From: a virus
Virus record (IMG/VR): IMGVR_UViG_3300032323_003835
Span: 32,001-96,000 of that record
Direction: 5' to 3' (one strand)
Length of the DNA stretch: 64,000 bases
Shown: positions 1 through 64,000 of the stretch, piece after piece
Layout: each line of letters opens with the position of its first letter
How positions within the stretch are numbered: the stretch's first letter is position 1
The notes under the pieces: generated by a model
Database searches by the model: none
Told to the model about the DNA's origin: nothing
The model's input: the letters and a program-made list of their open reading frames with translations, nothing else
Position numbers and translations under genes: made by a program

Positions 1-33
1 TCTACCTTAGATTTCGAACAAATCTGGTATTAT

Positions 34-732
34 TTACGAGAAATACTTTTCCCACTTTTCTTTGAAAATAGGATAACTGCCGGAGGTTGACTTTTCCATC
101 TCTTCTTTAGAAAATACGGTCGGACCGGTTTTACCTATATTCATATCATGATGTTCCACTATAGAGGAAGAAACAAGACAATGTTTTATAGATTTTTCGT
201 ACAGGGTTAAAGCATAATCATTGTCAGAAAACCAATGGGTAAAAGATTCGTCTAGATCACCTATCGTTTCGTATATCTCTCTCCTCTGAAAAATACACCA
301 CCCTGAAATTTCTTTTCTTATCTGGTATCCTAAATGATTTCCGCTATTCGGAAGAATTCCGTACAGCGGTTGGGTTTTAGGACAGAGTGGAGAAAACGAA
401 AGGACATCAGGAAGATGAGATGCAGATTTTAGGATTTCAGTTGCCCAATTTTTTTCAAAAATTAAATCGTTGTTACACAGACACACATATGGATTATTCC
501 CAAGCTTTCTCCCAAAATTCATGAATTTGTGATATCCATAGGGTTTAGGTGGGTCATATGTTTTGGTGTTTGGATAGTGGTCCCAAACTACATTCTCCTG
601 GGATTCTAAAACTATAACATTAAAAATCTCTTTGGAGTTCTTTTCTGAATCAAAAAGGGATCTTAAGCAATCCTCGGTCTGTTTTTTTAGAATGGGATCT
701 GCTGAATAACTGAGTATAATTATGTCGATCAT
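34..732 (-). CDS. Glycosyltransferase family 2
   Basis: IDIIILSY start, NFG..L..YVCLCNNDL (DxD-like), IGDLDESF.HWFSDNDY motifs typical of GT-A/GT2. Confidence 0.85.
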   Translation of the reverse strand: MIDIIILSYSADPILKKQTEDCLRSLFDSEKNSKEIFNVIVLESQENVVWDHYPNTKTYDPPKPYGYHKFMNFGRKLGNNPYVCLCNNDLIFEKNWATEILKSASHLPDVLSFSPLCPKTQPLYGILPNSGNHLGYQIRKEISGWCIFQRREIYETIGDLDESFTHWFSDNDYALTLYEKSIKHCLVSSSIVEHHDMNIGKTGPTVFSKEEMEKSTSGSYPIFKEKWEKYFS

Positions 733-1460
733 TTTTTTCTTGTTATTTCATCAATCTCCCGAAGATCTCCGGTTTGGCAATAGTAGAATTCCTTTTTAAA
801 AGAGAATGAATTATTTATTTTGACACTAGGAGGAATGAATTGATTCTCCGATATTATTTTTCTAAAATCCTTTATGTTTATAAATCCAGTTATTTCAATT
901 CTAAAATTGATATTAGGTATAAGATTTAGTACATTCTCCAATGTGAATTCATGATCACTTAAAGACTCAAAAGCATTTCTTATACCTGGATTTATCCTGC
1001 ACATAAAGAAGTATGTATAAAGTATTGGATCCTTCTTTCCCCAATTATGGTAAAACCCGTTTGAGTCGAATTGTTCCTTCTTTAATTTGAAGATATTATT
1101 TTTACTTGTATTTGTTTTTACCTGTATCTTAAGATCACCAAGAAAAAGATCCCCGTCATCATATTCTCCCTCGTCTCTGATTGTTGTCCAGTCAGGCTCT
1201 TCTAGATCATAACCCCTTTCTTTTAGCATTTTATAAACTGCAAACTCCCCGATTTTCCCCTGAGTAGCATCGCACTTTTTTTGTCTAGGTGTTCTTTCCT
1301 CCTCATCATCACGAAAGTGCTTTTGAGAAAATGCCCACCTTACTGATTTTTCCACATACTCATTAATATCGAAGGTATGCTTAAATCTTTTGCCATTATT
1401 CACATAAAGGGATCCGTTTCTTTCTAATAATCGATTGAAATTTTTTGCTTGCTGACTCAA
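729..1460 (-). CDS. Hypothetical protein, possible PD-(D/E)XK nuclease fold
   Basis: QGKIGEFAV...DDGDL...IQVKT pattern; promoter-like motif at 1491-1524 upstream. Confidence 0.45.
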   Translation of the reverse strand: MSQQAKNFNRLLERNGSLYVNNGKRFKHTFDINEYVEKSVRWAFSQKHFRDDEEERTPRQKKCDATQGKIGEFAVYKMLKERGYDLEEPDWTTIRDEGEYDDGDLFLGDLKIQVKTNTSKNNIFKLKKEQFDSNGFYHNWGKKDPILYTYFFMCRINPGIRNAFESLSDHEFTLENVLNLIPNINFRIEITGFINIKDFRKIISENQFIPPSVKINNSFSFKKEFYYCQTGDLREIDEITRKK

Positions 1461-1490
1461 AATAAGAAATTTAGGTATGCCTTATACTAC

Positions 1491-1524
1491 CAAATGTAAA
1501 ATAATTTCCCGGGGTTTTGAAATG
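1491..1524 (-). promoter_or_regulatory. Bacteroidota-type early promoter (CATTTnn-N6-CG-N11-TAnnTTTG)
   Basis: Plus strand caaatgta-N11-cg-gggttttgaaatg, same spacing as about 20 copies at 49-63 kb. Confidence 0.6.
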
Positions 1525-1526
1525 TA

Positions 1527-2156
1527 TTAGCCAGCTATATTGCCTTCTTCGTCGAAGGAATATTGATTCATTTCGATGAAATCCACTATTTCTCCATCTT
1601 CAAATTGAGAGTCTATGTCGGAAGAGATTCTATCAAGAACGTCATTCATGTGATCCTTAAATTTTTCTTCTGCTCTTTCGAAGTGCTTCTCGATTGAGGT
1701 GATTCCACGTTCCCCGAATTTTTCAACCAGTGAATCTTCATCGTCTATTTCAAATTCTATGGAAGTGTTTGTCTCCCTGTATCCGTCTCTGAATGTGTAG
1801 TGAGTGTATTTATGAAATTTAGGGGGTATACCCAGCCATCTTAAAAATAAATTATCGTTGGTAACATTAAGTGCATCCGAGCAGTGTATGAAATAATTAG
1901 GATCCTGCTTTCCTACAAAACTAATACTCTTTGGTGAACCATTCTCTATCATAAAGGAATTCCCATTAGCTTCATAATAATTGTTGCCAAAAAGATCTGA
2001 CATTTCCTTGTCAGATGGTTCAAATAATGAGCTGTCCTCAACAACCCAGGAAGCTATATCGTCATTATATCTTATTTCTCTGACATTATCTATAGCATTA
2101 ATCTTTGCTTCTGGCGAAAGATCCTTAAATTCGATATACTCGTATAAATGTATCAT
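1527..2156 (-). CDS. Hypothetical acidic protein
   Basis: 209-aa ORF coupled to upstream gene; MIHLYEY start resembles the MKHL..E family. Confidence 0.7.
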   Translation of the reverse strand: MIHLYEYIEFKDLSPEAKINAIDNVREIRYNDDIASWVVEDSSLFEPSDKEMSDLFGNNYYEANGNSFMIENGSPKSISFVGKQDPNYFIHCSDALNVTNDNLFLRWLGIPPKFHKYTHYTFRDGYRETNTSIEFEIDDEDSLVEKFGERGITSIEKHFERAEEKFKDHMNDVLDRISSDIDSQFEDGEIVDFIEMNQYSFDEEGNIAG

Positions 2157-2413
2157 TAATAATTCACAGGATAACTTCCACCATTCTTTGTTCTAATAAG
2201 AACGTTCCATTGATTAATAGAGCACCTTCCTCCATTCTTTTCTATGGTATCAAGAACCTTAGAGGCGTACTCTACATCTTTGGCTTGCATCATCCCAAAA
2301 ACCTGTCTGAAATGACTTATCTGTCCGGGGTTTAAAGTGGTGTATATTTTTTTCCCCTCTTGGTAATTATAACCAGATCCCCCAAAATTTTCAAATATCT
2401 CTAAATGCTTCAT
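2156..2413 (-). CDS. Small protein with MKHLxxFE N-terminal motif
   Basis: MKHLEIFENF start; AATATATA just upstream (2418-2425). Confidence 0.7.
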   Translation of the reverse strand: MKHLEIFENFGGSGYNYQEGKKIYTTLNPGQISHFRQVFGMMQAKDVEYASKVLDTIEKNGGRCSINQWNVLIRTKNGGSYPVNY

Positions 2414-2447
2414 CTTTTATATATTCTAAATTTCAGGATTATCCTGC

Positions 2448-2930
2448 TTACAGACTATTTATTTCAAGACTTGCTATTTCTTCTATCCTTGCAATTACCG
2501 AATTCCAGCACGGATATTTGTCGGTTCCTATTCTGATCCATATCCCGTCAAATTTATCCTGAGATGCGTTATCTGAATCATCAACTAGTATTTTACCCTT
2601 CAGTAAAGACTTATCCCCGCAAAGAATTAATTTCTTTTGCAGATCATATCCGAAATATTTTTTAATCCATTCGGCCTTTTCCGTATAAGATGCCGTGTTT
2701 TTGAATGAAGGTCTACTAAGAAACCAAACATCAAACCTTTCCGATAGACTTTTAACAGATTCTATTGCAAGTGGTATCGGCTCCAGGGATAGGAAGAAAC
2801 CCGATAATGACCATGGATAGTCGTAACAGATTTCACCTATTTTGTTAGCATTTTCTTTTCTGTACTTATTTACCGACCCTTTTAAATCGCAAATAGTACC
2901 GTCAAGATCTATATAAATTCTTAATTTCAT
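2448..2930 (-). CDS. 5'(3')-deoxyribonucleotidase (HAD, NT5C-like)
   Basis: IYIDLDGTICD, EKAEWI, DKSLLKGKILVDD motifs. Confidence 0.9.
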   Translation of the reverse strand: MKLRIYIDLDGTICDLKGSVNKYRKENANKIGEICYDYPWSLSGFFLSLEPIPLAIESVKSLSERFDVWFLSRPSFKNTASYTEKAEWIKKYFGYDLQKKLILCGDKSLLKGKILVDDSDNASQDKFDGIWIRIGTDKYPCWNSVIARIEEIASLEINSL

Positions 2931-2954
2931 GTTTATAAAGATAAGGATTATTCC

Positions 2955-3668
2955 CTATAAATTTTTTAAAAAAGTTAAACCCCTCGTAAGATCATCTGGT
3001 GTGTCTATAGAGATTGACACATTATAACACATTGTATATTTAATTGAAAATCCATTTTCCATCCATGATATTTGTTCAAGTGAATCTCTTTTGCTCAATT
3101 CGCTTGGTTCTAATGAAGCTATTGTTTGTATATCGCTAGAGCAAAAACCATAGATTCCAACGTGCTTAAGTATATTTTTTGGAGGATTAAAAAATGGACT
3201 TCGTGTAAACCCCGAGGCATTGCCGCTATTATAAATTAATTTAACACAGTTTGGATCTATTCTCTGTTCCTCTTTTAATTCAGAGGCACCGGTTAGTATA
3301 GTTCCTTTTCTTATTGATATTAAATCGCCAATAAATCTTTTAAGGAAATTTATGTCTATGAATGGCTCGTCCCCCTGGACATTGATTATATAATCAAATT
3401 TCTCATCTAGTTTATTTGCTGTGTGACAAACTCTTAGAGTTCCGTTTTGAAAAATTGGAGTAATATCACATTCTCCAAATTGAATGACGTGATTGTATAT
3501 TTCTGGATCCTCAGTTGATACTATTATTTTATCAACTTCTGTTTCCATACATTTTTCATAAACCCTACGGATCATACTCTTGCCCTCTATGTCAATTAGG
3601 GGCTTTCCTGGAAATCTAGAGCTATTTAATCTCGACGGGATTATTATGCAGATCTTTCTTCCCCTCAT
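2955..3668 (-). CDS. kdsB: 3-deoxy-manno-octulosonate cytidylyltransferase (CMP-KDO synthetase)
   Basis: IIPSRLNSSRFPGKPLIDI, INVQGDEP, HVGIYGF, SLEQ, IDTPDDL. Confidence 0.9.
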   Translation of the reverse strand: MRGRKICIIIPSRLNSSRFPGKPLIDIEGKSMIRRVYEKCMETEVDKIIVSTEDPEIYNHVIQFGECDITPIFQNGTLRVCHTANKLDEKFDYIINVQGDEPFIDINFLKRFIGDLISIRKGTILTGASELKEEQRIDPNCVKLIYNSGNASGFTRSPFFNPPKNILKHVGIYGFCSSDIQTIASLEPSELSKRDSLEQISWMENGFSIKYTMCYNVSISIDTPDDLTRGLTFLKNL

Positions 3669-3870
3669 TTAAAACGTATCTTTTATTCTCCTTGACATAT
3701 CCTGTTTTAATTAACATCATTTTTACAGCAGCTTCAAAGGATATCCTATGGTCAGCCATATCTATCCCGGATCCCTCCGCAGCTTTTAGATTATAGAAGC
3801 CGAATCTTTCTTTAACAAATTTAAGGGACATTGCTTTGATTTCGCTCTCAGTTATTACTTTTTCTAGCAT
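3622..3870 (-). CDS. Hypothetical protein
   Basis: 82-aa ORF in co-directional run. Confidence 0.5.
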   Translation of the reverse strand: MLEKVITESEIKAMSLKFVKERFGFYNLKAAEGSGIDMADHRISFEAAVKMMLIKTGYVKENKRYVLNEGKKDLHNNPVEIK

Positions 3871-4108
3871 CCATATAGGTAATATTCTCTATCTCTCTAG
3901 TGATACCGTCAATAGCACTGTGTAGATTTACTATCGCGCTCGATATTGGATTAGTTGGTTTGATCTCGTATTTTTCTTTGATCTTTTCCAGGATTTTTTG
4001 GAGATCCACAAGGTCTTTTTTATAGTCTATTTTTTTCTTTGTTTTGGGATCGGTCTTTATTTCCTGAGGTTCCTGTTTGAAATTTCCAGACCATGTTAAA
4101 TTATTCAT
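3848..4108 (-). CDS. Hypothetical protein
   Basis: 86-aa ORF, coiled-coil-like. Confidence 0.6.
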   Translation of the reverse strand: MNNLTWSGNFKQEPQEIKTDPKTKKKIDYKKDLVDLQKILEKIKEKYEIKPTNPISSAIVNLHSAIDGITREIENITYMDARKSNN

Positions 4109-4166
4109 CTGTCTTTTTATTTTATATAGACAAAAAAACCCCTTTTATTTCATGATATATAATGAA

Positions 4167-4631
4167 ATGGGACTTAAAAAATATTCAGAATTCTCAAAAA
4201 TTGTAAAAGAAAGCTGGGATTCCGACGGGATGGAAGAAAGCGACAGGGAGCCGGATATTACACCTTCTATAGAGCCCTTTGAAATAGTCGAAAGAGCAGA
4301 CAATGGATTGGATTGTATATTTAGATCTAAAGGAGATAATAGTCTCTATTTTTTTGCTGGAGAAAGTCTTTTAGACAACAATGAGCTCGAACCTTATGGA
4401 AGTCCTCCAGGAAGAAGGGAATACGATGAAGGAAAATATGTCTGGGTTACAGATACAAGATACTGGGATCCAGAAGCATGGGTGATAGAGTCGTATGTAA
4501 ATTGCAATTTTTCACACCTAAAATACGGAGAAGGAGTAGAGGACTTTGAATCTGGGGACAACGAATTTATACTAATAGACGAGCCTCTTAAAGAATTACT
4601 AAAGAAAACTTATGAATTTTCTAAAATATAG
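4167..4631 (+). CDS. Hypothetical acidic protein (start revised from 4077)
   Basis: GATATATA at 4154-4161 precedes ATG 4167 giving MGLKKYSEF..ES, matching the N-terminal motif family. Confidence 0.65.
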   Translation: MGLKKYSEFSKIVKESWDSDGMEESDREPDITPSIEPFEIVERADNGLDCIFRSKGDNSLYFFAGESLLDNNELEPYGSPPGRREYDEGKYVWVTDTRYWDPEAWVIESYVNCNFSHLKYGEGVEDFESGDNEFILIDEPLKELLKKTYEFSKI

Positions 4632-4636
4632 ATTTT

Positions 4637-4981
4637 TTACAGACTGGACATCTCACTTTTACCTTTCTCTGTGAGAAAATAAACGGTCTCTCCGTTTTCA
4701 TCTTCCATAGAATCTAGTAATCCTTTTTTGTTCAATCTTACTAGATCTGATTCTACTATGGAATATCTTAATATAGAAGAGAATTCCTCTTCACTAAAAT
4801 CTTCCATATCATCCCCTTTTACCCATTTGGATAAAGCAGAATCTGCAAACCTCTTAAATGTGATGTCATAATCTGCTTGCTCTTCTTCGAAGAATTTTTC
4901 TTCAGTTAAACTCTCCAATAATTTTTCTGTTATTTCTGAAACTGAGGGAGGGTAGTTTTCGTAATGTTCTGACCTTTTCAA
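4637..4981 (-). CDS. Hypothetical protein, possible winged-helix C-terminus
   Basis: L..L.KKGLL...YFLTEKGK pattern. Confidence 0.6.
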   Translation of the reverse strand: MKRSEHYENYPPSVSEITEKLLESLTEEKFFEEEQADYDITFKRFADSALSKWVKGDDMEDFSEEEFSSILRYSIVESDLVRLNKKGLLDSMEDENGETVYFLTEKGKSEMSSL

Positions 4982-5045
4982 TACCGCAACTTATATGCAA
5001 TATTATAGTCAATTACGGGGCAAAGTTTCTTTCTATGCGGAGATA

Positions 5046-5393
5046 TTAGATCTCATCCATCCATTCAAAAGATTTAACAAGATCAGCATCAAGCTCTCCT
5101 ATTATTTCTCGTGTAAAATAACCTTCGTCACTCTTTCGATCGTTTTCTATCTTACACGTTTCTGGAATTTTTATCTCCCAAATATCGATTCCTTTTTTAA
5201 AATCTGGATGTGTATTAAATCTTTTATTTTTCAAAAGATCTAAAGAGCTAGATATGCTCTTGGTAAAGAAAAGTTTTGGCTCGCTTTCGCCAAATCTACT
5301 AGATCTAGGTCCCAGCACCGGTTTCAATCCTTCACTTAATATAACGTTTCTTAACTTCTTAGGAGAAATGTGGTATGCTTTCATATATTTCAT
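5046..5393 (-). CDS. Possible ADP-ribosyltransferase-fold (Tpt1/DUF952-like) protein
   Basis: YHIS....ILSEGLKP, LFFT, IWEI motifs; promoter at 5402-5435. Confidence 0.45.
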   Translation of the reverse strand: MKYMKAYHISPKKLRNVILSEGLKPVLGPRSSRFGESEPKLFFTKSISSSLDLLKNKRFNTHPDFKKGIDIWEIKIPETCKIENDRKSDEGYFTREIIGELDADLVKSFEWMDEI

Positions 5394-5442
5394 TGATGAT
5401 GCAAATATATCTCCGTTAAGCGGGGTTTAAAAACGTATAGGA

Positions 5443-5901
5443 TTAAAATTTGGGTCTTTCTGATATCCTTTCAAGATATTTCCGTCTAGCTTCGGCAGGA
5501 TCCTTACCTTGTTTTATGTAGATTGTAGTTTTGCTGTCTATCTGCACGGGTATCATTCTATTTAAATCCTGATCAGCTGTCTCATACATCTTAGGCCTTC
5601 TTTTCTTTGTTCCGGGCCCAGCTGGGCTTGCAGCTTTACCTATAAGGGATTTTACTATTATAGTGTTTTTTACTACATTTTTCTTAGGATCCTTAGAAAA
5701 TCCCAATCTTTTCAATTTAGATCTTATGCTCTCTATAGATCTCTCTAGATTTTCAGATAACTCCTTGAAAGACATGCTTTCGTAGTTACCTAGAAGAAAA
5801 TCTGTGTGTTCCTTTTTCCAATGTTTAGCGTCCATATTGTAAATATAAGGGAAAAATGAATAGTATCTAGAATCTAATTGGGAAAAAGATCCTTTCTGCA
5901 C
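5443..5901 (-). CDS. Myb/HTH-like DNA-binding protein (start probably internal, MDAKHW)
   Basis: WKKEHTDFL..NY..MSFKELSENLERSIESIRSKLKRLG. Confidence 0.6.
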   Translation of the reverse strand: MQKGSFSQLDSRYYSFFPYIYNMDAKHWKKEHTDFLLGNYESMSFKELSENLERSIESIRSKLKRLGFSKDPKKNVVKNTIIVKSLIGKAASPAGPGTKKRRPKMYETADQDLNRMIPVQIDSKTTIYIKQGKDPAEARRKYLERISERPKF

Positions 5902-6299
5902 TTCTTCTTTAGGATTTCCGCAAGCAGATTTGAAGAATGCTCCATTGGATGCATATCATATCCGGTTATCTCCATTATTTGATCGTAATACTTTAGACCC
6001 TGTAAAAAATGGGTATACTCATGAATCATCGTATCTATAAACTCATTGAAACTCCTATGCCTTTCTGGATTAACGTATATAGTACTTTCCTCTCCGAATT
6101 CTTCATACAGACCTCTACACCTTATCGTTTTTGATATGGAGACTTTAAGTTTTTTATAATTTCTACAGTCGGACTTTCCCAGAGTATTGTAACACCACTG
6201 AAGAATAAGTCTTCCATTCTTAAGGTTGATGTCAGAAACGTTCATTTGTTTTAATTTTTTTTTACTGTTCTTGTTCTCTGTTTCTAATTTTATAAACAA
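5874..6299 (-). CDS. Zincin-like metallopeptidase
   Basis: TMIHEYTHFLQ (HExxH) and downstream HPME. Confidence 0.6.
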   Translation of the reverse strand: MFIKLETENKNSKKKLKQMNVSDINLKNGRLILQWCYNTLGKSDCRNYKKLKVSISKTIRCRGLYEEFGEESTIYVNPERHRSFNEFIDTMIHEYTHFLQGLKYYDQIMEITGYDMHPMEHSSNLLAEILKKKCRKDLFPN

Positions 6300-6687
6300 T
6301 CAACTGATTGCTTATTTTGCTCCACTGTCCATTTTTATTTTTTCTTCTTCCATAGACTATCAAATCCGAGGAAGGGCGATCGTCCAAAAATCTAGTTTTT
6401 CCTGTTATGTAATACGTAGTACCTATTCTTTTTTTAAATTCCTGCGGTATATCAGTCTCGCTATAAAAAAGATCATAGGTAATACTTTTCTCTTCTATTA
6501 CTAATGGTATAGGCTCTATGTGATATCCGTTTTTATTATAAACTGGTTTAGTGTCTAATATTGTCAGATTTTTAAAGTCTCCCCTATCGACGAAATGATT
6601 CCAGAGAAATTCAAATGATATCTCTCCTTCGGATATACCAAGCATTTCTAAAAATCTTTCATCAATATATTCCCTAGTTATCTGCAT
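6262..6687 (-). CDS. Hypothetical protein
   Basis: 141-aa ORF in coupled run. Confidence 0.6.
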   Translation of the reverse strand: MQITREYIDERFLEMLGISEGEISFEFLWNHFVDRGDFKNLTILDTKPVYNKNGYHIEPIPLVIEEKSITYDLFYSETDIPQEFKKRIGTTYYITGKTRFLDDRPSSDLIVYGRRKNKNGQWSKISNQLIVYKIRNREQEQ

Positions 6688-7087
6688 TTTTTTCCACTCC
6701 GAAGATACCCTTTTTAGATTTTTTAATTGCTATATAAATCATTTCTATTTCCTCTAGTGTAATGTCCGTTTTCTTACGGTTTATTTCGACTGTACAAGCA
6801 ACTACATTACCTTCAACGTATCCTAGTTTGTTGTCTATTCTGTCAATACTAAGGGAAAAGTCTCCCTTTGCTTCTAATTGTCTTCCAGTATAAAAGCATT
6901 TCTTTTGTTCCATCATTTTTTTTAATGTGTTGAACGATAGATCAAATTTAATGTTTCTTGAGTCTGCACTTTGTTTTAAATTGAGCATTTTTCTTGCAAC
7001 ATCTAAATCTGTTAACTTTCCTTTTGATGAATCAAATTCCCCCTCCATCAGGGTTTCTTTTGCCCCCACTAATTCTTTTTCTTCCAT
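6674..7087 (-). CDS. HNH-like endonuclease
   Basis: CFYTG...SIDRIDNKLGYVEGNVVACTVEINRKK. Confidence 0.75.
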   Translation of the reverse strand: MEEKELVGAKETLMEGEFDSSKGKLTDLDVARKMLNLKQSADSRNIKFDLSFNTLKKMMEQKKCFYTGRQLEAKGDFSLSIDRIDNKLGYVEGNVVACTVEINRKKTDITLEEIEMIYIAIKKSKKGIFGVEKNADN

Positions 7088-7095
7088 TTAATTTA

Positions 7096-7821
7096 TTATA
7101 TGATCCCGTATTTGTGCAGTTCCCCAAGATCGTCAACATCAAATCTTTTAGAGATTGCCTCAGGAGCGAATTTTATCGAACCTGGGAAAGTCTGAAAGAA
7201 TCTTTCTGTTATCGAGATCTCTGGGTTTGCCAAAGGACCCTCTTTTATAGCTAACTCCCACGTTTTTGATTCGATGAAGGAACCTATAGTAGAAAGGTCT
7301 ACCGACTGTATTCCGCACAAAAAATCGGAATAGATGGGATCGTTCGGGGAAAATGAATGATCTGAAAATGATACCCAACATTTCTCTGGCCTTTTAGATG
7401 CCAAAAATTTCTTGAAGGGCAAATAGTAGATATTAAAAGAATCTTTCAAATTCTCATAGAATCTCTCCCATCTTACTCTATCTATCTGAGATGAAAAATT
7501 TGGATCTATTTTTACGAAGGACTCCTCAAAAGTCTCCCATGATTTAAACACACTAAGGAAAGCCAAATAAAAAGCTCTATTAAACAGAGCTAGAGATATA
7601 CCTGCTTCTTCCTGACTTGAGATATAGAAGCCAAAAAAATTTGAGTCAGTTTTGTACTTTCTTGTTTGTTTTATAAATATTGGATTAAGCTCCCAATAAA
7701 ATCCGTATTTTGCCCTCTCTGGATTTTCAAACAGTTGTTTGATATCCAATGGTTTTCTTATGGTATAATTAGAATTAAATTCAAACCTAATACCTATTCC
7801 GGGGGTTTTCTCTAATATCAT
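7096..7821 (-). CDS. Hypothetical protein, paralog of 7821-8549
   Basis: Shared GxYW, LFxxAF, W..L.E.GPL and HKYGI(I/L) C-terminus. Confidence 0.7.
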   Translation of the reverse strand: MILEKTPGIGIRFEFNSNYTIRKPLDIKQLFENPERAKYGFYWELNPIFIKQTRKYKTDSNFFGFYISSQEEAGISLALFNRAFYLAFLSVFKSWETFEESFVKIDPNFSSQIDRVRWERFYENLKDSFNIYYLPFKKFLASKRPEKCWVSFSDHSFSPNDPIYSDFLCGIQSVDLSTIGSFIESKTWELAIKEGPLANPEISITERFFQTFPGSIKFAPEAISKRFDVDDLGELHKYGII

Positions 7822-8549
7822 TATAATATGCCATATTTATGGCAATTTCCCAAAAATCCAGTATCTATTCTTTCAAGTATGTCCTTGTCCATATAGTTAA
7901 CTAGCTCTGGACTTTCGTATGATAAATCCTCCCATGCCATGTCAATATTAAATTCAAGGGGTCCAACCTCGTGTAATTCCTCCCATAGATCTTTCCGATT
8001 CATCGCTGAGTATTCGGTCGGAAGTCTATATACTGTCACATCATTTCCCCAAAAATTTTCAACGTCTGATTTAATCAGATCTGTCCAATACCTGTCTAAT
8101 GGAATCCAAATTTTACCTCTTTTTAATCTTGTTTTAAGGGAGTGTAAAAATAAATTCATGGAATCTGTCTTATTCTTAAATGTATCGGAGAATGTTTCAA
8201 TTACCTTACTTAAATAATTATCCTTGAATGATATCCCCGGAACGAATTCTTCTATATTACTTATATAGGATCCCTTTATAGAGGCGTTGATTACCGTCAT
8301 TCTAAAAGCCTGTTGAAAAAGTCCTTGAAAGAAATTAAAATCATTCTTGTCAGTTAAAAGAATGCCCTGCATGACTAAGCCCCTTCCGGTCTCGCCCTCG
8401 AAGAAATAATCTTCAAAGTCCCAATAATATCCCAGTTTGTTTCTATCTGGAGATTTTATTAAATCCTTATTTATTGGATAAATCAATGAGAAGGAATCGT
8501 AAAAATCGTAAATCTTAATCATAAAATCCACCTTTAAGACGGTAAACAA
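7821..8549 (-). CDS. Hypothetical protein, paralog of 7096-7821
   Basis: See paralog; tandem arrangement with overlapping stop/start. Confidence 0.7.
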   Translation of the reverse strand: MFTVLKVDFMIKIYDFYDSFSLIYPINKDLIKSPDRNKLGYYWDFEDYFFEGETGRGLVMQGILLTDKNDFNFFQGLFQQAFRMTVINASIKGSYISNIEEFVPGISFKDNYLSKVIETFSDTFKNKTDSMNLFLHSLKTRLKRGKIWIPLDRYWTDLIKSDVENFWGNDVTVYRLPTEYSAMNRKDLWEELHEVGPLEFNIDMAWEDLSYESPELVNYMDKDILERIDTGFLGNCHKYGIL

Positions 8550-8593
8550 TAAGGGACCTCATAAAGAAATGAAGTCCCAGATTGATTGTAATA

Positions 8594-8809
8594 TTAACGG
8601 GTTGCCCAACGGAAGCCACCAGCAGTTTGTAAAATACCTCTTGTTGCTTTAGAAATGCTGCTAGGATCTACACCGGTGGTTAGACCAGCTTCACGCATAG
8701 AAGAAAATCTTTTTAATTTTCTGCCGCCTGTTGTCATTTGCAAAACTGATTTTGCTGTTGAATTTTTTGCTTTTTTGCTTTTAGCAGTAGCTGTTTTTGT
8801 GTTTGCCAT
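8594..8809 (-). CDS. Small NUMOD1-domain DNA-binding protein
   Basis: VLQM...G..LKRFSSMREA...GV..SSIS.A.RG...TAGGFRW. Confidence 0.75.
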   Translation of the reverse strand: MANTKTATAKSKKAKNSTAKSVLQMTTGGRKLKRFSSMREAGLTTGVDPSSISKATRGILQTAGGFRWATR

Positions 8810-8892
8810 TTTTTTGATTATTTAGGTTTTTAATTATAACTATTATAGTACAACAGTTACATTTTGTTTCAAAAATGGCAAATTTGAGCGGT

Positions 8893-9336
8893 TTATAGGA
8901 AATCTATGACTATTTCCCCGGATCCTTGAATCTCTGTTAAAAATCTTTCCACGTCCTTCATGGATTCTTCGTCGGGGGTTATTCTAACATCTTCCCAACT
9001 GGGATTAGATCCCAACGAGCTTAAAACGTTCTTTAATATTCCAGATGCAGAAACACACGGTTTGGATGATCCAATTGTTGATTCTATTTGATCTATTGGT
9101 TCCCCCGATAAATATTTAAACTTAGACAGCGATATTTTAACCTCGGATTCCAGAACAGTTTTGGAACCCCCGTTTCCAGAAACTCCCGCGTTAAACTCGC
9201 AGCAATTTAGGGATTCGTATAGAATCCATGATTTTGATTGATTAAAAGCTCCTATATTAATATAAGATATTTTTTCTCCCGTAGATTTTACCCTTGCTGT
9301 TATATCGTGTGACAATTTTACTATGATTTTCAACAA
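8893..9336 (-). CDS. Hypothetical protein
   Basis: 147-aa ORF; start uncertain. Confidence 0.55.
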   Translation of the reverse strand: MLKIIVKLSHDITARVKSTGEKISYINIGAFNQSKSWILYESLNCCEFNAGVSGNGGSKTVLESEVKISLSKFKYLSGEPIDQIESTIGSSKPCVSASGILKNVLSSLGSNPSWEDVRITPDEESMKDVERFLTEIQGSGEIVIDFL

Positions 9337-9368
9337 ATATAAAAATAGAAAGGGAAATAAAAAAATGT

Positions 9369-9923
9369 TTAGACAAATTTATTTTCCCTAATCCAGATGA
9401 CTGCAATATATTTTATTCCTGATGTAACCGGAAGACCTGCATGTATAGATGTATAATCCAAGGAACCATCAGATTTTATATTGTCCCAAACAACTAATTT
9501 TCCCTTCTGTGGTATCACCTTTATCTCCAATTGTGGGAATTCAGTCTCTCCTCCGGTAAAGTCTTCATTGAGATAAACTAAAGCAGTTTTAGCTCTCTGA
9601 CCACCTCTATTAGTTACTTCTTTTTCATAATAGTTCTCTCCTGGATGGAAAAAGTCATGATGCACTTTATATTCCCCACCTATCTCATATTTAACTATGT
9701 GGGTTCCCTCCATATTTTCCTCAGGAAATAAAGTATATTCGGAAACCATTTTTCTTAGAAGCGAAACAGACTCATCTTGTGAAGAAAGCCAAGCACCCTG
9801 TGCTACTCGATACCCATCGATCTCTTTTCCTAAGGTGGATGTTTTAGTAAGCTGCGGCTGTGATAATTCTATTAGTGAATTGCAATGGTCCGCTGACAGA
9901 AACTCGTTTAACTCTGATACCAT
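9369..9923 (-). CDS. 2OG-Fe(II) oxygenase, prolyl 4-hydroxylase-like
   Basis: HHDFF (HxD), GGQR..TALVYLN..GGETEFP, HAGLPV..G.KYIA..WIR. Confidence 0.9.
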   Translation of the reverse strand: MVSELNEFLSADHCNSLIELSQPQLTKTSTLGKEIDGYRVAQGAWLSSQDESVSLLRKMVSEYTLFPEENMEGTHIVKYEIGGEYKVHHDFFHPGENYYEKEVTNRGGQRAKTALVYLNEDFTGGETEFPQLEIKVIPQKGKLVVWDNIKSDGSLDYTSIHAGLPVTSGIKYIAVIWIRENKFV

Positions 9924-9931
9924 ATAAAGAA

Positions 9932-10189
9932 TTATATTGCGGGATCTAGTTTTACGTCGTCTTGAGTATCTTCGCCCGGATCGTAAGTTATGCTATATTT
10001 TTCTATTGTATACTTTGCAATAACATCACAAAGCTTTTGGTCCTCTACCTGAGTTCCGTCAGGATTTGAAACTGTAACTGTTTTATCATCTGTAGTTAGA
10101 TCCTGATAGAAAGAAACCATGAAATTTCTTCCGTTAACAAGAAAGTCAAAGACTAGTGTGCAATGTAGTGGACTGGATTTAACGCTCAT
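9932..10189 (-). CDS. Hypothetical protein
   Basis: 85-aa ORF. Confidence 0.55.
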   Translation of the reverse strand: MSVKSSPLHCTLVFDFLVNGRNFMVSFYQDLTTDDKTVTVSNPDGTQVEDQKLCDVIAKYTIEKYSITYDPGEDTQDDVKLDPAI

Positions 10190-10255
10190 ACGTTTTTATT
10201 GATTATAGATATGAATCAGGGAATAATTCCGGGTAATAGCGGGTTTTATAGTAAA

Positions 10256-10900
10256 CTATTTCTTTTTAAAATCTACTTTCCAATAAACTCCTCCTCTTAC
10301 ATAAGGAATGAATTTTCCGTCTATACCATTAATTGTTTGATTCCAAACCCCCAATCCAACCTCATAAATTCTATCTCCGGGGGTTCTGTACAATAGAGAA
10401 GTTCCCAGGGAATAAACGTAATTAGGTTTATCTAAACCCCCATTCAGACCCAAATATAGATTACCCCTAGGTTCTTCTTTTATTTTTTGTATACTTTCTT
10501 TTACTGGTAATTTGATTTTTGAAAAATATTTACGAGAAAGTATATTTCCGCCAGACACCGTATCTATAATTGTAACATATCCGTGATCGACCTTAAGAGT
10601 GTCTATATTTACCTTTTTTGTATTATAAGCACTAAGTATTGCGGAGGTATCAACAGGAGAATATACCAAAACATCTCTATAAATAATGGTATCTCTTAAT
10701 ATTGGGAATGGTACTTCTAATTCTAGGTAAAGCGTGTCACGGATAATTATTGTATCCACAGGATTTTCATGGATTGAATCCTTAACAACGACCGGCATTT
10801 TTCTGCCGCTATTATTACAGCTGTAAAAAAATTGAGAAAATATTAAAATTAACACCACTATCGTAGTGCTTAATTTGAAATTGTCGTGTTTTAAATTCAT
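10256..10900 (-). CDS. Membrane-anchored protein with beta-rich C-terminus
   Basis: N-terminal hydrophobic segment, DTI repeats, alternating aromatic/Gly strands ending GGVYWK. Confidence 0.65.
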   Translation of the reverse strand: MNLKHDNFKLSTTIVVLILIFSQFFYSCNNSGRKMPVVVKDSIHENPVDTIIIRDTLYLELEVPFPILRDTIIYRDVLVYSPVDTSAILSAYNTKKVNIDTLKVDHGYVTIIDTVSGGNILSRKYFSKIKLPVKESIQKIKEEPRGNLYLGLNGGLDKPNYVYSLGTSLLYRTPGDRIYEVGLGVWNQTINGIDGKFIPYVRGGVYWKVDFKKK

Positions 10901-10952
10901 TTTATACTTTAGGTCGTGTAACTAAAGTATAGGTTTCAATCTATACTTAAAT

Positions 10953-11681
10953 CTATTCGGTGAATATTCCTTTCTTAATCATCTTATCTAAGATGTTAGC
11001 ACAAGCTATATCCAAAGCTTTCTTTGTCGATGTGCTGATTGTTGATTGATTAAACTTTATTGGATCAAGTGCTGCATCAGAAACCAGTGTTAATTCTCTA
11101 GTTGTTTTGGATTCACCTAAACCAGAAGCTGCTATAATTGCTCCAGTTTCTGCGTTAGTAAATCTAACTTGAAGTCCCAATCTAGTTACCAAATTATCTT
11201 TAATTCCGTCTTTCAAGCTGATCGACTCATCTTCGGATACTGAATAATCATAAACCTCGATTTCAACGAAATAATGGGCTAATTTAATTTTCCCTCTTCC
11301 GTCTATTTTATTTTCTGATATACCAGCCTGAGATGCTTGGAACTGCTTTACCATTCTGTTCTTAATCTCTGTCTTATCTTCAGTAAACTCAAATCTATTT
11401 AGATTGTCTAGGTATTCCAATACTATATTAGCAACACCAAGGCCTACTCTCTTTTCTTTCAATTCTGGATATGCCTCATAGGTCTCATCATTAATACCGC
11501 ACTTTAAAATTTGGATATTTTTCTTTGGACCATCGTAATCAAGATAGGCTGAAATATCTTTCTTCTTTTCAAAATCCGCTTTAAAATCCTCGGTTTTTGT
11601 TTTACCTATCGTTTGTGCATCTACGGATGTTGCCAATCCGATAGATAAAAACGTTACTGCAATAAGTTTAAGTAGATTCAT
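10953..11681 (-). CDS. CsgG/HfaB-like exported protein
   Basis: Signal peptide; GLGVANIVLEYL...RFEFTE, AHYFVEIEVYDY, LQVRFTNAETGAII resemble the CsgG core. Confidence 0.7.
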   Translation of the reverse strand: MNLLKLIAVTFLSIGLATSVDAQTIGKTKTEDFKADFEKKKDISAYLDYDGPKKNIQILKCGINDETYEAYPELKEKRVGLGVANIVLEYLDNLNRFEFTEDKTEIKNRMVKQFQASQAGISENKIDGRGKIKLAHYFVEIEVYDYSVSEDESISLKDGIKDNLVTRLGLQVRFTNAETGAIIAASGLGESKTTRELTLVSDAALDPIKFNQSTISTSTKKALDIACANILDKMIKKGIFTE

Positions 11682-11691
11682 CTTCTTTTAA

Positions 11692-11925
11692 TTATTTTTT
11701 AATCTCTGTTGGTTCGTACCAGATATTTTCGGGATTGTCTTTCCAGTTTCCGTCTATTTTTCTAGTAACTCTACTCGTGATATCTCTTGTTCTTTCTTCA
11801 TCTCCAGAAAACTGAAGATAAACAAAAAACAATTGCAATGATAATGCGGTGCATATCCAAAATCCTACAAGGACGAAATATACTCCTAATGCTTTTTCTG
11901 CTGCTTTTTCTAAAAACTTTTTCAT
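11692..11925 (-). CDS. Small single-pass membrane protein
   Basis: One long hydrophobic segment. Confidence 0.6.
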   Translation of the reverse strand: MKKFLEKAAEKALGVYFVLVGFWICTALSLQLFFVYLQFSGDEERTRDITSRVTRKIDGNWKDNPENIWYEPTEIKK

Positions 11926-11949
11926 GGGGGTTGTCGTGTTTTATATTTA

Positions 11950-11976
11950 AAAGAGCGGGATGCCCCGCTCTTTTTT
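11950..11976. terminator. Intrinsic terminator-like hairpin
   Basis: aaagagcggg-atgc-cccgctctttt with A/T flanks. Confidence 0.55.
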
Positions 11977-11981
11977 GTGAT

Positions 11982-12233
11982 TTATTCGGTTTCTTCTTCG
12001 GATTTTGTTTTTCCCTTTCCGAAGATTTTACCAGCTTCTGCGATACCAAATGATCCTAAAGTAATTATTACGAACGAATTAAAGATGGTATCACTAATCT
12101 CTAATGTTTTTCCTAAAATACCTGTTATAATATCAGCTCCTGCGAATACTGCCATAACAGCAAACGATGCGAATCCAACGATTGATTTTTCGTTATAATC
12201 GTTTTTGTCTTTAAAAATGTCTTTGAATGCCAT
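11982..12233 (-). CDS. Small two-TM holin-like membrane protein
   Basis: Two hydrophobic helices, charged C-terminal tail. Confidence 0.6.
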   Translation of the reverse strand: MAFKDIFKDKNDYNEKSIVGFASFAVMAVFAGADIITGILGKTLEISDTIFNSFVIITLGSFGIAEAGKIFGKGKTKSEEETE

Positions 12234-12263
12234 GATAAATTTATTTTATATTGTTGTAGCGGG

Positions 12264-12833
12264 TTATCCCTCTAAGTCATCTTTTAATAATCCACATTTT
12301 TGACACTCAAGTTCCCCGTCATTATCAGAATCGCCCCATACGTGTTCACATTGTCTGTGAGACTCATATTCAAGCTTTTCCATTTCCTGCTCGTGCTCTT
12401 GTGCATCTTTAGCTAGTTCAAATTTTTGCTGATTTTCTATAATCGATAATTCTCTAGCAGCTTGTGCTCCTGCAACGAATGCATCAGGAATAAGAGGAGT
12501 AACTGGCTTGTTAGTTTCTTTCATGTCATTGGTGTGTGATAGAGTAACTCCATCTTCTTCATCCATCTTCTGTACAAGCATTTTATCTTTGTCTGTATCA
12601 GAGAACCAATAATCAATAATTTTACCATAAGAGCCAATAAATGCCCCTAATAATAGAAGAAGTAATTCTTTCCATTCTCCTGCTATTTCGGTTCCAACTC
12701 CTATAGCGGCAAACATACCTGCTATAATTAGCATGAAACCTCCTAATACTAATGCAGTGATGTACCATCTGCGTGTCATCATTGAATTCAGTAGATCTTT
12801 AAATCCACTTGGTTGTTGATTTTTTCCTGTCAT
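12264..12833 (-). CDS. Two-TM membrane protein with C-terminal Cys/His knuckle
   Basis: Two TM helices, IIDYWFS motif, CEHVW...CQKC. Confidence 0.7.
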   Translation of the reverse strand: MTGKNQQPSGFKDLLNSMMTRRWYITALVLGGFMLIIAGMFAAIGVGTEIAGEWKELLLLLLGAFIGSYGKIIDYWFSDTDKDKMLVQKMDEEDGVTLSHTNDMKETNKPVTPLIPDAFVAGAQAARELSIIENQQKFELAKDAQEHEQEMEKLEYESHRQCEHVWGDSDNDGELECQKCGLLKDDLEG

Positions 12834-12864
12834 TTTATTTAATTTTTTTGTTGGTGGATATCCT

Positions 12865-13020
12865 TTATCTTTCCCAATTCCACCCTTTTTTTCTACCTCT
12901 TATTAATAAATAACTGCTACCTCCAATAAACGTTGATAAAAACATTAATGGAGAATTAAATACAAACATAGCTACCATACATAATATGATTACTGCTATA
13001 AAGCTTAATCCTTGTTCCAT
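12865..13020 (-). CDS. Small membrane protein (51 aa, not in ORF track)
   Basis: MEQGLSFIAVIILCMVAMFVFNSPLMFLSTFIGGSSYLLIRGRKKGWNWER; starts 2 nt after upstream stop. Confidence 0.55.
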   Translation of the reverse strand: MEQGLSFIAVIILCMVAMFVFNSPLMFLSTFIGGSSYLLIRGRKKGWNWER

Positions 13021-13022
13021 GA

Positions 13023-13346
13023 TTACCACTTAGGTGCTTCTTCCTTAAACTCGTCACCTTCTTTTTTCTTAACCTTCGGTGCAGGTTCAGCAGGCTTTGA
13101 AGCTGCTGCTCCTCCATTACCTCCGCCTTGTACAATTACAGTTTTACCTGCAGATTGTTGTTGCTGGTTAGAATTTGTGATGTTAATAACGGGTGCTGGT
13201 GCTGCTGCGGGTGCTGCTTCTTGATCTCCGCCGCCCATTAGAGTAGTTAGAAATACTCCTCCTGCTGTTACGACTGTACCTAGTACGCCTACGATTGTCT
13301 TTTTTAAACCTGACCAGGTTCCTTCGTTTTGTGTTTCCTCGCTCAT
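13023..13346 (-). CDS. Single-pass membrane protein with Pro/Ala/Gln-rich tail
   Basis: TM helix then APAAAPAP and QQQQ low-complexity segments. Confidence 0.7.
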   Translation of the reverse strand: MSEETQNEGTWSGLKKTIVGVLGTVVTAGGVFLTTLMGGGDQEAAPAAAPAPVINITNSNQQQQSAGKTVIVQGGGNGGAAASKPAEPAPKVKKKEGDEFKEEAPKW

Positions 13347-13378
13347 TTTGTTTTTTATATTCGTGTTTTAATGGCTTA

Positions 13379-13500
13379 GAAAAAATCCCGGATCAGGTAT
13401 CTACTTTTACTTAACGTTCATAGATGCGATGCATCTAGGAATATACTGAAAAGGTTGTATGAAAGATATTGCTTCTTTCAAACTGAATGAGGATTTTTTC
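13379..13500 (-). ncRNA. Putative structured 5' leader RNA, copy 1
   Basis: Closing stem GAAAAAAUCC/GGAUUUUUUC, internal hairpins, matches 21086-21223; follows GATATATA at 13506-13513. Confidence 0.55.
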
Positions 13501-13517
13501 AAGATTATATATCTTTT

Positions 13518-14972
13518 TTATAACATGATTCTGGATCCAATCATGAAATTATGTAAAATTTTTACCCCTGGCTGGGTCGATCCTGAAAATCTATAATTTA
13601 GATTAAGCCCGAATCTGCCAGTTAATTTATAGTCATACGAAAATCCACTCATAAATCCAAACTGTCTATTAACCAATGTTTGATTTGTGTTTGGATTCCA
13701 TGATATAGGAGAACTTGTTATAAAAATTTGTGGGGATATAGCTACTTTCTTATTTACTTGATAGACCTTTGTCCAGAATCCTATGGAAGATACTGAAGCA
13801 GAATAGCTATATCGATTGCCGTCTTTCAGCAATAAACTAACAAGTCCAACATTGTAACCATATGTTCCTATCTTAGGATCTGGTTTAATGAACGTATAAC
13901 CCTGCATAATCATGATATTTCCCTGCAGGTAAGCAATAGTCGTGGAATATGAATTTATGTTCTTTAACTTACCCTTTTCGAAGTTCATTTTGGTGTATCC
14001 CCCGTTTAATGCAAATTGGTCGAAAGTTGTCCATATCATAGATGTTAATCCCCAGCTTTCTGTTCCGGTCATAGAAGATTTGCTTATCCCAGTTGAGATC
14101 ATAGCAGAATACCTGCCATCATTTCCTTGAGTTACTGCTAAATCCGATGCGACTAGAGTAGGGTTGCTGACCGATTGTTTTTTCTTTTTCTCCTCTTCCT
14201 TCTTTTTCTTCTCTTCTTCTTTTTTCTTCTCTTCTTCTTTTTTATTTTCTTCTTTTTTCTTTTCCTCAGATTTACTCTCTTCTTTCTTTTCTTCTGATTT
14301 AGATTCAGATTTACTCTCTTCTTTCTTCTCTTCTGTCTTGGACTCAGATTTAGATTCCGATTTAGATTCCGATTTGGTTTCTGATTTTTGCTCGCTAGAG
14401 GATCCGCTACTTTTACTTTCCCCGCTAGAAGAAGATGAAGAAGATCCACCGCTAGAAGATGATCCACTAGAACTAGATCCCCCAGAAGAAGCTGAAGATC
14501 CCGCAGATGATCCTGCTGATGTCGAAGCAGAAGAAGATGCGGAAGAACTTGCAGCACTACTTGCTGATGATGATGCAGCAGATGATGCTGAACTACTTGC
14601 AGCAGATGATGCAGCACTACTAGCTGCAGCAGAGGCGGCGGAAGAAGCAGCAGCAGAAGCAGCAGCAGAAGCTGCTTGTGCAACAGTCTGCTGAACCGTC
14701 TGGGTAACGACAGTACTTACAGGACAAGGTCTTGTACCATAGTCTTTATAAACAGCATCCAGCCAAGCCTGAACAGTACCATTATTTACTTCTGCGTTGC
14801 TAAATGTTCTTATTTGATTGTAGAAAGCTATTACTACCATTCCGTTTGGCATGGGGGTAGATACAACAACTTTAAGTTCCCCCGAACATTTATCCACGTA
14901 AGTTTGTGTGAATGTTTGTGCATCCACTTTAAATGCTATAGCCAACAAAAAAAGAATTAGTAATTTCTTCAT
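13518..14972 (-). CDS. Exported protein: Ser/Ala-rich and Glu/Lys-rich linker plus C-terminal beta-barrel-like domain
   Basis: Signal peptide, AASS/SSG and EEKKK repeats, amphipathic beta strands in the last ~220 aa. Confidence 0.75.
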   Translation of the reverse strand: MKKLLILFLLAIAFKVDAQTFTQTYVDKCSGELKVVVSTPMPNGMVVIAFYNQIRTFSNAEVNNGTVQAWLDAVYKDYGTRPCPVSTVVTQTVQQTVAQAASAAASAAASSAASAAASSAASSAASSSASSAASSSASSAASSSASSSASTSAGSSAGSSASSGGSSSSGSSSSGGSSSSSSSGESKSSGSSSEQKSETKSESKSESKSESKTEEKKEESKSESKSEEKKEESKSEEKKKEENKKEEEKKKEEEKKKKEEEKKKKQSVSNPTLVASDLAVTQGNDGRYSAMISTGISKSSMTGTESWGLTSMIWTTFDQFALNGGYTKMNFEKGKLKNINSYSTTIAYLQGNIMIMQGYTFIKPDPKIGTYGYNVGLVSLLLKDGNRYSYSASVSSIGFWTKVYQVNKKVAISPQIFITSSPISWNPNTNQTLVNRQFGFMSGFSYDYKLTGRFGLNLNYRFSGSTQPGVKILHNFMIGSRIML

Positions 14973-15002
14973 CTACAATTTTCTAAAAGGTCTTATTTTT
15001 AA

Positions 15003-15377
15003 TTACAGCTTATTAAAATCTGTAATTCCTAATAGATTATTGTTAGAATCATAAAGTCCAATTCTGTAAGCAGATGATGGAAGTGCTGATGTGTAAACCT
15101 TTAAAAGATTATCACCTGCCTTTACATTAACTTGCTCCTTTGATACTACCTTATTAGAAATGTCCATAATTTTAATGGTTACACTTCCTGCATTTTCTAA
15201 TTTAACATTCATTGCAACCTCATTAGTTACAAATGCGGACTGCAATTTAATTCCAACATTACTTGATATGCTAAGCTCTGGTTTGATCTGCTCATGCACA
15301 CTTGGATAGATGTCATCTTTAGTACATCCTGCTACAAAGAATGCCATTCCGAAAGATACGATTAATACTTTTTTCAT
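15003..15377 (-). CDS. Lipoprotein with T9SS C-terminal-domain-like Ig fold
   Basis: Lipobox VAGC; VTIKIMDISNKVV...GDN...SALPSSAYRI resembles the Por secretion CTD. Confidence 0.6.
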   Translation of the reverse strand: MKKVLIVSFGMAFFVAGCTKDDIYPSVHEQIKPELSISSNVGIKLQSAFVTNEVAMNVKLENAGSVTIKIMDISNKVVSKEQVNVKAGDNLLKVYTSALPSSAYRIGLYDSNNNLLGITDFNKL

Positions 15378-15385
15378 TTTTTTTA

Positions 15386-15730
15386 TTATTTTATTATTAC
15401 GGTCGTTTTTGCTATTTCTTTCTTGAGGGAATCCTCTAATAATAGATATAGGTATTTCGATTGTATTGAGTTTGTGTATATTTTTTTTACAACTTCACCT
15501 GCACTACTTGTGAATCTTTCTCTACTGATTACCTGATTTGTTTCTTTGTCAATTAGTGTAAGTGTATACACACCATCGAAAGGTACATTAAAATAGATAG
15601 ATTGGCCATTAGTTACGGAGCTTTCCTTAACACTGAATATGTCGTCTTTAGCTAATACATCAGGCAGTGGTAGTTCTGGTTTAGTACATCCAGCTAATAA
15701 AATCAACGATATCAAGATTATTTTTTTCAT
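15386..15730 (-). CDS. Lipoprotein, paralog of 15003-15377
   Basis: Lipobox LAGC; YTLTLID...VISRE...KIYT pattern shared with neighbour. Confidence 0.6.
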   Translation of the reverse strand: MKKIILISLILLAGCTKPELPLPDVLAKDDIFSVKESSVTNGQSIYFNVPFDGVYTLTLIDKETNQVISRERFTSSAGEVVKKIYTNSIQSKYLYLLLEDSLKKEIAKTTVIIK

Positions 15731-16623
15731 TAGAATTTAAAATTAGTTCCTATCATAAACATTATTGGGTTACTCTTTTTATATCCAACAGATTCACTTA
15801 GTTTATCCCAGGTTGTGTTATATCTGATATTGGTGTTTAGTATAAACCTTTTAGTTATTTTCCAATCGATAGATGTACCATAGTATAAGTCTAGATTAAA
15901 ATCATCCAGATACCCTAAATCAGATTCGGTTCCATCTTTAAAAACTTTATACACATCACTCATTGCAAATATTTGAGGCGATATGTTTACCCTCTTCGTT
16001 TCGAATGTATATGTGTACATCGCCATACCTCTATATGTCATTTCGCTCGATGGAGGTATTTGTGGATAAATTAAATCCAAAAAATTGCCATCAACATCTA
16101 CTGTATATTTTCCTTCCCATTCACCTGGATAACTTCCCCAGAATGATTTAGATGCAATTAAGCTATAACCGAACGTTCCCCACTTCTTAGTTCGAAATAC
16201 ATCTATGAATGATAGTGTAATATCTTTTTGGAAGTTAAAATCCGTAGAGTAGAATGATTGTAAAGTCGTAGTCCTTTTCTGTGTGTTTTTACTAACACCA
16301 TAACCTACACCGTAATAATTCCATATTGGATTTATTGATGCTGCAAAAGTGTGTCCCCATTTTCCGTTTATAGATGATTTATGGTATCCTAGATTAAGAG
16401 TAGTTGATACTTGTTTTCCTATAATACCTACTGAAAGGTTCGAAGACGAAAGGACATCCTTTGAAAAATTAACATAAGATTGTAATATACCCACATCGTT
16501 CCAATCATCGCTTTCACCAAATAATTCTTTTGGAGACAGCTGTAATGTATCAGGTTTTTGTATTTGTGCATTTGATACAAATACAATTAAAAATAAAAAT
16601 ATGGTTAATACTATTTTTTTCAT
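15730..16623 (-). CDS. Putative outer-membrane beta-barrel protein
   Basis: Signal peptide, aromatic-rich alternating strands, terminal Phe (GTNFKF, BAM-signal-like). Confidence 0.7.
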   Translation of the reverse strand: MKKIVLTIFLFLIVFVSNAQIQKPDTLQLSPKELFGESDDWNDVGILQSYVNFSKDVLSSSNLSVGIIGKQVSTTLNLGYHKSSINGKWGHTFAASINPIWNYYGVGYGVSKNTQKRTTTLQSFYSTDFNFQKDITLSFIDVFRTKKWGTFGYSLIASKSFWGSYPGEWEGKYTVDVDGNFLDLIYPQIPPSSEMTYRGMAMYTYTFETKRVNISPQIFAMSDVYKVFKDGTESDLGYLDDFNLDLYYGTSIDWKITKRFILNTNIRYNTTWDKLSESVGYKKSNPIMFMIGTNFKF

Positions 16624-18920
16624 TAGTTTATTTTTACCTTTAATTGTGTTCCGTTCTTATTAACAGCATCTGTTGTTGATACTGATGTTAAACCTAATAT
16701 GTTATTAATTCCTATTAATGGAACGAATGTTATTTTATATTCGGTTTTGCTGTCTAATGTTGTTGATCCGTCTGTTATTAACGAGCCAAGCGTTACTGAA
16801 GATCCTCTATTAGCACCAAAATTGGTTGGATTACCCTTTGTTGTAAAATCAACTTTTTCAAAACTTAAAGCAGTATTATCATAGTTTAATTGAAATTGTG
16901 TTCCTACAACTTCCTGCTGAAGAGGATCTAAAGATATTGTTATTATAACTTTTCCTCCAACTATTTCCCCCATTAAATAAGCCTTTATCTCATTAGAAGT
17001 TGATGTACTCATAGTTTTTAAACTCATACTTCTAACAGAATTACCGGCAACAGTACTTACACTTTGTTGTGCAGAATGGGATAAATTTACATCACCAACC
17101 CATGTTATGTTTACATTATAAGTATTGTTAAGTGTTCCTGTATTCAAACTGAACGGAAATAGACTTCTGGTTGAATTAAATTGTGTGTTCCAATTAGATT
17201 TCGTTATTGCATCATAATCAGATTTACTATACAATTTCATCAAATAAGTTAATGCTGAAAACTGCGTAAGAGACTGTGCCCCAGTTAAGTGCTGTAATAG
17301 TCTATACGTATCAGCTTCGTTGAATATACCATTTCCGTCTACGTCTGCGTTCATAAACTGAATACCTGACGTAAATTCATTTCCGCTTTCATTACCAAAT
17401 AATCCGCCTAATGATAATTCTTTAAATGCCAAATAAACATCAGATACTGTTACAATACTATTGTATAAAGAGTTTAATTCTGTTTGATTAGAATAAGACA
17501 ATTCAATCCCGTGTTGTTTAAATATTGTATTTGGGGAAAATGAATAATCTGCTTTAAATGCATACCATCCGTCCTGTAATCTTATATTGCTTTGGAACGA
17601 ACTTGCAGCAACTTTACTAGCCAAATTAATATTTCCGGGTACTACCCATTGTTTCCACCATCCATTAAAATCCATTGGTGTAATTGGACCTTCGTAGATA
17701 TCAAATAACTTTACATATTTTACATTGTTTAAGTTAATACCAGTTCCACTAAATACTCTTTCATCAATTTGTAATCTATGCCCGTTTCTTGATTGTTCGT
17801 ACGGATTTATAAGCGACCATTCTACTTGACCCGGAACTATCGTTGCTCTGACTCCGTCGGATATCTTTGCTGTATCTAAATCGTTTGTAATATCAACTTT
17901 ACCCAATCCACTTATTGATCTTGATACATTAGTTGTTGTACCCCATACATTGTTTACATAAGTATTTGCTTTTGCTGAGAATTTAGTTTCATCTACATTA
18001 CTACCAAAATCAAAATTGAATCTTGCGGTAAGGACTTCTCCGTTTGAGTGAGTTACTGAATTGGTATAGAACTCTGTAAATGTTGCATCGTCAGGATTAG
18101 TCCAAGTTCCATATTCGATTACATACGGATTACTAAAGTTATTAGGTAAATCGTTCCATTGAGAACCATTCCATTTTGTTACTGCGTAATCTTCATTACC
18201 AGAATTGTTTGGTTCGCCCGGTGCCCAGTTATTATATTGTCCGGGTATGTTTCCGTTTGTTTGTCCATTATTTATTTTAATTAAAGTTCCTTTTTCAGGA
18301 CCAGCATCAATCACCCATCTGGCTTCACTTGCTTCATCAGTTAGTGCAAACCATATATTTGATTGAGGTACATTATTAAAAATAAAAGCATCTTCATCTG
18401 GTGAAGTGATTGTTACCAAATATCCTTTTTGACCTTTAAATGTTGTTAATTCAGCGGCAGCCCTTGCGTTTGTATAAGTTGCTCCGGTTGATATTGGTCT
18501 ATAAAAGTGTCCGTTTGTTCCATTATAAAAGAAACCCGTTGGATTTACAGTTGCCGCTACTGATAATGCAATATTACCTCTTACCGAACCTGTGTTTACT
18601 TTAAGAGATGTTAATGCCGTATTAATACTTGCCATTGTGCCGGTTACCACTAAACGGGTCTTATTACCTGCTAATGTAAAACCACTTGCTGCGGTTAGAC
18701 CTGTTGTTATGGTTAGGTTAAATGTTGTACCTGTTGGTGGATTAACTAAACTGATTGATGCTAATAGAGTTGATGTAGAAGTAAAACCACTTAATACGAA
18801 TCCACTAGCATCTTGTCCGGCAGTAGATGGTAAAAAAGATTTAGAGTCCGGAGCAGATACACTCTGTCCGAACCCTAAAAATGAAATTAGTAAAAAAAAT
18901 ATTACTAATAATTTCTTCAT
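16623..18920 (-). CDS. Exported C-type lectin / dockerin-like / cohesin-like protein
   Basis: Signal peptide; GHFY..YLVTITS..E, YNNWAPGEPNN, WNDL (CTL); ADVDGNGIFNEAD (dockerin-like); GTQFQLNYDNTAL (cohesin-like). Confidence 0.8.
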   Translation of the reverse strand: MKKLLVIFFLLISFLGFGQSVSAPDSKSFLPSTAGQDASGFVLSGFTSTSTLLASISLVNPPTGTTFNLTITTGLTAASGFTLAGNKTRLVVTGTMASINTALTSLKVNTGSVRGNIALSVAATVNPTGFFYNGTNGHFYRPISTGATYTNARAAAELTTFKGQKGYLVTITSPDEDAFIFNNVPQSNIWFALTDEASEARWVIDAGPEKGTLIKINNGQTNGNIPGQYNNWAPGEPNNSGNEDYAVTKWNGSQWNDLPNNFSNPYVIEYGTWTNPDDATFTEFYTNSVTHSNGEVLTARFNFDFGSNVDETKFSAKANTYVNNVWGTTTNVSRSISGLGKVDITNDLDTAKISDGVRATIVPGQVEWSLINPYEQSRNGHRLQIDERVFSGTGINLNNVKYVKLFDIYEGPITPMDFNGWWKQWVVPGNINLASKVAASSFQSNIRLQDGWYAFKADYSFSPNTIFKQHGIELSYSNQTELNSLYNSIVTVSDVYLAFKELSLGGLFGNESGNEFTSGIQFMNADVDGNGIFNEADTYRLLQHLTGAQSLTQFSALTYLMKLYSKSDYDAITKSNWNTQFNSTRSLFPFSLNTGTLNNTYNVNITWVGDVNLSHSAQQSVSTVAGNSVRSMSLKTMSTSTSNEIKAYLMGEIVGGKVIITISLDPLQQEVVGTQFQLNYDNTALSFEKVDFTTKGNPTNFGANRGSSVTLGSLITDGSTTLDSKTEYKITFVPLIGINNILGLTSVSTTDAVNKNGTQLKVKIN

Positions 18921-18921
18921 A

Positions 18922-20562
18922 TTATTCTATAATTAAATTTATTTTGTTACCAGCTCCATCAACAGCATCTGATAAAACGAAATAAAATAAACCTGCGGTA
19001 TTTGTTAATTGAACCTTAGGTGTGAAAATTAATCTATATGGTTTTCCTGTTTTAATTCTAGCGGTTTTTATCTGATCGATTGAACCGAAAGTTAATCTAC
19101 CATCTTTATGTGTAGAGAAATTTGTCATGGTTGATCCTGAATCAAAGATTACATTATCTAATGTCAATTTAGATTCGTCATAATTCATAATAACCTCTAA
19201 TCCTGCTAATCCTTCTTTTGTTAGGTTTGTAGTTAATACAACTTTACCACCTTCTAATGTTGATGTTACACTCAATTTAGCAGTCTCTAATGCCTCAGTT
19301 CTATAAGCCATTGATTGAGTTGACATAGTTGTCTTGGCGTTAATAGAATTTACAGAATTTGTAAATTGACCAGCATTAATTCTACTTAAAATTTCTGAAG
19401 GATCTGATGAATGTGACCAGTTCAAATCACCACCCCACGCAAATACCGCATAAACTTCCTTAACCGGGGTATCAATTTTAACTTTATTTTTAACATTACC
19501 GTCTAACCAATCTTGATTTAATAAACCACTTTGCCATCTCCATGAAGTTGCAGTTGATGTTGGGATGAATGCGTTTGCTGAAACGTCTTGTCCCATAACA
19601 TAAGCGAATGAATAATATGAATCCGATTCATTAAATACTGCATCATTCCTAGTTATATTACCGACTTTCTTCTCCAAATTAGGATACGTAAAGAAATTAG
19701 AATTACCACTAATATCAGTTTGTGAGTGGCCTAAAAATGATTTATAAGCATCTGATACAGTAATGACGTTATTCATCCAAGCTTTTTGAGAAGCAGGACT
19801 TACGAATACTCCAACAGAATCACCAACTTTAACCTGTGTTGTAAATAGTGCTTCTCCGGTAGCATCCAATGGTAATTGTGCAACTGGTGGTACCGCCCAA
19901 TCAATTGTTCCGTCGGTTTTTAATTTCATCAGCTGAACATTATGATCTGCGATTGTATAACCTTGCGGGAATAAAACTTTAACCTTGAATTGAGAAGTAT
20001 TACCAACCACATTTGTTAATGATAGATTAGTAGAATTTCTAGTGATCGGAGAAATGTTTGCAGACAAATCGCTGATAGCATACGCTAAATCCAATTTGTG
20101 TATATCATTATAGGTATTTTGATCTTTTAACACATATTTTTGTGTTGCAATATCTCCGTTAATTGATGCATCAGCTCTTTGAACTGTTAATTGTCCAACG
20201 TTCCAATCGTTGTTTAAGATGTAAGCCCAAGGAGTAGCTTGATATTGACCATATAAATTAGTAGCTGTCACATTTGGGGCAGGTGTAAATGAGTAATTGT
20301 TCCATCCAGTAAAGAACGTTTGGGTTGAACTACCCTGTGTAAACGCAGTGCTGTTTGGCACCATTGCCAGTGCTTTGTTATTAAAGGAATATCTTAACCA
20401 AAAATAACGCGGAAGAGAAGTACCCCTGTCTACTGTGTACTTTACTGTTAATGTATCACCAACTTTATAGGGAGGAGCAGGTGTTACCGATTGAAACACG
20501 TTAATTTGAGCAAATGACGATAGGGACATTAACATTCCCAGGACTGTTAGTAGTTTTTTCAT
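18922..20562 (-). CDS. Exported cohesin/dockerin-like protein, C-terminal half paralogous to 16623-18920
   Basis: Signal peptide; ITVSDAY, FNESDSY, WGGDLNWSHS, GLEVIMNYDESKL mirror the neighbour. Confidence 0.7.
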   Translation of the reverse strand: MKKLLTVLGMLMSLSSFAQINVFQSVTPAPPYKVGDTLTVKYTVDRGTSLPRYFWLRYSFNNKALAMVPNSTAFTQGSSTQTFFTGWNNYSFTPAPNVTATNLYGQYQATPWAYILNNDWNVGQLTVQRADASINGDIATQKYVLKDQNTYNDIHKLDLAYAISDLSANISPITRNSTNLSLTNVVGNTSQFKVKVLFPQGYTIADHNVQLMKLKTDGTIDWAVPPVAQLPLDATGEALFTTQVKVGDSVGVFVSPASQKAWMNNVITVSDAYKSFLGHSQTDISGNSNFFTYPNLEKKVGNITRNDAVFNESDSYYSFAYVMGQDVSANAFIPTSTATSWRWQSGLLNQDWLDGNVKNKVKIDTPVKEVYAVFAWGGDLNWSHSSDPSEILSRINAGQFTNSVNSINAKTTMSTQSMAYRTEALETAKLSVTSTLEGGKVVLTTNLTKEGLAGLEVIMNYDESKLTLDNVIFDSGSTMTNFSTHKDGRLTFGSIDQIKTARIKTGKPYRLIFTPKVQLTNTAGLFYFVLSDAVDGAGNKINLIIE

Positions 20563-20563
20563 T

Positions 20564-21067
20564 TTAATTTAATAATTGTTTTATTGCTGTTCCGCATACC
20601 TTTTTAATAACAGTTGAAACGGATTGTTGATTCATCTTTCCTCCCTCGTCAACTATTAATGTTGACACTGAAATTTCGGATGCTTTTTCGGTTATTAAAC
20701 ATTCTTTTATTTTTTTCCCCTTGCTATCTAGGAGGTATGCTTTTATTTTTAATACGGTTTCAGCGTTGTTCTTATGGAATACAGCAACGCTAGATTTTGT
20801 TGTTTCAACATCAAAGAATAAAAGATCTATATTGATTTTATAATCAAATTTGGTCTCATCTTCTACTATGTCAAAATTTGTTTCTTGGAGATATTCTTCT
20901 AGGAGATTTTTGAATCCAAAAGTTAACGGCCTGGATCCTGCTAAATTACCGATCATGATCTTATTGTTTATTTCTCCAATAAGAACAGACTTTCCCTGCC
21001 CGAATGATGAAAGGGCAAAAAGGGAAACTACTAAAGTTAGTGTGAGAGATTTAAAGAGGTTTGGCAT
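20564..21067 (-). CDS. Exported protein, first gene of envelope cluster (CsgG/TolB-N-like alpha/beta fold possible)
   Basis: Signal peptide; GFKNLLEEYLQE..FDIVE parallels the CsgG-like gene. Confidence 0.55.
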   Translation of the reverse strand: MPNLFKSLTLTLVVSLFALSSFGQGKSVLIGEINNKIMIGNLAGSRPLTFGFKNLLEEYLQETNFDIVEDETKFDYKINIDLLFFDVETTKSSVAVFHKNNAETVLKIKAYLLDSKGKKIKECLITEKASEISVSTLIVDEGGKMNQQSVSTVIKKVCGTAIKQLLN

Positions 21068-21085
21068 TTTTTCCTATTTTATTAG

Positions 21086-21223
21086 GAAAAAACCCGGCAT
21101 TCCCCCTAAGGAGGGCTTCAAATAAAGATCATTTCTGATTGGGGATCGTGTTTCCCAAAGAGAGACCTTTATGATTTGCTGGTAAAAAAATTGTTTGCTT
21201 TTTTACCGAATGAGGATTTTTTC
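21086..21223 (-). ncRNA. Putative structured 5' leader RNA, copy 2
   Basis: Closing stem GAAAAAAUCC/GGGUUUUUUC, UCCUCAUUC, AGCAA-loop hairpin; follows GATATATA at 21229-21236. Confidence 0.55.
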
Positions 21224-21274
21224 GAGTTTATATATCTAATACAACTCTGAAAATCCACATAGTAAAAATAATAT

Positions 21275-21664
21275 TTATAATGATATTTGGAAACGGTCTT
21301 TCATCCTTTTAAGAGTATCGTCAGGTACCCCGTGTAAATTTTTATTCCCATGACGATTTTCTATTATAATAGAAAAAACCTGATATTCATACTTTTCTGC
21401 CAGATCATAGTATGCTTTCATTTCCCAATCCTGTGTGAATGTATTAGAAACTGCAATTTTATGTTTTCCCCACACCATTGCAGATTCGGTCTTTGATCTA
21501 CACCATTCATGAGCATCCTTTATTTTTGATGCATCAAAAGAATATTCGCCTGACTGGTTTATAAAATATTGATCCGCTTCAAAATATGTATCAGTAATTT
21601 GAGATGCGAAAGTTGACTTACCTGATCCTGGTAATCCCCTAACAATAAATAAAGATTTCTCCAC
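21275..21664 (-). CDS. P-loop kinase (AAA_33 / PNK-like)
   Basis: IVRGLPGSGKST, FEADQYF, VSNTFT..WE, HGVP. Confidence 0.85.
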   Translation of the reverse strand: MEKSLFIVRGLPGSGKSTFASQITDTYFEADQYFINQSGEYSFDASKIKDAHEWCRSKTESAMVWGKHKIAVSNTFTQDWEMKAYYDLAEKYEYQVFSIIIENRHGNKNLHGVPDDTLKRMKDRFQISL

Positions 21665-21715
21665 TTGCTTAATTTTTAAGCAATTTAAAATAAAATAACG
21701 GTAAACAAAAATGTA

Positions 21716-21844
21716 TTATCTTCCTTGTCCTCTGTAGTTCTTCTCTTTACGATCGCTCTTGTTGCGATTCTTCTTAGCAGTTCCTCTTCTTCTTTTACCG
21801 AAGGTAACTTTTTGACTGCTGGAGGTTCCTTTTGCCTTTGCCAT
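21716..21844 (-). CDS. Small basic protein ending YRGQGR (42 aa, not in ORF track)
   Basis: MAKAKGTSSSQKVTFGKRRRGTAKKNRNKSDRKEKNYRGQGR; AATATATA upstream near 21862. Confidence 0.6.
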   Translation of the reverse strand: MAKAKGTSSSQKVTFGKRRRGTAKKNRNKSDRKEKNYRGQGR

Positions 21845-21886
21845 TATTTGGGGTTTTTTACTATATATTCCCCAAAGTTAATTTTT

Positions 21887-22354
21887 TTAATGTCCAAAGG
21901 GAACTACATATATGTCGTCCCATTCTTCACCTTTCATTCCATCAAGTATGGATTTGGCTAGTGAGAATCTTCTATAAGAATCATATTTTAATTCCTGCTC
22001 TATTGCAGATAAAACTTGTAATAATGGAATTGCCGGTAAGGGATCTCCGTAGAGATCCTCTTTAATTTTTTCATCTCCTTCCCAGATCTCGACATTAACA
22101 TAATCCATTCCAAGATCGAACAATTCTGCTGATTTAGAATCCAATCCCAGATGCGATCCCTTAACACTATTTAAAAATCTCCAATCATTAAATTCAGGGG
22201 ATATTTCCTTGCCCTTGGAAAAAAGAATTAATTTAGATAGTGCACCTATCCCTATTTTAGAAAGGTCAACCCTAGCTACCTCTAGAAACGATTTATCTCT
22301 TAACACTCCAACAATTAATTTAATCTCGTACCCCATATCACCGGAACTATTCAA
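21887..22354 (-). CDS. Hypothetical protein
   Basis: 155-aa ORF. Confidence 0.6.
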   Translation of the reverse strand: MNSSGDMGYEIKLIVGVLRDKSFLEVARVDLSKIGIGALSKLILFSKGKEISPEFNDWRFLNSVKGSHLGLDSKSAELFDLGMDYVNVEIWEGDEKIKEDLYGDPLPAIPLLQVLSAIEQELKYDSYRRFSLAKSILDGMKGEEWDDIYVVPFGH

Positions 22355-22556
22355 AATAACTTTTGCTGAAAACTGACGTAACTAATTTGTCGGAATGGAT
22401 TATTCTTAAGTACTTTTCCTGATCTATCCCGGATTGATCCTGGTGTATCCAAACTTTCTCGGAAGGCTTAAGTGGATTGGGTAGATGCAAGTTCCAACCT
22501 TTTTCTGAAATCCCTTTTTTAAGGGTTACTGTTTTTAAATTTTCTATAGATTCCAT
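22347..22556 (-). CDS. Hypothetical protein
   Basis: Coupled small ORF. Confidence 0.5.
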   Translation of the reverse strand: MESIENLKTVTLKKGISEKGWNLHLPNPLKPSEKVWIHQDQSGIDQEKYLRIIHSDKLVTSVFSKSYFE

Positions 22557-22558
22557 GT

Positions 22559-22780
22559 TTAATATTTATTATGATCCGTGAATAATGGATCTATTGACTG
22601 ATCGATCTGTGTTGATTTTTTTCTTTCTATGTAGTCTAGTGCAGATTTTCCCATATGATCCATAAAATCGAAATTATCATTGAAGATATCTTTTTTAATC
22701 CCCGGATTTAATCCGTTTATCTTATTAAAAGAATCTAATTTTTTAGATATCTGTTCTAAATATTCCTTGCTCGGTATCAT
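22559..22780 (-). CDS. Hypothetical protein
   Basis: Coupled small ORF. Confidence 0.5.
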   Translation of the reverse strand: MIPSKEYLEQISKKLDSFNKINGLNPGIKKDIFNDNFDFMDHMGKSALDYIERKKSTQIDQSIDPLFTDHNKY

Positions 22781-22790
22781 ATTTTATAAT

Positions 22791-23477
22791 TTATATTTTC
22801 CAAAAATATAATAGGGTCTGATGACCAGCCCCGTGTATCCATCCATTAAAACCTGCCTGATTTATTCTGTTAACAAATGCTTCCATTAGCTTTGTGTTTG
22901 AATTCTCGGTAATCCCGGATACGTTGTGCCACTCAATAAATATTCTATCAATCTTTCTTAGCGTATCGTCTGTTATTGTATTAAAACAGGATCTTTCTGC
23001 TCCCTCTATGTCAACCTTAAGAAAATCTATTCGGTCTAGTTTGCAAATAGAAAACACATCATCCAGTGTTATAGCTTCGACAAGTGCTTTTTCTTGTAAA
23101 GATGGCCAAAGCCCTATTTCAAACATACCTCTGTGGTCCGTGATTGCTTTATTATAGGTTTTCCAATTAACACCCTTATTCATCAATAAAGACTCGTAAA
23201 CAACCGGATCTGCCTCGAATGAATATATTTCTTTAACCCCAATCCTTTCCGCATATCTAGAGGACATACCTATATTAGACCCAAGATCGACAAAAATATC
23301 CCCGGGTTTGACCGAGCATTCCGGTTGAAAGCTTAGTTCAGTGTGATGAAAGGTAGACCAATACATACATGCCTCCCATCCATATTCTCTTTCGACATCA
23401 GATTGTGAAACATTGAAATTAACATTATCGAAATCCATTAATTTTCCACCTATGGTGTGGAATTTTTCTCTCATCAT
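22791..23477 (-). CDS. FkbM-family methyltransferase
   Basis: VDLGSNIG, YSFEAD, IDFLKVDIEGAE, IEWH. Confidence 0.88.
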   Translation of the reverse strand: MMREKFHTIGGKLMDFDNVNFNVSQSDVEREYGWEACMYWSTFHHTELSFQPECSVKPGDIFVDLGSNIGMSSRYAERIGVKEIYSFEADPVVYESLLMNKGVNWKTYNKAITDHRGMFEIGLWPSLQEKALVEAITLDDVFSICKLDRIDFLKVDIEGAERSCFNTITDDTLRKIDRIFIEWHNVSGITENSNTKLMEAFVNRINQAGFNGWIHGAGHQTLLYFWKI

Positions 23478-23488
23478 ATTCTGTATAT

Positions 23489-24178
23489 TTATTTAGTTCT
23501 GTAGTAATTTTTAAAGTTGTCTGAGAATGCTTTCGTGTACTTTTGGATCTCTTTGGTATCAAAAGAAGAATATAAACCAGTAGATAAAATTGCTTGAATT
23601 TCGTCACAAATTATTTTATCATCATCAGCATATCCCATTTTAATCAACGATTTTTTTATCGAATTGTAATCCTTCTTTTTCATTTCCGATATTAAAATAT
23701 CGCAGGATTTTTTATATTTCTTATTTGTGAAATATAGACCATGTGCTATTTCATGGTCCATAGTTTGGGATTTAAAACCATCAGCTCCTATTAGGTACCA
23801 ATTCGTCCTTATTCCTGCGTTTTTATTCTGCGAATCAAGAGAGCAATAAAAATAAATATCATTCATCACAACATCATATTCCGTTTCTTTGTAAAACAGA
23901 TTGTGTGCTTTTTTAAGAATATTTGATGGTATATTATACCCGGACCAGTCCCACGGATAGTTAAATACTTTTGATCCACGTTCGGTCTTGTATAATTTCA
24001 TGAATTCGAACAGGGTAAAGTATTTTCCTCTTATTTTTTTGAAGGGTGATTCATAAAACTCTTGATATCTACAAAAAAGCATAGCCCTATCGTAATGATC
24101 CTTTATAGCTGCTCCGTATATTTTTGGAGCTATTTCTTTAACAGTGCCACTCACAAGTCTGCTTTTTATTTTATGCAT
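23489..24178 (-). CDS. Hypothetical protein with HExxH motif
   Basis: F.RYQEFYESP, TMDHEIAHGLY, DEIQA. Confidence 0.7.
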   Translation of the reverse strand: MHKIKSRLVSGTVKEIAPKIYGAAIKDHYDRAMLFCRYQEFYESPFKKIRGKYFTLFEFMKLYKTERGSKVFNYPWDWSGYNIPSNILKKAHNLFYKETEYDVVMNDIYFYCSLDSQNKNAGIRTNWYLIGADGFKSQTMDHEIAHGLYFTNKKYKKSCDILISEMKKKDYNSIKKSLIKMGYADDDKIICDEIQAILSTGLYSSFDTKEIQKYTKAFSDNFKNYYRTK

Positions 24179-24332
24179 TCTTAAGATATTAAATTAATCA
24201 AAAATACGAACAATTCTCGAGGAATTAAAACGTTTAAAATTGTAGCTATTATTTACCAAATATTTCAGTGATAGGGAATTTTTAATAAAATCCTACATTT
24301 TTTTTGAATATATAAATCAAATAACAAAAATT

Positions 24333-24632
24333 ATGGGAATATTAATATTAGCGGTCGCAATATGTTCTTTGTATTTAATTTACGTAAGCAAAACAAAAAA
24401 AGATAAACCTAAAGTACAGGAAGCCCCAGAAAAAATAGAACCTACTACAAACATAGAGATTGTGCAAGATGTAGAGTTACCAGTTAAAAAAACAAGAAAG
24501 CCAGCAGCTAAGAAGCCAGAGGTTAAAAAACCAGCAGCTAAAAAACCAACAGCTAAGAAGCCAGAATCTAAAAAACCAGCAGTTAAAAAAACTAAGGCTG
24601 AACCGGCTAAATCAAAGAAGTCTAAAAAGTAA
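24333..24632 (+). CDS. Membrane-anchored protein with histone H1-like KKPAA repeats
   Basis: N-terminal TM, repeated KKPAAKK; AATATATA at 24307-24314. Confidence 0.7.
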   Translation: MGILILAVAICSLYLIYVSKTKKDKPKVQEAPEKIEPTTNIEIVQDVELPVKKTRKPAAKKPEVKKPAAKKPTAKKPESKKPAVKKTKAEPAKSKKSKK

Positions 24633-24658
24633 TAAGGATCACCAAGAATCTGGACGAT

Positions 24659-25816
24659 TTAAATATCATCTAGTATACCCGCCTGTATTAAATCGGATAC
24701 ATTATTTATAGATTTCTGGAATGTTTTATTGGTGTTTCTGCTAGTAATCTCTTTAATTACCCTCTGTTTTATGTGAACCGGAAGTCTGTCATAGATCTTT
24801 GTTATCTTGATAGGGTCCTTAGAATAACTACCATAAATATAGTCAGATACATCCATATAATCTAAAAATCTACTTAGATGCTCTTGATCTCTGTAATCGA
24901 TAAGATCCCACGATAAAGCAATTGCAACATTGTAAGGTGTACCAGTAGAAACATCTTTAGCTAGTAGATTGAGTGTTTTTTCAGAAACTATATTACCAGA
25001 TAAAACCAAATTTTCTGGGTTCATTACGGGAAGTCCCTCTAAAGAATTTAAAAGATTCGAAGAGCAATTGAATCCAGATTCTACCGTTTGTGGGGATCCC
25101 TTAAGATTTTCTAATAAATTATTATTACACACAAAATCACCGAGTACTATTGATGGGCCAAGATCAAGAGAGGATAAACTATTATTAGAGCATATAAACT
25201 TACCATTTAGTTTATTGGGGGATCCTTTTAGGGTTTCAAGATTATTTTCTGAACAGTTGTACAGTTTTCCTACATTTTTTGGTCCTCCCACTAACGATGT
25301 TAATAGGTTGTTTTCGCATTGGAAAAACCCACCGACTTCTTTTGGAGATCCAATAAGGGATGTTAATTTATTAACAGTTACTCGATAATCCCCGTTGACT
25401 TTAATTGGTCCTCCTTCTAGAGATGTTAATTCATTAAAATCTGCTATGAAATTTCCTGGTATCTCCTGAGTACATCCCTTTAATGTTTCTATCTCGTTGT
25501 ACATACAATCGAAATTTGACCCAACGATTATTGGGGAATATTTTAGGGATTTTAGTTTATTAGAAGAGCATCTGAATGATCCCCCAATCTCTTCTGGGCA
25601 ATTTATGAGGGATTCTAAATTATTATTGGAGCAATTAAAATTGCCGGTGATTTTTTTAATTCCTACTTTAGGTAAAGTTTTTTGTTCAGGTTTCAGACCG
25701 TTTGAACAATCAAAATCCCCATCTATTAAAACTGAACCTTCATTGGTAAGGATCCAAGAACCTGATACAAATTTATTTAAAAATTCTATTAAAGATGAGG
25801 ATAGCTTTTTTGACAT
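24659..25816 (-). CDS. 21-aa LRR-like repeat protein
   Basis: About 11 repeats N.LtSL.G.P..V.G.F.C. Confidence 0.85.
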   Translation of the reverse strand: MSKKLSSSLIEFLNKFVSGSWILTNEGSVLIDGDFDCSNGLKPEQKTLPKVGIKKITGNFNCSNNNLESLINCPEEIGGSFRCSSNKLKSLKYSPIIVGSNFDCMYNEIETLKGCTQEIPGNFIADFNELTSLEGGPIKVNGDYRVTVNKLTSLIGSPKEVGGFFQCENNLLTSLVGGPKNVGKLYNCSENNLETLKGSPNKLNGKFICSNNSLSSLDLGPSIVLGDFVCNNNLLENLKGSPQTVESGFNCSSNLLNSLEGLPVMNPENLVLSGNIVSEKTLNLLAKDVSTGTPYNVAIALSWDLIDYRDQEHLSRFLDYMDVSDYIYGSYSKDPIKITKIYDRLPVHIKQRVIKEITSRNTNKTFQKSINNVSDLIQAGILDDI

Positions 25817-25820
25817 TCAT

Positions 25821-26099
25821 TTATCTATCAATAGATATTTTTTCAAATGGTATAATTGGACTCATTCCGGTTTCTCTAAAATATGTAGATCTTATTTTTT
25901 TACCGAGTTCCATGTCGTTTGGTGTATCTAGGATGACCCGATAATCTATCATGATGTGAGACCTTGAGGATCCTTGGTAACAAGGTGTGCATAATTGTCC
26001 TACCCCCTCTACGTATCCATATCTTATATCGATATGGTCAGATATGCTGTATTTTGTGAGGATCCCACATATAACACATTTTTCTTTACCTGAATTCAT
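25821..26099 (-). CDS. Zn-finger-like hypothetical protein
   Basis: CVICG...YVEGVGQLCTPC. Confidence 0.65.
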   Translation of the reverse strand: MNSGKEKCVICGILTKYSISDHIDIRYGYVEGVGQLCTPCYQGSSRSHIMIDYRVILDTPNDMELGKKIRSTYFRETGMSPIIPFEKISIDR

Positions 26100-26117
26100 A
26101 CACTTAAGTATTATTGG

Positions 26118-26312
26118 TTATTCATTAGATGTATTGATCATCCTCTGTTTATAGATGGCATCTAGAACTTCCTTTCTTCGGGTAACTGAGGGTTTTGTGT
26201 AGCTCTGTCTTTCCCTTAGTTGATTGATAAGCTTAGTTTTAGATACCTTGTTCTTATAAACCTTTAGAGCCTGATCTATAGATCCGTACTTTGTTGCGTC
26301 TATTATAATCAT
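26118..26312 (-). CDS. rpsU: 30S ribosomal protein bS21
   Basis: SIDQALKVYKNK...LRERQSYTKPSVTRR, Bacteroidota-type S21 signature. Confidence 0.9.
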   Translation of the reverse strand: MIIIDATKYGSIDQALKVYKNKVSKTKLINQLRERQSYTKPSVTRRKEVLDAIYKQRMINTSNE

Positions 26313-26361
26313 AACATAATATCTATCCCTAAATAAATAAAAAGTTCCAAAACAGCAATAT

Positions 26362-26820
26362 CTAATTTTTATTATTTTCGGAAGGAATCCAATAGTTAAA
26401 ATAAAAATCTCGGATAAAGTCTAGGGTTATATTTCCGCTCAGGAATCTATCCCTAAGCCCAAAATCCCTAAAGTTGATAACATTCCCGTTTATTAGGAAT
26501 TTATAAAGAGGTTTAATTTGCTCTAGATCGTCTCTTTCGTTTAACGAGATTATTTCAGTGGATGTAAATTGTAAAAGGTCCCGGTTGTTTAGGAGTAATC
26601 TAAATTTAGTAGTAGTTGTTGTTCCCTCTTTGAAGACTCTGGCTGACAAGTATACTGGTTTAATATGCCTTTTATCAAGATCAAATATATCTATAGCGGT
26701 ATCCCCTAGATCCTTTATGTCCCGGCGATCTTTTATCTCGCCAATCCATTTAACATATTCATCGTTTGAACAATCATATATCATTGTTTCACATTGGCTT
26801 AACACTGTCTCCTTTATCAT
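26362..26820 (-). CDS. Hypothetical protein
   Basis: 152-aa ORF overlapping the upstream stop. Confidence 0.6.
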   Translation of the reverse strand: MIKETVLSQCETMIYDCSNDEYVKWIGEIKDRRDIKDLGDTAIDIFDLDKRHIKPVYLSARVFKEGTTTTTKFRLLLNNRDLLQFTSTEIISLNERDDLEQIKPLYKFLINGNVINFRDFGLRDRFLSGNITLDFIRDFYFNYWIPSENNKN

Positions 26821-28496
26821 TTTTTTGAAATTAAATAATTACCTAAAACTAAGAAATCCATTTCGGAATCTAAAAATCTTATTATAGCATCTTTCGGATA
26901 TAGCGTTATAGTTTGGTCCTTGAAATTGAAAGATGTGTTAAGTAATATTGGGTATCCTGATAATTCTCCAAAAGTTTTTAATAAACGATAGAATCTTGGA
27001 TTTTCGTACGATGTTACAGTCTGAACTCTTGCTGTTCCATCCACGTGTGTTATTGCAGGTAAATCCCACTCTTCTTTAACCTTTACTACCATATTCATAT
27101 ACGGAATGGACGATTCTGTTTCAAAAAATTTAGATGCTTCATCGAGGGTGACTGAGGGAGCGAAGGGCCTAAACATCTCCCTTTTCTTTATCACCGAATT
27201 TATTCTATCCTGCATGTGAGGATAGAGTGGTGAAGCTAGAATAGATCTATTTCCAAGTGCTCTGGCTCCAAACTCCATTTTACCCTGAAACCATCCTATA
27301 ACATTTCCTTCGTTAAGAAGATTGGAACACTTGAAAATAAGATCTGTTGGATCCATATGATCGTAATTAATTCTATCTCCGAAATTTTTAAAGGATGCTT
27401 CTATTTCTTCTCTATCAAATGAAGGTCCCTGATACGCATCAAACGGTCCCTTTCTCTTCCATTCTTTTACTACGTTTATATAATGGAGACATGCTCCTAT
27501 AGCGGATCCCCCGTCGGACGGAGATAAAGGAACCCAGACGTTTTCATAATTTGATGAGGAGGATATTTTAGAATTTGCTACACCATTATAAGCGCATCCT
27601 CCGCCCAGACACAAATTACTAGTGTTATTAAGCTCGTAGCTAAACTTTATCACCTCAATCAATATTTCTTCATATATCTTCTGAACAGAGGCAGCTATGT
27701 GCTTGTGATGAGCTTCTATGGCATCATTAGAGAATCTTGGGTGGATATTAAGAAGAATAGATAGGTTCTCGTTAAACATTATTCTGTCCGAATAATTCCA
27801 CGAGAAATATTTCATATTTACCCTGATTTTACCATTATCATAGGCTATGGTTTTTTTGATGGCATCATAATAGACGGAGGGATCACCATAAGAGGCCAAT
27901 CCCATTACCTTGTATTCTCCTTCGTTGGGCCTAAATCCAAGAAAGGCGGTAAATGCAGAATAAAAAAGCCCGAGGGAGTGCGGGTAATTTATCGAATGTA
28001 ATTTAGTTATCCTATTTTTGGTTGCTTTAGAAATAGTAACTGTTTCCTTTTCACCAACGCCATCGACGGTTACTATATTACATTCCGAAAAATTAGACGT
28101 GAAGTATGCTAAAGACGCGTGGGATAGGTGATGATCTACGAAATAGATTTTTTTAGAAAATCCCAGTTCGTCCAATAAAACGTCTTCCACTGATTTCTTT
28201 TTTCCGCTAAAGATGTAATCTACAATTCTTCTAAAATTTTTGATTGGATTCTTTCTGAAGGTTTCGATTACCCTCTCTCTTTTCTTTATGGGGTTTTCGT
28301 ACCAACAAACTACACTTATATCTTTTGCGGATATTCTATTGGATTTTAGTAGCCATTTAATAGTTTCCTTAGGGAATGAGCTATCACCCTTAACCCCGGT
28401 GAATCTTTCCTCCTCTGCTGCTCCCAGCAAGGTATTATTCCTATATAAACATGCTGCAGAATCGTGGTAAAATGCAGAGATTCCAAGTATATACAT
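26817..28496 (-). CDS. Carbamoyltransferase (NodU/CmcH/TobZ family)
   Basis: ILGISAFYHDSAA, EEERF, HHLSHA, DGVGE, GEYKVMGLA, GARALGNRSIL, FRPFAP, LLNTSFN. Confidence 0.95.
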   Translation of the reverse strand: MYILGISAFYHDSAACLYRNNTLLGAAEEERFTGVKGDSSFPKETIKWLLKSNRISAKDISVVCWYENPIKKRERVIETFRKNPIKNFRRIVDYIFSGKKKSVEDVLLDELGFSKKIYFVDHHLSHASLAYFTSNFSECNIVTVDGVGEKETVTISKATKNRITKLHSINYPHSLGLFYSAFTAFLGFRPNEGEYKVMGLASYGDPSVYYDAIKKTIAYDNGKIRVNMKYFSWNYSDRIMFNENLSILLNIHPRFSNDAIEAHHKHIAASVQKIYEEILIEVIKFSYELNNTSNLCLGGGCAYNGVANSKISSSSNYENVWVPLSPSDGGSAIGACLHYINVVKEWKRKGPFDAYQGPSFDREEIEASFKNFGDRINYDHMDPTDLIFKCSNLLNEGNVIGWFQGKMEFGARALGNRSILASPLYPHMQDRINSVIKKREMFRPFAPSVTLDEASKFFETESSIPYMNMVVKVKEEWDLPAITHVDGTARVQTVTSYENPRFYRLLKTFGELSGYPILLNTSFNFKDQTITLYPKDAIIRFLDSEMDFLVLGNYLISKK

Positions 28497-28517
28497 TTAG
28501 ATTTTAAATTTATATTT

Positions 28518-28724
28518 CTAGGAATCTAGATGTTTCCATCTGTCCTTGTTTACTATTGCAGAAATGCTTCTTCTTGACATCCCAAATTTTTCTGCCAATT
28601 GAATCATAGTAACAGATCCAGATTTATAAATTTTTCTGATTTCCTGAACCTCTGATTCAGTGAGCTTAGAATTTGGATTCTTTTCCCCACTTAAAAAGGG
28701 ATTGATTGATTTTTCTTCTTTCAT
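28518..28724 (-). CDS. Small HTH protein
   Basis: GEKNPNSKLTE..V.EIR...LAEKFGMS...IS.IV...WKH. Confidence 0.75.
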   Translation of the reverse strand: MKEEKSINPFLSGEKNPNSKLTESEVQEIRKIYKSGSVTMIQLAEKFGMSRRSISAIVNKDRWKHLDS

Positions 28725-28902
28725 ATCCCTTATATATCAAAAACGCGAACACGCGCATTATTCAGTAGATTCTTCCTTTTTTTCTTCGGATTCTCTAATC
28801 TTTTTTTCGTGGATTATTTTTTCTCCCATGATTTTTGCTGCCGCTTTTCTCATGGCTCTTTTATCCTCTTCTGACATTTTTTTGAGGTCTTTCTTTTTCA
28901 TC

Positions 28903-29196
28903 CTATTCCCATTCTTTTATTTGTAAGACTAGATCCCCAGATCCTTTTATAACTCTGTGCCATGTCAGACTAGGTATTGTTATGTTATCAAAGGATTTAG
29001 GTAGTTCATTTTCCATCTGGATTTTCCAGTCCTTACCCTCTAATATTTTAACACTTCTGTTTTTCAGATCCCTATGCCATAACAATTCTACTGGATCTAT
29101 TTCCTGTGAGAACCTTCTTATTACAGAATCCTCAGAGTCAATGTCAATATATGGTTTAATCTCTACCAAAATCCAGGATAAGTTTTTCCTCCCCAC
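28903..29196 (-). CDS. Cupin-like phage protein
   Basis: WHRD...WKIQMENELP...WHRVIKG; start uncertain. Confidence 0.6.
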   Translation of the reverse strand: MGRKNLSWILVEIKPYIDIDSEDSVIRRFSQEIDPVELLWHRDLKNRSVKILEGKDWKIQMENELPKSFDNITIPSLTWHRVIKGSGDLVLQIKEWE

Positions 29197-29690
29197 AAGT
29201 GAGCATATCTATTAGCTCTACAAGCCCAATATCCTGGTTTAGTTTTGTCCTTCTTTTTATGACACTGATGTCTAGCAGCAAAACTTCTTCTGCGCTCTGG
29301 ATCACTAACCTTTGCTCTCATTCCCGGTATACCAAATTGAACCTTGATAACTTTTCCATTCTTGTTTTTAACGTAAACATAAAACTTCTTACTTCCTCCT
29401 CTCATAGGATATGAAAGCTTAACATTCTTCCCCTGATATAATGCTTCATCAAGTATTTCTAGGGGCATATCAAGGGGAACTATAAGTCCCTCGTAGATCC
29501 CGGTTAATCCTAGATCACTAGTTTCGAAAAGCAAAGCTGTTTGCCTATCAACGGTTAGATCCCCCTTTAGATATAAGGATCTAGATTCACTTAAAAGATC
29601 AACATGAGAATTGCTTCCTGGTCTGAATATTGATTCCGCAATACAGATTCTGTTGTCGATGTGAAATTGTAGGTGTTCTGATAATAACAT
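29163..29690 (-). CDS. Conserved large-phage protein
   Basis: KKFYVYVKN..G.VIKV.FG...RRRSFAARHQC...PGYWAC motif recurrent in large phages. Confidence 0.7.
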   Translation of the reverse strand: MLLSEHLQFHIDNRICIAESIFRPGSNSHVDLLSESRSLYLKGDLTVDRQTALLFETSDLGLTGIYEGLIVPLDMPLEILDEALYQGKNVKLSYPMRGGSKKFYVYVKNKNGKVIKVQFGIPGMRAKVSDPERRRSFAARHQCHKKKDKTKPGYWACRANRYAHLWGGKTYPGFW

Positions 29691-29691
29691 A

Positions 29692-30612
29692 TTAAACCAT
29701 ATTTTTAGCTAGCATATCATCTCTGAAAGCAGTTGATTTTGCTAGGGTTTCTTGGAATATAGGCTTACTTAAATCGTTACCTAATCCGGCGTTAACGTGA
29801 AAGACAGCTTTGAGAGCTGCATCTTTATTCGGAAATTCATTAGGATCATTTGATCCGTACAGGGATTTAACTTTAGGGTTTTTTAAATTCTCTATAAAAT
29901 AAAGTACTGCAACTTCTGCTGCAACATCTAGCTCGTTTAAGGCATCGGGATTGGTAACAAAGTTTATTGACCTTCCAAGTTTTCCATTTTCGTTATAGAT
30001 CTTTTGCATTTTTTCATATCCGGCTTTAAAAGTAATTCCATTGAATCCTATTCCCGCATATTTTGATCCATCACCTGGTTGGGTGTTTCCCATTTTTTGA
30101 GAAGCCCCTGTAGGATCATCTGGACCATAAACCCTATCCCAAAATTTAGAAGGATCAGCTTTTAATGTATTAAGCTCAGCGTCAGTTAAAGTGGCGACTC
30201 TTTTACCAAAGATTTTTCTGATTCTGTCATTACTAGTATTAGTATAAGGAACCTCATTCTGTGGTGCCCAACCGCACTCTTTACCGATAACACCCTGAAT
30301 GGATGCTCTCATATTTTTATCGGTAATTCCGTGTCTGTCCATTGCCTTGTTTACTTCCTCTACGCCCTTTTTAACATCCTCCGCGGAAGGAACTTTAGCA
30401 CCGCTTCCTTGTAATCTTTCGCCCCATGATGTACCACCACCTTCAGGATCATCCCCTAAGAAATCACCAAATCCTGCTCCTTTGATTATTTCTGCAGCCT
30501 TTTTTAATTGGTCTATCATTGTAGCACCCGACCCAGTAGGATCTTTCATTGGGTCTTCTTTTTTTACTTCCTGCTCATTTATAAAGCCTGAAAATTGTTT
30601 TAGGTATTTCAT
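29692..30612 (-). CDS. GH19-like peptidoglycan hydrolase with MKYL..F..E leader
   Basis: KECG...E, GN...GDG.KY.G.GF.GITFK..Y, NPDAL resemble the GH19 lysozyme core. Confidence 0.6.
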   Translation of the reverse strand: MKYLKQFSGFINEQEVKKEDPMKDPTGSGATMIDQLKKAAEIIKGAGFGDFLGDDPEGGGTSWGERLQGSGAKVPSAEDVKKGVEEVNKAMDRHGITDKNMRASIQGVIGKECGWAPQNEVPYTNTSNDRIRKIFGKRVATLTDAELNTLKADPSKFWDRVYGPDDPTGASQKMGNTQPGDGSKYAGIGFNGITFKAGYEKMQKIYNENGKLGRSINFVTNPDALNELDVAAEVAVLYFIENLKNPKVKSLYGSNDPNEFPNKDAALKAVFHVNAGLGNDLSKPIFQETLAKSTAFRDDMLAKNMV

Positions 30613-30613
30613 A

Positions 30614-30928
30614 TTAATTTCTAAATTTATGTGGGAATAGCAATCTTAATTCGTGCCCTTGTGGAATGTCTTTTTTTCTGATTCCAAATATTTTTTCTTC
30701 AGGACAGGGATCTTCCCCGTTCCATTTAAATCCATTATTACATGCCCAGGTTTTCATTCCAGCGTTTACAGTCTGTCCGACCGAATATGGAAATCTAATA
30801 CCAGCATCATTATTTATCTCTGTAATTCTACCACCAGTGACAGAAACTATAATTTCTCTTCCCTGTCTAGAAACCAGATTAATTTTATTCTCTCCTGAAT
30901 ATGCTTCGTATATTTCTATATGCCTCAT
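30614..30928 (-). CDS. Hypothetical protein with MRHI.IYE leader
   Basis: N-terminal motif; GATATATA at 30948-30955. Confidence 0.65.
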   Translation of the reverse strand: MRHIEIYEAYSGENKINLVSRQGREIIVSVTGGRITEINNDAGIRFPYSVGQTVNAGMKTWACNNGFKWNGEDPCPEEKIFGIRKKDIPQGHELRLLFPHKFRN

Positions 30929-31020
30929 TTTCTTGTTATTGTAATTCTATATATCAGATACATAAATCGATCCTTTGGAAACAATGATTGTAAAATAAAC
31001 TAAAATAATTAAAAGAAAAG

Positions 31021-31431
31021 ATGACCGAAAGAAAATATTTGCCAACATTAGCAGAATTGGTCGACAGACTAAGTATATCGCAATTAAAGGAGGTTTTTAT
31101 TCCCCAACATAAGGATGAATACGCACAAGAAATAAGCGATATAGTGCATGATATTCAGGTTTTATTGGATTCAAGTGAAAAGGTAAACGCAGATACAATC
31201 AGGGCTATTGTGGTTCTTTCCCAAATGAATCTTCATATTTGGCACAACGAATCCAATTATAGAAAGGGAATAAAGGACGGAAATAACCTAGAACTTACCC
31301 ACGGTCTGAATGGGATAAGAAACACGGCAAAGAACAAGATCCAAGAAATAGTGGGCGGAAGAAAGGATTACAAGATTGATTGCTTAGCTGCTGATTTTAA
31401 AGACTGGGAAATTAGCTGGAATAATGGGTAG
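31021..31431 (+). CDS. Hypothetical helical protein
   Basis: TLAELVDRLSI.QLK...N..IWH.E...RN..KNKI. Confidence 0.7.
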   Translation: MTERKYLPTLAELVDRLSISQLKEVFIPQHKDEYAQEISDIVHDIQVLLDSSEKVNADTIRAIVVLSQMNLHIWHNESNYRKGIKDGNNLELTHGLNGIRNTAKNKIQEIVGGRKDYKIDCLAADFKDWEISWNNG

Positions 31432-32269
31432 GATATTTTTATTCGGCGATTCTTTTACCTTCAATCTGTATGAGAGAGCAAGGAATGTAAAAGAACCAGG
31501 GGTTAGTGAAAGACCGATATTAAAGTATATGGATCTCTTAACAAAAGAGTTGAACCCAGATCCATTACATTTTTCAGACTATTTAAAGAAATTTGGATAT
31601 GATGTTTATAATTACGGGGGAAATGGAATATCGATATACTCGATCATTTACTACTTTAAAGCATTAGCAGATTTCAAATTCAAAGAGGGAGACAGAATAA
31701 TAGTCAATCTTACCTCATTCTCTAGGTTCGATCTGATAGACGATAAAGGGGAGAACCACACAGCTGTCTGTGAAAACGTAGGCGACTGGACAGAGGATCT
31801 AACAATAAAAAGATTTATTGTAGATCAAAGATTAAATAGACTCTACAGTTTAGACAATCGTGGGTATATTGGATGGGAACTTTTAAACTTTTTAAAATAT
31901 TTCTTAGATCTACATAAAGAATATAGACCGATTCTTTGGTCGCCATTTCCTGAAAATATAAAACCTTTTGAAGATTGCAGGTGGTTTGTTAGAGACATTT
32001 CAGACCCCATTTTTAAATCGATTTGTCCAGAGCATGATAAAATAAGAATATGGGACGAAACCCATAATTTAATTTATGATGAGCATTACAGCAGATATGG
32101 TAACTACTATAATGCTCATATATTTAAATCTGTTTTAGAATCTGGACTGGATGGATTTTATCTTTCTGATGAAGATTTAAATTCTAAAATTTTTGACATT
32201 GTTTCAAAAGAATCTGGATTTACCCCAATAAAAGAAAGAGCAATTAATAGATTTAGGAATCTCATTTAA
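31424..32269 (+). CDS. SGNH-like hypothetical protein
   Basis: FGDSFT, NYG..G.S, DEHYS..G. Confidence 0.6.
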   Translation: MGRIFLFGDSFTFNLYERARNVKEPGVSERPILKYMDLLTKELNPDPLHFSDYLKKFGYDVYNYGGNGISIYSIIYYFKALADFKFKEGDRIIVNLTSFSRFDLIDDKGENHTAVCENVGDWTEDLTIKRFIVDQRLNRLYSLDNRGYIGWELLNFLKYFLDLHKEYRPILWSPFPENIKPFEDCRWFVRDISDPIFKSICPEHDKIRIWDETHNLIYDEHYSRYGNYYNAHIFKSVLESGLDGFYLSDEDLNSKIFDIVSKESGFTPIKERAINRFRNLI

Positions 32270-32293
32270 AACCAACAGGTAATATTTAGAAAA

Positions 32294-32839
32294 TTAGGAA
32301 TAATACAATTCCGGATATTCAACTATAACGTGGATGCCTCCTTTATTATAGACATCTTTATAAATTGATTCAATAGATTCCCATCCAGAAAGATCCCAGA
32401 ATTTGATATTAGGACACATGGATCTGAATTCGCTGAAATAATTTCCTCTGTGCTGATGTCCCGGATCTAATGGTTTATCTGATCCTTTTCCCAATCGTAT
32501 AATCATATTCGGATTCCACTTTCCTTGGCTCATCAATCCTATCTTATCAACATGATTAACTAGTTGATTCGTTGCGCATATTAAAAAATCCCATCTTGGA
32601 TAAAACGTGATTACAAAATTTCCAGTCATCGCCATTCCTAAAGACATTCCCATTTGGGATTCTTCCATTACAGGAACTTCGATCAGCTTATCTTTTGGTA
32701 CGTCCCCGATAGTGGTACTCATCGGATTGCCGTGCCACAATACTTGTTGCCCGATGAATACAGTATCTTCTTTATCGGCAAGAAATTTCATGGATGCTGT
32801 TAGTGCATCTTTATAAGGGGTGTATTGGGGTTGTGCCAT
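32294..32839 (-). CDS. TPP enzyme E1-beta/transketolase pyrimidine-binding subunit (short)
   Basis: VFIGQ, IEVPVMEESQMG...GMA, DF...A.NQLVN, GHQH; lacks the C-terminal domain. Confidence 0.85.
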   Translation of the reverse strand: MAQPQYTPYKDALTASMKFLADKEDTVFIGQQVLWHGNPMSTTIGDVPKDKLIEVPVMEESQMGMSLGMAMTGNFVITFYPRWDFLICATNQLVNHVDKIGLMSQGKWNPNMIIRLGKGSDKPLDPGHQHRGNYFSEFRSMCPNIKFWDLSGWESIESIYKDVYNKGGIHVIVEYPELYYS

Positions 32840-32841
32840 AT

Positions 32842-32991
32842 TTAATTTATTTTAACATGAAAGAATAAAGAATCAAATTTAGAATGGGCAAGAAATCTAG
32901 ATCCATCTTTACATTCATACATGTTTACTTGTTTACCATTTACAATGTCTGTAAATTTATATTTAATGAATTTAGCAAATAATCTTTTCAT
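32842..32991 (-). CDS. Small hypothetical protein (49 aa, not in ORF track)
   Basis: ATG-to-stop ORF filling the gap between the E1 subunits. Confidence 0.45.
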   Translation of the reverse strand: MKRLFAKFIKYKFTDIVNGKQVNMYECKDGSRFLAHSKFDSLFFHVKIN

Positions 32992-33000
32992 ATCTATCGA

Positions 33001-33633
33001 TTAAAAAACTACCCATTTACCAGTTCCGTAATGGGGCCATTCTTTTTCATATTCATACCAGATAACATCTTCTGGGATTTCTCTTTTGGTTCCTCCCCAG
33101 GTTTCTATTGTTGGAGTATTGGTTGAAACGTGATTGTCTTCAACTACAAACACTATTGGAAGATTTAAATTTTTAGCATACTTGTGCATCTCATAAAATC
33201 CTCCAGTTTCGAAAGCCATATCCCCAATAAAACACCAAACTTTATCTTTGCGATTTTCCCTCTTATTAGAAAGAGCAACCCCTGTTGCTATCGGAATTAT
33301 AGCTCCCACTATAGCAGACGCATAAAATCTTTCTTCCTGACTTACTATTGTGATAGATCTTCCTGCTATAATTTCTTCTTCTAGCCAAACCGGACATACT
33401 CCTTTAATTAGAGCATGATAATGTGATCTCCACGTGGAAAAAACCCAATCGGTTGGTCTAATCCTTCTTCCGATTTCAATTAATTGATCCTCATTTCCAC
33501 CGCTTAAATGTACCGGTCCTTTGATTTTTCCCGCTTCCCAGTGGTCTGCGATTAATCTCTCAAACTTTGATAAATCCTCTTTGGTGTATATGGGATCAGT
33601 AACAACCGGGTATTTGTCTAAATTCTTTATCAT
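33001..33633 (-). CDS. TPP-dependent E1-alpha-like subunit (short)
   Basis: GPVHLSGGNE, STWRSHYH, FIGDMA...VVEDN (TPP motif variant). Confidence 0.85.
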   Translation of the reverse strand: MIKNLDKYPVVTDPIYTKEDLSKFERLIADHWEAGKIKGPVHLSGGNEDQLIEIGRRIRPTDWVFSTWRSHYHALIKGVCPVWLEEEIIAGRSITIVSQEERFYASAIVGAIIPIATGVALSNKRENRKDKVWCFIGDMAFETGGFYEMHKYAKNLNLPIVFVVEDNHVSTNTPTIETWGGTKREIPEDVIWYEYEKEWPHYGTGKWVVF

Positions 33634-33636
33634 AAA

Positions 33637-34182
33637 TTAAATTAATCTTTTTACGTAATCTAAATTTTTTCTATATCTTCTAGATACATTCATATCTTCT
33701 ATATGTTTTGGATTTTCTATATTTAAAAAATTACATATCTTAGGTATGTCCGTTTTATTTTCGAACAATCCTTCGTACGTTAATATAACATTATAATCCA
33801 TCTTTCGTATTTTATTATTTTCCGAGGATATCCTTTCAGATAATACTTCCAATTTACTTTTATTAAAAACTATCCAATTCTCCGTAATAGAATATGGATT
33901 GTGCCAATTATTTGTTTCTGTAGCGTGCAAATGACTTATTGCACAATTTGATATATCTTCCCTTATTAATCCTATTGTTATTTTTTCTCCCTTTATATTT
34001 TCAAGGTGCTCTGGTTCCATTTTTATAATAAAGTTAGAGTTTGAAAAATCTACATTTCCGTATTTTTCTAAATGATATGGGTGATAAGGTTCATGAATAT
34101 ATTCCTTACTAAGTTCTTTACTAATCCAATTACAAAATGTTGTACCCCCGGTCCTCCCGTATGATAGAATACATATATTCAT
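33637..34182 (-). CDS. Sulfotransferase-like protein
   Basis: GRTGGT (PAPS loop), HEP, LIRE..S, LTYE. Confidence 0.6.
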   Translation of the reverse strand: MNICILSYGRTGGTTFCNWISKELSKEYIHEPYHPYHLEKYGNVDFSNSNFIIKMEPEHLENIKGEKITIGLIREDISNCAISHLHATETNNWHNPYSITENWIVFNKSKLEVLSERISSENNKIRKMDYNVILTYEGLFENKTDIPKICNFLNIENPKHIEDMNVSRRYRKNLDYVKRLI

Positions 34183-34796
34183 TATCTGTCTCTCTTTTGT
34201 AATATCGGTTTATCGGTTGGCCACTCCATTTGATATTCAGGGTCATTCCATTTAACCACACCTTGCTCATCCGCATCAACATATCTGTCTTTATAAAATA
34301 GATTATAATGGAACATACAATCTGTTAAGGCATAATGTCCATTAGCAAATCCGGGCGGAACGAGAACTTGGTTCCTGTCTTTCTCTGTGATCATAAAAGA
34401 TTCCCAATCTCCATAAGTTGGTGATTGCTTTCTCATATCTAGCACAATCAAATAAATGTCACCGACTGCCGCTTGAACCAATTTCCATGTTTTACTGTCG
34501 TAATGTAATCCTCTCAATACCCCTTTGTATGATTTTGAAAATCTTCCGTGTATACTGATTTCGTTCTTATCGTAATGTATGTGTCTCATTACCGGATGCT
34601 CTTCACTATGAAATGTGGTAAATATCTCTCCTCTATATTCTCTATAGATCGAAGGGGTAAATGTTGGAACTTCGTATCCAAACTTTTTTGAAGGTGTTTC
34701 TTTAAATTCGTCCCACTTGCTACTCATTGTCTTACATATTATTTGCGTATCCCAGTGGGAATCCATTTCTGAATTCCGCACCCATTTTTGGTACAA
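34182..34796 (-). CDS. rmlC: dTDP-4-dehydrorhamnose 3,5-epimerase family (start probably 34727)
   Basis: SKSYKGVLRGLHY, KLVQ, LDMR..SPTYG.W, VPPGFANGH, WNDP..W. Confidence 0.85.
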   Translation of the reverse strand: MYQKWVRNSEMDSHWDTQIICKTMSSKWDEFKETPSKKFGYEVPTFTPSIYREYRGEIFTTFHSEEHPVMRHIHYDKNEISIHGRFSKSYKGVLRGLHYDSKTWKLVQAAVGDIYLIVLDMRKQSPTYGDWESFMITEKDRNQVLVPPGFANGHYALTDCMFHYNLFYKDRYVDADEQGVVKWNDPEYQMEWPTDKPILQKRDR

Positions 34797-35703
34797 TCAT
34801 TTGATAACCCATTATCAATTCCTCTATTCCTCTATCTATATCCCACTCAGGAGACCAGCCTGTTGATTCTATTTTTGCATTTGATACAATATAATCTCTT
34901 TTGTCAGGATCCTCGTAATAGTCGTTATAAGAAACAGCAAAGTTCTTAACATGATTCTGTATCTTTTCAAGCAATTCTTGTTTACTTAAATTTGCAGTAG
35001 TTAAACCAACATTAAAAATCTCACCTCTATATCTCTCATAATTTTCCAACATAAACAAGAAGACATTTGCAACATCCTGTATATGAATGAAATTTCTTTT
35101 AAAGTTCTTCTCAAAAACCACAATGTATTTGTCAGTAATGGCTTTATATGTGAAATCATTAACTAACAAATCAGTTCTCATTCTTGGGGATACACCGAAT
35201 ACAGTTGCTAATCTAAAGATGATAGCATCAGTACTGGATTTTAATAAATCCTCAGCATTACATTTTGTTTTTCCGTAAATCGATATTGGATTTAAAGGTG
35301 ATTCCTCTGTACATTCCGTTTGTCCCACACCGATACCATATCCACTGTTAGTGTTGGGGTACAGAATTTTTTTATTTTTACCTAATGTAAATTTAAAAAT
35401 ATTGAATATTTGTTTATAGTTAATTTCCTCGGCCAATTCAGGTTCAGCATCACATGCAGGAAATCCAACGACCGCAGCTAAAGGGATGATTGCATCAACC
35501 TCGTTGCAAAGTTTTTCTAATAATGATTCATTTCTGACATCCCCGTGAATGAATCTAAAATTAGGGTTCGAGGTGTAAACTAATAGAGATGTCTGATTGA
35601 ATATCAATTTATCCAAAACGACAACTTCATGACCGGCATTTAATATCTTTCCGGTGATAACAGAGCCTAAATATCCAGCCCCTCCTGTGATCAAAATCTT
35701 CAT
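34732..35703 (-). CDS. NAD-dependent epimerase/dehydratase
   Basis: ITGGAGYLGS, YGKTK (YxxxK), RLATVFGVSPRMR.DLLVN. Confidence 0.92.
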   Translation of the reverse strand: MKILITGGAGYLGSVITGKILNAGHEVVVLDKLIFNQTSLLVYTSNPNFRFIHGDVRNESLLEKLCNEVDAIIPLAAVVGFPACDAEPELAEEINYKQIFNIFKFTLGKNKKILYPNTNSGYGIGVGQTECTEESPLNPISIYGKTKCNAEDLLKSSTDAIIFRLATVFGVSPRMRTDLLVNDFTYKAITDKYIVVFEKNFKRNFIHIQDVANVFLFMLENYERYRGEIFNVGLTTANLSKQELLEKIQNHVKNFAVSYNDYYEDPDKRDYIVSNAKIESTGWSPEWDIDRGIEELIMGYQMIVPKMGAEFRNGFPLGYANNM

Positions 35704-35763
35704 AATAATTATAGATATAAAGCATCAATGAATTCAATTAAATCCCTAAATATTTAGGGATTG

Positions 35764-35793
35764 CACAAAAAACCCTGGATTTACCAGGGTTTA
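35764..35793 (-). terminator. Intrinsic terminator
   Basis: cacaaaaaaccctggatttaccagggttt: hairpin plus U-tract on minus strand. Confidence 0.65.
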
Positions 35794-35813
35794 TGATTAG
35801 ATTAGAAATTGAT

Positions 35814-36047
35814 TTATTCTTCTTCGGTCTCTCCTTCTTCCTCTTCAGCTTCTTCAGCTTCATAATCATAAGGATCGTACTCAGCTTTAAATTCAGCTTC
35901 TTCCTCTTCTGGAGTTTCTTCCTCGAAATCTTCTGCGTATGACGGAGATGGACCTTCATTAGGATCTACCAGATTGTCAGCATCATACATGAATTGTGTC
36001 TCCTCTTTTACGTCGTCCCAACTTTCGAATAATTTAATGTGTTTCAT
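35814..36047 (-). CDS. Highly acidic small protein with MKHIKLFE leader
   Basis: N-terminal motif, Glu-rich body. Confidence 0.7.
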   Translation of the reverse strand: MKHIKLFESWDDVKEETQFMYDADNLVDPNEGPSPSYAEDFEEETPEEEEAEFKAEYDPYDYEAEEAEEEEGETEEE

Positions 36048-36085
36048 TTGCGTTATTATTTTTATATGTATTCCGAACCTATACC

Positions 36086-36916
36086 CTATCTTAACTCGTC
36101 GAAGGTATTTTTTACGTCTGTGGCAGTTTGGATGTCAGTCGGTTTGTTTGCATTAGCAGTTGCCGAAAGTATATTACCAAGAGCCTGCTGCATTAACTTA
36201 GAGCTTGGATCCTCCGGTGCTTTTCCAAACTCTCCTCCAACAGTTTCATCGTCAGGATAAACATCTTGTCCAGTTAATGGTGAAAGATTTGAGGCTTGAC
36301 CTGTTAATGCTTTAGATATATTAGTTTCAAATTCCGGAGTTCTACTACTTTTAAAATAGTCGATAAATCCAACGAGGTTAGTACCGTCTATCTTTCTTTT
36401 GTTGATCCCAACTCTATCTCCTTCACCGCTGAGCTGATCGTTGGTGTTACCCTCCATAGAAGTGAAAGATCTATCCTTCTCGTCAACCGAAACTACAATA
36501 CCAGTATGACCTAGACCTTTCCCTGGACGGGTCATAATAAAGATCTGACCAGGTCTGATTAAGCTTGGATTAGATTTTATTCGATCAACCGGAATTTTAG
36601 TATCAGCAGGAGCTTGGTTCCAGTGATTCAAACATCCTCCTGTTTTAACTACGCTTGTTGTTTTACCCAATCTCTTACAAAGCTCATCGAAGATATAGTA
36701 AACAAAGGCCATGCACCAAGGAAGACCTCCCGAAAGACCCACTGATTGTAAATATTTAGTAACCTCTGGACCCTTATTACTTCCCTTAGGTTGTTCTTTC
36801 GCGTCCTTATGGGATGCAAGAACACCAGCGAAAGTTTCACCTGCCCCGGAAGGGTCGCTAAGTGGAATTTGCTGTGCTTCCTGTACAAACAGGCTAAAAT
36901 TTTTAATTCTTCTCAT
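36086..36916 (-). CDS. CHAP-domain amidase/peptidase with N-terminal motif
   Basis: LPWCMAFV, GHTGIV, EGNT; MRRIKNFSLFVQE start; GATATATA at 36922-36929. Confidence 0.88.
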   Translation of the reverse strand: MRRIKNFSLFVQEAQQIPLSDPSGAGETFAGVLASHKDAKEQPKGSNKGPEVTKYLQSVGLSGGLPWCMAFVYYIFDELCKRLGKTTSVVKTGGCLNHWNQAPADTKIPVDRIKSNPSLIRPGQIFIMTRPGKGLGHTGIVVSVDEKDRSFTSMEGNTNDQLSGEGDRVGINKRKIDGTNLVGFIDYFKSSRTPEFETNISKALTGQASNLSPLTGQDVYPDDETVGGEFGKAPEDPSSKLMQQALGNILSATANANKPTDIQTATDVKNTFDELR

Positions 36917-36974
36917 GATTCTATATATCCGGTTGCATTTTTTTGTTTCGTAGAATCTTTATATATTTGGACAT

Positions 36975-37598
36975 ATGCAAAGATTTATATTAATTATTTT
37001 CTGCTTGATGTCAATTAGAGCAAACTCACAGGTAGTAATTATTGCGGGGGATCTTACCAGGGCAGGGGATCTTATCGATAATAGAATAGTCTACGATAAT
37101 AAACTTGGATGGAGGATAGATTGTAAAAAACTAGAGGATATTATTATCTCAGATTTAAATAGATTCAGAAGAAAAAACAATCTTAATAGATTAAAGATTT
37201 CAGAGAGATGCGACAGCGTGGCCAGAGAGCAAACAAGATACATGATAAAGAGTGGCAATTTTTCACACGAGAGAGATTCATTAGATTTCACGCAAAGAAT
37301 AAGACTAGTCATAGGAAAGGGTCACTTTGGGGAAAATCTATTTCGGGAAGAAACCCCTGCTCCCTTAGACCTTTATAGAGAAAATTACGAGAAGATAAAA
37401 TCGAAGTATCCAGGATTTAATTTCATGTGGGAAGCAGATAGAGCGACCTACACCATGCTTGCAAGTGAGATCATAAAAAAGTGGATTGATTCTCCTTCCC
37501 ATTATAAGAATTTGATCAATCCACTTTGGAATTATTTTTCGGTCAGTTCAGTTTCGACAGGTAAAGGAATTTATGTTACCCTTGTATTCGAAGAATGA
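36975..37598 (+). CDS. CAP/SCP-domain exported protein
   Basis: N..R...L, FSH, GENL, W.DSPSHYKNL. Confidence 0.8.
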   Translation: MQRFILIIFCLMSIRANSQVVIIAGDLTRAGDLIDNRIVYDNKLGWRIDCKKLEDIIISDLNRFRRKNNLNRLKISERCDSVAREQTRYMIKSGNFSHERDSLDFTQRIRLVIGKGHFGENLFREETPAPLDLYRENYEKIKSKYPGFNFMWEADRATYTMLASEIIKKWIDSPSHYKNLINPLWNYFSVSSVSTGKGIYVTLVFEE

Positions 37599-38882
37599 TT
37601 AAAACTTAGGACAAGACATGCTGCCCCATTTTCTTTTACTTTCCAATCTGTAAAATAACATGTTCCAGTCAATATTGAGTCTAAGCTTAGGTATCCTAAA
37701 TTTAGGTTTCTTACCTGCTGTAATAGTCACGAAGAAAGCTTTTTCCTTAACCTCTATTGGTTTTTTAGGATCTACCTTAATTGGTTCTGGTTTAGTTTCT
37801 GCTCCTTTAACCGGTTCTTCCTTTTTAGTGTCATTAAAAACTATTCCAGCTTCTACCGAAACTTTTTGATACTTCTTCAGAGCTTGTTTATTTGCATCGG
37901 TTTTATCCCATTCTTCACCGGATGTCCCAGTTAAATCCGTTCCAACAGGCTGAGACGCATAAGCAACCGTGGATTTTTTACCTGCATTGGTGCCTTTAGT
38001 CGATTTTTCTATTTTGGTGTCACCGTCAATTAATACCCCAATCTTAGCTAATTCTTCTTTTAAATACTTAATGGTAGATTCTGCTCTAAGATCAGAGAGT
38101 TCGGCAAAAGTATGTTTCTTTTTATCCTCAGGAGAAACTCCGTTTGGAATAGTAGAAGAAGATGTTGTAATCTTCAGAGAATTAAGATATGATTTAGGTT
38201 TGCCGTCCGGCGGGTTTAATTTAGAGATTGCTTCCTTAGAAGGATTTATCACATTTTCAGTTAACCACGTTTTAAATTTCTCCGAAAGTGTCCAACTATT
38301 AAACTCAAAGAAATCTGAAGTGTCAATATCTTGAGGAATTTCTAGTTTAACCTCTGGGTATAATATCGGAGGAGTGTCAGAAGATTTAGGATCTGTTGAT
38401 TCGCCAGGAGCTCCAGGGGTTTCGCGATTATTATAAAAATCAGCAGCATATATTTTTACATTCTTACCTAGATCTAATGGTGCTTTTCTATCCACTGGTT
38501 CTCCCTTGTAATCCTTCGGAAGCTTGTCATGAGTTGCATACACAATAAACATGGCATACTTCTCTGGAAATTTTTCTTTAAACCCCTCAAGAGCTGTCTT
38601 AGATTGATCGTCGCCAACAATTTTCAAAACTCTTTCTTCACAATCTGTAAATCCTTCGGTGTTCATCCAGTCTAAAAGGCTCATATCTTTGGTTAGTCCT
38701 TTTGCTAATGGATATCCCTCTGCCTTGTAATTATTATAGGATTTCAATGATGAAAATCCAACTTTACTTGTTCCAGAAGCGTCCTGATCGTTTGCTTTGA
38801 ATCCCCACACGTAGTAAGGATCTTCTTGCTCGTTCATTGCACTTTCATCATTCCATGATTTAAATTCTACTAAATACTTCAT
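37599..38882 (-). CDS. Protein with N-terminal motif and OmpA-like C-terminal region
   Basis: MKYLVEFKSWNDE; F.FNS..L, LSDLRAESTIKYL resemble the OmpA_C peptidoglycan-binding fold. Confidence 0.5.
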   Translation of the reverse strand: MKYLVEFKSWNDESAMNEQEDPYYVWGFKANDQDASGTSKVGFSSLKSYNNYKAEGYPLAKGLTKDMSLLDWMNTEGFTDCEERVLKIVGDDQSKTALEGFKEKFPEKYAMFIVYATHDKLPKDYKGEPVDRKAPLDLGKNVKIYAADFYNNRETPGAPGESTDPKSSDTPPILYPEVKLEIPQDIDTSDFFEFNSWTLSEKFKTWLTENVINPSKEAISKLNPPDGKPKSYLNSLKITTSSSTIPNGVSPEDKKKHTFAELSDLRAESTIKYLKEELAKIGVLIDGDTKIEKSTKGTNAGKKSTVAYASQPVGTDLTGTSGEEWDKTDANKQALKKYQKVSVEAGIVFNDTKKEEPVKGAETKPEPIKVDPKKPIEVKEKAFFVTITAGKKPKFRIPKLRLNIDWNMLFYRLESKRKWGSMSCPKF

Positions 38883-38920
38883 GTTTTTATTATTTCACTT
38901 ATATATCCAAGGAATGTCGA

Positions 38921-39352
38921 TTAGAGTTGCTCGATCGAAATAATATCGTCGCCCTGCTTAATCTGATCCAGTACATCTAATCCTCCTATTACCTTTCCAA
39001 AACAGGTATGATTATGATCTAGGTGTTGTGTACCCTGACGGTTAAAGCAGATGAAGAATTGAGATCCCCCAGTGTTACGACCAGCATGTGCCATACTTAA
39101 TACTCCACGATCATGAACCTGCATTTGACCCCCGGTCTCGCATGGGATTGTCCATCCTGGTCCACCGTCTCCTCTTTTATTAGGACAACCTCCTTGTGCT
39201 ACAAATCCCGGAATCACCCTATGGAAGTTTAATCCGTTATAGAATCCTTGATTGGATAGTTTTAAAAAGTTAGCAACAGTAACTGGGGTTGCCTCATCAT
39301 AAAGGTCTGCGATCATTTCGCCCTTTGTAGTTGTAATTTTAACTTGACTCAT
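38921..39352 (-). CDS. Cyclophilin-type peptidyl-prolyl isomerase
   Basis: FYNGLNFHRVIPGFVAQGG, SMAHAGRNTGGSQFFI, HLD..HT.FGKV. Confidence 0.95.
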   Translation of the reverse strand: MSQVKITTTKGEMIADLYDEATPVTVANFLKLSNQGFYNGLNFHRVIPGFVAQGGCPNKRGDGGPGWTIPCETGGQMQVHDRGVLSMAHAGRNTGGSQFFICFNRQGTQHLDHNHTCFGKVIGGLDVLDQIKQGDDIISIEQL

Positions 39353-39789
39353 ATATTTGTTTTTAAATGTTAACGTATCTCATCCAGTAATAAAGAATGA
39401 CTATCAGCAAAACTGTGATTGCTAATTTCTCTTGTGGGGTGGGTTCTGGATTATCCTTTCTCTTCATTTTTCTTATCAAATGTAATTTTAACGGCATCTC
39501 TCTCTAGCTTAGAGATTCTTCTAGAGATCTCTTCGGTTCTATCTTCTTGCTCACCGATCATAGAAAATATTTTATATACCAGAACCACAAACACAACACA
39601 TATAAATACTGCCATAGAATTTTTAATTTAACTATTATAGCTCTTCGTGTCAGTATATTTCAGAAATTGTCTAAATGTGTCACAGCACTTGAATCAACCA
39701 CCAGACTAGAAATCCGAGCAAAAGAGCGGAGGAAAGAGCGAATAATGCCTTTTTCATACCTATTTTAATTTACACATCTGCACATTCTT

Positions 39790-40920
39790 TTAAAATCCAA
39801 GCTCACCTAGATCTGCAAGGGTTGAAGCCGCGTCTCCAATTCTCTTGGAAACAGCATCAAATGCCTCCGGATAATTTTTCTTAAGCAGAATCATCGCTTC
39901 TGGGGTAAGATATTTGGCATCAATATTCGATGCTCTATCTAAAATAAACGGACCAAAAAGATTAGGATGCACACTTAAACCCTCCAGCCATCCTTCAAAA
40001 TTCCATTTCTTTATTTCGAAGGTATCCATCTTTTTTGGCCAATCTGGTGCATATTCGAACTTTCCCCCTATTTTTAAAGGTGCCCCAAATAATGAGGTAA
40101 GTTTTGAGCCGATAAAAAATCTTCCGCCAACCCTTAGAGGTGATCCTTCTAATGAATATAGGTTACTTCCTGTGCAAAGAAATTCTCTTCCAACATCCAA
40201 AGGTCCTCCTTTTAGTGAGGTAAGTTTATCATTACCGTATAATCTAAATGATGCTCCTACCTTCTCAGGAGATCCTTCTAATGAGGTAAGTCCTATATCC
40301 ATGGCCACAAAATCATGGAGAATCTCACCAAACTTAACTCCTCTAAATCCAAGATTGGTTCCTTGTGCTTCAAAATTTCCTAGAACGTCAATTTTTCCGG
40401 TTGTTTCGTTGATCCTCCATGTTTTCTTTGATGATTTATCCAGCCAATTAACTATGGATGGTGTAAGATTATATTTTTTATAAAGATCACCAAGAGGATC
40501 ATCAATCCCTGTTCTATCCAAAATCTCTTCCCTAATTTTTGGAAGTTCATCCAGATATTTTATCATCTCCGGGTTGTTCTTCATAAGGGTATCTAAATCA
40601 TCAATGGATACCTGGGTAATTCCTTTTTTAATAAATCTAGTAATCACATACCCTAACATTTTGGGCATTGGATTTTCCAATTGATATTGATAAACATAAC
40701 CTTGACTAGATGTTCTCACATATCCAGCTGAAGTAATTCTAAGTTTTACCCCGGAGTATGGACTATGTATTGTAAGGGTTCCGTTTTTATTGATGTCATA
40801 AATTTCAAAACCCATTAGCCTTAGAAATTTCCATTCGGGAAGATCTTGCCATGCACCAGCCCAGTCCTCTACTGTAACAATTTTAGATTCAAATATTTTA
40901 AAATTCTTTAGATGCTTCAT
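39790..40920 (-). CDS. LRR-like repeat protein with MKHL..FE leader and ADLGELGF tail (start revised)
   Basis: Internal MKHLKNFKIFES; 4 LTSL.G.P repeats; shared C-terminus. Confidence 0.8.
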   Translation of the reverse strand: MKHLKNFKIFESKIVTVEDWAGAWQDLPEWKFLRLMGFEIYDINKNGTLTIHSPYSGVKLRITSAGYVRTSSQGYVYQYQLENPMPKMLGYVITRFIKKGITQVSIDDLDTLMKNNPEMIKYLDELPKIREEILDRTGIDDPLGDLYKKYNLTPSIVNWLDKSSKKTWRINETTGKIDVLGNFEAQGTNLGFRGVKFGEILHDFVAMDIGLTSLEGSPEKVGASFRLYGNDKLTSLKGGPLDVGREFLCTGSNLYSLEGSPLRVGGRFFIGSKLTSLFGAPLKIGGKFEYAPDWPKKMDTFEIKKWNFEGWLEGLSVHPNLFGPFILDRASNIDAKYLTPEAMILLKKNYPEAFDAVSKRIGDAASTLADLGELGF

Positions 40921-40924
40921 ACCT

Positions 40925-41347
40925 TTATCTTTTTCCTTCGAGAACAACCTTTAGTCCATTGTTTCTGTCGATGTACATCCATTCACATGAAATGAGACCA
41001 AATTGGTCAAAATGATCTAGCACCTCGTCAGCTGAAAATTGTGAACATGAATAAATGTCAAATTGGAAGAAAGCAGGATCTTTGGCATCCCAAACGTGGA
41101 TGGCTGCATGTGAAGTAGCTAATGTAACAGTACCTGTGATACCTTCGTTACCTGGTTCATTCACGTAAACCGAGGTTGGTCCGGCAACAACTACCATTCT
41201 AACTCTTTCGACTAGATCTTTTAGCCACTGGTTTAAAACCTCTTCCTCTCTGGGAGGATTTTGAATATGACCTCTAACTAGGAGGTGGAGGTGATTGGGA
41301 ACGAACCCCGCTAATGTTTCTTTTTCTGTATGTGTATTCTCTTGCAT
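40925..41347 (-). CDS. speD: S-adenosylmethionine decarboxylase proenzyme
   Basis: HLLV.G, GITG...LATSH..IHVW, FDIYSC. Confidence 0.8.
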   Translation of the reverse strand: MQENTHTEKETLAGFVPNHLHLLVRGHIQNPPREEEVLNQWLKDLVERVRMVVVAGPTSVYVNEPGNEGITGTVTLATSHAAIHVWDAKDPAFFQFDIYSCSQFSADEVLDHFDQFGLISCEWMYIDRNNGLKVVLEGKR

Positions 41348-41359
41348 GGATCTATATAT

Positions 41360-42592
41360 TTAAAATCCTAACTCTCCTAAATCTGCAAGAGTTGAAGCAC
41401 CGTCTCCAATTTTCTTGGAAACAATATTGAATCCCTCCGGAGAATTTTTTTTAAGCATAATCATTATTTCTGGAGTAATAAATGGTCTAAGATCTTTGAC
41501 ATCTATCTCTTGTACCCTATCTAAAAGGAATTCGCTAAAAAGCCTTGGACTTATTCTGAAACTATCAATCCATCCCTTTAAATTCCATTTAATTCTATTT
41601 ATGTGATTATCATAACCAAAAAGTCCACCAATCTTCAGAGGTGCTCCCTCCATGGAGTCAAATGGATTTCCATGACAAGCAAAATTACCTTCAACCTCCA
41701 GCGGTGCTCCTTCTAGGGAGGTAAGTAGATTATTACTACAATGAAAACCCCCACCTATCTTCTGCGGAGATCCTTTTAGAGAAACGAGTTTATTGTTATA
41801 GCAATTAAAATCACCACCAACACTCTGTGGTGCTCCTTCTAGAGACGTAAGTTTATTTCCCGAACAATCAAATTTCCCACCAACCTCTGTTGGTGATCCC
41901 GCTAAAGAGGTAATTTTATTGTTATGGCAATCAAAATCCCAACCTACCTCTTGAGGTGCTCCCGTCAGGGAAGTAAGTTGATTTCCCCCACAATCAAAAT
42001 GCCTTCCTATCCTCCGAGGTGCTCCTACTAGGGATGTAAGACGATTACGAGAACAATCAAAAAACCCTTCAACCTCCAGCGGTGCTCCCTCTAGAGAGGT
42101 AAGTTCATTATCAGAACAATAGAAAGTACCCCCGACCTCTTGCGGTGATCCTTTTAGAGAAGCGAGTTTATTGTTATAGCAATTAAAATCACCACCAACA
42201 CTCTGTGGTGCTCCCTCTAGAGAAATTAGTTTATTACTGTAACAATGAAAGTTCCCACCAACCTTCCGCGGTGCTCCGTTTAACGAAGTAAGTTTATTAT
42301 CGTTACAGACAAAATTCCCTCCTACCTCTTGGGGTGCTCCTTTTAGAGAGGTAAGATTGTTTACGATATCAAAAACAATAAAATCACCAGTCACCACTCC
42401 AAAGGAAACAGGCAGCACTTTTTTCTTACTATCCGAGATCATAAAGTCACCATCAACATCAATTAGTCCAGTTTGCGGATTTAAAGACCATGTACCTGTA
42501 CCCGAATGGGTTCCCATATTCAGAAAAGACCTCTGTGACGGGGTTAAGTCGGAAGCAGATTCAAACAAGGAAAATTTCTTTAGATATTTCAT
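41360..42592 (-). CDS. LRR-like repeat protein (12 x 21 aa) with MKYLKKFSLFE leader and ADLGELGF tail
   Basis: Tandem 63-bp repeats N.LTSL.GAP..VGG.F.C. Confidence 0.88.
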   Translation of the reverse strand: MKYLKKFSLFESASDLTPSQRSFLNMGTHSGTGTWSLNPQTGLIDVDGDFMISDSKKKVLPVSFGVVTGDFIVFDIVNNLTSLKGAPQEVGGNFVCNDNKLTSLNGAPRKVGGNFHCYSNKLISLEGAPQSVGGDFNCYNNKLASLKGSPQEVGGTFYCSDNELTSLEGAPLEVEGFFDCSRNRLTSLVGAPRRIGRHFDCGGNQLTSLTGAPQEVGWDFDCHNNKITSLAGSPTEVGGKFDCSGNKLTSLEGAPQSVGGDFNCYNNKLVSLKGSPQKIGGGFHCSNNLLTSLEGAPLEVEGNFACHGNPFDSMEGAPLKIGGLFGYDNHINRIKWNLKGWIDSFRISPRLFSEFLLDRVQEIDVKDLRPFITPEIMIMLKKNSPEGFNIVSKKIGDGASTLADLGELGF

Positions 42593-42776
42593 TCCTTTAT
42601 ATATTTAAAATCCTAACTCACAACCGGACAAAGTTATAATATTTATATTTTTATCAAATCGGAAAAATTATCGGATCTATCATTTCGAATATGCTTGTAA
42701 TAAGAGATAGAAAAAGATTCGGTCCTTAATTTATTCCATGTAGTAGCGAATATATATTATAGTCAATAAAATAAAA

Positions 42777-43289
42777 ATGATGAGGTATATTAAAAGCTAC
42801 GACGAAAAATCAAATATAAACGAATCTGAAGAATATCCCGGATTGTACAAGGTATCAATAGATTTAATGCTCGACAGTGATTATGTAGATCCTATAATAT
42901 ATTTGCAGGAAATAATTGATCAGTTCCATGTTCAAATTATAAATATGCATCCCATAGGTCAAGGAGGGGGTAGCACAGAAGTAGTTTTTAGAGGGAAAGC
43001 TACTGACATTATGAGACTATTAAAATATCAAGAGGATCGTGCAAATTTTACCGGAGAAGAAACCAAGGATTTTGTAACAATTACAAATTTACCAAATCCT
43101 GCCGAGGATGATGGGTGGGAATATTTCGAAGAATTTGCAGTACCAGATTCCCCTATCCCTTTCAGTGTTCAATCTCTTCCTAGATTTTCTACAGACAAGA
43201 ATAGAAGATATATCAATTTGGACGGAACAGCAATTGATGCATCAGGAAGAGAACGACTCAAAGATATGTTCTCAACTAAGAACAATTAA
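42777..43289 (+). CDS. Hypothetical protein, inverted within the LRR array
   Basis: MRYIKSYDE..INE leader; AATATATA at 42749-42756. Confidence 0.7.
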   Translation: MMRYIKSYDEKSNINESEEYPGLYKVSIDLMLDSDYVDPIIYLQEIIDQFHVQIINMHPIGQGGGSTEVVFRGKATDIMRLLKYQEDRANFTGEETKDFVTITNLPNPAEDDGWEYFEEFAVPDSPIPFSVQSLPRFSTDKNRRYINLDGTAIDASGRERLKDMFSTKNN

Positions 43290-43308
43290 GAAGATTATCA
43301 CTCGAAAT

Positions 43309-44463
43309 TTAAAATCCTAGATCACCTAGGTCTGCAGCGGTGGTAGCTCCTTCCCCAAATCTCTTAGCCAGAATCTTAAAGGTCTCTGGTAATTTTTTTC
43401 TGATGATATTAAGGTCTTCCGGAGAGAGATCTCTAGGATCTATTTTTTCCGCCATGTTTGCAATAAAAGGTAAAAAAAGATCTGGGTCTTGCTCCATTCC
43501 CTGTAGCCAACCTTTTATATTCCATTTAATATCCGAAAAACGAGGGTGATATGAAAAATTACCTCCGATTCTCATCGGTGCACCCTCTAGAGAGGTAAGC
43601 GGATTGTATACACAGAGAAAATTTCTTCCGACCTCGATCGGCGCTCCTTCTAGAGAAGTGAGCTCGTTACTTTCACAACTAAAATTATCACTAACACCCT
43701 GTGGTGATCCTATTAAAGAGGTAAGATTATTTCTATCACAACGAAAATAAGGTCTAATTCCCTGTGGTGCTCCTACTAGGGATGTAAGACGATTACTACT
43801 ACAATCAAAACCACCCCCGATCTTAGAAGGTATTCCCTCCAGAGAGGTAAGCTCGTTGTTGCCACAATCGAAACCCCCTCCTACATCCTGTGGTGCTCCC
43901 TCTAAGGAGGTAAGTTGATTAGTATAACATATAAAATCGCCACCAACACTCGGGGGTGCTCCTGCTAGAGACGTAAGTTTATTTCCCGAACAATCAAATA
44001 CCCCACCAACCTCTGTTGGGGATCCCGCTAAAGAGGTAATTTTATTTTCCCGACATCTAAAATTCCCTCCTACATTCTGAGGTGCTCCTGTCAGAGAAGT
44101 AAGTTCATTTCCCCCACAATCAAAATTCCCTCCTATCCTCCGAGGTGCTCCCTCTAGAGAGGTAAGACGGATAACCCTACAAATAAAATTTCCTCCAACC
44201 TCTTGGGGAGCTCCTTTTAGGGAGGTGAAACTGTTTTTATATTGTTTAAAAGCAAAATTTCCCGACACAACACCAAATGAAACTGGCAGTAATGTTCTGG
44301 TAGTTTCACCAACACTAAAATCTCCATCAACGTCAATCAGACCGGTTTGAGAATTTAATGACCAGGTTCCACCACTTTGGGTTCCTTTGTTTAGGAAAGC
44401 TATCTGAGGGACGGATAGTTTGAAAGAGGATTCAAATAAGGAAAATTTCTTTAGATATTTCAC
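43309..44463 (-). CDS. LRR-like repeat protein (11 x 21 aa), paralog of 41360-42592
   Basis: GTG start, identical MKYLKKFSLFES, ADLGDLGF tail. Confidence 0.88.
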   Translation of the reverse strand: MKYLKKFSLFESSFKLSVPQIAFLNKGTQSGGTWSLNSQTGLIDVDGDFSVGETTRTLLPVSFGVVSGNFAFKQYKNSFTSLKGAPQEVGGNFICRVIRLTSLEGAPRRIGGNFDCGGNELTSLTGAPQNVGGNFRCRENKITSLAGSPTEVGGVFDCSGNKLTSLAGAPPSVGGDFICYTNQLTSLEGAPQDVGGGFDCGNNELTSLEGIPSKIGGGFDCSSNRLTSLVGAPQGIRPYFRCDRNNLTSLIGSPQGVSDNFSCESNELTSLEGAPIEVGRNFLCVYNPLTSLEGAPMRIGGNFSYHPRFSDIKWNIKGWLQGMEQDPDLFLPFIANMAEKIDPRDLSPEDLNIIRKKLPETFKILAKRFGEGATTAADLGDLGF

Positions 44464-44474
44464 CCTGTATATAT

Positions 44475-45131
44475 TTAGAATCCTAACTCGCCTAGGTCTG
44501 CAATTGTGTTAGCGCCTGGGTTGGCACTCAGGGTCTGCCAGATGGCGGGAAATCTTTGACGCAGGACTCTTGCAACTTCTGGTTTAACTTTCGCGGATAG
44601 AATCCCCTTCAGATGTGTGATAAGAAATTTAAGATCCTCTATGTCATAGGCATGTCCCTCAAAGAGCGAGATGTTAGAATTAATAAGCTCTACGTGTTCT
44701 TTCCTAATGAGGGTATCAGGGAAGATCTCCGCGTCACAAATGAGAAGGACAAGATCCGTCCAAAGGGATCTTAAACAATCTTCTGCTGTGGGAAAGTCCC
44801 CTCCATGAAAATATACATTACCATATCCACTAACAGGCCTATATCCCCAGGACCACATAATATCTACATCGGAGGTTGTTAAATTAGGACCAAAATTGGC
44901 ATTTTTCTTTATATAATTGGTTTCAACAGTAGGAAATACCGTAGTACCACCACGTTTAACGTACGAAAATCTAGCCCAGGTCTTAAACTTTTCCGAAGCC
45001 ATGCCTGTAGTTTTATTAATAGCAAGCAGATCTCTGCCCGCCTGGGTTTCTTCTAGAGCATACTTAAGTTCACTCTCAAGATCTTGTCTTGTCTTATTTT
45101 CGTAGAGTGTATAGGTCTGGAGGTGTTTCAT
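44475..45131 (-). CDS. Non-LRR protein with MKHL..YE leader and ADLGELGF tail
   Basis: Shares only the termini with its LRR neighbours. Confidence 0.75.
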   Translation of the reverse strand: MKHLQTYTLYENKTRQDLESELKYALEETQAGRDLLAINKTTGMASEKFKTWARFSYVKRGGTTVFPTVETNYIKKNANFGPNLTTSDVDIMWSWGYRPVSGYGNVYFHGGDFPTAEDCLRSLWTDLVLLICDAEIFPDTLIRKEHVELINSNISLFEGHAYDIEDLKFLITHLKGILSAKVKPEVARVLRQRFPAIWQTLSANPGANTIADLGELGF

Positions 45132-45202
45132 TGACTTATATATCTTTGTTCATCTAGATCAAGACCCCTAAATGGGTTTGGAAAACAGGATCCCGGAAAG
45201 GA

Positions 45203-45919
45203 CTAGTCCCAATAGTTGTGATGGTGTTTAAAGAATGATGGATTTTTGCGATTGAGATAAGATTTGATCATAATGCTAAACATCCAAAGAATTCCCTTGG
45301 ATCTAAATCTTCTGGGAGAGGTGTAAACCCCATCGATGCGGTGGATTCTAAAATCTCTCACCCCCACCTTCTGAGAGAGTGAGTAGTCCTCGGCAAATCT
45401 CTCCGACGGATCATATCCTCCTACCCTCCAATAGGTCTCTCTTTTCCATAATTGAAATCCACCAACTGCAAAAGGGGTGCCCAGAAGTTTGGATAGATGT
45501 TGGAACGCATCAAATGCTCTGAACACCCAGCGGTAGGGGGGATCTGTATGAAATGGAACTGTTAGCAGTCCAGGATTGAGACCCACACATTCTTTTAGAA
45601 TATCCGGCTGGGTGAGAAACACATCAGCATCTAGAAAAAGAAGCTGGGGGGTGGTAACAAGTTCACTTCCCTTCAGTCTGCCCTCACTAGGAAATCCTCC
45701 CTCAATCACTTCAATATTTAATATGTGGGAAAAGTCCTTCACCGCTCTCCTCACCCATTTAAGGGATTCTTTGGTGTCGGAGACATCCGCTATAATGATT
45801 CGGGTTCCTTCGATGTATAATTGGCGGGAGAGATGATAGACACAGTCCCAAAGGGTGCGTGATTCATTCTTAGCCGGGATCACAATAGTTAAATTATCCT
45901 TTAATGACTCTGTACTCAT
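45203..45919 (-). CDS. Glycosyltransferase family 2
   Basis: IVIPAKNE, LFLDAD, VGGYD...AED. Confidence 0.88.
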   Translation of the reverse strand: MSTESLKDNLTIVIPAKNESRTLWDCVYHLSRQLYIEGTRIIIADVSDTKESLKWVRRAVKDFSHILNIEVIEGGFPSEGRLKGSELVTTPQLLFLDADVFLTQPDILKECVGLNPGLLTVPFHTDPPYRWVFRAFDAFQHLSKLLGTPFAVGGFQLWKRETYWRVGGYDPSERFAEDYSLSQKVGVRDFRIHRIDGVYTSPRRFRSKGILWMFSIMIKSYLNRKNPSFFKHHHNYWD

Positions 45920-46583
45920 TCTTGTTGTATATGATATATGAATTGTTTTCTATCCAGTCTCCTGTGTTTAAATATCTAATGCCATCTATATGCCTATCTT
46001 CCGGGTGATGAATGTGTCCGCAGATAACAGTGTGACATCCTTGTTTTCTGGCTTGTCTTGCCAGTTCAACCTCAAATTGAGTGATAAACTTAACCGCTTC
46101 CTTTACCTTGTTCTTCAGGAACTTGCTTAGGCTTCTTCTCATGCCCCATTTTTTCAATGTCCGGTCAATAGAGATAGCAGCGTCATATCCGATGGATCCA
46201 AGTACACCTAACCATTTAAGGCTCACCACGCCATCATATAGATCTCCGTGAGTGATAAGGGTGTCTTTCCAAATGTACTCGTTATGAATCTCTATATTGC
46301 CAAAGGAGAATTCAAGGTACTCCCTAACAAACTCATCATGATTGCCGGGAATGTAAATTACCTTGGTGTTGTGCTTGGAATAAGAAAGAATCTTACGAAT
46401 AACATTGGTGTGAGACTGAGGCCAGCGAAACTTGCGTTTAAGTAACCATCCATCTATAATATCCCCGACCAGGAAAAGTGTTTCAGGCTCATATCTTTTT
46501 AGGAGAGCCAGGACATCATCTGCATTACTTCCTTTACTGCCTAGATGCACATCGCTAATAAAGAGTGCTTCGATTTTTTCCAT
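45894..46583 (-). CDS. UDP-2,3-diacylglucosamine diphosphatase-like metallophosphoesterase (LpxH family)
   Basis: ISDVHLG, LVGDIIDGW, PGNHD, HGD, CGHIH, N.GDW. Confidence 0.85.
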   Translation of the reverse strand: MEKIEALFISDVHLGSKGSNADDVLALLKRYEPETLFLVGDIIDGWLLKRKFRWPQSHTNVIRKILSYSKHNTKVIYIPGNHDEFVREYLEFSFGNIEIHNEYIWKDTLITHGDLYDGVVSLKWLGVLGSIGYDAAISIDRTLKKWGMRRSLSKFLKNKVKEAVKFITQFEVELARQARKQGCHTVICGHIHHPEDRHIDGIRYLNTGDWIENNSYIIYNKNEYRVIKG

Positions 46584-46805
46584 GGATTATGTTATATCTC
46601 TTATTTATCCCCGGATCTCTATTTAGTAAGGGAATACCACGCGAACAAATGATTAATATTAAAAGGGGGCGGGGGGCCGAATCTCCAGTCCACTGGAAAG
46701 CGCGCCCTTAAAAATACCGAGGAGAATCTCAGAAACCGCCCCGTATGGCCATAAAAAAAGATCTGACCGGTTAAGATCAGATCTCTTTCACTATAAGACA
46801 ATCCC

Positions 46806-47309
46806 CTACTGACGTGGAGGAAATATCCCTTGAGTGGCAATAATAAAGTAAACGCCTAGATAAGGAGGTTGGGTACTTAGAGGCTGGGAAGGGCCTTGAC
46901 CAAACAGGGGAGTTCTAACTCCTACTCCCGTAGTGCTCTGAGCCGCACTTAGAGTTCCATTAGGAACATAAGGAAGATTATTAGGAGAGATCACAACAGA
47001 CGCTGAGCCTCCTTTTTGTCCAGCTCTAATATCAGGCACTCCAGCAACTCCCTGTGATGGGTGAATGGGTAAACGACCACGGAGATCTGGTAAAGCGAAG
47101 GTGCTGATTCCATCTCCGCCATACGTGGTACCCAATAAGACGAAGAGAGCTTGGTTCTGTGCGACAGACAGAAGTTGACCATTACACATCTCCCAGCCTT
47201 GAGGAGCAAAGTTAAAGCCTACCATACGGATCTCTCCGATGTAAGGATCCTGTGCCTGGGCAGAGAATGCCACGAAGGCAAAGCAAATGATTAGTAAGAA
47301 CTTTTTCAT
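46806..47309 (-). CDS. Tail-collar-domain (MdpB-like) protein with signal peptide
   Basis: YIGEIR..GFNFAP.GW..CNGQLL, LGTTYGGDG..TFALPDLRGR, PYL...FIIA..GIFP.R. Confidence 0.85.
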   Translation of the reverse strand: MKKFLLIICFAFVAFSAQAQDPYIGEIRMVGFNFAPQGWEMCNGQLLSVAQNQALFVLLGTTYGGDGISTFALPDLRGRLPIHPSQGVAGVPDIRAGQKGGSASVVISPNNLPYVPNGTLSAAQSTTGVGVRTPLFGQGPSQPLSTQPPYLGVYFIIATQGIFPPRQ

Positions 47310-47383
47310 GAATTTAAGTTATATTACCCATTATAGCACGGAGATCCAAGAAAGGTTCAGAACACGCGGTTAGGAACATCGGG

Positions 47384-47634
47384 TCAGACCTCTATAGACT
47401 GCCAGCATCCCTGCATGCGCCAAACCACCTCGTCATGCATAGTATCCCAGACAGTGGGCATGTATCCACGCTCCAGTTGTTCAACAGTGTAGCGCTCCTC
47501 TAGATGCCGAATGATGTTAATCAGGTGATCGTCCTTAAGATCCTTAATGAGAGTGTCCTCGATGGGACCTTTACCTAGGATCCCATAGGAACGCCAAGTC
47601 TTTCTCTCTGATAATAGAATGCTCTGTGTGCATG
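47384..47634 (-). CDS. Hypothetical protein (start uncertain)
   Basis: W.SYG..G.GP...IKDL.DDHL.NII segment of the 47384-47686 ORF. Confidence 0.45.
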
Positions 47635-47699
47635 GTTTAAAAATAAGGAAGAATACCGAGATAGAAAAATGTGGGATCCAAACCAACCAGCCCGGAAGA

Positions 47700-48600
47700 A
47701 TCTATTTTAAAATATCCGAATGGATAGGCCAGTCAGTGTGCGTACGCGCATTGGTAGACACTTACTACGTGCGCGGGTCCGTATCTAAATTATAATAACA
47801 AGCCGTACTTATACTATAATATGTCGTCATGAATATGACGCCCCGGTCATGTGCGTACGCGCATAGGTAGGGTCAGGTCTCCTGCAAAAGAAAAACGGAA
47901 AGGAAGAAGGGACCCCCTGCGGAAACCCTAGTTCTATATTTTAAAGTATCATCTCAAGAACTATATCTTTAAAAAACATTAAAAATGAGCATATACGGCC
48001 CCCCTTTTTTACCCCCCTAAAAGCCCCACTTTTACCCCCCTATTTTAGGGCCCTTTTTAGGCCCCGTTCCCCCCAGGCTCCCCTAGGGCTAAATAATGGG
48101 CCTTTTTGGTGGGCCCGCCCCGGGGATCTAATAGGGGTTTTTCACATCCTTTTTTAGGTGTGAGTCCTCCCCTTACTATAGAAAGGATTTACAAGCCGGT
48201 GGGGGCACCCCGAATTGGAATTCTAGGAATTTCCCTTTTTCCTACTTTTTCCGCGGGGGCACCCCGAACTGATATAAATAGGAATTCCCTGTTTTTTAAA
48301 CTTCATGCTTTTTTGAGTGAGCCCGCCCTCGGTGTAAGATAAACTCAAATTTCCAACTGTATGGTTTTTGAGTGAGGGCGCCTACTATAGTAATTACCTA
48401 TTTTTCCCTTTTTCCATTTTCCCCGTGGGGGCACCCCGATTTGAAAAACCACAAAAATGGGTTTATTTGGTTTTTTTGGAAACTTAAGGTTTTCCATGTG
48501 GAGGTGCCCTCTCCACGATAGCCTATAAGTTTGATTCTAAACCTTACCCCATAAAAAAACCTTCCAATTTCTTGGAAGGCTTCTCGTTAACTCAACACTT
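47700..48600. other. GC-rich non-coding repeat region
   Basis: No credible ORF; 15-bp direct repeat tgtgcgtacgcgcat, homopolymer C/G/T runs, clustered GGGCRCCC motifs. Confidence 0.7.
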
Positions 48601-48618
48601 ATTAACTAACCACAAACA

Positions 48619-48786
48619 CTATTTTCTTTCTATTCTTTTTCTGGCTCTTTCTTTCGGTCTGGGATGGGTATTGATTTTACCACATGAGCAAACACTTGAT
48701 TTATATTCCTCGTTCCGTTTGAACATGATTGTGTAACCATGCCTACATGCGGAGCAGATAACGTACTTGTCTCTTAGTCCTGTCAT
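48619..48786 (-). CDS. Small Zn-ribbon-like protein (55 aa, not in ORF track)
   Basis: CSAC...CSCG, overlaps upstream stop, followed by terminator near 48551-48581. Confidence 0.5.
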   Translation of the reverse strand: MTGLRDKYVICSACRHGYTIMFKRNEEYKSSVCSCGKINTHPRPKERARKRIERK

Positions 48787-49028
48787 CTTAGAGATTTTTC
48801 TCCTTTAACCCAATCCTCCATTGTCTTATAACTCCAGTAGGTTGTTTCTCCATCTCTTGATCTTTCGCTGTAGAAATTTTCAAATATGTATTCCCACACT
48901 TTCTTATATGAGGAGGCTTTAAATTCCCAGAGGAAGTAAGCCGTGCCTATGAGTAGGAAGGCTAATAACTTCCATACTAGATAAGCATAACCGAGGATGT
49001 ATTTTAATACTTCAAAAATCCATTTCAT
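48783..49028 (-). CDS. Small membrane protein
   Basis: Hydrophobic N-terminus; own promoter-like motif. Confidence 0.6.
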   Translation of the reverse strand: MKWIFEVLKYILGYAYLVWKLLAFLLIGTAYFLWEFKASSYKKVWEYIFENFYSERSRDGETTYWSYKTMEDWVKGEKSLR

Positions 49029-49073
49029 GTCCTTGTGTTTTATAAGGTAAATGTAAGTCTTTTCCTCGTGTAA

Positions 49074-49277
49074 TTAAAACGTCTGAGGACCGTTTTTTCT
49101 ACGGAAGGGTTTGAATCCGTTGGCTTCAATTGCTATCTTAATACAACCCCATGCCACAATGGCTAGGCTTCCTACAGCCATCGATAGGGTTGGGTGTTCT
49201 AGATATAACACGTAACAGAAAATTAAAGTGGCTGCAAGGTAAAGTACCGATCCGATAATAAAAGTTGTTTTTGTCAT
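49074..49277 (-). CDS. Small two-TM protein
   Basis: Two hydrophobic segments; own promoter. Confidence 0.6.
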   Translation of the reverse strand: MTKTTFIIGSVLYLAATLIFCYVLYLEHPTLSMAVGSLAIVAWGCIKIAIEANGFKPFRRKNGPQTF

Positions 49278-49353
49278 AGTGGGGTTATTTGATTATGAAG
49301 CTAAATTAAATAAAACCCGCGGAAGTAAAAAATGTTTCCGCGGGTTGGTGTGA

Positions 49354-49518
49354 TTAACCTCCTTTAAGAATAAGTTCTATTCTAGCAGGGATTACCTTTT
49401 CTGCATTACATTCGTCGCAGCACTCTTCATCCTCCTCACCTAGATTTCCTAGCGGTTCTGGGTTGTTCCCGAATCCTTCTACTTCCTTGTCGCAAAGACA
49501 GCATTTAAACTTTTCCAT
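49354..49518 (-). CDS. Small Zn-finger protein (start revised)
   Basis: MEKFKCCLC..GFGNNPEP...CCDECN..VIPAR; promoter directly upstream. Confidence 0.7.
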   Translation of the reverse strand: MEKFKCCLCDKEVEGFGNNPEPLGNLGEEDEECCDECNAEKVIPARIELILKGG

Positions 49519-49700
49519 GTGTGTGTTTTTAAGTGTGAGGTAAAAGTATGAATAATCCGCGAAAGAAAAAAATGTGCATGGAAAGAATTCCAAGAATTCC
49601 AGTGAGGGCGCCTTTACAAGGATAATCCAAAAAATCCAAACTTTGGTTTTTTCCGTGGGGGTGCTCTCACGCGGTTTAGCTAAGATTTAGCTTTCACTTG

Positions 49701-49735
49701 CCACAAAAAAAACCTTGGAAAATTCCAAGGTTTTT
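49701..49735 (-). terminator. Intrinsic terminator (representative of about 14 in 48.5-62.2 kb)
   Basis: ccacaaaaaaaaccttggaaaattccaaggttttt: hairpin plus U-tract plus GUGG on minus strand. Confidence 0.8.
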
Positions 49736-49757
49736 AAAAAGCATGTAATACTAGTTA

Positions 49758-50150
49758 TTACATTTTCCAAATACTATCTAATAAAGCTTCTTTAAAATCT
49801 TTATAGGTTTCTATATTTACACGCATTTGCATAAATTCATATTCATGATTATCAAAATCTGCAACAACTAATCTATAGTATTTTTCTTCAGGTGTTAACA
49901 GGTATGCACAAGGACAATTTTGATAATACACAATTGCTAGTACACACATAGGTTGTACATTTTCAAAATTATCAAGGTTTTCTGCATAACCTGATTTTTT
50001 CCATTTTTCACTTTCACTAGGATTTTCCCAAATTAGCATTAAATATTCGCTATCAGAATCATCAATTGATAATTTGTAATCTTTCATTTTAGAATCTTTT
50101 GCTAGTGATTCAAGCATTTTTTCTGTGAAATCTTTTAATAGTGCTTTCAT
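49758..50150 (-). CDS. Hypothetical protein (cassette gene)
   Basis: Flanked by promoter and terminator. Confidence 0.7.
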   Translation of the reverse strand: MKALLKDFTEKMLESLAKDSKMKDYKLSIDDSDSEYLMLIWENPSESEKWKKSGYAENLDNFENVQPMCVLAIVYYQNCPCAYLLTPEEKYYRLVVADFDNHEYEFMQMRVNIETYKDFKEALLDSIWKM

Positions 50151-50390
50151 GTGTTTGTGTGTTTAAGTACATATAAATATAAGCATTTTCCCCGAAAATT
50201 AAAAATGCCCCGTAAAATAAATTCAAGCTATACACTTACCCGTGAGGGCGCCTTTACGATGATAATCCAAAAAATCCAAATTTTGGTTTTTTCTCCGAGG
50301 GTGCCCTCACTAACAGTTAATGGAATTTTTCAAGAAAGCTATCCCCACAAAAAAAGTCCCTAAGGACTTTTTTAAATCTGTGAGTTTGGA

Positions 50391-50567
50391 TTAAACCCTT
50401 ACCTTCCTTAGTTTTGAAACTGCTGCTTTTAAAAAGGTAAAGATTATGTAAACAACTGTTCCGTAAAACAGAGCTACACATAAACCCCAAAATGAAAATG
50501 CTGCTTTTTCTACTCCATCTAAAGATTGGAATAAGTTTAATGCTTCGGTGAATTTTTCTGATAACAT
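50391..50567 (-). CDS. Small membrane protein (58 aa, not in ORF track)
   Basis: AAACACGACATG leader, promoter 50598-50631, terminator 50345-50372. Confidence 0.65.
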   Translation of the reverse strand: MLSEKFTEALNLFQSLDGVEKAAFSFWGLCVALFYGTVVYIIFTFLKAAVSKLRKVRV

Positions 50568-50597
50568 GTCGTGTTTTTTTAGTGATTAATTACAAGG

Positions 50598-50631
50598 CAA
50601 ATATAGGATATTTCCCCGAAATAAAAAAATG
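50598..50631 (-). promoter_or_regulatory. Early promoter CATTTTT-N6-CG-N11-TATATTTG (representative)
   Basis: Bacteroidota -7 element TAnnTTTG; same spacing at 53197, 54144, 55055, 56119, 56872, 58730. Confidence 0.8.
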
Positions 50632-50786
50632 TATTTGAGGTTAATTATACAAAATACCTCATTTCGGGGTGCCCTCTCCGATTGATGTGTTTTTGATGTA
50701 TTTGCGTAACTCATTAGTTATTAACATGTTAACTCAGTTGGGGGCGGACTCACTAGAGTTACGCATAGGGAAGATTAGGGAAAATA

Positions 50787-50820
50787 CCCCTTCGCGAGCG
50801 CGGGGTCCTCTCCCCCTCCC
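50787..50820. repeat. 34-bp exact repeat with 52353-52386; CG-rich motif B
   Basis: ccccttcgcgagcgcggggtcctctccccctccc; variants cgtacgcgtgcggggtcc at 54262, 56160, 61323. Confidence 0.85.
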
Positions 50821-50877
50821 CTCCACAAAAAAAAGTCTGAGATTGCTCTCAGACTCTTTGTTTCCTCTTTCTTTTGC

Positions 50878-51096
50878 TTAGAAGTACTTTCTTCTTACAT
50901 GCTTTGGTGTTCCTGGAGGTCCTATGGATTCTCCCCCTGCATCTAGAAACATAAACCCTTTATATGAATCGCTTCGCATTAGAACATGCTCCAGTACACA
51001 AATCATGCCTTGCTTTTCATCTAAGGTGTTTCCATCGTTAGCGAGTTGCTCATTAACGAATGCCTTTATCCTTTCTATCTCAAAAGTCTTTCTCAT
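50878..51096 (-). CDS. Hypothetical protein
   Basis: LEHVL....YKGF.FL..RRKYF; followed by terminator. Confidence 0.65.
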   Translation of the reverse strand: MRKTFEIERIKAFVNEQLANDGNTLDEKQGMICVLEHVLMRSDSYKGFMFLDAGGESIGPPGTPKHVRRKYF

Positions 51097-51098
51097 GC

Positions 51099-51275
51099 CT
51101 AATCTTTTAAAGCCATTTGTTTAGCTACTAGAACCTTAGCGTAATGTTCCCAGTTAATGTTATCTGTTTGTAAACCTTCTTGTTCCATCTTACATCTTCG
51201 AATTTGTACCAGAAGAGGAAGATTGATAACTGAATCTCTTGTAATGTAATTGAGAATGTTTTCGAATTGAATCAT
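51099..51275 (-). CDS. Hypothetical protein (start revised)
   Basis: ATG directly after promoter motif. Confidence 0.55.
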   Translation of the reverse strand: MIQFENILNYITRDSVINLPLLVQIRRCKMEQEGLQTDNINWEHYAKVLVAKQMALKD

Positions 51276-51429
51276 GACGTTGTGTATTAGTATGAGGCTA
51301 ATGTAAACCATTTCCGCGACAAATAAAAATGTGGAAGGAAAGAATCCCAAACACGGATCCACCGTGGTGAGGGCACGCCCACAAAAAACCTCCGGTTGGA
51401 GGTTTCTTTTCTTTTTATGTTCCTATGAC

Positions 51430-51795
51430 TTAGTAGTATTTCTCCTGGCTCATTCTACGAAGAGCATTATAAAGTAATACTGCTTCTTCCTCTATATTAT
51501 GTAAGTCTAATACATTACCTCTGTACATAATCTCTGGTGCATTCTTATCAACTGTTACGGATGTGTTAAGAACGCTAGCTACTATTACACCAGGTTTAAT
51601 TTCTCTTACGTTACTTACATAACCATACATATCTGAGCTACCAATAGCTTTATGAATGGAACGTAGTGACTTGCGATCTTCCTCGTTTTCATATCCCATT
51701 GCGTGTTTAGCTCCCTTTGCTAATCTAGAAAACAAGCCTTCAGGCTTTCTCATTGGACCTTCTTGGAAGTTTTCATATATCTGAAGATGTTTCAT
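51430..51795 (-). CDS. Protein with MKHLQIYE leader
   Basis: N-terminal motif; GATATATA at 51814-51821. Confidence 0.7.
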   Translation of the reverse strand: MKHLQIYENFQEGPMRKPEGLFSRLAKGAKHAMGYENEEDRKSLRSIHKAIGSSDMYGYVSNVREIKPGVIVASVLNTSVTVDKNAPEIMYRGNVLDLHNIEEEAVLLYNALRRMSQEKYY

Positions 51796-52002
51796 GCTCC
51801 TATTGTTTTCATTTATATATCCAAACCAACATCCGCAAACCGGGTGAGGGCGCCTTTCCGAGGATAATCCGAAAATTCCATTTTTTCTCCTTCTTCCGTC
51901 GAGGCGTCCTCACCCCGCTTAGCTAAGGTTAAGCTGAAGTAATCCCACAAAAAAACTCAGGACAAAGTCCTGAGTCTTTAATAGTTTAAACTTTAACCCA
52001 AT

Positions 52003-52293
52003 CTAACTATAATATGGATATACTCCCTCACAAAGATTAAGATATGAATCTATAAAGAAACCATACCCTGCATCTTTTAATGCTTTACTTACATTATGAC
52101 AGATATGACCTCTCGGTTCAGTGTCATGCACTTCAGGGTAAATGAGACCGATGAGGGTTTGTCCCTGCTCTATCTCTCCCAGTATTTCTTCTCTTGTGAC
52201 CCTAACGTTTGAATGAATCTTTTTGCAGATTCGATTAACTAGTGTTTCGCATGCCTTATCTCCGGCTGCTGAGTACATTTCATAACTTTTCAT
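52003..52293 (-). CDS. Hypothetical protein (start revised)
   Basis: MKSYEMYS..GD...EVHDTEPR; promoter upstream. Confidence 0.65.
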   Translation of the reverse strand: MKSYEMYSAAGDKACETLVNRICKKIHSNVRVTREEILGEIEQGQTLIGLIYPEVHDTEPRGHICHNVSKALKDAGYGFFIDSYLNLCEGVYPYYS

Positions 52294-52752
52294 ATGTGTG
52301 GTTTTAGAATACAAATATAACATGGACGTGCGGGGAATAAAAATGCAAAAACCCCCTTCGCGAGCGCGGGGTCCTCTCCCCCTCCCCTCTGTGTGTATTC
52401 TATCGGGAATGAGAATCAAAACATTATTATCGAGGTGAGGGCACCCTCGGATGATTTCCAAATCCGATCAAAAGGTTATATCTCTATGTGGTTGCGCCCT
52501 CACCTCGATTACGCTAGCGTAAAGTGCTTTCCACCGCGCACAAAAATGGCCTGAGATAAAATCCCAGGCCATTCTCGATTAGTTTAATCTATTGATGTTG
52601 GAGATAACTATTTCGCCAACTTCATTCTTTAGGGTTTCCCAATCCTCTGGGGCTAGTGCATCCTCGATGCCTATTCCTTCCAACAGACTTATTAGGTCTT
52701 CCTGCATTTGTTCTTTTAATTCTTGGATACTCATACATTTTTATTGAAGATT

Positions 52753-53157
52753 CTAAAATGAGCTTGCTAGTTGTGACCAAGTCTGGGCTTTGTGAATCGG
52801 TCCATTCCAAAGATTCATTTGACCCCAAACCTCTGCCAGTCCTGTGTGTCCACACTTAGGTGTAACAGTGAAAACATTGTCACCAGTTTCTAAAGAGGCA
52901 ATACGAAAATCATCGTATAATGGTCCGTTCATTGGACAGTTGTTCTTGAACCAAACATAATGTCTGTCTAGATCTATTCCTTTGGCTTTAGCAAATTTAA
53001 TAACCTTGGGCATTAGATTCATTGCTTTGCCTTCTAAGGCTTTTTCTGAACAGAACCAATCGTAAAATCCCCAGCAATGTTCGTAATCGCCAACGATTCT
53101 TTTTTCTAATTCAAATGCTTCGATTTGTTCTCTGAGTGTTACTTGAAAGTTTACCAT
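52753..53157 (-). CDS. Hypothetical protein
   Basis: GFYDWFC...YVWFKNNCP..GPLYDDFR; promoter 53197-53230. Confidence 0.75.
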   Translation of the reverse strand: MVNFQVTLREQIEAFELEKRIVGDYEHCWGFYDWFCSEKALEGKAMNLMPKVIKFAKAKGIDLDRHYVWFKNNCPMNGPLYDDFRIASLETGDNVFTVTPKCGHTGLAEVWGQMNLWNGPIHKAQTWSQLASSF

Positions 53158-53435
53158 TTTTTTAATTTTTTAAGGTTTGTGGATTTAAGTACAAGGCAAA
53201 TATATGAATAATCCCCGAAAGAAAAAAATGTTTCGGAAAAATGTTTCAAATCTCTTGGAATGTTTCGGATTCAAGACGGGGTGAGGGCACCTCCTCGGAT
53301 AAAACCCCAAAAAAGGAAAAACTTGGTCTTTTCCGTCGGGGCGCCCTCCAATGATTTTTGGGACGACCCCTAATTTGGATGCCACAAAAAAACCAAACGC
53401 ACGGTTTGGTTTTTTGAATGAGAGTTATGGAGAAG

Positions 53436-53717
53436 TTACATAGACCAAGCTGGATTAGCAACTATTAAAATTCCGTTTTCTATTCTTGGAATCTCTTTGG
53501 TTGAATAAGCATCATCATATTGGATTTGATTCGGATAAAATTTTTGTCCTTTGAATACCACATAGTTTTCATCAGAATCATCCTTGCCCATATGACTATG
53601 TCCCTGACCTCTTAATGAGTCATGAGCTGCATCTTTTACCGTGGGTTTACCGAATATGCTATTCCAAAAGCTTTCGTTAACTTCTGATTGTTCTCCGTAC
53701 TTTTTAAGGTGTTTCAT
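53436..53717 (-). CDS. Protein with MKHLKKY..NE leader (start revised)
   Basis: Internal MKHL start; GATATATA at 53739-53746 plus early promoter near 53751. Confidence 0.65.
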   Translation of the reverse strand: MKHLKKYGEQSEVNESFWNSIFGKPTVKDAAHDSLRGQGHSHMGKDDSDENYVVFKGQKFYPNQIQYDDAYSTKEIPRIENGILIVANPAWSM

Positions 53718-53935
53718 TATCTGAGTTATTTTGTGATTTATATATCTTTCCAAATATAGGTAACCTGGGCGAAATATAAAAATGCCCCGTGGAAAATCAT
53801 GAAGCGATCGGTTAAGCGATTGCTAAGCGGCGTGAGGGCGCCCACTCTCTGTGTTACATCTGTTCCCTTCCAAAGGCCACAAAAAAAAATCTAGACGAAT
53901 TTGTCTAGATTTTGAATTTTAAAATGAAGATGAGA

Positions 53936-54118
53936 TTAACCCAGGATTAGTATTCCTCTTTCTTGTATACCTGATTTTATTTCATCAGTTAACAGAGTAG
54001 AACCAACAGAAGTGAAAATAAATGTGGGTCCTTGAAGAGAAACGAGGTAATGTTCCTGATTAAATATCCCTCTTTCTTCTAGAAATTTGATTCCTGCATC
54101 AATAATTTTCCTTTTCAT
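53936..54118 (-). CDS. Small hypothetical cassette protein
   Basis: Promoter 54144-54177, terminator near 53877-53913. Confidence 0.6.
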   Translation of the reverse strand: MKRKIIDAGIKFLEERGIFNQEHYLVSLQGPTFIFTSVGSTLLTDEIKSGIQERGILILG

Positions 54119-54308
54119 ATTATATGTGTGTTTAAATACAAGGCAAATATAGAATAAATCCTCGGGATAAAAAAATGTATGAATTCGGACATCTACGGAT
54201 CATTATCGGGGTGTGGGTGCCCTCACCATCTCTTTCTGACTTATATCTTTCGATTTTCCATCGTACGCGTGCGGGGTCCTTCCCCTAGCCCCCTACGGGA
54301 TAAAAGGA

Positions 54309-54494
54309 TTAATCAGGTTCTCCTTCATAGTAAACCTTGTTATCTGCTCCACACTTGTGACAAACATAAAGGTCTTCCTCTGATGACTCGGTGGAATTCC
54401 AGTTCCAGCCACATTTATTGCATTCTATTTGGGTAGGAGCCTCATAAGGTTCAACTTCAATCCCAAAGTTCTCGTAGATCTGTAGGTGTTTCAT
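54309..54494 (-). CDS. Small Zn-ribbon protein with MKHLQIYE leader (start revised)
   Basis: CNKCGW.W...YVCHKCG. Confidence 0.7.
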   Translation of the reverse strand: MKHLQIYENFGIEVEPYEAPTQIECNKCGWNWNSTESSEEDLYVCHKCGADNKVYYEGEPD

Positions 54495-54745
54495 AATTCT
54501 ATGTATCCCAAATTCGATTCTAAGCATCGTGAGGGCACCGTGCCCTCACGGAGCCGTTTAACATTTTGTTTAATCTTTTAAACAGAAGGCCCGAACAATA
54601 CTCTAACAATATAAATTCATTCTCTGCGTGAGGGCGCCCACTCGCTGTGTTACGTCGTCCCTCGCTAGAGTTTTACCCACAAAAAAACCCAGACCTAAGT
54701 CTGGGCTTTTAAATCTGTTTGGGATTTAGAAGTGTTTAAGCAATT

Positions 54746-55030
54746 CTAGAATAGCCTGAGTTGATGAAGATTGGTTGTGAGCCCAATGTGCCATTCAATT
54801 TCCTCGTCCATGGAAAGTTTGCGGTATTCTTTCCAATCATAAATTGTGAAAACGATTCCTTCTCCAAGTTCCAGTTCCCATTCCATGTTTACTTTACCTT
54901 CTCCATCATTGTTAGAATAGGAAGGAGGTCCAAAGGTATCAATCAATTGCTGTGGAGATGCACTGAAAACATCGTCATAGAATGAAGTACCGTTAATCGT
55001 TTTTTCTTCTGATAATTTTTTAATGTTCAT
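54746..55030 (-). CDS. Hypothetical protein (possible 3' frameshift)
   Basis: FG.P...GKVNMEW.L...FTIYDWK...EWHIG. Confidence 0.7.
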   Translation of the reverse strand: MNIKKLSEEKTINGTSFYDDVFSASPQQLIDTFGPPSYSNNDGEGKVNMEWELELGEGIVFTIYDWKEYRKLSMDEEIEWHIGLTTNLHQLRLF

Positions 55031-55245
55031 GTGAGTGTGTGTTTAAGTATAAAGCAAATATAAGAAAAAGAGGCGTAATAAAAAAATGCCTCGAAAATAA
55101 ATTTGAAAGTTAGTGTCACAAAAAACACGCTAACATCGGTGAGGGTGCCCCGACTGGTTTTAGCATGGCGTTTACATCTTTGGGTTTGACCCATAAAAAA
55201 AAGTCCTAGAAAATCTAGGACTTTTTGGTTTAATAGGTTTTCTTA

Positions 55246-55515
55246 TTATCCAAAAACCAATTGGCCAACTTGAATACTTCTCCAAGCGAACTTTTCCAAA
55301 TCATAGAATGGAAGAATTTTGGGAGAAGCCTCGTTTCCAGATTTAGGTTGTTGGTCTGCTGGAATATTAGACATGTCTAAAGTTCCATAGGCTAATCTTA
55401 ACGAACCATCTTTTTTTCGGAATGCGAAATTAACTGGTCCTGATTTTAATCTTTGTCTTAGGTCTTCAATTGATGATTCAGGAATTGAAGGACCGGGTGT
55501 CGTGTTTGTTAACAT
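55246..55515 (-). CDS. WYL_2 / SH3-like beta-barrel protein
   Basis: L..G.V.F.FRKKDGSLR.A.GTL...FYDLEK.AWRS. Confidence 0.8.
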   Translation of the reverse strand: MLTNTTPGPSIPESSIEDLRQRLKSGPVNFAFRKKDGSLRLAYGTLDMSNIPADQQPKSGNEASPKILPFYDLEKFAWRSIQVGQLVFG

Positions 55516-55821
55516 GGTTATTTGTTTTTAAGTACGAGGTAAAATTAATAATAAACCTCGAAATAAAAAAATGTTTGGAATAATTTTTTTTCCACCCAAA
55601 ACCTAGCTATGTTCACCTCGTGGACCGGCGTGAGGGCACCCTCGGATGATGTCTTTCGATTCCTCCTCCCGAATTTCGGCTGGAGGACCGATGTATCCGA
55701 TTACGAGGGCGCCCCGACTCAACACTACGTGCAGATGTTTGGAAGAGTAAGTCCACAAAAAAACCTAGAACTTTTGGTTCCAGGTTTGGCTGTGTTTTAC
55801 TTCCAGGTTTGGCAGATTTCC

Positions 55822-56103
55822 CTATTCAATCACTGCTGATATACCAGCATCAGTTAGGGCTTCTTTCATGGGTTGTAATTTGGTTTTACTTCCTGATTTA
55901 ACTTGGCATTTACCTTTCGTATGAATCAATAAAGCGCACTGTTCTGCTTGTTCTGGTGTATGCTTAAGATAATTACATAGACAAGTTATGACCCAGTCAA
56001 ACGTGTTAAAATCATCGTTATACACGATTAATTTGGATTCAATGAAGTCTTCTACTGAGACATCTGATAATTCTACTTCATCTAATTGAGTTGACATATA
56101 CAT
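55822..56103 (-). CDS. clpS: ATP-dependent Clp protease adaptor ClpS (start revised)
   Basis: LIVYNDDFNTFDWVI..L...EQAEQCALLIHTKGK..VK.G. Confidence 0.9.
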   Translation of the reverse strand: MYMSTQLDEVELSDVSVEDFIESKLIVYNDDFNTFDWVITCLCNYLKHTPEQAEQCALLIHTKGKCQVKSGSKTKLQPMKEALTDAGISAVIE

Positions 56104-56189
56104 ATTTATTTGAGAAAGCAAATATAGGATTATATCGCGGAAAATTAAAATGTTTCCCTCGTACGCGTGCGGGGTCCTCCCACCATCCC

Positions 56190-56657
56190 CTAGAACAAAA
56201 TACTCAGTGCCTTTGCTGTATCCTTCTCCTGTTGCTGAGGAGTTGGCGTGTCCTGGGGTAGATTTAGATATTCCTTAAGTATACCCCAATCTTTAGATCC
56301 AACATTAGGAATAGTGATTAGCATAGGTAGCATATCTTCGTGGCTACATCTAAGGTAATCTAATTCCTTCTCCCTCATATAACCAATAATAAATGCCGAT
56401 ATCTTTTCACTTAGGCAGTTGTCGATTGAGAACTTAGCTCCATAATGATGTTTCCAAAAATCCTCTCTCTTATCAGAGGAGTGTAGTTTTAGTCCTAACG
56501 TGGATGCTACCTTGCTTATCTGTTTACTGGTTGTCCTAGAATACTTACCTCTTGCTTGGATGTGACCGTCTTTGATATCAGCAACATGTGTTTCATAACT
56601 GATAACCTTATTACCTTGTAGGAATATGTTGTTACCTAATTTAAAATTTAGTTGCAT
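56190..56657 (-). CDS. Hypothetical protein
   Basis: SYETHVA...GKYSRTTSKQI. Confidence 0.7.
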   Translation of the reverse strand: MQLNFKLGNNIFLQGNKVISYETHVADIKDGHIQARGKYSRTTSKQISKVASTLGLKLHSSDKREDFWKHHYGAKFSIDNCLSEKISAFIIGYMREKELDYLRCSHEDMLPMLITIPNVGSKDWGILKEYLNLPQDTPTPQQQEKDTAKALSILF

Positions 56658-56659
56658 GA

Positions 56660-56851
56660 TTAGAAGTTTATCGGGTTAGGATAAGGAGTAGTTGTGGTCA
56701 TCCATTCACAATTTGTTAAAGAGTAATCTAGCATCTCTTCGATGAATTCATGTGCGTCGTCGCTTGGATTCATGTCATGTAAAGATAGGATATCAACCTT
56801 ACCCGTTTCGAAGTTAAGGATAACTGCATACGATGTTTTTTGTGTACTCAT
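56660..56851 (-). CDS. Small hypothetical protein
   Basis: AAACACGACATG leader, promoter 56872-56905. Confidence 0.65.
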   Translation of the reverse strand: MSTQKTSYAVILNFETGKVDILSLHDMNPSDDAHEFIEEMLDYSLTNCEWMTTTTPYPNPINF

Positions 56852-57036
56852 GTCGTGTTTATTTTATGATGTAAATATATGAAAATGAGGCGGAAAGAAA
56901 AAATGTCCTCGGAAGTATTCATGAATGCAGATAGACTGCACACTTAGGAGTGAGGGCGCCCTGACGATAGACCACAGTTTCTATTTGGATTCCTCCACAC
57001 ACAAAAAACCCTTACCATTTCTGATAAGGGATTTTA

Positions 57037-57981
57037 CTATATTTTTTCTAGAACTATTCCTGTTTGGTATAAAGGTATCTGTGATGCGCTTGGGTTCTGT
57101 TTGGGATAGGATAGCATAAAGACTGTTTGGGGTATATGCTTATGTATAAAGGATCCATAATATTTAAGCTCATCGGTTGCCCCTAATATTTCGTCTATTA
57201 CCATCTTGTGCAATAAATATGGTTGTCCCCCTTGTACCATATCTTTAATTAGGATTACCATCTTAGCACCCTTCCCCATAAAAGGTATGCATTGTATATA
57301 CATCGTTCTTATTAAATCCCAAAACTCTTCACCTTTTTGCAATCCAAAGTTTTCGTTATTTTGGTAATTAAAAGTCTTTTCTGTTTTTACTCCATCCTTT
57401 ATTCTTAATGTTCTTTGAGGTGCATCTGATGAATATCCAGACGCCATTCTAGGATATGGGGTACCATTTAACACTAAAGATATCTGTCCATTTTTTATAC
57501 CATTTCTCCCCAATATGTCGGTCAAATTTCTCGCATCACCATTCTCAAATATATTTTTTCCAGTAGCAGGATCTGTCAATCTCTTATATTGGTGTTTTAT
57601 ATTTGCTGATGATATCTGGGGGAATTCAAGTTCGATCCCTATCCCATTTCTCCCGTGATTTATAGATTCGACTATTGCTGTACCCGTTCCTACCGTAGGA
57701 TCAAATACCCAGTCACCCTCTTTGGTGAAATTTTGAATTGCCCATCTATATCCAAGAAAATGCCCAGGTGCAATATGTTTCTCTGCACTTGGATTGTAGT
57801 AATTATTTCTTGCTAATTGGGAATAATATTTATCTATATCGGTATTGTATATTTCACCCAAGAAGTTTGTTCTACAATATTCGCACGTACAGTGATAATC
57901 CTGGGGTATCCTATCTCTAGACAGGAGTATCTCCGTTATATCAACATTACTGTCGTATTGATTTTTTAAATTTTTTAGCAT
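57037..57981 (-). CDS. DNA amino-methyltransferase-like protein (N4C/N6A)
   Basis: VFDPTVGTGT (SAM binding), GIELE, GDAR, NGTPY (variant of the xPPY catalytic motif). Confidence 0.75.
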   Translation of the reverse strand: MLKNLKNQYDSNVDITEILLSRDRIPQDYHCTCEYCRTNFLGEIYNTDIDKYYSQLARNNYYNPSAEKHIAPGHFLGYRWAIQNFTKEGDWVFDPTVGTGTAIVESINHGRNGIGIELEFPQISSANIKHQYKRLTDPATGKNIFENGDARNLTDILGRNGIKNGQISLVLNGTPYPRMASGYSSDAPQRTLRIKDGVKTEKTFNYQNNENFGLQKGEEFWDLIRTMYIQCIPFMGKGAKMVILIKDMVQGGQPYLLHKMVIDEILGATDELKYYGSFIHKHIPQTVFMLSYPKQNPSASQIPLYQTGIVLEKI

Positions 57982-58706
57982 CTTTTTTTGTTAACATTTA
58001 TTATAGATATTAAATCATTTAAGATTTCTTTAGTTCCTGAAAAATTTCTTTTTCTTAATCTTTCTATATTACCAATCACAGTTTCGGGATTGTTGGACTC
58101 GTTTATATATTTTATAATTTCATCCGAATCACACATGTTTAATAATTCAACATTGGCTTTTTTGTAATCATTCTTCCAGTCCCCTATTGATGATTTGAGT
58201 TGAAATTCCTGAAGCCTCGTATTTTCTGTTACTGTAACGACGTTGCATTTTCTCGCTTCATCCATCAGGTTAAAAAATTCCTTCCAAAGCAAAGATGCCC
58301 CATTCTCATGTATATGTGTTAACACCTTGTATTGATTTTCCCTGTGTTCGTCAACACAGAATTTTTTTTCGTCCAATGACATTAACAGAACCCCAGAAGA
58401 GACATAGAATGTTTCTTTATCATCTTCTATATTAACAAACTTTTTTGTTATGTTATGTATATGCTTTTGATATCCCTGTGTAAGATAATGTTCAAAATTG
58501 CCAAGACTAAATGCTAATTTACTTGGTATGTTATTTTTCCAACAGTATTCCCACTTGTCTTCTTTTAATTCTATAAAGAGAGATTTTATTTGTTGAGTTT
58601 TTAAAACGGGAAATCTGGGATCCTGATAATCCGCAAATTTATTAGATTCTTCTTCTGTACCAAAAATAAATTCGATAAAGTCTTTTGAAATTGATTGATT
58701 TTTCAT
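57975..58706 (-). CDS. Hypothetical protein coupled to the MTase
   Basis: Overlapping stop/start; promoter 58730-58763. Confidence 0.7.
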   Translation of the reverse strand: MKNQSISKDFIEFIFGTEEESNKFADYQDPRFPVLKTQQIKSLFIELKEDKWEYCWKNNIPSKLAFSLGNFEHYLTQGYQKHIHNITKKFVNIEDDKETFYVSSGVLLMSLDEKKFCVDEHRENQYKVLTHIHENGASLLWKEFFNLMDEARKCNVVTVTENTRLQEFQLKSSIGDWKNDYKKANVELLNMCDSDEIIKYINESNNPETVIGNIERLRKRNFSGTKEILNDLISIINVNKKRC

Positions 58707-58933
58707 GTCGTGTGTTTTTAATTATGATGTAAATATATGAAAACGGGGCGTAATAAAAAAATGTCCTCAGGATTTATAGAACCCATACCAATGTTTCCAA
58801 GAATTGATTCAGCCGTTAGTCAGGGCGCCCTCACCACACTATACGCTTTCCCTATGGAGGAAGAAACCTCCACACACAAAAAAGGCCAGACTAATCTGAC
58901 CTTCCCTGTTTACTTACTAACACCTAACCTTCC

Positions 58934-59221
58934 TTATACCTCAACAACCTCTGGTTGTGAAATTTTGTATTCTTTTTTAACCTTTGGCTTTTCTTCGTAT
59001 CCTAAACCGGTGATACACTTATCCATACAACCTACGATTAAATCTGGAGAGATAATATGTCTTTCGTATTTCTTAGGATTTACTACGATATCCTGTTTCG
59101 TGATTTCACAAATATGTAAAATCCTTTCTCTTACAATTGTTAACTCTAATGGGCTTAATTCTTTTATTAGATTTCTAATCAGCAACGAAGCTGATTTTCC
59201 TTTCTTAGGTCTTCTTGGCAT
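58934..59221 (-). CDS. Hypothetical protein
   Basis: 95-aa ORF before terminator. Confidence 0.6.
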   Translation of the reverse strand: MPRRPKKGKSASLLIRNLIKELSPLELTIVRERILHICEITKQDIVVNPKKYERHIISPDLIVGCMDKCITGLGYEEKPKVKKEYKISQPEVVEV

Positions 59222-59227
59222 TTCTTT

Positions 59228-59443
59228 TTATTTATTTTGCAAATTTAATACTTCTACTCGAGAATTAATAATGTTCTGACTCGGTTCCCATTTATGCATT
59301 CTCTGAACTAGGAACTCCGCTGATTGTAGATTATCCGCGGGAATTAAAAGTCCTTTACCTACCGCATAATATCCATCATTCAATCTAAGAACTCTTGGCT
59401 CTCCTGAGGTGTCTATACTGATCCCGTCTGAAAATCTTAACAT
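59228..59443 (-). CDS. Hypothetical protein
   Basis: FSDGISIDTSG..R...DGYY.VG.G.LIP. Confidence 0.65.
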   Translation of the reverse strand: MLRFSDGISIDTSGEPRVLRLNDGYYAVGKGLLIPADNLQSAEFLVQRMHKWEPSQNIINSRVEVLNLQNK

Positions 59444-59444
59444 A

Positions 59445-59657
59445 TTAATTTGTTTTAGGAGCGAACATTTTTCGTCCCATGTTTATAAAGTTATCGTACT
59501 CTTCTTCTCCCATCGCGGATTTTAATTCTTCGACATGAGAGTTATGCTCTTTAATTTTTTCGAGAGCATCCAGCCACTTTCCTGATTCTTTTAATTCTTT
59601 TACTTCCCAGTTGGTGTCTAACACCTTCCTGAAGATTAGAGATTGTTCGTTTGTCAT
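59445..59657 (-). CDS. Hypothetical protein (start revised), paralog of 61526-61723
   Basis: MTNEQ..IF..LD...L...MG..Y..F....MFA; promoter upstream. Confidence 0.65.
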   Translation of the reverse strand: MTNEQSLIFRKVLDTNWEVKELKESGKWLDALEKIKEHNSHVEELKSAMGEEEYDNFINMGRKMFAPKTN

Positions 59658-59733
59658 CGTTTGATTTATTTTATGATGCAAATGTATAAGGGAAGTGCGG
59701 GTTTTAAAAATGTTTTCCCCGCATTTCCTAGAT

Positions 59734-59961
59734 TTAAACAAATAAAGCCATTTCTCCTGGATCCATACTTTCCAAATCGTTAGATCTGATTTCATCATAG
59801 GTGTAACCATCAATGGTAACTATGGTAACTCGGTCTTCATCTTTTTTGGATACATCCTTGACAAAGCAAGGTGTTCCTATCCAGTGCATCATTTCTCTGC
59901 CGTTTAGTTCCCTGAAGAAATCAAAATTCGGGTTCGTGGTTTGGGGTTTTTTTGGTTTCAT
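59734..59961 (-). CDS. Hypothetical protein
   Basis: 75-aa ORF with promoter-like motif upstream. Confidence 0.55.
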   Translation of the reverse strand: MKPKKPQTTNPNFDFFRELNGREMMHWIGTPCFVKDVSKKDEDRVTIVTIDGYTYDEIRSNDLESMDPGEMALFV

Positions 59962-60211
59962 TGTTAGGTTTTTATCTGTTAGTAAATTATAGTACGAATT
60001 TATAACATTTCCGCGGGAATAAAAAATGTTATTCCCCTACAGGGGGAACATGGGGTACTTCAGGTACATGTGGAACATCTGGTACATACAACCGGTGAGG
60101 GCGCCCTGACGTGTTTTACGCCCAGCGTACATCACTAATTCTAGGGCATAAAAAAACCCCAGACTATAAGTCTGAGGTTTAAAACTAAAAATAAACAAAA
60201 ACTATCTCACA

Positions 60212-60865
60212 TTACCAAAGACCATATGAACTGAATAGGTCTAAATCTTTAATCCATTCGTTTGAACGACGAACTGTTTCTGGTATGTATATTTTTTCAA
60301 AGCAATCTGGGCGTTTATCAACTGCATTAATGACCTGCTGGTTATAACTTAATCCTGGTACTAGAATACCAATTTCTTCCATGAACTTTAGGGATTTGGC
60401 TTCTCTATACTTTTTACATTGAGGACCAATTCCGTTTTCAATACTCTCAGGAACAGTTAGAGGTAATCCACATTTGCAACAAATACCTTGATGGTACATG
60501 CCTAGTTTTCCTCCTCCTTCCAACCTTTCCAAATCACCCCAACTTCTTATTAGCCAATTCATGGTTTGTATTCCAACGTGATCGTTAGCAACATATCCAG
60601 ATGGTTTAAACGTTTTCATCTTTCTATCAACTCGTCCAATGTACTTCAAACCCTGATACTGGTCATTCAGTGCACGTACATGAACATCAAAGAGTCTTGT
60701 CTCTTCGGGTTGGTCTCGCTTTCTTTTAAGTTTCTGAACCTTAAATGTGATGTAGGTTCCTTTCTCTTTGTTCTCAAGCGTAAATAGAGCTTTACCCTGA
60801 AAGATGAACGTCTTGAATGCTGCTGCATCCAACTTGTGGCTTGTCGCGTGTTTTAGATATCCCAT
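60212..60865 (-). CDS. DUF6011-like Zn-finger protein
   Basis: GKALFTL, HQGICCKCGLPLTVPESIENGIGPQC. Confidence 0.7.
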   Translation of the reverse strand: MGYLKHATSHKLDAAAFKTFIFQGKALFTLENKEKGTYITFKVQKLKRKRDQPEETRLFDVHVRALNDQYQGLKYIGRVDRKMKTFKPSGYVANDHVGIQTMNWLIRSWGDLERLEGGGKLGMYHQGICCKCGLPLTVPESIENGIGPQCKKYREAKSLKFMEEIGILVPGLSYNQQVINAVDKRPDCFEKIYIPETVRRSNEWIKDLDLFSSYGLW

Positions 60866-60869
60866 GTTG

Positions 60870-61253
60870 TTATTTTGTGTAATAAGGATCCAAATCTGGG
60901 TTTGGAATCATCTTCCAATTCTTCTCTGCTGCACCCTTTGTGGTTCCATAGGTACCTAGCATTATCTCTGTTGAGCAAGACTTAATCTCTCTCAGTGCAG
61001 CTTCGTAATCTCCTCCTTTAATAAACGATTCAATTACTTCAATCTGTGATTGTGGTATTGCTGCTCTATAAACAACAGCATGTCTTTGCTGATTAGCCTG
61101 AGCACGTAGACACATCGCAAACTGCTTAGAATTCTTCTCTTTCTTATCACTATCATTAAAGAATAGAGCTGCTGAAGCATCGTCTATATCATGTACGAAC
61201 GATTCTACACCGTGACAATCTGCTAATCCGTAAAACCAATGAGTTAATTCCAT
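60870..61253 (-). CDS. Hypothetical protein
   Basis: GLADCHGVESF...LRA.AN.QRHAVVY...W.MIPN..LDPY. Confidence 0.7.
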   Translation of the reverse strand: MELTHWFYGLADCHGVESFVHDIDDASAALFFNDSDKKEKNSKQFAMCLRAQANQQRHAVVYRAAIPQSQIEVIESFIKGGDYEAALREIKSCSTEIMLGTYGTTKGAAEKNWKMIPNPDLDPYYTK

Positions 61254-61525
61254 ATTCTATCTTTTTATAGGATAAAAATAAAGAATTTCCTCGGTGAATA
61301 AAAATGTAATTCGATTTACACCCGTACGCGTGCGGGGTCCTTCCCATATCCCCTTCCTAATATGCAAAGCCAAACCTCCTTTAAATGCAAAGCCATATGC
61401 ACACTGAGTCGGGGCGCCCTCGTGGTGTTTTTCGACAGTCAAGAATCGAAAACCTTAGGGCACGAAAAAGCCCTCCATTGCTGGTAGGGCGATTTCTGCT
61501 AACTGGGGGGAGTCAGCGAAGTGAC

Positions 61526-61723
61526 TTATGAAAACAGAGGAGATACTTTTACCATGAATTTGATGTAGTCCCTGAAGGCCATAGTATTCATGAGCTTATT
61601 CTTTTTCTCTTCTATTTTGTATTGAATGTGTGTTTTCCTATCTTCATCTCTTTCTGTTTTTAGGGAGTAAAACAAATCTAATATGTTATTAAATATTTCT
61701 TGCTGTTCCGAGTTAAGGTTCAT
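61526..61723 (-). CDS. Hypothetical protein, paralog of 59445-59657
   Basis: See paralog. Confidence 0.6.
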   Translation of the reverse strand: MNLNSEQQEIFNNILDLFYSLKTERDEDRKTHIQYKIEEKKNKLMNTMAFRDYIKFMVKVSPLFS

Positions 61724-61770
61724 ACAATTGAATCTAATGATGAAATGATAACTATTATATCTTACACATT

Positions 61771-62097
61771 TTAGATTGTTTCGAATTGGGGTTTGAACTT
61801 TTTAACTTGTCCGTAATCCCTAGCATAAACCATAATACGAATTGCTTTAACGATTGTGGAATCTGCTCTGGAAAAGGCTGCTCCCAATTTATCTTCCAGA
61901 ATTGATTGAACGAATCCTCCACCGATACGATATGCGTGCTGAGTCATGTAGATGGAAGCTACAATATCAGTAACATGGCTAATCTGTGAATCATTAAAAT
62001 CCTCTCGTGAAGGATATGCAAAACCTTTAAAGAAATCATTAACAGTTTCAGCTGCGCTTGTGCGAAAATCTTGTTCATCGAATTTTTGTGTGTTCAT
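61771..62097 (-). CDS. Hypothetical protein
   Basis: GGGFVQSIL...L..AF.RAD; promoter upstream. Confidence 0.7.
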   Translation of the reverse strand: MNTQKFDEQDFRTSAAETVNDFFKGFAYPSREDFNDSQISHVTDIVASIYMTQHAYRIGGGFVQSILEDKLGAAFSRADSTIVKAIRIMVYARDYGQVKKFKPQFETI

Positions 62098-62701
62098 GTC
62101 GTGTATTTTTATTTAAGGTAAATGTAATGATTTTCCGCGCGGATAAAAAATGAGAGGTATAAAAAAACCCAAGCTAATAGCTTGGGTATTTTTTTGAAAA
62201 TGAATTCACACGACTAAATTCACATTCGGTAATTGTTGCTGAAAGAATCCTCATTCGTTAAAGCAGATTACCCTTCATTGTTAGATGGTTACCCATCCTA
62301 TTTTGAAGCTCTTATATTCCTGAAACAACTTGTACCAATAAGATGTTTCTGGGTTGTAAATATTGTTATGATTATGCTCCTTCATTATCTTTTACTGCTT
62401 TCTCTTTGGTTTGTTTCACCGGACGAGTAGCTTCTTTCCAAACACTTTTTGGAACGAATTTGTATCCACGATTCTTAACCATCAATTCAGCTTCGTCATC
62501 ATTTACTCTTCTGATATCATTTGCCTTTTGTACCGTCTTCATACTTCTTTAATTTGATTCTGAGTTTGTGATTTTCTCTACATAATAGTCTGTTACGACA
62601 TTTTAGTTTCATGGTTTCTTTACCAGAAATAACAAGAGAAATCAGAAGAACCAATATTGCAAGGCCGGCGCTGATTATTGGGAAAGCCATCTTTGGGATT
62701 T

Positions 62702-62929
62702 TTATTTAGATACTCTATAATATCCGTCAGGACTCAAGGTACTGTAAATTCGTGTTTCTCCGTCTTCAAAATCAACTATGATGTTATTACCCTGCCACAT
62801 TGCTCTAACTGGCTGACCACTAGTTTCGATACTATAAGGGTTGTACTGGTCGATCCATGGACGGAAACATCTTTGTCCATAAGGGATGTCGATTAGACCG
62901 AACATCCTGGCTTTTTCAAAATTACTCAT
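62702..62929 (-). CDS. Hypothetical protein
   Basis: Coupled small ORF. Confidence 0.55.
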   Translation of the reverse strand: MSNFEKARMFGLIDIPYGQRCFRPWIDQYNPYSIETSGQPVRAMWQGNNIIVDFEDGETRIYSTLSPDGYYRVSK

Positions 62930-63138
62930 ACCATTTGGAATTTGATTTTTTCAATCTCGGAAAGGAGCATATCATACTTCTCCTTCCTGTCCTTGTTCTC
63001 TTCTGTTAATTTTTCGCAAAGAAATTTTGCTTGTGTTTTCGCTGCGTTAAATACCTCTTCAAGGTCTTTCTGAGACACGAGGTCCCATTTAAGACTGTGA
63101 TAGATTTTACGAACTAAATCTAGTGCTTCTTTTTTCAT
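62926..63138 (-). CDS. Hypothetical protein (start revised)
   Basis: ACACGACATG leader and promoter. Confidence 0.6.
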   Translation of the reverse strand: MKKEALDLVRKIYHSLKWDLVSQKDLEEVFNAAKTQAKFLCEKLTEENKDRKEKYDMLLSEIEKIKFQMV

Positions 63139-63190
63139 GTCGTGTGTTTTATGAGGCAAAAGTAATACAGTTTCGGGGTAGCAAAAAATG

Positions 63191-63427
63191 CTAATAGATT
63201 CCGTAATCAACTAACTGACATTCGTGATCTTCTAACTTTCTAAGGTCCTTTAGATGAATCTCTGGAAACATATACCACATTGCTTCGTGGAGAGGTGAAG
63301 GTAATACTGCGGGTTGGATTGATGTGACACTACTAGTCTCCCATACCCTAACAACCGTACCAGCAGGAAATCTGTGTCCTCTGAGATTGATTGTTGATCT
63401 TACAATTGCTAATTTAGTGTTTATCAT
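63191..63427 (-). CDS. Hypothetical protein (start revised)
   Basis: ATG directly after promoter motif. Confidence 0.5.
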   Translation of the reverse strand: MINTKLAIVRSTINLRGHRFPAGTVVRVWETSSVTSIQPAVLPSPLHEAMWYMFPEIHLKDLRKLEDHECQLVDYGIY

Positions 63428-63512
63428 GGTGCAAAAGTAACGATCAGGTGCCGGTAATAAAAATGTAGACAGAAAACATCCGCGGAAGTATCCGCAGTGA
63501 TGGTGAGGGCGC

Positions 63513-63998
63513 CTACTCCTCGGTCCAATGGAGAAACATCTGAACGACGTATTCATCTTCTCCACACACTAAAGGTTCTCTCCAATGTTCCAACGTCCGT
63601 CCAGCAACGAGGTTGCCCTCACCGGTTATCGTACGGAATTCGACATTGCCTTCCTCTCCTTTTACTATCAAAGGCCAATCATGTTTTAAATTAGTGAATA
63701 GACAAACAGAAACTGTCCAATCTAAGCCATCGCGGTCTTTGTGTGGATGAAGTGTTGACTCATTATTGTATATGCGGCAATAGGGATTAGCTTCTTTTAA
63801 TTTTCTACCACTTACTTCAGTTACGAGTGGTGTAAATCTTCTAAGACATTCCCAAGCACCGGGGGTGGATCCACCAAACGAATTCTTGTAATACTTGGTG
63901 TCTTTTTCTTCGACTATGGAACCACTTTTAAGGTGTTCAAAGACTTCCAGAGCAAGGTTCTCGCATTCTTCAGGTGATAGAATGCTTCCTAAATTGAA
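63513..63998 (-). CDS. 2OG-Fe(II) oxygenase, 5'-truncated by window edge (not in ORF track)
   Basis: Manual translation: YCRIY...LHPHKDRDGLDWTVSV...WPL...HWREPL...QMFLHW*. Confidence 0.8.
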   Translation of the reverse strand, partial: FNLGSILSPEECENLALEVFEHLKSGSIVEEKDTKYYKNSFGGSTPGAWECLRRFTPLVTEVSGRKLKEANPYCRIYNNESTLHPHKDRDGLDWTVSVCLFTNLKHDWPLIVKGEEGNVEFRTITGEGNLVAGRTLEHWREPLVCGEDEYVVQMFLHWTEE

Positions 63999-64000
63999 AT

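Follow-up and report, generated by a model that had tools for sequence, protein, structure and literature searches.

A very large phage from lake water, infecting Flavobacterium-type bacteria, is the source of the 64,000-nucleotide stretch analysed here (the window). Within it, 13-14 genes make up a conserved block of 11 kb. Fourteen open reading frames (ORFs), g1 to g14, lie on the minus strand at positions 10256-21067 (Table 1); g9 is the doubtful one. Export signals were counted with a simple hydropathy and lipobox test, comparing the ATG-started ORFs of the block with the remaining window. A signal peptide, lipobox or transmembrane (TM) helix was found in 13/13 ORFs of the block and in 11/89 of those outside it (Fisher p = 2.7e-10). 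A preliminary description had listed 14 co-directional exported genes; this held for the 13 ATG-started ORFs, and g9, detected in only 1/80 related loci, may therefore not be a gene. The signals of g1, g2, g3, g4, g7 and g13 are of the signal-peptidase-I type with a Gln right after the cleavage site. This is the Q-rule of Bacteroidetes (PMC5837995), and it is obeyed at all signal-peptidase-I sites of the block. Three lipoproteins (g5, g6 and g14) were counted where two had been claimed. The proteins g8 to g12 have 1 or 2 TM helices each, in agreement with the five small inner-membrane proteins proposed before, save that g9 may be no gene.

Table 1. Genes and features of the block, with positions in the window.
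Feature	Position (nt)	Strand	Description
Unit 1 head	21068..21237	-	AGATATATAA motif, exact 16-mer (GAAAAAATCCTCATTC) and leader upstream of g1
g1	20564..21067	-	167 aa, secreted (cleavage before Gln); short paralogue of the g13 CsgG-fold family
g2	18922..20562	-	546 aa, secreted; cohesin-type C-terminal region with a homologue in g3
g3	16623..18920	-	765 aa, secreted; lectin domain, EF-hand/dockerin-like loop, cohesin-type C-terminus
g3 C-type lectin domain	18090-18515	-	EPN 236, WND 255
g3 EF-hand or dockerin-like loop	17286-17363	-	single loop
g3 cohesin-type C-terminus	16626-16994	-	common to g2
g4	15730..16623	-	297 aa, 12-stranded outer-membrane beta-barrel, C-terminal Phe; start overlaps g3 stop
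g5	15386..15730	-	114 aa, lipoprotein (lipobox), small beta-sandwich, g6 paralogue
g6	15003..15377	-	124 aa, lipoprotein; beta-sandwich resembling DUF3244 / T9SS sorting-domain fold, below threshold
g7	13518..14972	-	484 aa; signal peptide, N-domain, stalk, C-terminal barrel
g7 N-domain	14703-14918	-	70 aa, two Cys
g7 stalk	14181-14702	-	~175 aa, Ser/Ala then Glu/Lys
g7 C-terminal barrel	13521-14180	-	homologous to g4
Unit 2 head	13347..13514	-	AGATATATAA motif and 16-mer as in unit 1, leader upstream of g8
g8	13023..13346	-	107 aa, bitopic inner-membrane; Pro/Ala/Gly/Gln-rich periplasmic tail, conserved acidic C-terminal end
g9	12865..13029	-	54 aa, GTG start, hydrophobic, doubtful gene
g10	12264..12833	-	189 aa, inner-membrane, C-terminal Cys/His motif
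g11	11982..12233	-	83 aa, small membrane protein, charged C-terminus; holin-like in form only
GC-rich perfect hairpin	11949..11974	.	between g11 and g12; possible terminator or attenuator
g12	11692..11925	-	77 aa, small membrane protein
g13	10953..11681	-	242 aa, secreted, non-lipidated, CsgG family; most conserved gene of the block
g13 Tyr71-Pro72 loop	11460-11471	-	within g13
g13 long hairpin	11154-11273	-	within g13
g14	10256..10900	-	214 aa, lipoprotein, beta-rich C-terminus

The heads of the two transcription units share the AGATATATAA motif, the exact 16-mer and ~55 nt of leader and diverge beyond, as expected from the earlier claim that both units begin with the same leader. The motif pair also precedes the g1 and g8 orthologues of the closest relatives; the unit 1 head had no match in Rfam. 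Identity of the promoter-like motif and of the leader start suggests that the two units are under shared control, and the strong g11/g12 hairpin may split the second one.

Synteny in other genomes, which had been predicted, extends to 80 viral contigs, some of them genomes of 317-334 kb. Across these loci the flanks differ and have been replaced, and sub-modules change order yet remain adjacent. The core g8-g13-g7-g1 is retained down to 27% identity; linkage among g13, the N-domain of g7 and g1 holds to 27-28% identity, and the N-domain accompanies the g13 homologue even at 27-29%. A compact version occurs in the cultured Flavobacterium phage vB_FspM_immuto (160 kb), in which orthologues of the lectin, the cohesin protein, g8, g13, g7 and g1 lie in a row. 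The best conserved genes are g13 and g4 (median identities 84 and 85%) and the most variable are g2 and g3 (22-91%), a pattern to be expected of a machine that is conserved and of ligand binders that are host-specific. A single module is supported by three observations: the conservation of the block between changing flanks, sub-modules that stay together although shuffled, and a core that persists to 27% identity. To this extent the proposal of one envelope-directed module stood; the channel role that it gave to g13 is more doubtful. We think it very unlikely that the block is instead an island in which exported accessory genes (morons), independent of one another, are grouped only by shared expression timing. 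Such an island would account for the gain and loss of g4, g5/g6, g11 and g14 between relatives, for the shuffled order and for the lack of a known family for most block proteins, and the surroundings are indeed a general accessory region (carbamoyltransferase, epimerase, methyltransferase, 2OG oxygenase). It is at odds, however, with the adjacency kept through many rearrangements, with the deep g13/g7 N-domain/g1 linkage, with the lectin and cohesin genes that also sit beside the core in immuto, and with a CsgG-like/g1-like gene pair on the chromosome of an Ignavibacteriales metagenome-assembled genome (MAG).

The protein g13 was found at 78-92% identity in >500 viral contigs, and 6195 protein clusters matched it. 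Neither g13 nor the whole record gave a match when scanned directly with Pfam CsgG. Among 37 remote homologues, 14 match Pfam CsgG (1.9e-17) and 7 match LpoB, and the g13 family profile matches E. coli CsgG structures (E = 1.8e-4). CsgG was also the best Foldseek match of the AF2 model (pLDDT 78; 1.9e-7), and VIA aligned 153-174 residues of the two at Z 12.0-12.7. Transitive sequence homology and the fold (Z 12.7) thus indirectly confirm g13 as a member of the CsgG family. The g1 family aligns with the g13 family (hhalign, 91.5%, E = 8.6e-7); g1 itself is present in 51/80 loci, with orthologues in immuto (gp019, 95.5%) and in a bacterial operon (96.5%). The g13 family was not found among 80 other Flavobacterium genomes, which speaks against a host origin, and the phage therefore supplies something that those hosts lack.

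With CsgG as the nearest family by both sequence and fold, g13 could genuinely form an outer-membrane channel of the CsgG type (type VIII-like) through which g2, g3 or another block product leaves unfolded, although we regard this as improbable. The model contains a long beta-hairpin (residues 137-176), the nearly invariant Tyr71-Pro72 falls on Tyr51-Pro52 in the constriction loop of CsgG, no other outer-membrane route was recognised for g2 and g3, and CsgG/CsgF clusters occur in pelagimyophages (PMC7029224). Yet g13 has no lipobox, although more distant homologues retain one; its distal hairpin (residues 149-166) is polar, a conserved Glu152 there falls in the register that would face the lipid, and the region of the second hairpin lacks amphipathic character. 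Asn55/Phe56 of the CsgG constriction have no equivalents in g13, and no relative of CsgE, CsgF, CsgA or CsgB was found. Relatives whose cohesin protein leaves by the type IX secretion system (T9SS) retain g13, which is therefore no substitute for T9SS export. The earlier designation of g13 as an export pore is accordingly no more than tentative: it lacks the lipid anchor, which CsgG requires for reaching the outer membrane, its hairpin tips are polar, and of the constriction loop only Tyr-Pro is kept. With the anchor missing and the tips polar, g13 may be a simple periplasmic protein.

For g4, AF2 predicts 12 strands with moderate confidence (pLDDT 61), and the best Foldseek/VIA matches of the model were KdgM (Z 21.7), the NalP, BrkA and AIDA translocators, and FapF (Z ~20). 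The gene is present in 17/80 loci at 67-89% identity. The C-terminus of g7, a gene found in 69/80 loci, aligns with g4 (hhalign, 95%, E = 2.9e-8). Neither barrel matched the Pfam Autotransporter, FapF or porin families. Of the lipoproteins, g5 aligns with g6; its PHROG spanin match is confined to the signal peptide. The scores of g6 fall short for both DUF3244 (23.1 bits, cut-off 25) and Por_Secre_tail (17.8 bits, cut-off 27), and its hhalign comparison with true sorting domains was weak or negative. In g14, present in 48/80 loci, Cys28 follows a hydrophobic segment; the protein is unrelated to the g4/g7 barrel and has no relative in the PDB.

The lectin call for g3 was sustained by Pfam Lectin_C (27.9 bits, cut-off 22.6, E = 4e-6), by the EPN and WND motifs and by matches to C-type lectins in the PDB. 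With it, the expected CsgG-like (g13, g1), barrel (g4, g7 C-terminus) and lectin folds were all recovered. The g3 protein contains no Cys. Pfam Cohesin (19.5 bits) and Dockerin (14.1 bits) were both under cut-off in g3. Residues 484-761 of g3 match g2 (E = 6.5e-15), which had no match of its own in Pfam or the PDB, and the region common to both aligned over the Pfam Cohesin domain of an orthologue (locus L064). Of the cohesin/dockerin assignment, the cohesin part therefore stood, through orthologues, and the dockerin part was reduced to one EF-hand-like loop below threshold. Together, g2 and g3 are a Ca-type lectin/cohesin pair. Pfam-valid T9SS sorting domains end the cohesin proteins of immuto (gp015, 34.6 bits) and of locus L087 (44.5 bits), which are therefore surface cargo in those phages. 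Pfam gave no such domain in g2 or g3, and no protein of the window attained the family cut-off (best, g6, 18 versus 27 bits). The lectin/cohesin proteins of this phage are thus no more than candidates for decorating the cell surface.

Among the small membrane proteins, g8 has its TM helix at residues 18-36, and its orthologue adjoins that of g13 in immuto (gp016, 72% over the N-terminus) and in loci L084, L085 and L088. The g10 protein (TM helix at residues 28-46) is present in 70/80 loci at a median identity of 58% and resembles viral hypothetical clusters only; g11 and g12 occur in 26/80 and 67/80 loci. The block, wholly or partly, might be a lysis/egress system for the Bacteroidota envelope, with g9-g12 as holin/antiholin, g8 with g13, g14 and the barrels as a spanin-like membrane link or outer-membrane disruptor, and a separately encoded endolysin assisting. 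We hold this alternative, which the preliminary description had also raised, to be unlikely overall, but it is a serious rival because in at least 20 relatives the block has a peptidoglycan (PG)-binding GH19 endolysin next to it. This PG_binding_1 plus Glyco_hydro_19 enzyme is encoded within the module or 136-1500 bp away (inside in L085, directly after g13 in L086), and the neighbouring endolysins are 59-100% identical across lineages. Moreover, g9, g11 and g12 are small, with 1-2 TM helices and charged C-termini, g8, a type II protein of the inner membrane, is encoded next to an outer-membrane-associated partner, and no canonical spanin was recognised within the window. In contrast, known lysis systems have no place for lectin, cohesin or T9SS-cargo proteins, and 13 genes far exceed any known lysis cassette. 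The PHROG and Pfam holin and spanin families gave no match outside the signal peptide, the g8 tail is Pro/Ala-rich rather than coiled-coil, the nearest muralytic candidates in the window are 8.6 and 15 kb off, and g13 is much better conserved than lysis proteins usually are.

As read from its genes, the block probably re-dresses the envelope of the infected cell. The explanation that we favour, with a probability of roughly 0.45, is a co-regulated phage module that places phage proteins in the envelope of the infected Bacteroidota (Flavobacterium-type) cell. To judge from gene linkage, the ancient core g8-g13-g7-g1 may assemble into a complex that lies on the outer membrane's inner face. By analogy with the CsgG-fold proteins PelC and LptE, g13 and g1 might pair with a barrel as its ring or plug subunits, and the bitopic g8 might link g13 to the inner membrane. 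The output of the module would be the fast-evolving lectin/cohesin proteins, which may bind surface glycans, and perhaps each other, and so alter the surface of the infected cell; in related lineages the host T9SS would carry the cohesin protein there. Receptor masking or superinfection exclusion might result, or else adhesion to cells nearby ('sibling capture'). Envelope remodelling is opposed by the missing sorting domain of g2/g3, the missing lipid anchor and polar hairpin tips of g13, the endolysin near the module in relatives, the holin-like shape of g9, g11 and g12 and the pLDDT of 61 for g4.

Phage proteins sent to host membranes include the lysis cassettes (holin, endolysin, spanin), T5 Llp and lambda Lom/Bor, and Llp is the precedent for receptor masking by a phage lipoprotein. 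To our knowledge these cassettes and single-gene envelope factors comprise 1-5 genes of other families, and none joins a CsgG fold, barrels and lectin/cohesin proteins; the likeness to a lysis cassette is the endolysin that neighbours the module in many relatives. The g4 model aligns with KdgM/NanC porins, type Va translocators (NalP, EspP, AIDA-I) and FapF at Z 19-22. An N-domain, a long linker and a C-terminal 12-strand barrel give g7 an autotransporter-like order, but its 'passenger' is only ~70 aa. Among T9SS cargo, the C-terminal sorting domain (PF18962) is valid in immuto gp015 and L087, whereas g5 and g6 resemble its fold below threshold. The g13 model also matches the ring/plug proteins PelC (with PelB), LptE (with LptD), LpoB and PqiC (Z 8.8-9.8), and the barrel-plus-ring logic of PelC and LptE is echoed in the tight linkage of the g13 and g1 genes to the barrel gene g7. 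Those four are lipoproteins of host housekeeping systems, whereas g13/g1 have no sequence-level membership in their families and their pairing with a barrel is suggested by gene linkage. With CsgG of the E. coli curli system (type VIII channel; PF03783; PDB 4UV2, 4UV3, 6L7A), g13 shares the fold, profile-level homology and the constriction-loop Tyr-Pro. It differs in that the lipobox and the Asn-Phe of the constriction are absent and the hairpins are shorter and polar, and in place of CsgA, B, E and F its gene partners are g1, the tethered 12-strand barrel g7 and the bitopic g8.

The block had been called undescribed, which stands only with a qualification, since the pelagimyophages (HTVC008M group) have a published partial curli cluster of CsgG, CsgF, a pair of hypothetical proteins and one protein associated with curli (PMC7029224). 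Its function is unexplained, and the authors suggested aggregation or 'sibling capture' (PMC7029224). The pelagimyophages infect SAR11 (Alphaproteobacteria), and their CsgG and CsgF are near proteobacterial curli proteins (PMC7029224); their cluster has no lectin, cohesin, barrels or CTD-like lipoproteins, and no CsgF was detected in the phage block. This cluster is the sole published precedent, and it resembles the block in that a phage CsgG-family gene sits in an operon, small and conserved, that is part of a variable region (PMC7029224).

The window covers bases 32001-96000 of a 111-kb IMG/VR viral record with a CheckV completeness of 33%, corresponding to a genome of ~330 kb; relatives with the same block reach 317-334 kb. 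The G+C content of the window is ~34% and its minus strand holds nearly all genes. The block is filled by 14 minus-strand ORFs, designated g1 to g14 in the order of transcription (see table). Using a hydropathy and lipobox script, we compared the ATG-started ORFs of the block with the rest of the window. An N-terminal signal or transmembrane segment was found in all 13 such ORFs of the block but in only 11 of 89 elsewhere (Fisher p = 2.7e-10). The preliminary description had listed 14 genes that all carry such signals; this holds for the 13 ATG-started ORFs, but g9, a 54-amino acid ORF with a GTG start that is detectable in a single related locus, is doubtful as a gene. Signal peptides of the signal-peptidase-I type with a predicted cleavage that exposes Gln were detected in g1, g2, g3, g4, g7, and g13, as in the Q-rule of Bacteroidetes (PMC5837995), and the orthologues from a cultured Flavobacterium phage have the same type of cleavage site. 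Lipoboxes are present in g5, g6, and g14, which makes three lipoproteins and not the two first counted. The products of g8 to g12 are small membrane proteins, and for g10 the ESM Atlas returned only viral clusters without names. Because every product carries an export or membrane signal and the module of the cultured phage lies amid replication genes, the idea that the block encodes virion proteins was dropped. Outside the block, two more proteins of the window have Bacteroidota-type signal peptides, one of them with a Gly-rich N-terminal motif that we take to resemble a phage tail-collar domain.

Positions of the block, its leaders and other features of the window
Feature	Position	Strand	Remark
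Block g1-g14	10256-21067	-	14 ORFs
g1	20564-21067	-	first ORF along transcription
g14	10256-10900	-	last ORF along transcription
Unit head before g1	21068-21237		AGATATATAA motif and exact 16-mer
Unit head before g8	13347-13514		AGATATATAA motif and exact 16-mer
Perfect GC-rich hairpin	11949-11974		11-bp stem, between g11 and g12
2OG-Fe(II) oxygenase	9369-9923		
FkbM-type methyltransferase	22791-23477		
Nol-like carbamoyltransferase	26817-28496		
PHROG endolysin-like protein	29692-30612		weak GH19, 30% over 120 aa to the module-abutting endolysin of relatives
Nucleotide-sugar epimerase	34732-35703		
CHAP-domain protein	36086-36916		second muralytic candidate outside the block
Protein with Bacteroidota-type signal peptide	36975-37598		
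Protein with Bacteroidota-type signal peptide	46806-47309		Gly-rich N-terminal motif

The block is read as two transcription units, headed by the sequences upstream of g1 and g8. The exact 16-mer that the two heads have in common occurs nowhere else in the window, and the g1 and g8 orthologues of the closest relatives are likewise preceded by the pair of AGATATATAA and 16-mer. That both units start with the same leader is correct for the motif, the 16-mer, and the first ~55 nt, over which the leaders align, but the two diverge afterwards. No known RNA from Rfam was detected in the block or its leaders. The hairpin between g11 and g12, which may terminate or attenuate the second unit, is followed by a ATATAAAACACGAC-type promoter/leader motif like those that precede other small genes of the window.

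The assignment of a CsgG-like protein in the block concerns g13. This protein gave no direct match in Pfam, NCBIfam, PHROG or the PDB, the Pfam CsgG family (PF03783) matched neither g13 nor anything else in the 111-kb record, and single-sequence PDB searches of g13 and g1 returned nothing useful. Among the matches listed in a sequence-homologue search with g13, all were close relatives without functional names. An exhaustive HMMER search with g13 retrieved 200 cluster representatives, and for 37 full-length homologues with identities down to 22%, Pfam assigned 14 to CsgG (best 1.9e-17) and seven to LpoB. A bacterial homologue from an Ignavibacteriales MAG scored 28.6 bits against PF03783 (cut-off 20.8). 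The g13 family profile matched E. coli CsgG structures with E = 1.8e-4 across CsgG residues 1-192. The AF2 model of g13 (pLDDT 78) had CsgG as its top Foldseek matches (E = 1.9e-7), and structure alignment with VIA gave Z 12.7 to CsgG (rmsd 3.1 over 153 residues) and 12.0 to its membrane form (174 residues), with lower values for other proteins of the same fold (Cj1090c 11.3, PelC 9.8, LptE 9.6). The matches of the remote homologues, the profile, and the predicted fold together identify g13 as a divergent member of the CsgG family, which bears out the first assignment. The second possible CsgG-type protein is g1, a shorter g13-family paralogue (hhalign probability 91.5%).

A role of g13 as a secretion pore, which the preliminary description had drawn from the CsgG likeness, is not supported as stated. 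Unlike CsgG, g13 and its close relatives do not have the lipobox Cys: the last residue of their signal is Ala or Gly, and Gln comes next; the more distant homologues retain a lipobox (Gly-Cys or Ala-Cys). The long hairpin in the g13 model (residues 137-176) is ~6 residues shorter than that of E. coli CsgG. Towards its tip (149-166) it is polar, with Glu152 conserved at a position that would face the lipid in a pore, and no amphipathic pattern is seen in the region of the second hairpin. Only Tyr-Pro is kept of the constriction loop of CsgG (Tyr51, Asn55, and Phe56 in E. coli numbering): Tyr51-Pro52 are matched in the alignment by Tyr71-Pro72 of g13, a pair that hardly varies across the family, whereas the Asn and Phe positions are occupied by Lys or a gap. 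The Pfam curli families for the partners CsgE, CsgF, CsgA, and CsgB gave no match in any of the 14 products. With g13, a naturally non-lipidated CsgG-fold protein is at hand that is paired with a short paralogue. Since this pair is also found in bacterial chromosomes, an understanding of it would be relevant to the many CsgG-like proteins of bacteria that are uncharacterised.

Two barrel candidates had been noted, one of them with a long Ser/Ala plus Glu/Lys stalk, and both withstood closer analysis. The model of g4, built on the g4 and g7 families, has 12 antiparallel strands (pLDDT 61), and its best structural matches are all 12-stranded (the porins KdgM and NanC, autotransporter translocators, and FapF; Z 19-22), compared with Z 12-15 for barrels of 14-16 strands. 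The C-terminal residue of g4 is Phe. Homology to g4 was detected in the last 220 residues of g7 (hhalign 95%, E = 2.9e-8), so that g4 is a predicted 12-strand outer-membrane beta-barrel on the basis of its model and the C-terminus of g7 is one by homology to g4. For g4, the ESM Atlas returned only generic barrel families below the level of trust, and among the matches listed in a sequence-homologue search all were close relatives without functional names. Upstream of its barrel, g7 has a 70-amino acid domain with two Cys and the ~175-amino acid stalk, Ser/Ala-rich and then Glu/Lys-rich. This domain order fits a type Va autotransporter, and the top structural matches of the paralogue g4 include autotransporter barrels; Pfam detected no Autotransporter domain (PF03797) in g7 or any other block product. 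In the most distant loci, the barrel homology is no longer detectable in the C-terminal part of the g7-like protein, and gp018, the g7-like protein of the cultured phage, reached an hhalign probability of only 13% to the g4/g7 barrel. We also considered g14 as a third barrel of this type, which was ruled out (hhalign 3.8%); its family profile found nothing useful in the PDB.

The C-type lectin protein of the preliminary description is g3, of which residues 163-267 score 27.9 bits against PF00059 (cut-off 22.6), match C-type lectins in the PDB with values up to 2e-5, and contain the Ca/sugar motifs EPN (236) and WND (255). The usual disulfide Cys of C-type lectins are missing, as g3 has no cysteines. 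This domain was the only match above threshold in the family scans, which used Pfam for all 14 products and PHROGs and NCBIfam for ten (g1 to g7, g10, g13, and g14), with g8, g9, g11, and g12 covered by Pfam only. The C-termini of g2 and g3 are homologous to each other, and a single-sequence PDB search with g2 gave nothing useful. The Pfam Cohesin family (PF00963, cut-off 24.1) scored 19.5 bits in g3 and had no match in g2, but the equivalent C-terminal domains in three related loci (L064, L085, and L087) and in gp015 of the cultured phage scored 31-37 bits. Hence the cohesin half of what had been called a cohesin/dockerin-like protein is supported through its relatives, but the dockerin half was not established: g3 scored 14.1 bits against Dockerin (PF00404, cut-off 22.9) and has a single canonical D-x-D-x-N-G loop at residue 526, whereas Dockerin has a duplicated Ca-binding loop-helix.

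The lipoproteins g5 and g6 are paralogues with a small beta-sandwich and resemble DUF3244 and the T9SS sorting domain below threshold. The latter likeness is a weak lead from Pfam hits under the cut-off, and hhalign (24% and 0.6%) did not bear out true homology to T9SS sorting domains. In a scan of the 111-kb record for Por_Secre_tail (PF18962), the sole match was g6, whose 18 bits fall short of the cut-off (27), and no protein of the record thus carries a valid sorting domain. C-terminal T9SS sorting domains were found on the cohesin proteins of the cultured phage (gp015, 34.6-37.8 bits) and of L087, which belongs to another lineage (44.5 bits). In these two related lineages the cohesin protein of the module is therefore cargo of the host T9SS and surface-bound, and the phage appears to exploit this host pathway. 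Four genes for tailoring of sugars or metabolites were observed around the block, encoding the methyltransferase, carbamoyltransferase, epimerase, and oxygenase listed in the table, and the phage may in addition modify glycans on the host surface, which could then be read by the lectin.

Relatives of g13 occur on more than 500 IMG/VR contigs and form 6195 protein clusters at 90% identity, indicating that these phages and their module are common in the public metagenome collections searched. Synteny was examined in the best 80 loci, viral contigs chosen by g13 similarity, in which the block recurs on a single strand, with mostly different genes at its flanks. The units [g1], [g2-g3-g4-g5-g6], [g8-g10-g11-g12], [g13], [g7], and [g14] are shuffled in order but stay close to each other. 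Median identities in these loci were 84% for g13, 85% for g4, 58% for g10, 53% for g8, 51% for g7, 45% for g1, and 36% for g14, with a range of 22-91% for g2 and g3; given the choice of loci by g13 similarity, these values allow a fair comparison between genes within a locus but are not to be read as absolute identities. Against public phage records, megablast of the block and tblastn of g4 found nothing, and tblastn of g13 and g3 found only the immuto phages. Flavobacterium phage vB_FspM_immuto has a genome of 160 kb and infects Flavobacterium sp. LMO8. Its module consists of the consecutive genes gp013 (C-type lectin protein), gp014 (secreted protein without an assigned family), gp015 (cohesin protein), gp016 (g8 orthologue), gp017 (g13 orthologue, 54% identity), gp018 (g7-like protein), and gp019 (g1-like protein), and this seven-gene version in a cultured phage-host pair makes direct testing possible.

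A scan of species-representative genomes detected the module on contigs binned with MAGs of Flavobacterium, Sediminibacterium, and other Bacteroidota, which are probably phage contigs. In two distant loci (27-28% identity) the g13 homologue is a lipoprotein, followed by a protein with the g7-type N-terminal domain and a g1-like protein. The Ignavibacteriales MAG has a chromosomal Pfam-valid CsgG protein (36% identity to g13) with a g1-like protein near genes for truA, Fic, and a CHASE2 cyclase. On this 232-kb contig, the operon (10004-16043) encodes the CsgG-family lipoprotein, the g1-like protein, and an 825-amino acid Pfam-negative protein, and a gene for a CHASE2-adenylate/guanylate cyclase comes next. 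This operon may be ancestral to the phage core g8-g13-g7-g1 or a bacterial cousin of it. In other bacterial MAGs, g13-type domains occur as fusions with a caspase-family protein and with a Ser/Thr kinase (P0201, 535 aa; P0257, 647 aa). A sample of 80 other Flavobacterium genomes yielded no member of the g13 family. Thus, the g13/g1 pair is old and of bacterial origin, yet it is apparently foreign to the host genus.

The main rival explanation is that the whole block, or its g9-g12 part, is a lysis system. The products of g9, g11, and g12 are holin-like in their general shape, and in at least 20 related loci the module has an endolysin with PG_binding_1 and GH19 domains at a distance of 136-1500 bp; in L085 the endolysin is even within the module, and in L086 it directly follows g13. 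In the window itself, the muralytic candidates closest to the block are at 8.6 kb (a distant GH19-like gene) and 15 kb (the CHAP protein). Holin and spanin families gave no match in the block (PHROGs and NCBIfam on ten products, Pfam on 14) except for the signal peptide of g5 with an Rz-like PHROG, the coiled coil of an i-spanin is not evident in g8, whose periplasmic part is Pro/Ala-rich, and a lectin, a cohesin, and T9SS cargo do not suit lysis. In the gp233-gp236 region of the immuto phage (L083 22750-23850 of NC_055915), the endolysin has an N-terminal hydrophobic segment like that of SAR (signal-anchor-release) endolysins, and gp233 close by, a small membrane protein, ends in a zinc-ribbon motif that recalls the Cys/His tail of g10.

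The block is a conserved, co-regulated gene set for exported proteins in phages of Bacteroidota and includes CsgG-fold proteins, 12-strand barrels, and a lectin/cohesin pair. We favor a reading in which the old core g8-g13-g7-g1 would form a complex at the outer membrane, g13 and g1 would be ring or plug subunits beside the barrel, and the variable lectin/cohesin proteins would be the host-specific glycan-binding output that alters the surface of the infected cell. In its most specific form, to which we give a probability of about 15%, the core would be a new phage-built trans-envelope machine that exports or anchors self-docking lectin/cohesin proteins on infected Bacteroidota without the host T9SS; its non-lipidated CsgG-fold ring would sit beneath a tethered 12-strand barrel and be linked to the inner membrane. 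An infected cell equipped in this way would capture neighbouring hosts or shield receptors. For a phage, 11 kb of sequence that serve nothing but the host envelope are a considerable investment, which points to an undescribed step of infection in Bacteroidota, either a change of the surface or a breach of the outer membrane. The module was not described in the literature on phage CsgG-like proteins, CsgG in huge phages, and lectin or cohesin proteins of Flavobacterium phages; in BFVD, one protein of an uncultured phage is named CsgG. The only published parallel found is the partial curli cluster of pelagimyophages, which comprises CsgG, CsgF, and unknown genes and is of unknown function, and for which the authors proposed 'sibling capture' (PMC7029224).

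What the first reader, a model, noticed from the sequence alone, without database searches (positions are those of the whole stretch)
13379..21223. Two copies of an apparently unrecognised structured leader RNA head the envelope operons
Seen (minus strand): both 13379-13500 (122 nt) and 21086-21223 (138 nt) lie 5 nt downstream of GATATATA, begin GAAAAAAUCCUCAUUC and end CCGGG(A)UUUUUUC, so the ends pair in a 10-bp closing stem. Next comes a hairpin with an AGCAA-containing loop whose stems differ in sequence but still pair (UGAAAGA/UCUUUCA vs GGUAAAAAA/UUUUUUACC), then another hairpin (UAGAUGC/GCAUCUA vs UUGGG/CCCAA). Each element ends about 20-30 nt before an ATG. Structure kept despite sequence change suggests selection. 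Inference: a cis-regulatory RNA (riboswitch, protein-binding or mRNA-localising leader) co-regulating the cluster. I do not recognise it as a known riboswitch.
Basis: partly seen in the sequence, partly recalled or inferred. Interest (0 to 1): 0.8.

Follow-up and report, generated by a model that had tools for sequence, protein, structure and literature searches.

The report
New structured leader RNA in jumbo phage
Two tandem operons of secreted and membrane proteins in an uncultured freshwater jumbo phage each begin with the same folded 120-140 nt RNA leader, which matches no catalogued RNA family, keeps its shape through compensating mutations in related phages, and probably sets how these long messages are used.

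Summary
Both stretches (minus strand, 13500->13379 and 21223->21086) lie 5 nt after a GATATATA promoter box. They share an identical first 16 nt, end in a U-tract that pairs with the 5' end, and fold far better than shuffles (z -4.7 and -3.8).

A covariance model finds exactly two co-oriented copies, 7-8 kb apart, in this phage record and in each of five related records. There are 27 distinct sequences. They keep a four-helix junction (P1-P4): 87.5% of cells are paired, and 23 of 43 pairs change on both sides, against 15.6+-1.7 in shuffles and 6-11 in slid controls. Two variants change the A- and U-tract lengths together (5/5 and 7/7). No Rfam family, tRNA, terminator scan or cultured phage matches.

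The family is confined to one subclade. More distant relatives carry the same operons without it.

Function is inferred, not shown. My best reading is a 5'-terminal cis-acting leader. It buries the transcript's 5' end and offers an invariant 16-nt handle to a trans factor. I also found a conserved third copy of that handle (62241-62256, opposite strand) in the 3' UTR of an early transcript. This could be an antisense partner or a palindromic DNA operator. No RNA data exist. Other first-stage readers in this scan noted the same element in this genome.

The parts
21229..21236 (-). GATATATA promoter box of the upstream (B) operon
   Evidence: The box recurs about 25 times in the record, nearly always just before a start codon.
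21086..21223 (-). Leader copy B, 138 nt. P1 is 21223-21214 with 21095-21086. The P1 extension CAUUC/GAAUG is 21212-21208 with 21102-21098. P2 is 21207-21181, P3 is 21172-21122, P4 is 21114-21103.
   Evidence: Fold. Covariance-model hit of 30.4 bits, E 1e-5. RNAalifold on a plain MAFFT alignment of six B-type homologues recovers all helices.
21067..21092 (-). Alternative hairpin in copy B. The U-tract of P1 plus CCUA pairs with UAGG plus the A-run that ends in the A of the start codon.
   Evidence: -12.4 kcal/mol when folded alone. It competes with P1 in the fold that includes the start region. The inner stem covaries in homologues: CCUA/UAGG, CCAAUU/AAUUGG and CCAAU/AUUGG.
13518..21067 (-). 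Operon B: seven tightly packed ORFs (gaps of -1 to 30 nt) with signal-peptide-like or lipoprotein-like N-termini
   Evidence: Pfam Lectin_C above cut-off; Cohesin, DUF3244 and Por_Secre_tail below cut-off.
13506..13513 (-). GATATATA promoter box of the downstream (A) operon. It lies 4 nt after the stop codon of the last gene of operon B, with no terminator between.
13379..13500 (-). Leader copy A, 122 nt. P1 is 13500-13490 with 13389-13379. P2 is 13480-13460. P3 is 13453-13404.
   Evidence: Fold. Covariance-model hit of 39.8 bits, E about 1e-8.
8594..13346 (-). Operon A: small proteins with hydrophobic segments, then signal-peptide-like proteins. A terminator-like hairpin at 11949-11974 interrupts it.
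62241..62256 (+). Third copy of the leaders' first 16 nt (15 of 16 identical) on the opposite strand. It lies in the 3' UTR of a minus-strand early gene unit, so that transcript carries the antisense of the leader's 5' end. The 12-nt core is an imperfect palindrome, GAAU-N4-AUUC.
   Evidence: The same block is conserved at the same UTR position in two related records, while the flanks have diverged. Predicted duplexes with leaders A and B are -35.3 and -30.3 kcal/mol, against -14.7+-3.0 and -13.2+-2.4 for shuffles.
62161..62195 (-). Intrinsic terminator that ends the early transcript carrying the antisense block
   Evidence: Read from the sequence and seen in the fold.

Best explanation
Both stretches are the 5'-terminal 120-140 nt of the mRNAs of two tandem phage operons that encode secreted, lipoprotein and membrane proteins.

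Anatomy. Each leader is transcribed from a phage-specific GATATATA promoter. A phage sigma factor acting with host RNA polymerase is the likely reader. Transcription probably starts at the G six nt after the box. The RNA folds into a four-helix junction. Its closing helix P1 pairs the first 10-12 nt with a G-rich run plus U-tract 110-140 nt downstream.

Shown here. The fold is conserved with compensatory changes. Each of the six records searched has exactly two copies, at the same two operon heads.

Inferred. The element acts in cis on its own message. P1 buries the triphosphate 5' end, which protects a long polycistronic mRNA from decay that begins at a free 5' end. P1 also ties up the U-tract. 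In the B-type copies the freed U-tract would otherwise pair with the A-rich start region of the first gene. The first 16 nt are invariant even where their pairing partner varies. They are most likely the handle for one trans-acting factor that controls both operons together. Candidates are the antisense block in an early transcript (62241-62256) or a protein that binds the palindromic core.
For: Folding: z -4.74 and -3.78.

Copy number: the covariance model R1 finds exactly two co-oriented copies 7-8 kb apart in the own record and in five related records.

Covariation: there are 27 distinct sequences. On the 22-sequence alignment, 87.5% of cells are paired. 23 of 43 pairs change on both sides, against 15.6+-1.7 in shuffles (0 of 500 reach it) and 6-11 in slid controls. 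P2 differs between lineages but still pairs (CGUG..CACG, GGUA..UACC, GUU..AAC). In P1, two variants change both tract lengths together (A5/U5, A7/U7), and there are G.U replacements. An RNAalifold run not fitted to the model recovers P1-P4 in the B-type set.

Start site: the spacing from box to element is fixed at 4-5 nt in all homologues. Other GATATATA promoters have start codons 0-7 nt after the box, which puts the start about 6 nt after it. Two sigma-70 region-2 genes and no match to the Pfam RNA_pol_Rpb1_2 domain of the largest RNA polymerase subunit were found in an 86%-complete relative.

Alternative pairing: the U-tract alternative hairpin has a covarying inner stem in B-type copies.

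Trans handle: a third, inverted copy of the 16-mer is conserved in a diverged 3' UTR in two lineages. The predicted duplexes are strong.
Against: There is no transcript evidence of any kind.

The family was found only in one narrow subclade. Relatives with the same operons lack it, so it is dispensable for the operons as such.

A simple hairpin would be enough to protect a 5' end. The four-helix junction and the invariant 16 nt therefore need a further reason.

Sequestration of the start region is seen only for B-type copies. In A-type and C-type copies, blocking the 5' strand does not change the accessibility of the start codon.

RNAalifold returns no consensus on the full, gappy alignments. 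The pair counts come from an alignment fitted to the model.

The third site is supported by only two independent lineages. Similarity beyond the 16-mer is not significant.
Confidence: 0.5

Rival explanations
1. A put-like processive antitermination RNA. The nascent leader binds the elongating host polymerase and lets it read through terminators along the 8-9 kb operons, as putL and putR do in phage HK022.
For: There are two related copies just downstream of two promoters that head long operons. This is the HK022 layout as described in PMC9378689. Operon A holds a strong terminator-like hairpin at 11949-11974 with no promoter box before the next genes. The polymerase core is probably the host's, because the 86%-complete relative has sigma genes and no match to the one polymerase domain searched, Pfam RNA_pol_Rpb1_2.
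Against: The architecture differs: a four-helix junction of 110-140 nt closed by the transcript's own 5' end, against two stem-loops of about 70 nt. Operon B has no terminator-like site on its strand apart from one weak hit. Relatives express the same operons without the element. No sequence likeness was seen.
Confidence: 0.15
2. The invariant first 16 nt are mainly a DNA operator. A dimeric phage regulator binds the imperfect palindrome GAAT-N4-ATTC at +5 to +16 of both promoters, and at the third site, and switches both operons at the level of transcription. The RNA fold is a separate, superimposed feature.
For: The 5' strand is invariant while its RNA partner varies. The core is palindromic. 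A third copy occurs in the other orientation outside any leader and is conserved in two lineages. A position overlapping the start site is typical of operators (general knowledge).
Against: The leaders themselves carry AAAT rather than GAAT in the left half-site. No candidate regulator was identified. This reading does not explain the covariation of P1-P4 or the tract lengths that change together in two variants.
Confidence: 0.2
3. A metabolite-sensing or ion-sensing riboswitch. The ligand stabilises the junction and P1, which frees the start region.
For: The leader is a multi-helix junction closed by a P1 whose 3' strand has an alternative partner at the start codon in B-type copies. In copy B the two states are nearly equal in energy.
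Against: Junction and loop nucleotides outside the 5' strand are poorly conserved. Helix lengths and even the topology vary: in the L287 group P3 sits inside P2. A-type and C-type copies have no expression platform. The downstream genes give no hint of a ligand.
Confidence: 0.07
4. A stand-alone small RNA, or an attenuator, that ends at the U-tract. The downstream genes would then be expressed only by read-through.
For: The element ends in U6, preceded in some lineages by a short hairpin, P4. Paired 5' and 3' ends are typical of stable small RNAs.
Against: The terminator scan did not list either 3' end. P4 is only 5 bp and AU-rich, or lies 4-9 nt away from the U-tract. The U-tract is itself inside P1. 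The operons have no other promoter box.
Confidence: 0.05
5. A DNA-level repeat with no RNA role, for example a miniature inverted-repeat mobile element with 10-bp terminal inverted repeats.
For: The ends are inverted repeats and the interior varies between copies.
Against: There are only two copies per record, always at the same two positions and in the same orientation, each fixed 4-5 nt after a promoter. There is no target-site duplication. G.U pairs and internal compensatory changes point to RNA.
Confidence: 0.03

Closest known systems
HK022 putL / putR RNAs (PMC9378689, read)
   Same: Two related structured RNAs per phage. Each is transcribed just downstream of a promoter that heads a long operon, and each acts in cis without needing a ligand.
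   Different: put is about 70 nt with two stem-loops, and it binds the beta-prime zinc-binding domain of the polymerase. Here there is a 110-140 nt four-helix junction closed by pairing of the transcript's very first nucleotides with a U-tract. No antitermination was tested. No sequence likeness was seen.
5'-terminal stem-loop mRNA stabilisers, such as the ompA 5' UTR hairpin (from my own knowledge of the literature, not checked here)
   Same: A helix that begins at, or within a nucleotide of, the 5' end of a long message. That is the feature which blocks 5'-end-dependent decay.
   Different: Known stabilisers are simple hairpins without an invariant sequence. This element is a conserved multi-helix junction with a 16-nt invariant strand.
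Riboswitch aptamers with a P1 switching helix
   Same: A junction closed by a P1 whose 3' strand can pair elsewhere. In B-type copies the other partner is the start region.
   Different: There is no conserved ligand-pocket nucleotides, the helix topology varies, and most copies have no expression platform. Nothing in Rfam 15 matches.
Phage antisense RNA control of an operon leader, such as the P1/P7 c4 RNA acting on the ant operon leader (from memory, not checked here)
   Same: A short RNA stretch made elsewhere in the phage genome is complementary to a conserved stretch of an operon leader.
   Different: Here the antisense stretch is only a candidate. It sits in the 3' UTR of an early mRNA, and neither its expression nor its pairing has been shown.

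Membership tests
Any Rfam 15 family | Covariance-model score at or above the curated gathering score | tested here: not met
   No hits in the whole window at gathering thresholds. At E<=10 around each copy there is only noise of 11-20 bits against cut-offs of 34-80.
tRNA / tmRNA / tRNA-like | A cloverleaf recognised by ARAGORN | tested here: not met
   ARAGORN finds no gene in the window. P4 loops and stems do not match a T arm.
Intrinsic terminator / attenuator | A GC-rich hairpin ending 0-2 nt before a U-run | tested here: not met
   Neither 3' end is listed by the terminator scan. The U-run is part of helix P1.
HK022 put-type antiterminator RNA | About 70 nt with two stem-loops, located downstream of an operon promoter | tested here: not met
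   The location criterion is met. The architecture is a 110-140 nt four-helix junction, whereas PMC9378689 describes two stem-loops.
HK022 put-type antiterminator RNA | Suppresses downstream terminators by binding the polymerase | not testable with these tools
   The only relevant observation is a terminator-like hairpin inside operon A.
Riboswitch | A conserved ligand-binding core | tested here: inconclusive
   Outside the 5' strand few unpaired positions are conserved.
Riboswitch | An expression platform that overlaps the aptamer | tested here: inconclusive
   Present in B-type copies, where the U-tract can pair with the start region. Absent in A-type and C-type copies.
5'-terminal mRNA stabiliser | The helix begins at the first nucleotides of the transcript | not testable with these tools
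   This is inferred only, from the fixed 4-5 nt spacing to the promoter box and from start codons 0-7 nt after other boxes. No RNA runs were found.
Miniature inverted-repeat mobile element | Many dispersed copies with target-site duplications | tested here: not met
   Two copies per record at fixed, syntenic places, with no duplicated flanks.

The most novel reading that the evidence does not exclude
The leaders and the inverted 16-nt block in the 3' UTR of an early, host-promoter-driven transcript form a timing circuit. Early RNA pairs with the first 16 or more nt of both leaders and prevents P1 from forming. In B-type copies the freed U-tract then closes the start region. The phage's exported outer-membrane proteins are therefore held back until early transcripts decline. 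This would be a trans-antisense switch acting on a new structured leader in an uncultured jumbo phage.
Probability: 0.2. Interest if true: 0.8.

Novelty: new variant of a known kind. Interest (0 to 1): 0.6.

Why it matters
Structured RNAs of uncultured jumbo phages are almost unexplored. This one is well defined, short enough to probe in vitro, and has enough natural variants to guide mutagenesis. It heads the only long operons in the region, which encode a phage-made set of secreted, lipoprotein and outer-membrane-like proteins for a probable Bacteroidota host. How it works would show how such a phage times or doses the remodelling of its host's envelope. It would also give a portable 5' leader and promoter pair for Bacteroidota, a phylum whose translation start signals are unusual. 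If the antisense partner is real, the system would be a compact example of RNA-RNA control between early and later phage transcripts.

Tried and rejected
Sequencing runs: 20 holders were found, all DNA, and no RNA holder was listed.

Rfam at gathering and at E<=10: nothing usable.

ARAGORN: nothing.

INPHARED phages: no match by megablast with 8.5 kb, by blastn with the leader, or by tblastn with the 546-aa protein.

Two loose pattern scans of viral contigs mostly returned chance hits and added no new member.

The genome-contig scan gave one chance hit in a Verrucomicrobiota MAG with no element behind it.

Moss and peat metagenome contigs (L280, L299, L343) share the promoter box plus the first 12 nt, but the model does not match them. 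They were left unexplained.

RNAalifold on the full MAFFT alignment and on the model-fitted alignment returned no pairs, because the 3' ends are ragged and the middle is gappy. Subsets work.

The model first reported a 61-nt 'mini' version in three loci. Folding showed these are full 119-121 nt members whose P3 5' strand resembles the P1 3' strand.

Similarity of the third site beyond the 16-mer is not significant (p about 0.2 and 0.7).

A search for more third sites through the neighbouring 57-aa protein and through a flank pattern found only the two already known relatives.

A 15-nt copy inside a coding region of relative G003 could not be placed in other records.

Leader peptide: the short ORFs inside the leaders are not conserved (read from the sequences).

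The PDB sequence search and the protein atlas for the first downstream proteins gave no named fold.


Full report
WHAT IS THERE

The window is part of a 111,205-bp virus record with 36% G+C, which CheckV rates as about a third of a genome. The source is therefore an uncultured jumbo phage. Its closest relatives come from freshwater metagenomes.

Each copy begins 5 nt after a GATATATA box. The first 16 nt of the two copies are identical. Each ends in a G-rich run, six U and a C.

Alone, each copy folds with its two ends paired (11 and 10 bp) around internal hairpins. MFE is -30.3 and -41.1 kcal/mol. The z-scores against dinucleotide shuffles are -4.74 and -3.78. The exact 16-mer occurs nowhere else in the record.

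THE PROMOTER

GATATATA (or AATATATA) recurs about 25 times in the record and nearly always sits directly before a start codon. In several cases the ATG lies only 0-7 nt after the box. Transcription must therefore begin about six nt after the box, which in the two elements is their first G.

The spacing between box and element is 4-5 nt in every homologue. An 86%-complete relative encodes two sigma-70 region-2 proteins. It gives no hit to the Pfam RNA_pol_Rpb1_2 domain, the only RNA polymerase domain I searched. I therefore take the box as the -10 element of a phage sigma factor working with host polymerase. This is inference, because no RNA data exist.

HOMOLOGUES AND STRUCTURE

Scans of IMG/VR and JGI metagenome contigs with the 16-mer, alone or together with the box, retrieved true homologues among chance hits. 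Protein-guided fetches added more.

A covariance model built from three of them finds exactly two co-oriented copies, 7-8 kb apart, in the own record and in each of five related records. In all there are 27 distinct sequences in about eight subgroups.

All members fold into the same plan:
- P1 is formed by the transcript's first 10-12 nt and the 3' G-run plus U-tract.
- P2 is a hairpin that follows the unpaired AUUC.
- P3 is a long and variable hairpin.
- P4 is usually a short hairpin just before the 3' strand of P1.

On a 22-sequence alignment made with the model, 87.5% of cells are standard pairs. 23 of 43 pairs show changes on both sides, against 15.6+-1.7 in column shuffles (0 of 500 reach the observed value) and 6-11 when the partners are slid by 1-3 columns.

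By eye the clearest cases are these:
- P2 uses different sequences in different lineages but still pairs (CGUG..CACG, GGUA..UACC, GUU..AAC, with different inner stems).
- In P1, one variant has five A and five U and another has seven and seven. Two other groups are unequal (A5/U6, A6/U7).
- One variant has a G.U pair in place of an A-U pair in P1.

That alignment was fitted to the model, so I also ran RNAalifold on plain MAFFT alignments. It fails on the full set, where the ends are ragged and the middle is gappy. It recovers P1, its CAUUC/GAAUG extension, P2, P3 and P4 for the six B-type sequences. It recovers P1 and part of P2 for the A-type set. I regard the RNA structure as established as far as computation can take it.

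NOT A KNOWN FAMILY

Rfam 15 gives nothing at gathering thresholds in the whole window and only noise at E<=10 around each copy. ARAGORN finds no tRNA-like gene. The terminator scan does not list either 3' end. No cultured phage in INPHARED matches the DNA or the 546-aa protein.

CONTEXT

Copy B heads seven tightly packed ORFs (21067->13518, gaps of -1 to 30 nt). All have signal-peptide-like or lipoprotein-like N-termini. One has a C-type lectin domain above Pfam's cut-off, and there are sub-threshold Cohesin, DUF3244 and Por_Secre_tail matches.

The stop codon of the last gene lies 4 nt before the second promoter box, with no terminator between. Read-through transcripts from B would therefore carry copy A internally.

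Copy A heads a run of small proteins with hydrophobic segments, then further signal-peptide-like proteins. A strong terminator-like hairpin at 11949-11974 interrupts this run, and no promoter box follows it.

The A-rich start regions without a Shine-Dalgarno sequence, the Por-tail and DUF3244 hints, and the TAnnTTTG-type early promoters point to a Bacteroidota host. This is inference.

DISTRIBUTION

I fetched 80 loci with a homologue of the 189-aa protein of operon A and 80 loci with a homologue of the 546-aa protein of operon B. Only the nearest relatives carry the element.

In more distant relatives the small first gene of operon A follows the preceding gene directly, without promoter box or leader. 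In those relatives operon B is headed by other sequences.

The element was therefore acquired by one subclade. The operons do not need it as such.

A THIRD SITE

A 12-nt core of the invariant 16-mer occurs once more in the own record, at 62241-62256 on the opposite strand, where 15 of 16 positions are identical. It also occurs at the homologous place in two related, near-identical records.

The site lies in the 3' UTR of the last gene of a four-gene minus-strand unit. It sits about 50 nt before that unit's intrinsic terminator. Upstream of the unit I could read a Bacteroidota-type -7 box, following a lead from another first-stage note.

In a pairwise alignment of the two 3' UTRs, only this block and a second 15-nt block next to the terminator are conserved. 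The related phage's copy follows its own leaders for four more nucleotides.

The minus-strand transcript would carry the antisense of the leaders' 5' end. Predicted duplexes are -35.3 and -30.3 kcal/mol, against -14.7+-3.0 and -13.2+-2.4 for shuffles. In the relative they are -33 and -31 kcal/mol.

There are caveats:
- Only two independent lineages support the site.
- Similarity beyond the 16-mer is not significant.
- The core is an imperfect palindrome (GAAU-N4-AUUC), so a dimeric DNA-binding protein would explain the same facts.

HOW IT MOST LIKELY WORKS

Shown: the leader is a conserved multi-helix RNA at the head of two operons.

Inferred: it starts at +1, so P1 hides the 5' end. This is the property known to protect messages from decay that starts at a free 5' end. 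That statement rests on general knowledge of 5' stem-loop stabilisers and was not tested here.

In B-type copies the U-tract has a second partner. Together with the next 4-6 nt it pairs perfectly with the A-run that ends in the start codon (-8 to -12 kcal/mol), and the inner stem covaries. In copy B the two states are nearly equal in energy. A-type and C-type copies lack this feature, so it cannot be the family's general mechanism.

The 16 nt stay invariant even where their RNA partner varies. That calls for a trans-acting reader, either the antisense block or a protein.

I put the reality of a selected, cis-located structured leader at about 0.85. I put the specific reading (5' end protection plus a trans-controlled handle) at about 0.5.

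Rivals are a put-like antiterminator (0.15; layout as in PMC9378689), a DNA operator as the main reason for the invariance (0.2, and not exclusive of the RNA reading), a riboswitch (0.07), a small RNA or attenuator (0.05) and a DNA-only repeat (0.03).

VERDICT

Its function is open. This is a new RNA family of a known general kind, with a narrow distribution. The candidate antisense or operator partner is a testable lead.

Noticed in passing
window 62241-62256 (+), with L543 999-1010: An inverted third copy of the leaders' invariant 5' sequence lies in the 3' UTR of an early minus-strand unit. It is conserved in two lineages while the flanks have diverged. It could be an antisense partner or a palindromic operator.
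   Followed up: partly
window 62204-62218 (+): A second conserved 15-nt block in the same 3' UTR, next to the terminator. On the minus-strand RNA it is complementary to the CACGAC motif found just before the ATG of at least seven early cassette genes.
   Followed up: partly
window 11949-11974: A strong bidirectional terminator-like hairpin inside operon A. It is followed 20 nt later by an AACACGAC-type leader and an ATG, with no promoter box. The downstream genes seem to depend on read-through.
   Followed up: partly
window about 12865-13020 (-): An unlisted ORF of about 51 aa with hydrophobic segments fills the 189-nt gap between the 107-aa and 189-aa genes of operon A.
   Followed up: no
window 13518-14972 (-): The 484-aa protein has a signal-peptide-like start, then long Ser/Ala and Lys/Glu low-complexity runs, and ends with a possible barrel-like domain. 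This gene, promoter A and leader A are all missing in more distant relatives, where the 124-aa gene's homologue is followed directly by the small first gene of operon A.
   Followed up: partly
whole record: Many GATATATA boxes lie only 0-7 nt before an ATG. This implies leaderless or nearly leaderless mRNAs for a large set of genes that share an MKH(I/L)K-type N-terminus.
   Followed up: no
L280, L299, L323, L343 (moss and peat metagenome contigs): These contigs share about 25 nt with promoter A plus the first 12 nt of the leader, but the sequence continues differently and the model does not match it. There is a second AAAAAUCCUCAUA-like stretch about 110 nt downstream.
   Followed up: no
G003:C1:129172-129351 and 144062-144214: Two sigma-70 region-2 genes in an 86%-complete relative. 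No match to the Pfam RNA_pol_Rpb1_2 domain of the largest RNA polymerase subunit was found.
   Followed up: partly
L556 508-522 (G003:C1:176307-176321): A 15-nt exact copy of the leader's start lies inside a coding region on the opposite strand in relative G003. By base composition this is expected by chance about 0.002 times per genome. Its meaning is unknown.
   Followed up: partly

Follow-up and report, generated by a model that had tools for sequence, protein, structure and literature searches.

Stoperators of the Cluster A mycobacteriophages (L5, Bxb1) are short repressor sites that lie in intergenic gaps and act on polymerase during elongation, not at promoters. The KorB-OB sites of IncP plasmids and the ParB-parS sites are palindromes of 13 to 16 bp that stand at variable distances from promoters and have one global reader. 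Integron attC sites are imperfect inverted repeats of 57 to 141 bp with R''/L''-L'/R' boxes and a GTT/AAC core, and integron cassettes are promoterless and accompanied by an adjacent IntI-type tyrosine recombinase. The promoter-early stem-loop (PeSL) cassettes of the T4-type phages RB49 and phi1 (PMC2839356) provide a further point of comparison, and a 17-bp dyad-symmetric repeat present in more than 30 copies per genome in Cluster O mycobacteriophages provides a precedent (PMC4351075).

We analyzed a window of 64,000 nucleotides (positions 32,001 to 96,000 of IMG/VR record IMGVR_UViG_3300032323_003835) together with the rest of its 111-kb contig, which by CheckV estimate represents about 33% of a jumbo phage genome. 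The source is a giant-phage fragment and the host is a member of the Bacteroidota. A cassette array of about 23 kb, made up of small stand-alone genes, occupies genome positions 80.2 to 103.1 kb. Motif searches and the layout of the units place it on the minus strand from 48199 to 64000, where the window stops, and for about 7.1 kb farther; the span given in the first-pass annotation (48199-63514) holds, but the array runs on beyond it. The array comprises 57 ORFs with few family matches and no paralogues, and 28% of it is noncoding, this part being no lower in GC content than the coding DNA. Every cassette has its own promoter, and unrelated ORFan genes have regulatory modules in common.

In this respect the early-gene block resembles the T4-type PeSL cassettes. 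Both form a hyperplastic block of ORFans, with a terminator and a strong early promoter of host type for every gene, and in both the intergenic modules common to unrelated genes contain G-run/C-run dyad motifs. The likeness rests on sequence layout, recombination and mini-circles being features of RB49 and phi1. The promoters here differ from those of PeSL modules in that, judged from their sequence, they are of the Bacteroidota -33/-7 type; each would be the strong host-sigma early promoter of its module. Strict matches (a -33 box plus TAnnTTTG) number 13 in the array, 10 of which lie within the window on the minus strand, with the -33 to -7 boxes at 63432-63465, 63157-63190, 59679-59712, 56119-56152, 55055-55088, 54144-54177, 53751-53784, 53197-53230, 52312-52345, and 50598-50631. 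Weaker variants accompany them, and the recurrent leader, ACACGACATG, occurs five times. A sigma-70 promoter type (TTGACA/TATAAT) was rejected, with 40 found against 49 expected.

Hairpin-plus-T-run terminators number 17 in the array; the remaining 88 kb of the contig has 8 on the array's strand. About 15 of the array terminators, previously put at about 14, fall within the reported span, all on the minus strand: 62158-62197, 60147-60186, 58874-58913, 56999-57038, 55754-55793, 55193-55232, 54678-54717, 53880-53919, 51946-51985, 51379-51418, 50825-50864, 50346-50385, 49703-49742, 49306-49345, and, as the last of the array, 48550-48589. A stem-loop terminator is thus part of the module here as in PeSL cassettes, but it is a canonical hairpin separate from the palindrome; the array differs by adding a nonhairpin GC palindrome about 54 nt behind that terminator. 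A second GC-rich repeat, consisting of a G-rich run and a near-palindromic core, also occurs on the minus strand, at 61321-61359, 56158-56196 (24 nt before a -33 box), 54260-54298, 52355-52393 (28 nt before a -33 box), and 50789-50827 (27 nt after a terminator).

The palindrome is an imperfect, GC-rich 16-bp motif, GTGAGGGYRCCCTCAC, and every credible copy is intergenic. Our curated list contains about 38 copies at genome positions 80.2 to 103.1 kb, 29 of them between 48199 and 63514 of the window, where more than 25 had been counted; the array of palindromes in the spacers is real and larger than first described, and most of its copies are degenerate. An unbiased half-site search found 39 sites at genome positions 80,206 to 103,093 and only six half-sites, all partnerless, in the other 88 kb. 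No full copy exists outside the array in the rest of the 111-kb contig, which extends to the whole contig an absence of extended copies first noted for the initial 47 kb of the window. Matches with at most two mismatches number 14 in the window (0.01 expected from shuffles), and the 8-mer GCCCTCAC occurs 25 times within the array and once outside it. Most copies have one good half and only three to five of eight pairs symmetric. The 16-mer has no loop, and its central dinucleotide varies (CG, TG, CA). The extended perfect palindrome noted earlier is present at 54528-54550; its half-sites are separated by an additional 5 bp, and it precedes a zinc-ribbon gene by 35 nt. Cluster O phages likewise have dozens of palindromes of 16 to 17 bp, mostly between small genes in one long co-oriented block. 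However, the two sequences are unrelated; the Cluster O repeats have invariant arms around a 3-bp center and are spread genome-wide without a tie to terminators, whereas the copies here are degenerate and lack such a center.

The sites keep a fixed distance from terminators. In 11 units the dyad lies 50 to 57 nt behind the first T of the terminator T-run, which sharpens the 41 to 52 nt proposed before from eight cases. Single copies follow the T-run by 54 nt (48498-48513), 50 nt (53832-53847), 52 nt (54628-54643), 56 nt (55139-55154), 51 nt (56950-56965), 57 nt (58819-58834), and 54 nt (60095-60110), and one copy abuts it (51367-51382). The distance to the promoter is variable, with sites 35 to 74 nt ahead of the -33 box; single copies precede that box by 39 nt at 50663-50678, 41 nt at 54211-54226, and 45 nt at 63503-63518, and a further copy lies at 61408-61423. 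The gaps that hold sites measure 100 to 130 bp and are predicted to be untranscribed. KorB-OB and ParB-parS palindromes are similarly dispersed at variable promoter distances; the sequence here is unrelated to parS or OB.

Seven doublets, recognized by motif search and spacing, have dyads 53 to 54 bp apart, or about five helical turns. The spacing is 54 bp at 48199-48268, 51844-51913, and 53281-53350 and 53 bp at 48372-48440, 49602-49670, 50242-50310, and 52435-52503. In two further pairs, one at 55630-55718, the dyads are 73 bp apart, or about seven turns. A five-site cluster stands at each end of the array, the doublets at 48199-48268 and 48372-48440 belonging to the downstream one. The constant length of the doublets (69 to 70 nt), with good outer and degenerate inner halves as in terminal inverted repeats, and their folding as imperfect hairpins (-18 to -45 kcal/mol) are what a selfish miniature element akin to REP/REPIN or MITE sequences would produce if the doublet were the full element and singlets its collapsed copies. 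The spacers would also suit such an element in being extra GC-rich DNA: GC content upstream of promoters is 46% in the array versus 33% in a complete 434-kb relative. Against this, doublet interiors are mostly unrelated in sequence (some are A-tract rich), inspection revealed no target duplications, the contig yielded neither a transposase nor a RAYT-like gene, no copies lie outside the array, and matches in cellular genomes are at chance level. We consider a selfish origin very improbable. Between three and four of the seven doublets do have interior sequence in common, and common descent could account for part of the doublet spacing.

The two halves of the sites vary independently of each other, with complementary pairs at or below the expectation for independence. 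At position +/-6, the bases are complementary in 12 sites (16.7 expected) and mismatched in the remaining 21, and a covariation test of the array sites found no compensatory change between halves. Because the halves are independent and lack compensatory change, the palindrome is not a hairpin. This lack of covariation tells against REP/REPIN or MITE hairpins, and also against a structural element, whether a DNA cruciform that takes up supercoils or an RNA hairpin used for back-up termination or for processing. A structural role would explain GC-rich dyad symmetry just downstream of terminators and the folding energies of the doublets, but it sits badly with the poor symmetry of most copies and the loopless 16-mer; furthermore, the palindrome is probably rarely transcribed because it lies behind strong terminators. 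A structural role appears extremely improbable. The better half is promoter-proximal in 25 sites and distal in 14, a polarity that is not significant (p 0.11). Stoperators, which these sites resemble as many copies of a short site in intergenic gaps, differ in being asymmetric, in a single orientation, and inside transcribed operons, whereas the sites here are palindromic, lack significant polarity, and lie behind terminators.

Independent assortment of left and right halves is also what chimeric joints would show. We considered whether the sites shuffle cassettes, either because a dedicated site-specific recombinase works at the dyad or because the sites serve phage homologous recombination as linkers of the PeSL type. 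The regulatory modules common to unrelated ORFan genes agree with shuffling, and PeSL stem-loops, which also have G-run/C-run motifs, recombine into mini-circles (PMC2839356). As in integrons, imperfect inverted repeats separate cassettes of unrelated small genes. However, the singlets are only 16 bp long and the 69- to 70-nt doublets lack the GTT/AAC core; attC boxes are absent, and the cassettes bring promoters and terminators of their own. The 111-kb contig (about 33% of the genome) encodes no tyrosine or serine recombinase and gave no Phage_integrase match. A spacerless 16-bp site falls short of the size of known tyrosine-recombinase cores, the variable central dinucleotide would block many serine-type exchanges, and shuffling does not predict doublets, end clusters, or a fixed terminator distance. 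The site-specific cassette shuffling proposed as one alternative in the first-pass annotation gains no support from these tests, and shuffling as the purpose of the sites is unlikely, while PeSL-type shuffling by homologous recombination is plausible as a side effect.

Comparison with other phages bears on both shuffling and function. Relatives exist at 91% and 78% identity. The complete 434-kb relative (G003) is kin at the protein level and retains about 45 promoters of the same type but lacks the motif altogether, so the motif is unnecessary for basic cassette function. Homologues of array genes are scattered and nonsyntenic in G003, as shuffling would predict. At the terS-terL junction of an unrelated 32-kb phage lineage (G001 with L008), the motif has stayed conserved although the proteins of that lineage retain only about 63% identity, a sign that the sequence itself is under selection. 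The array phage (G000) and this lineage have the same 12- to 18-nt word adjoining the same promoter box, and the unit at 60095-60110 resembles the G001 module. That a palindrome-plus-promoter module is common to G000 and G001, which have no protein in common, again fits shuffling. Because the motif occurs in two lineages without a common protein and is absent from G003, it does not follow phage ancestry.

Such a distribution would suit sites that dock a host regulator or nucleoid protein, recruited or titrated by the phage. Sampled genomes, among which the host may be missing, offer little in favor of this: among 401 Bacteroidia genomes, none has more than one near-perfect site except the seed genome G005 (about 60% GC), which has two, and 19 genomes have a match versus 10 for a reversed control. 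Only isolated single matches came out of a composite scan covering 185,579 species genomes. Host docking is, on balance, distinctly unlikely. The location of the G001/L008 copies is the usual one for pac sites, and a DNA methyltransferase gene lies within the array, raising roles in packaging or DNA handling (terminase, pac-like, DNA entry) or as restriction or methylation decoys. Yet about 40 sites over 23 kb of early genes are unlike pac sites, and no terminase is encoded in the contig. The decoy idea, also raised earlier, fares poorly since, outside the array, GGYRCC counts come close to the compositional expectation or fall only mildly below it (13 seen, about 21 expected). Packaging and decoy roles together are highly improbable.

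Among the readings first put forward, binding sites for a dimeric protein fit best, given the independent halves, the 53- to 54-bp doublets, the end clusters, and the untranscribed gaps, whereas site-specific shuffling and a restriction decoy are left without support. We give an even chance to the sites being operator-like, read by a sequence-specific protein that forms a boundary or switches the early cassettes globally; we infer from sequence patterns both the binding of a protein at the palindrome and its boundary or switch function. The putative reader, phage or host encoded, would bind the palindrome as a dimer or as paired monomers in an early-gene block read by host RNA polymerase. Once bound, it could mark cassette boundaries and halt read-through polymerase before the next promoter. 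Cooperative contacts among the in-phase doublets and the five-site end clusters might hold the block in one nucleoprotein state, through which the whole block would be switched together. Counting against the operator reading, the promoter distance varies too much to suit a classical activator or repressor, G003 manages without the motif, and common descent may explain some of the doublet spacing.

The array codes for two candidate DNA-binding proteins, namely a Myb-like protein and a 47-aa HTH_38 protein whose gene lies just before a terminator plus palindrome. Apart from the small HTH protein, the 111-kb contig (about 33% of the genome) encodes no classical repressor, and the search of that contig for a ParB-like gene, suggested earlier, gave no ParB or ParB_N match; KorB-OB and ParB-parS elements encode a reader with a ParB_N domain. 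A quite improbable variant is a portable boundary system, in which protein bound at the sites, about 54 nt behind the terminators, would be a roadblock terminator and insulator separating tandem transcription units of bacterial type, and unrelated phages of a single host would exchange the site-plus-promoter module, or, alternatively, a minimal 16-bp cassette-exchange site with an unseen recombinase. The roadblock and insulator idea has a likeness in the TTF-I/Reb1 sites between eukaryotic rRNA genes.

Phages store host-takeover and anti-defence functions in blocks of small early genes, whose insulation, switching, and reshuffling are little understood outside T4. In the array, a clean cis-element that can be counted keeps a fixed geometry with respect to terminators. 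This geometry, together with a motif-free relative that has the same promoters and a second, unrelated lineage that conserves the motif, makes the reader and its function directly testable. Should the host encode the reader, the motif would double as a host-range marker for uncultured Bacteroidota phages.

The palindromes between the minus-strand early-gene cassettes form a real, well-defined array of cis-elements. At up to two mismatches, GTGAGGGYRCCCTCAC occurs 14 times in the window, compared with 0.01 expected. A half-site search, in which either half sufficed and the core was unconstrained, retrieved 39 sites at 80,206-103,093 in the numbering of the source contig (hereafter genome coordinates), and only six partnerless half-sites beyond these limits. 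The first-pass annotation described more than 25 copies in the spacers of window 48199-63514 and no extended copies in the first 47 kb. Both observations hold, as 29 of our 38 curated sites fall within that span and nothing but the partnerless half-sites lies outside the array. The site positions carry the array about 7 kb beyond the window end.

The motif is a degenerate palindrome whose frequency matrix carries about 7 bits on the promoter-proximal side and about 4 bits on the distal side. This site polarity was not significant when sites were discovered without bias (25 versus 14, p = 0.11). We also rejected the reading of the palindrome as a hairpin, as there is no covariation between the halves. 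Most copies retain only three to five of eight symmetric pairs, and complementary pairs are at or below the expectation under independence at every position pair; at position +/-6, 12 sites are complementary versus 16.7 expected, because GTC...CAC and GTG...GAC combinations prevail. That the halves vary without matching changes and keep few symmetric pairs points to a palindrome that would be read out directly as sequence, half-site by half-site. No Rfam family matched the window or L003, a stretch of the contig reaching past the window end.

Read along the minus strand, the units run in the order hairpin and T-run, palindrome, -33 box, TAnnTTTG, AAACAC-type leader (present in array units, as first described) and start codon. 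An RTGG tail follows the T-run in 15 of 17 array terminators, compared with about 3 of 8 terminators elsewhere on the same strand. Eleven units have the dyad 50-57 nt past the first T of their T-run, which confirms and sharpens the 41-52 nt from the terminator tail described for eight copies on first reading; the -33 box lies anywhere from 35 to 74 nt beyond the dyad. The position of the palindrome is thus tied to the terminator rather than to the promoter. The combination of a TAnnTTTG word at -7 with a T-rich -33 box, which we take to be the Bacteroidota-type consensus, marks the array promoters as putatively of that type, and a sigma-70 promoter scan returned fewer sites than in shuffled sequences. 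Noncoding DNA accounts for 28% of the array, with a GC content no lower than that of the genes. Among the promoters at window 50598-63465, short inverted repeats of varying sequence frequently flank the -33 box, and a CGGGG-like GC block lies between -33 and -7; promoters of the jumbo phage G003 carry this CG-containing block as well. Separately, starts of genes encoding products with MKH(I/L)..(Y/F)E.F at the N terminus (window 51795 and 53753; L003:4511, 9725, and 11932) are preceded by GATATATA, which replaces or accompanies the host-type promoter and may represent a second promoter class.

Some sites are paired: the dyad-to-dyad distance is 53-54 bp in seven pairs and 73 bp in two, spacings near five and seven helical turns. 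The doublets measure 69-70 nt overall, with good outer halves and degenerate inner halves. Their interiors mostly differ, several being A-tract-rich or containing a small hairpin; interior sequence is nevertheless common to three or four of the seven doublets, and descent therefore accounts for part of the spacing constancy. Five sites cluster at each end of the array (genome 80,206-80,505 and 102,491-103,093), and both clusters adjoin long noncoding stretches bearing other repeats. Upstream of the array, in a noncoding stretch of about 1.3 kb, the 9- to 10-nt word CGCCCCGTA occurs in three direct copies with a 22-bp period, accompanied by inverted and partial copies (L003:8395-8515; genome 103,395-103,515). 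These repeats resemble iterons, and may mark an origin or a further protein-binding cluster. At window 47700-48200, in the noncoding stretch of about 850 bp that ends the array, G-runs alternate with A-runs and a 21-nt repeat occurs twice, sharing an 8-mer with a second GC-rich repeat. The latter is about 38 nt long, a G-rich run followed by a near-palindromic GC core, and its six copies (five in window 50789-61359, one at L003:~1064) are confined to the array, directly ahead of a -33 box or directly after a terminator. Searched as an 18-nt DNA pattern, it had no matches in IMG/VR.

The 57 array ORFs are unrelated to one another, and few match known families (ClpS, WYL_2, metallophosphoesterase, glycosyltransferase, zinc ribbons, DUF6011, and DNA methyltransferase). 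Within the array, a stand-alone HTH_38 protein of 47 amino acids (L003:4753-4896, minus strand; E = 5e-8), whose gene directly precedes one terminator-plus-palindrome, has a homologue in neither G003 nor the 32-kb phage G001; a 181-aa protein with a Myb-like N terminus has one in G003. Neither protein is assignable to the motif. The operon at window 57037-58706 encodes a 243-aa unknown and a protein of 314 aa that bears a methyltransferase motif, a pair kept together in distant metagenomic relatives. Relatives of the 243-aa protein exist at 91% and 78% identity; its family alignment retrieved just three short, distant contigs from JGI metagenomes, all without the motif, and had no matches in IMG/VR.

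The source, a single IMG/VR contig of 111,205 bp of which the window covers bases 32,001-96,000, is 33% complete by CheckV and has no end repeats; the complete genome is expected to span about 330 kb or more. The contig has no terminase match, and capsid and replication families gave no matches among about 85 ORFs scanned, of about 540 ORFs of at least 40 aa; its gene content includes many sugar-modifying enzymes, radical-SAM enzymes, and one Ro60 homologue. Searching with a 19-nt promoter signature yielded the jumbo phages G002 (430 kb) and G003 (434 kb), both complete and bearing terminal repeats. Because about 35 proteins are common to the contig and G003 (25-73% identity), the contig is a jumbo-phage fragment of the same broad group. 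Among cultured phages, megablast and tblastn found no relatives, the sole match being a lectin domain in Flavobacterium phages, and IMG/VR searches with two single array proteins had no matches.

G003 carries about 45 promoters of the array type, and homologues of eight array genes are dispersed across its 104-188 kb in changed order, but it has no copy of the palindrome at up to one mismatch, and no GC-rich palindrome of another kind was found there in high copy number. The cassette design is thus ancestral and the palindrome a lineage-specific addition. The 100 nt upstream of promoters are 33% GC in G003 versus 46% in the array, the only spacer contrast that stands; compact G003 cassettes, with terminator abutting promoter, were dropped as a candidate, having two examples only and too few terminators for a systematic measure to confirm. 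At G003 180,000-192,500, about 11 promoters, including those of homologues of three array genes, have TTTAACG-N6-ATCGTTG in place of the T-rich -33 box, which suggests a factor-dependent promoter class.

The motif does recur in a second lineage. A two-copy motif pattern had 61 matches in IMG/VR, nearly all due to chance in GC-rich contigs; the genuine ones were G001, a complete phage to which a composite pattern joining the motif, a gap, and a -33 box had led, and its diverged relative L008 (TerL 63% identical). G001 has four copies in the same orientation within 330 bp at the terS-terL junction (L005:11300-11650), and L008 has three exact copies in the same place (L008:1960-2340). One G001 module resembles the array unit at window ~60,100 in its palindrome variant (18/19 bases shared), C-run/G-run hairpin, -33 box plus GC block (17/18 bases identical), and dyad-to-box distance (72 versus 74 nt). 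The contig and G001 have no protein in common by blastp or phmmer --max. Exact copies kept in L008 despite divergence, in phages sharing no protein with the contig, therefore indicate that the motif word is under selection in an unrelated lineage, with a distribution independent of phage ancestry. The G001 and L008 copies also add G-E-G-(T/A)-P repeats to the TerS-like reading frame, thereby lengthening it, and the region may be a pac region.

A host protein reading the sites would account for the motif's presence in unrelated phages. Yet none of the 401 Bacteroidia genomes sampled contains more than one near-perfect site, except the GC-rich seed genome with two (19 genomes with sites versus 10 for the reversed control), and the composite pattern gave 82 scattered single matches, a chance level, in 185,579 species genomes. 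We consider a host factor rather improbable. A MAG with 10 sites versus 0 in the control was rejected as a host lead, being 60% GC with its sites in coding sequence. Because two thirds of the phage genome are missing, a phage-encoded reader is an equal candidate.

PeSL cassettes of T4-type phages combine strong host-type promoters, terminators, ORFans, and G-run/C-run dyads, the last suspected by their authors of binding a protein (PMC2839356). The whole array block fits this description, but the likeness is one of layout, and PeSL are defined by recombination at modules. That the palindromes are recombination linkers is unlikely: no tyrosine or serine recombinase is encoded in the 111-kb contig, about one third of the genome. 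ParB_N also lacked a match in this third; the first-pass annotation had proposed looking for both kinds of gene. On tested features the array does not qualify as attC, stoperator, or REP/MITE; parS membership was not established. A 17-bp dyad repeat without known function likewise occurs more than 30 times in Cluster O mycobacteriophages (PMC4351075). The most likely reading, to which we give an even chance, is that the sites dock a protein and would serve as boundaries between cassettes or as a global switch.
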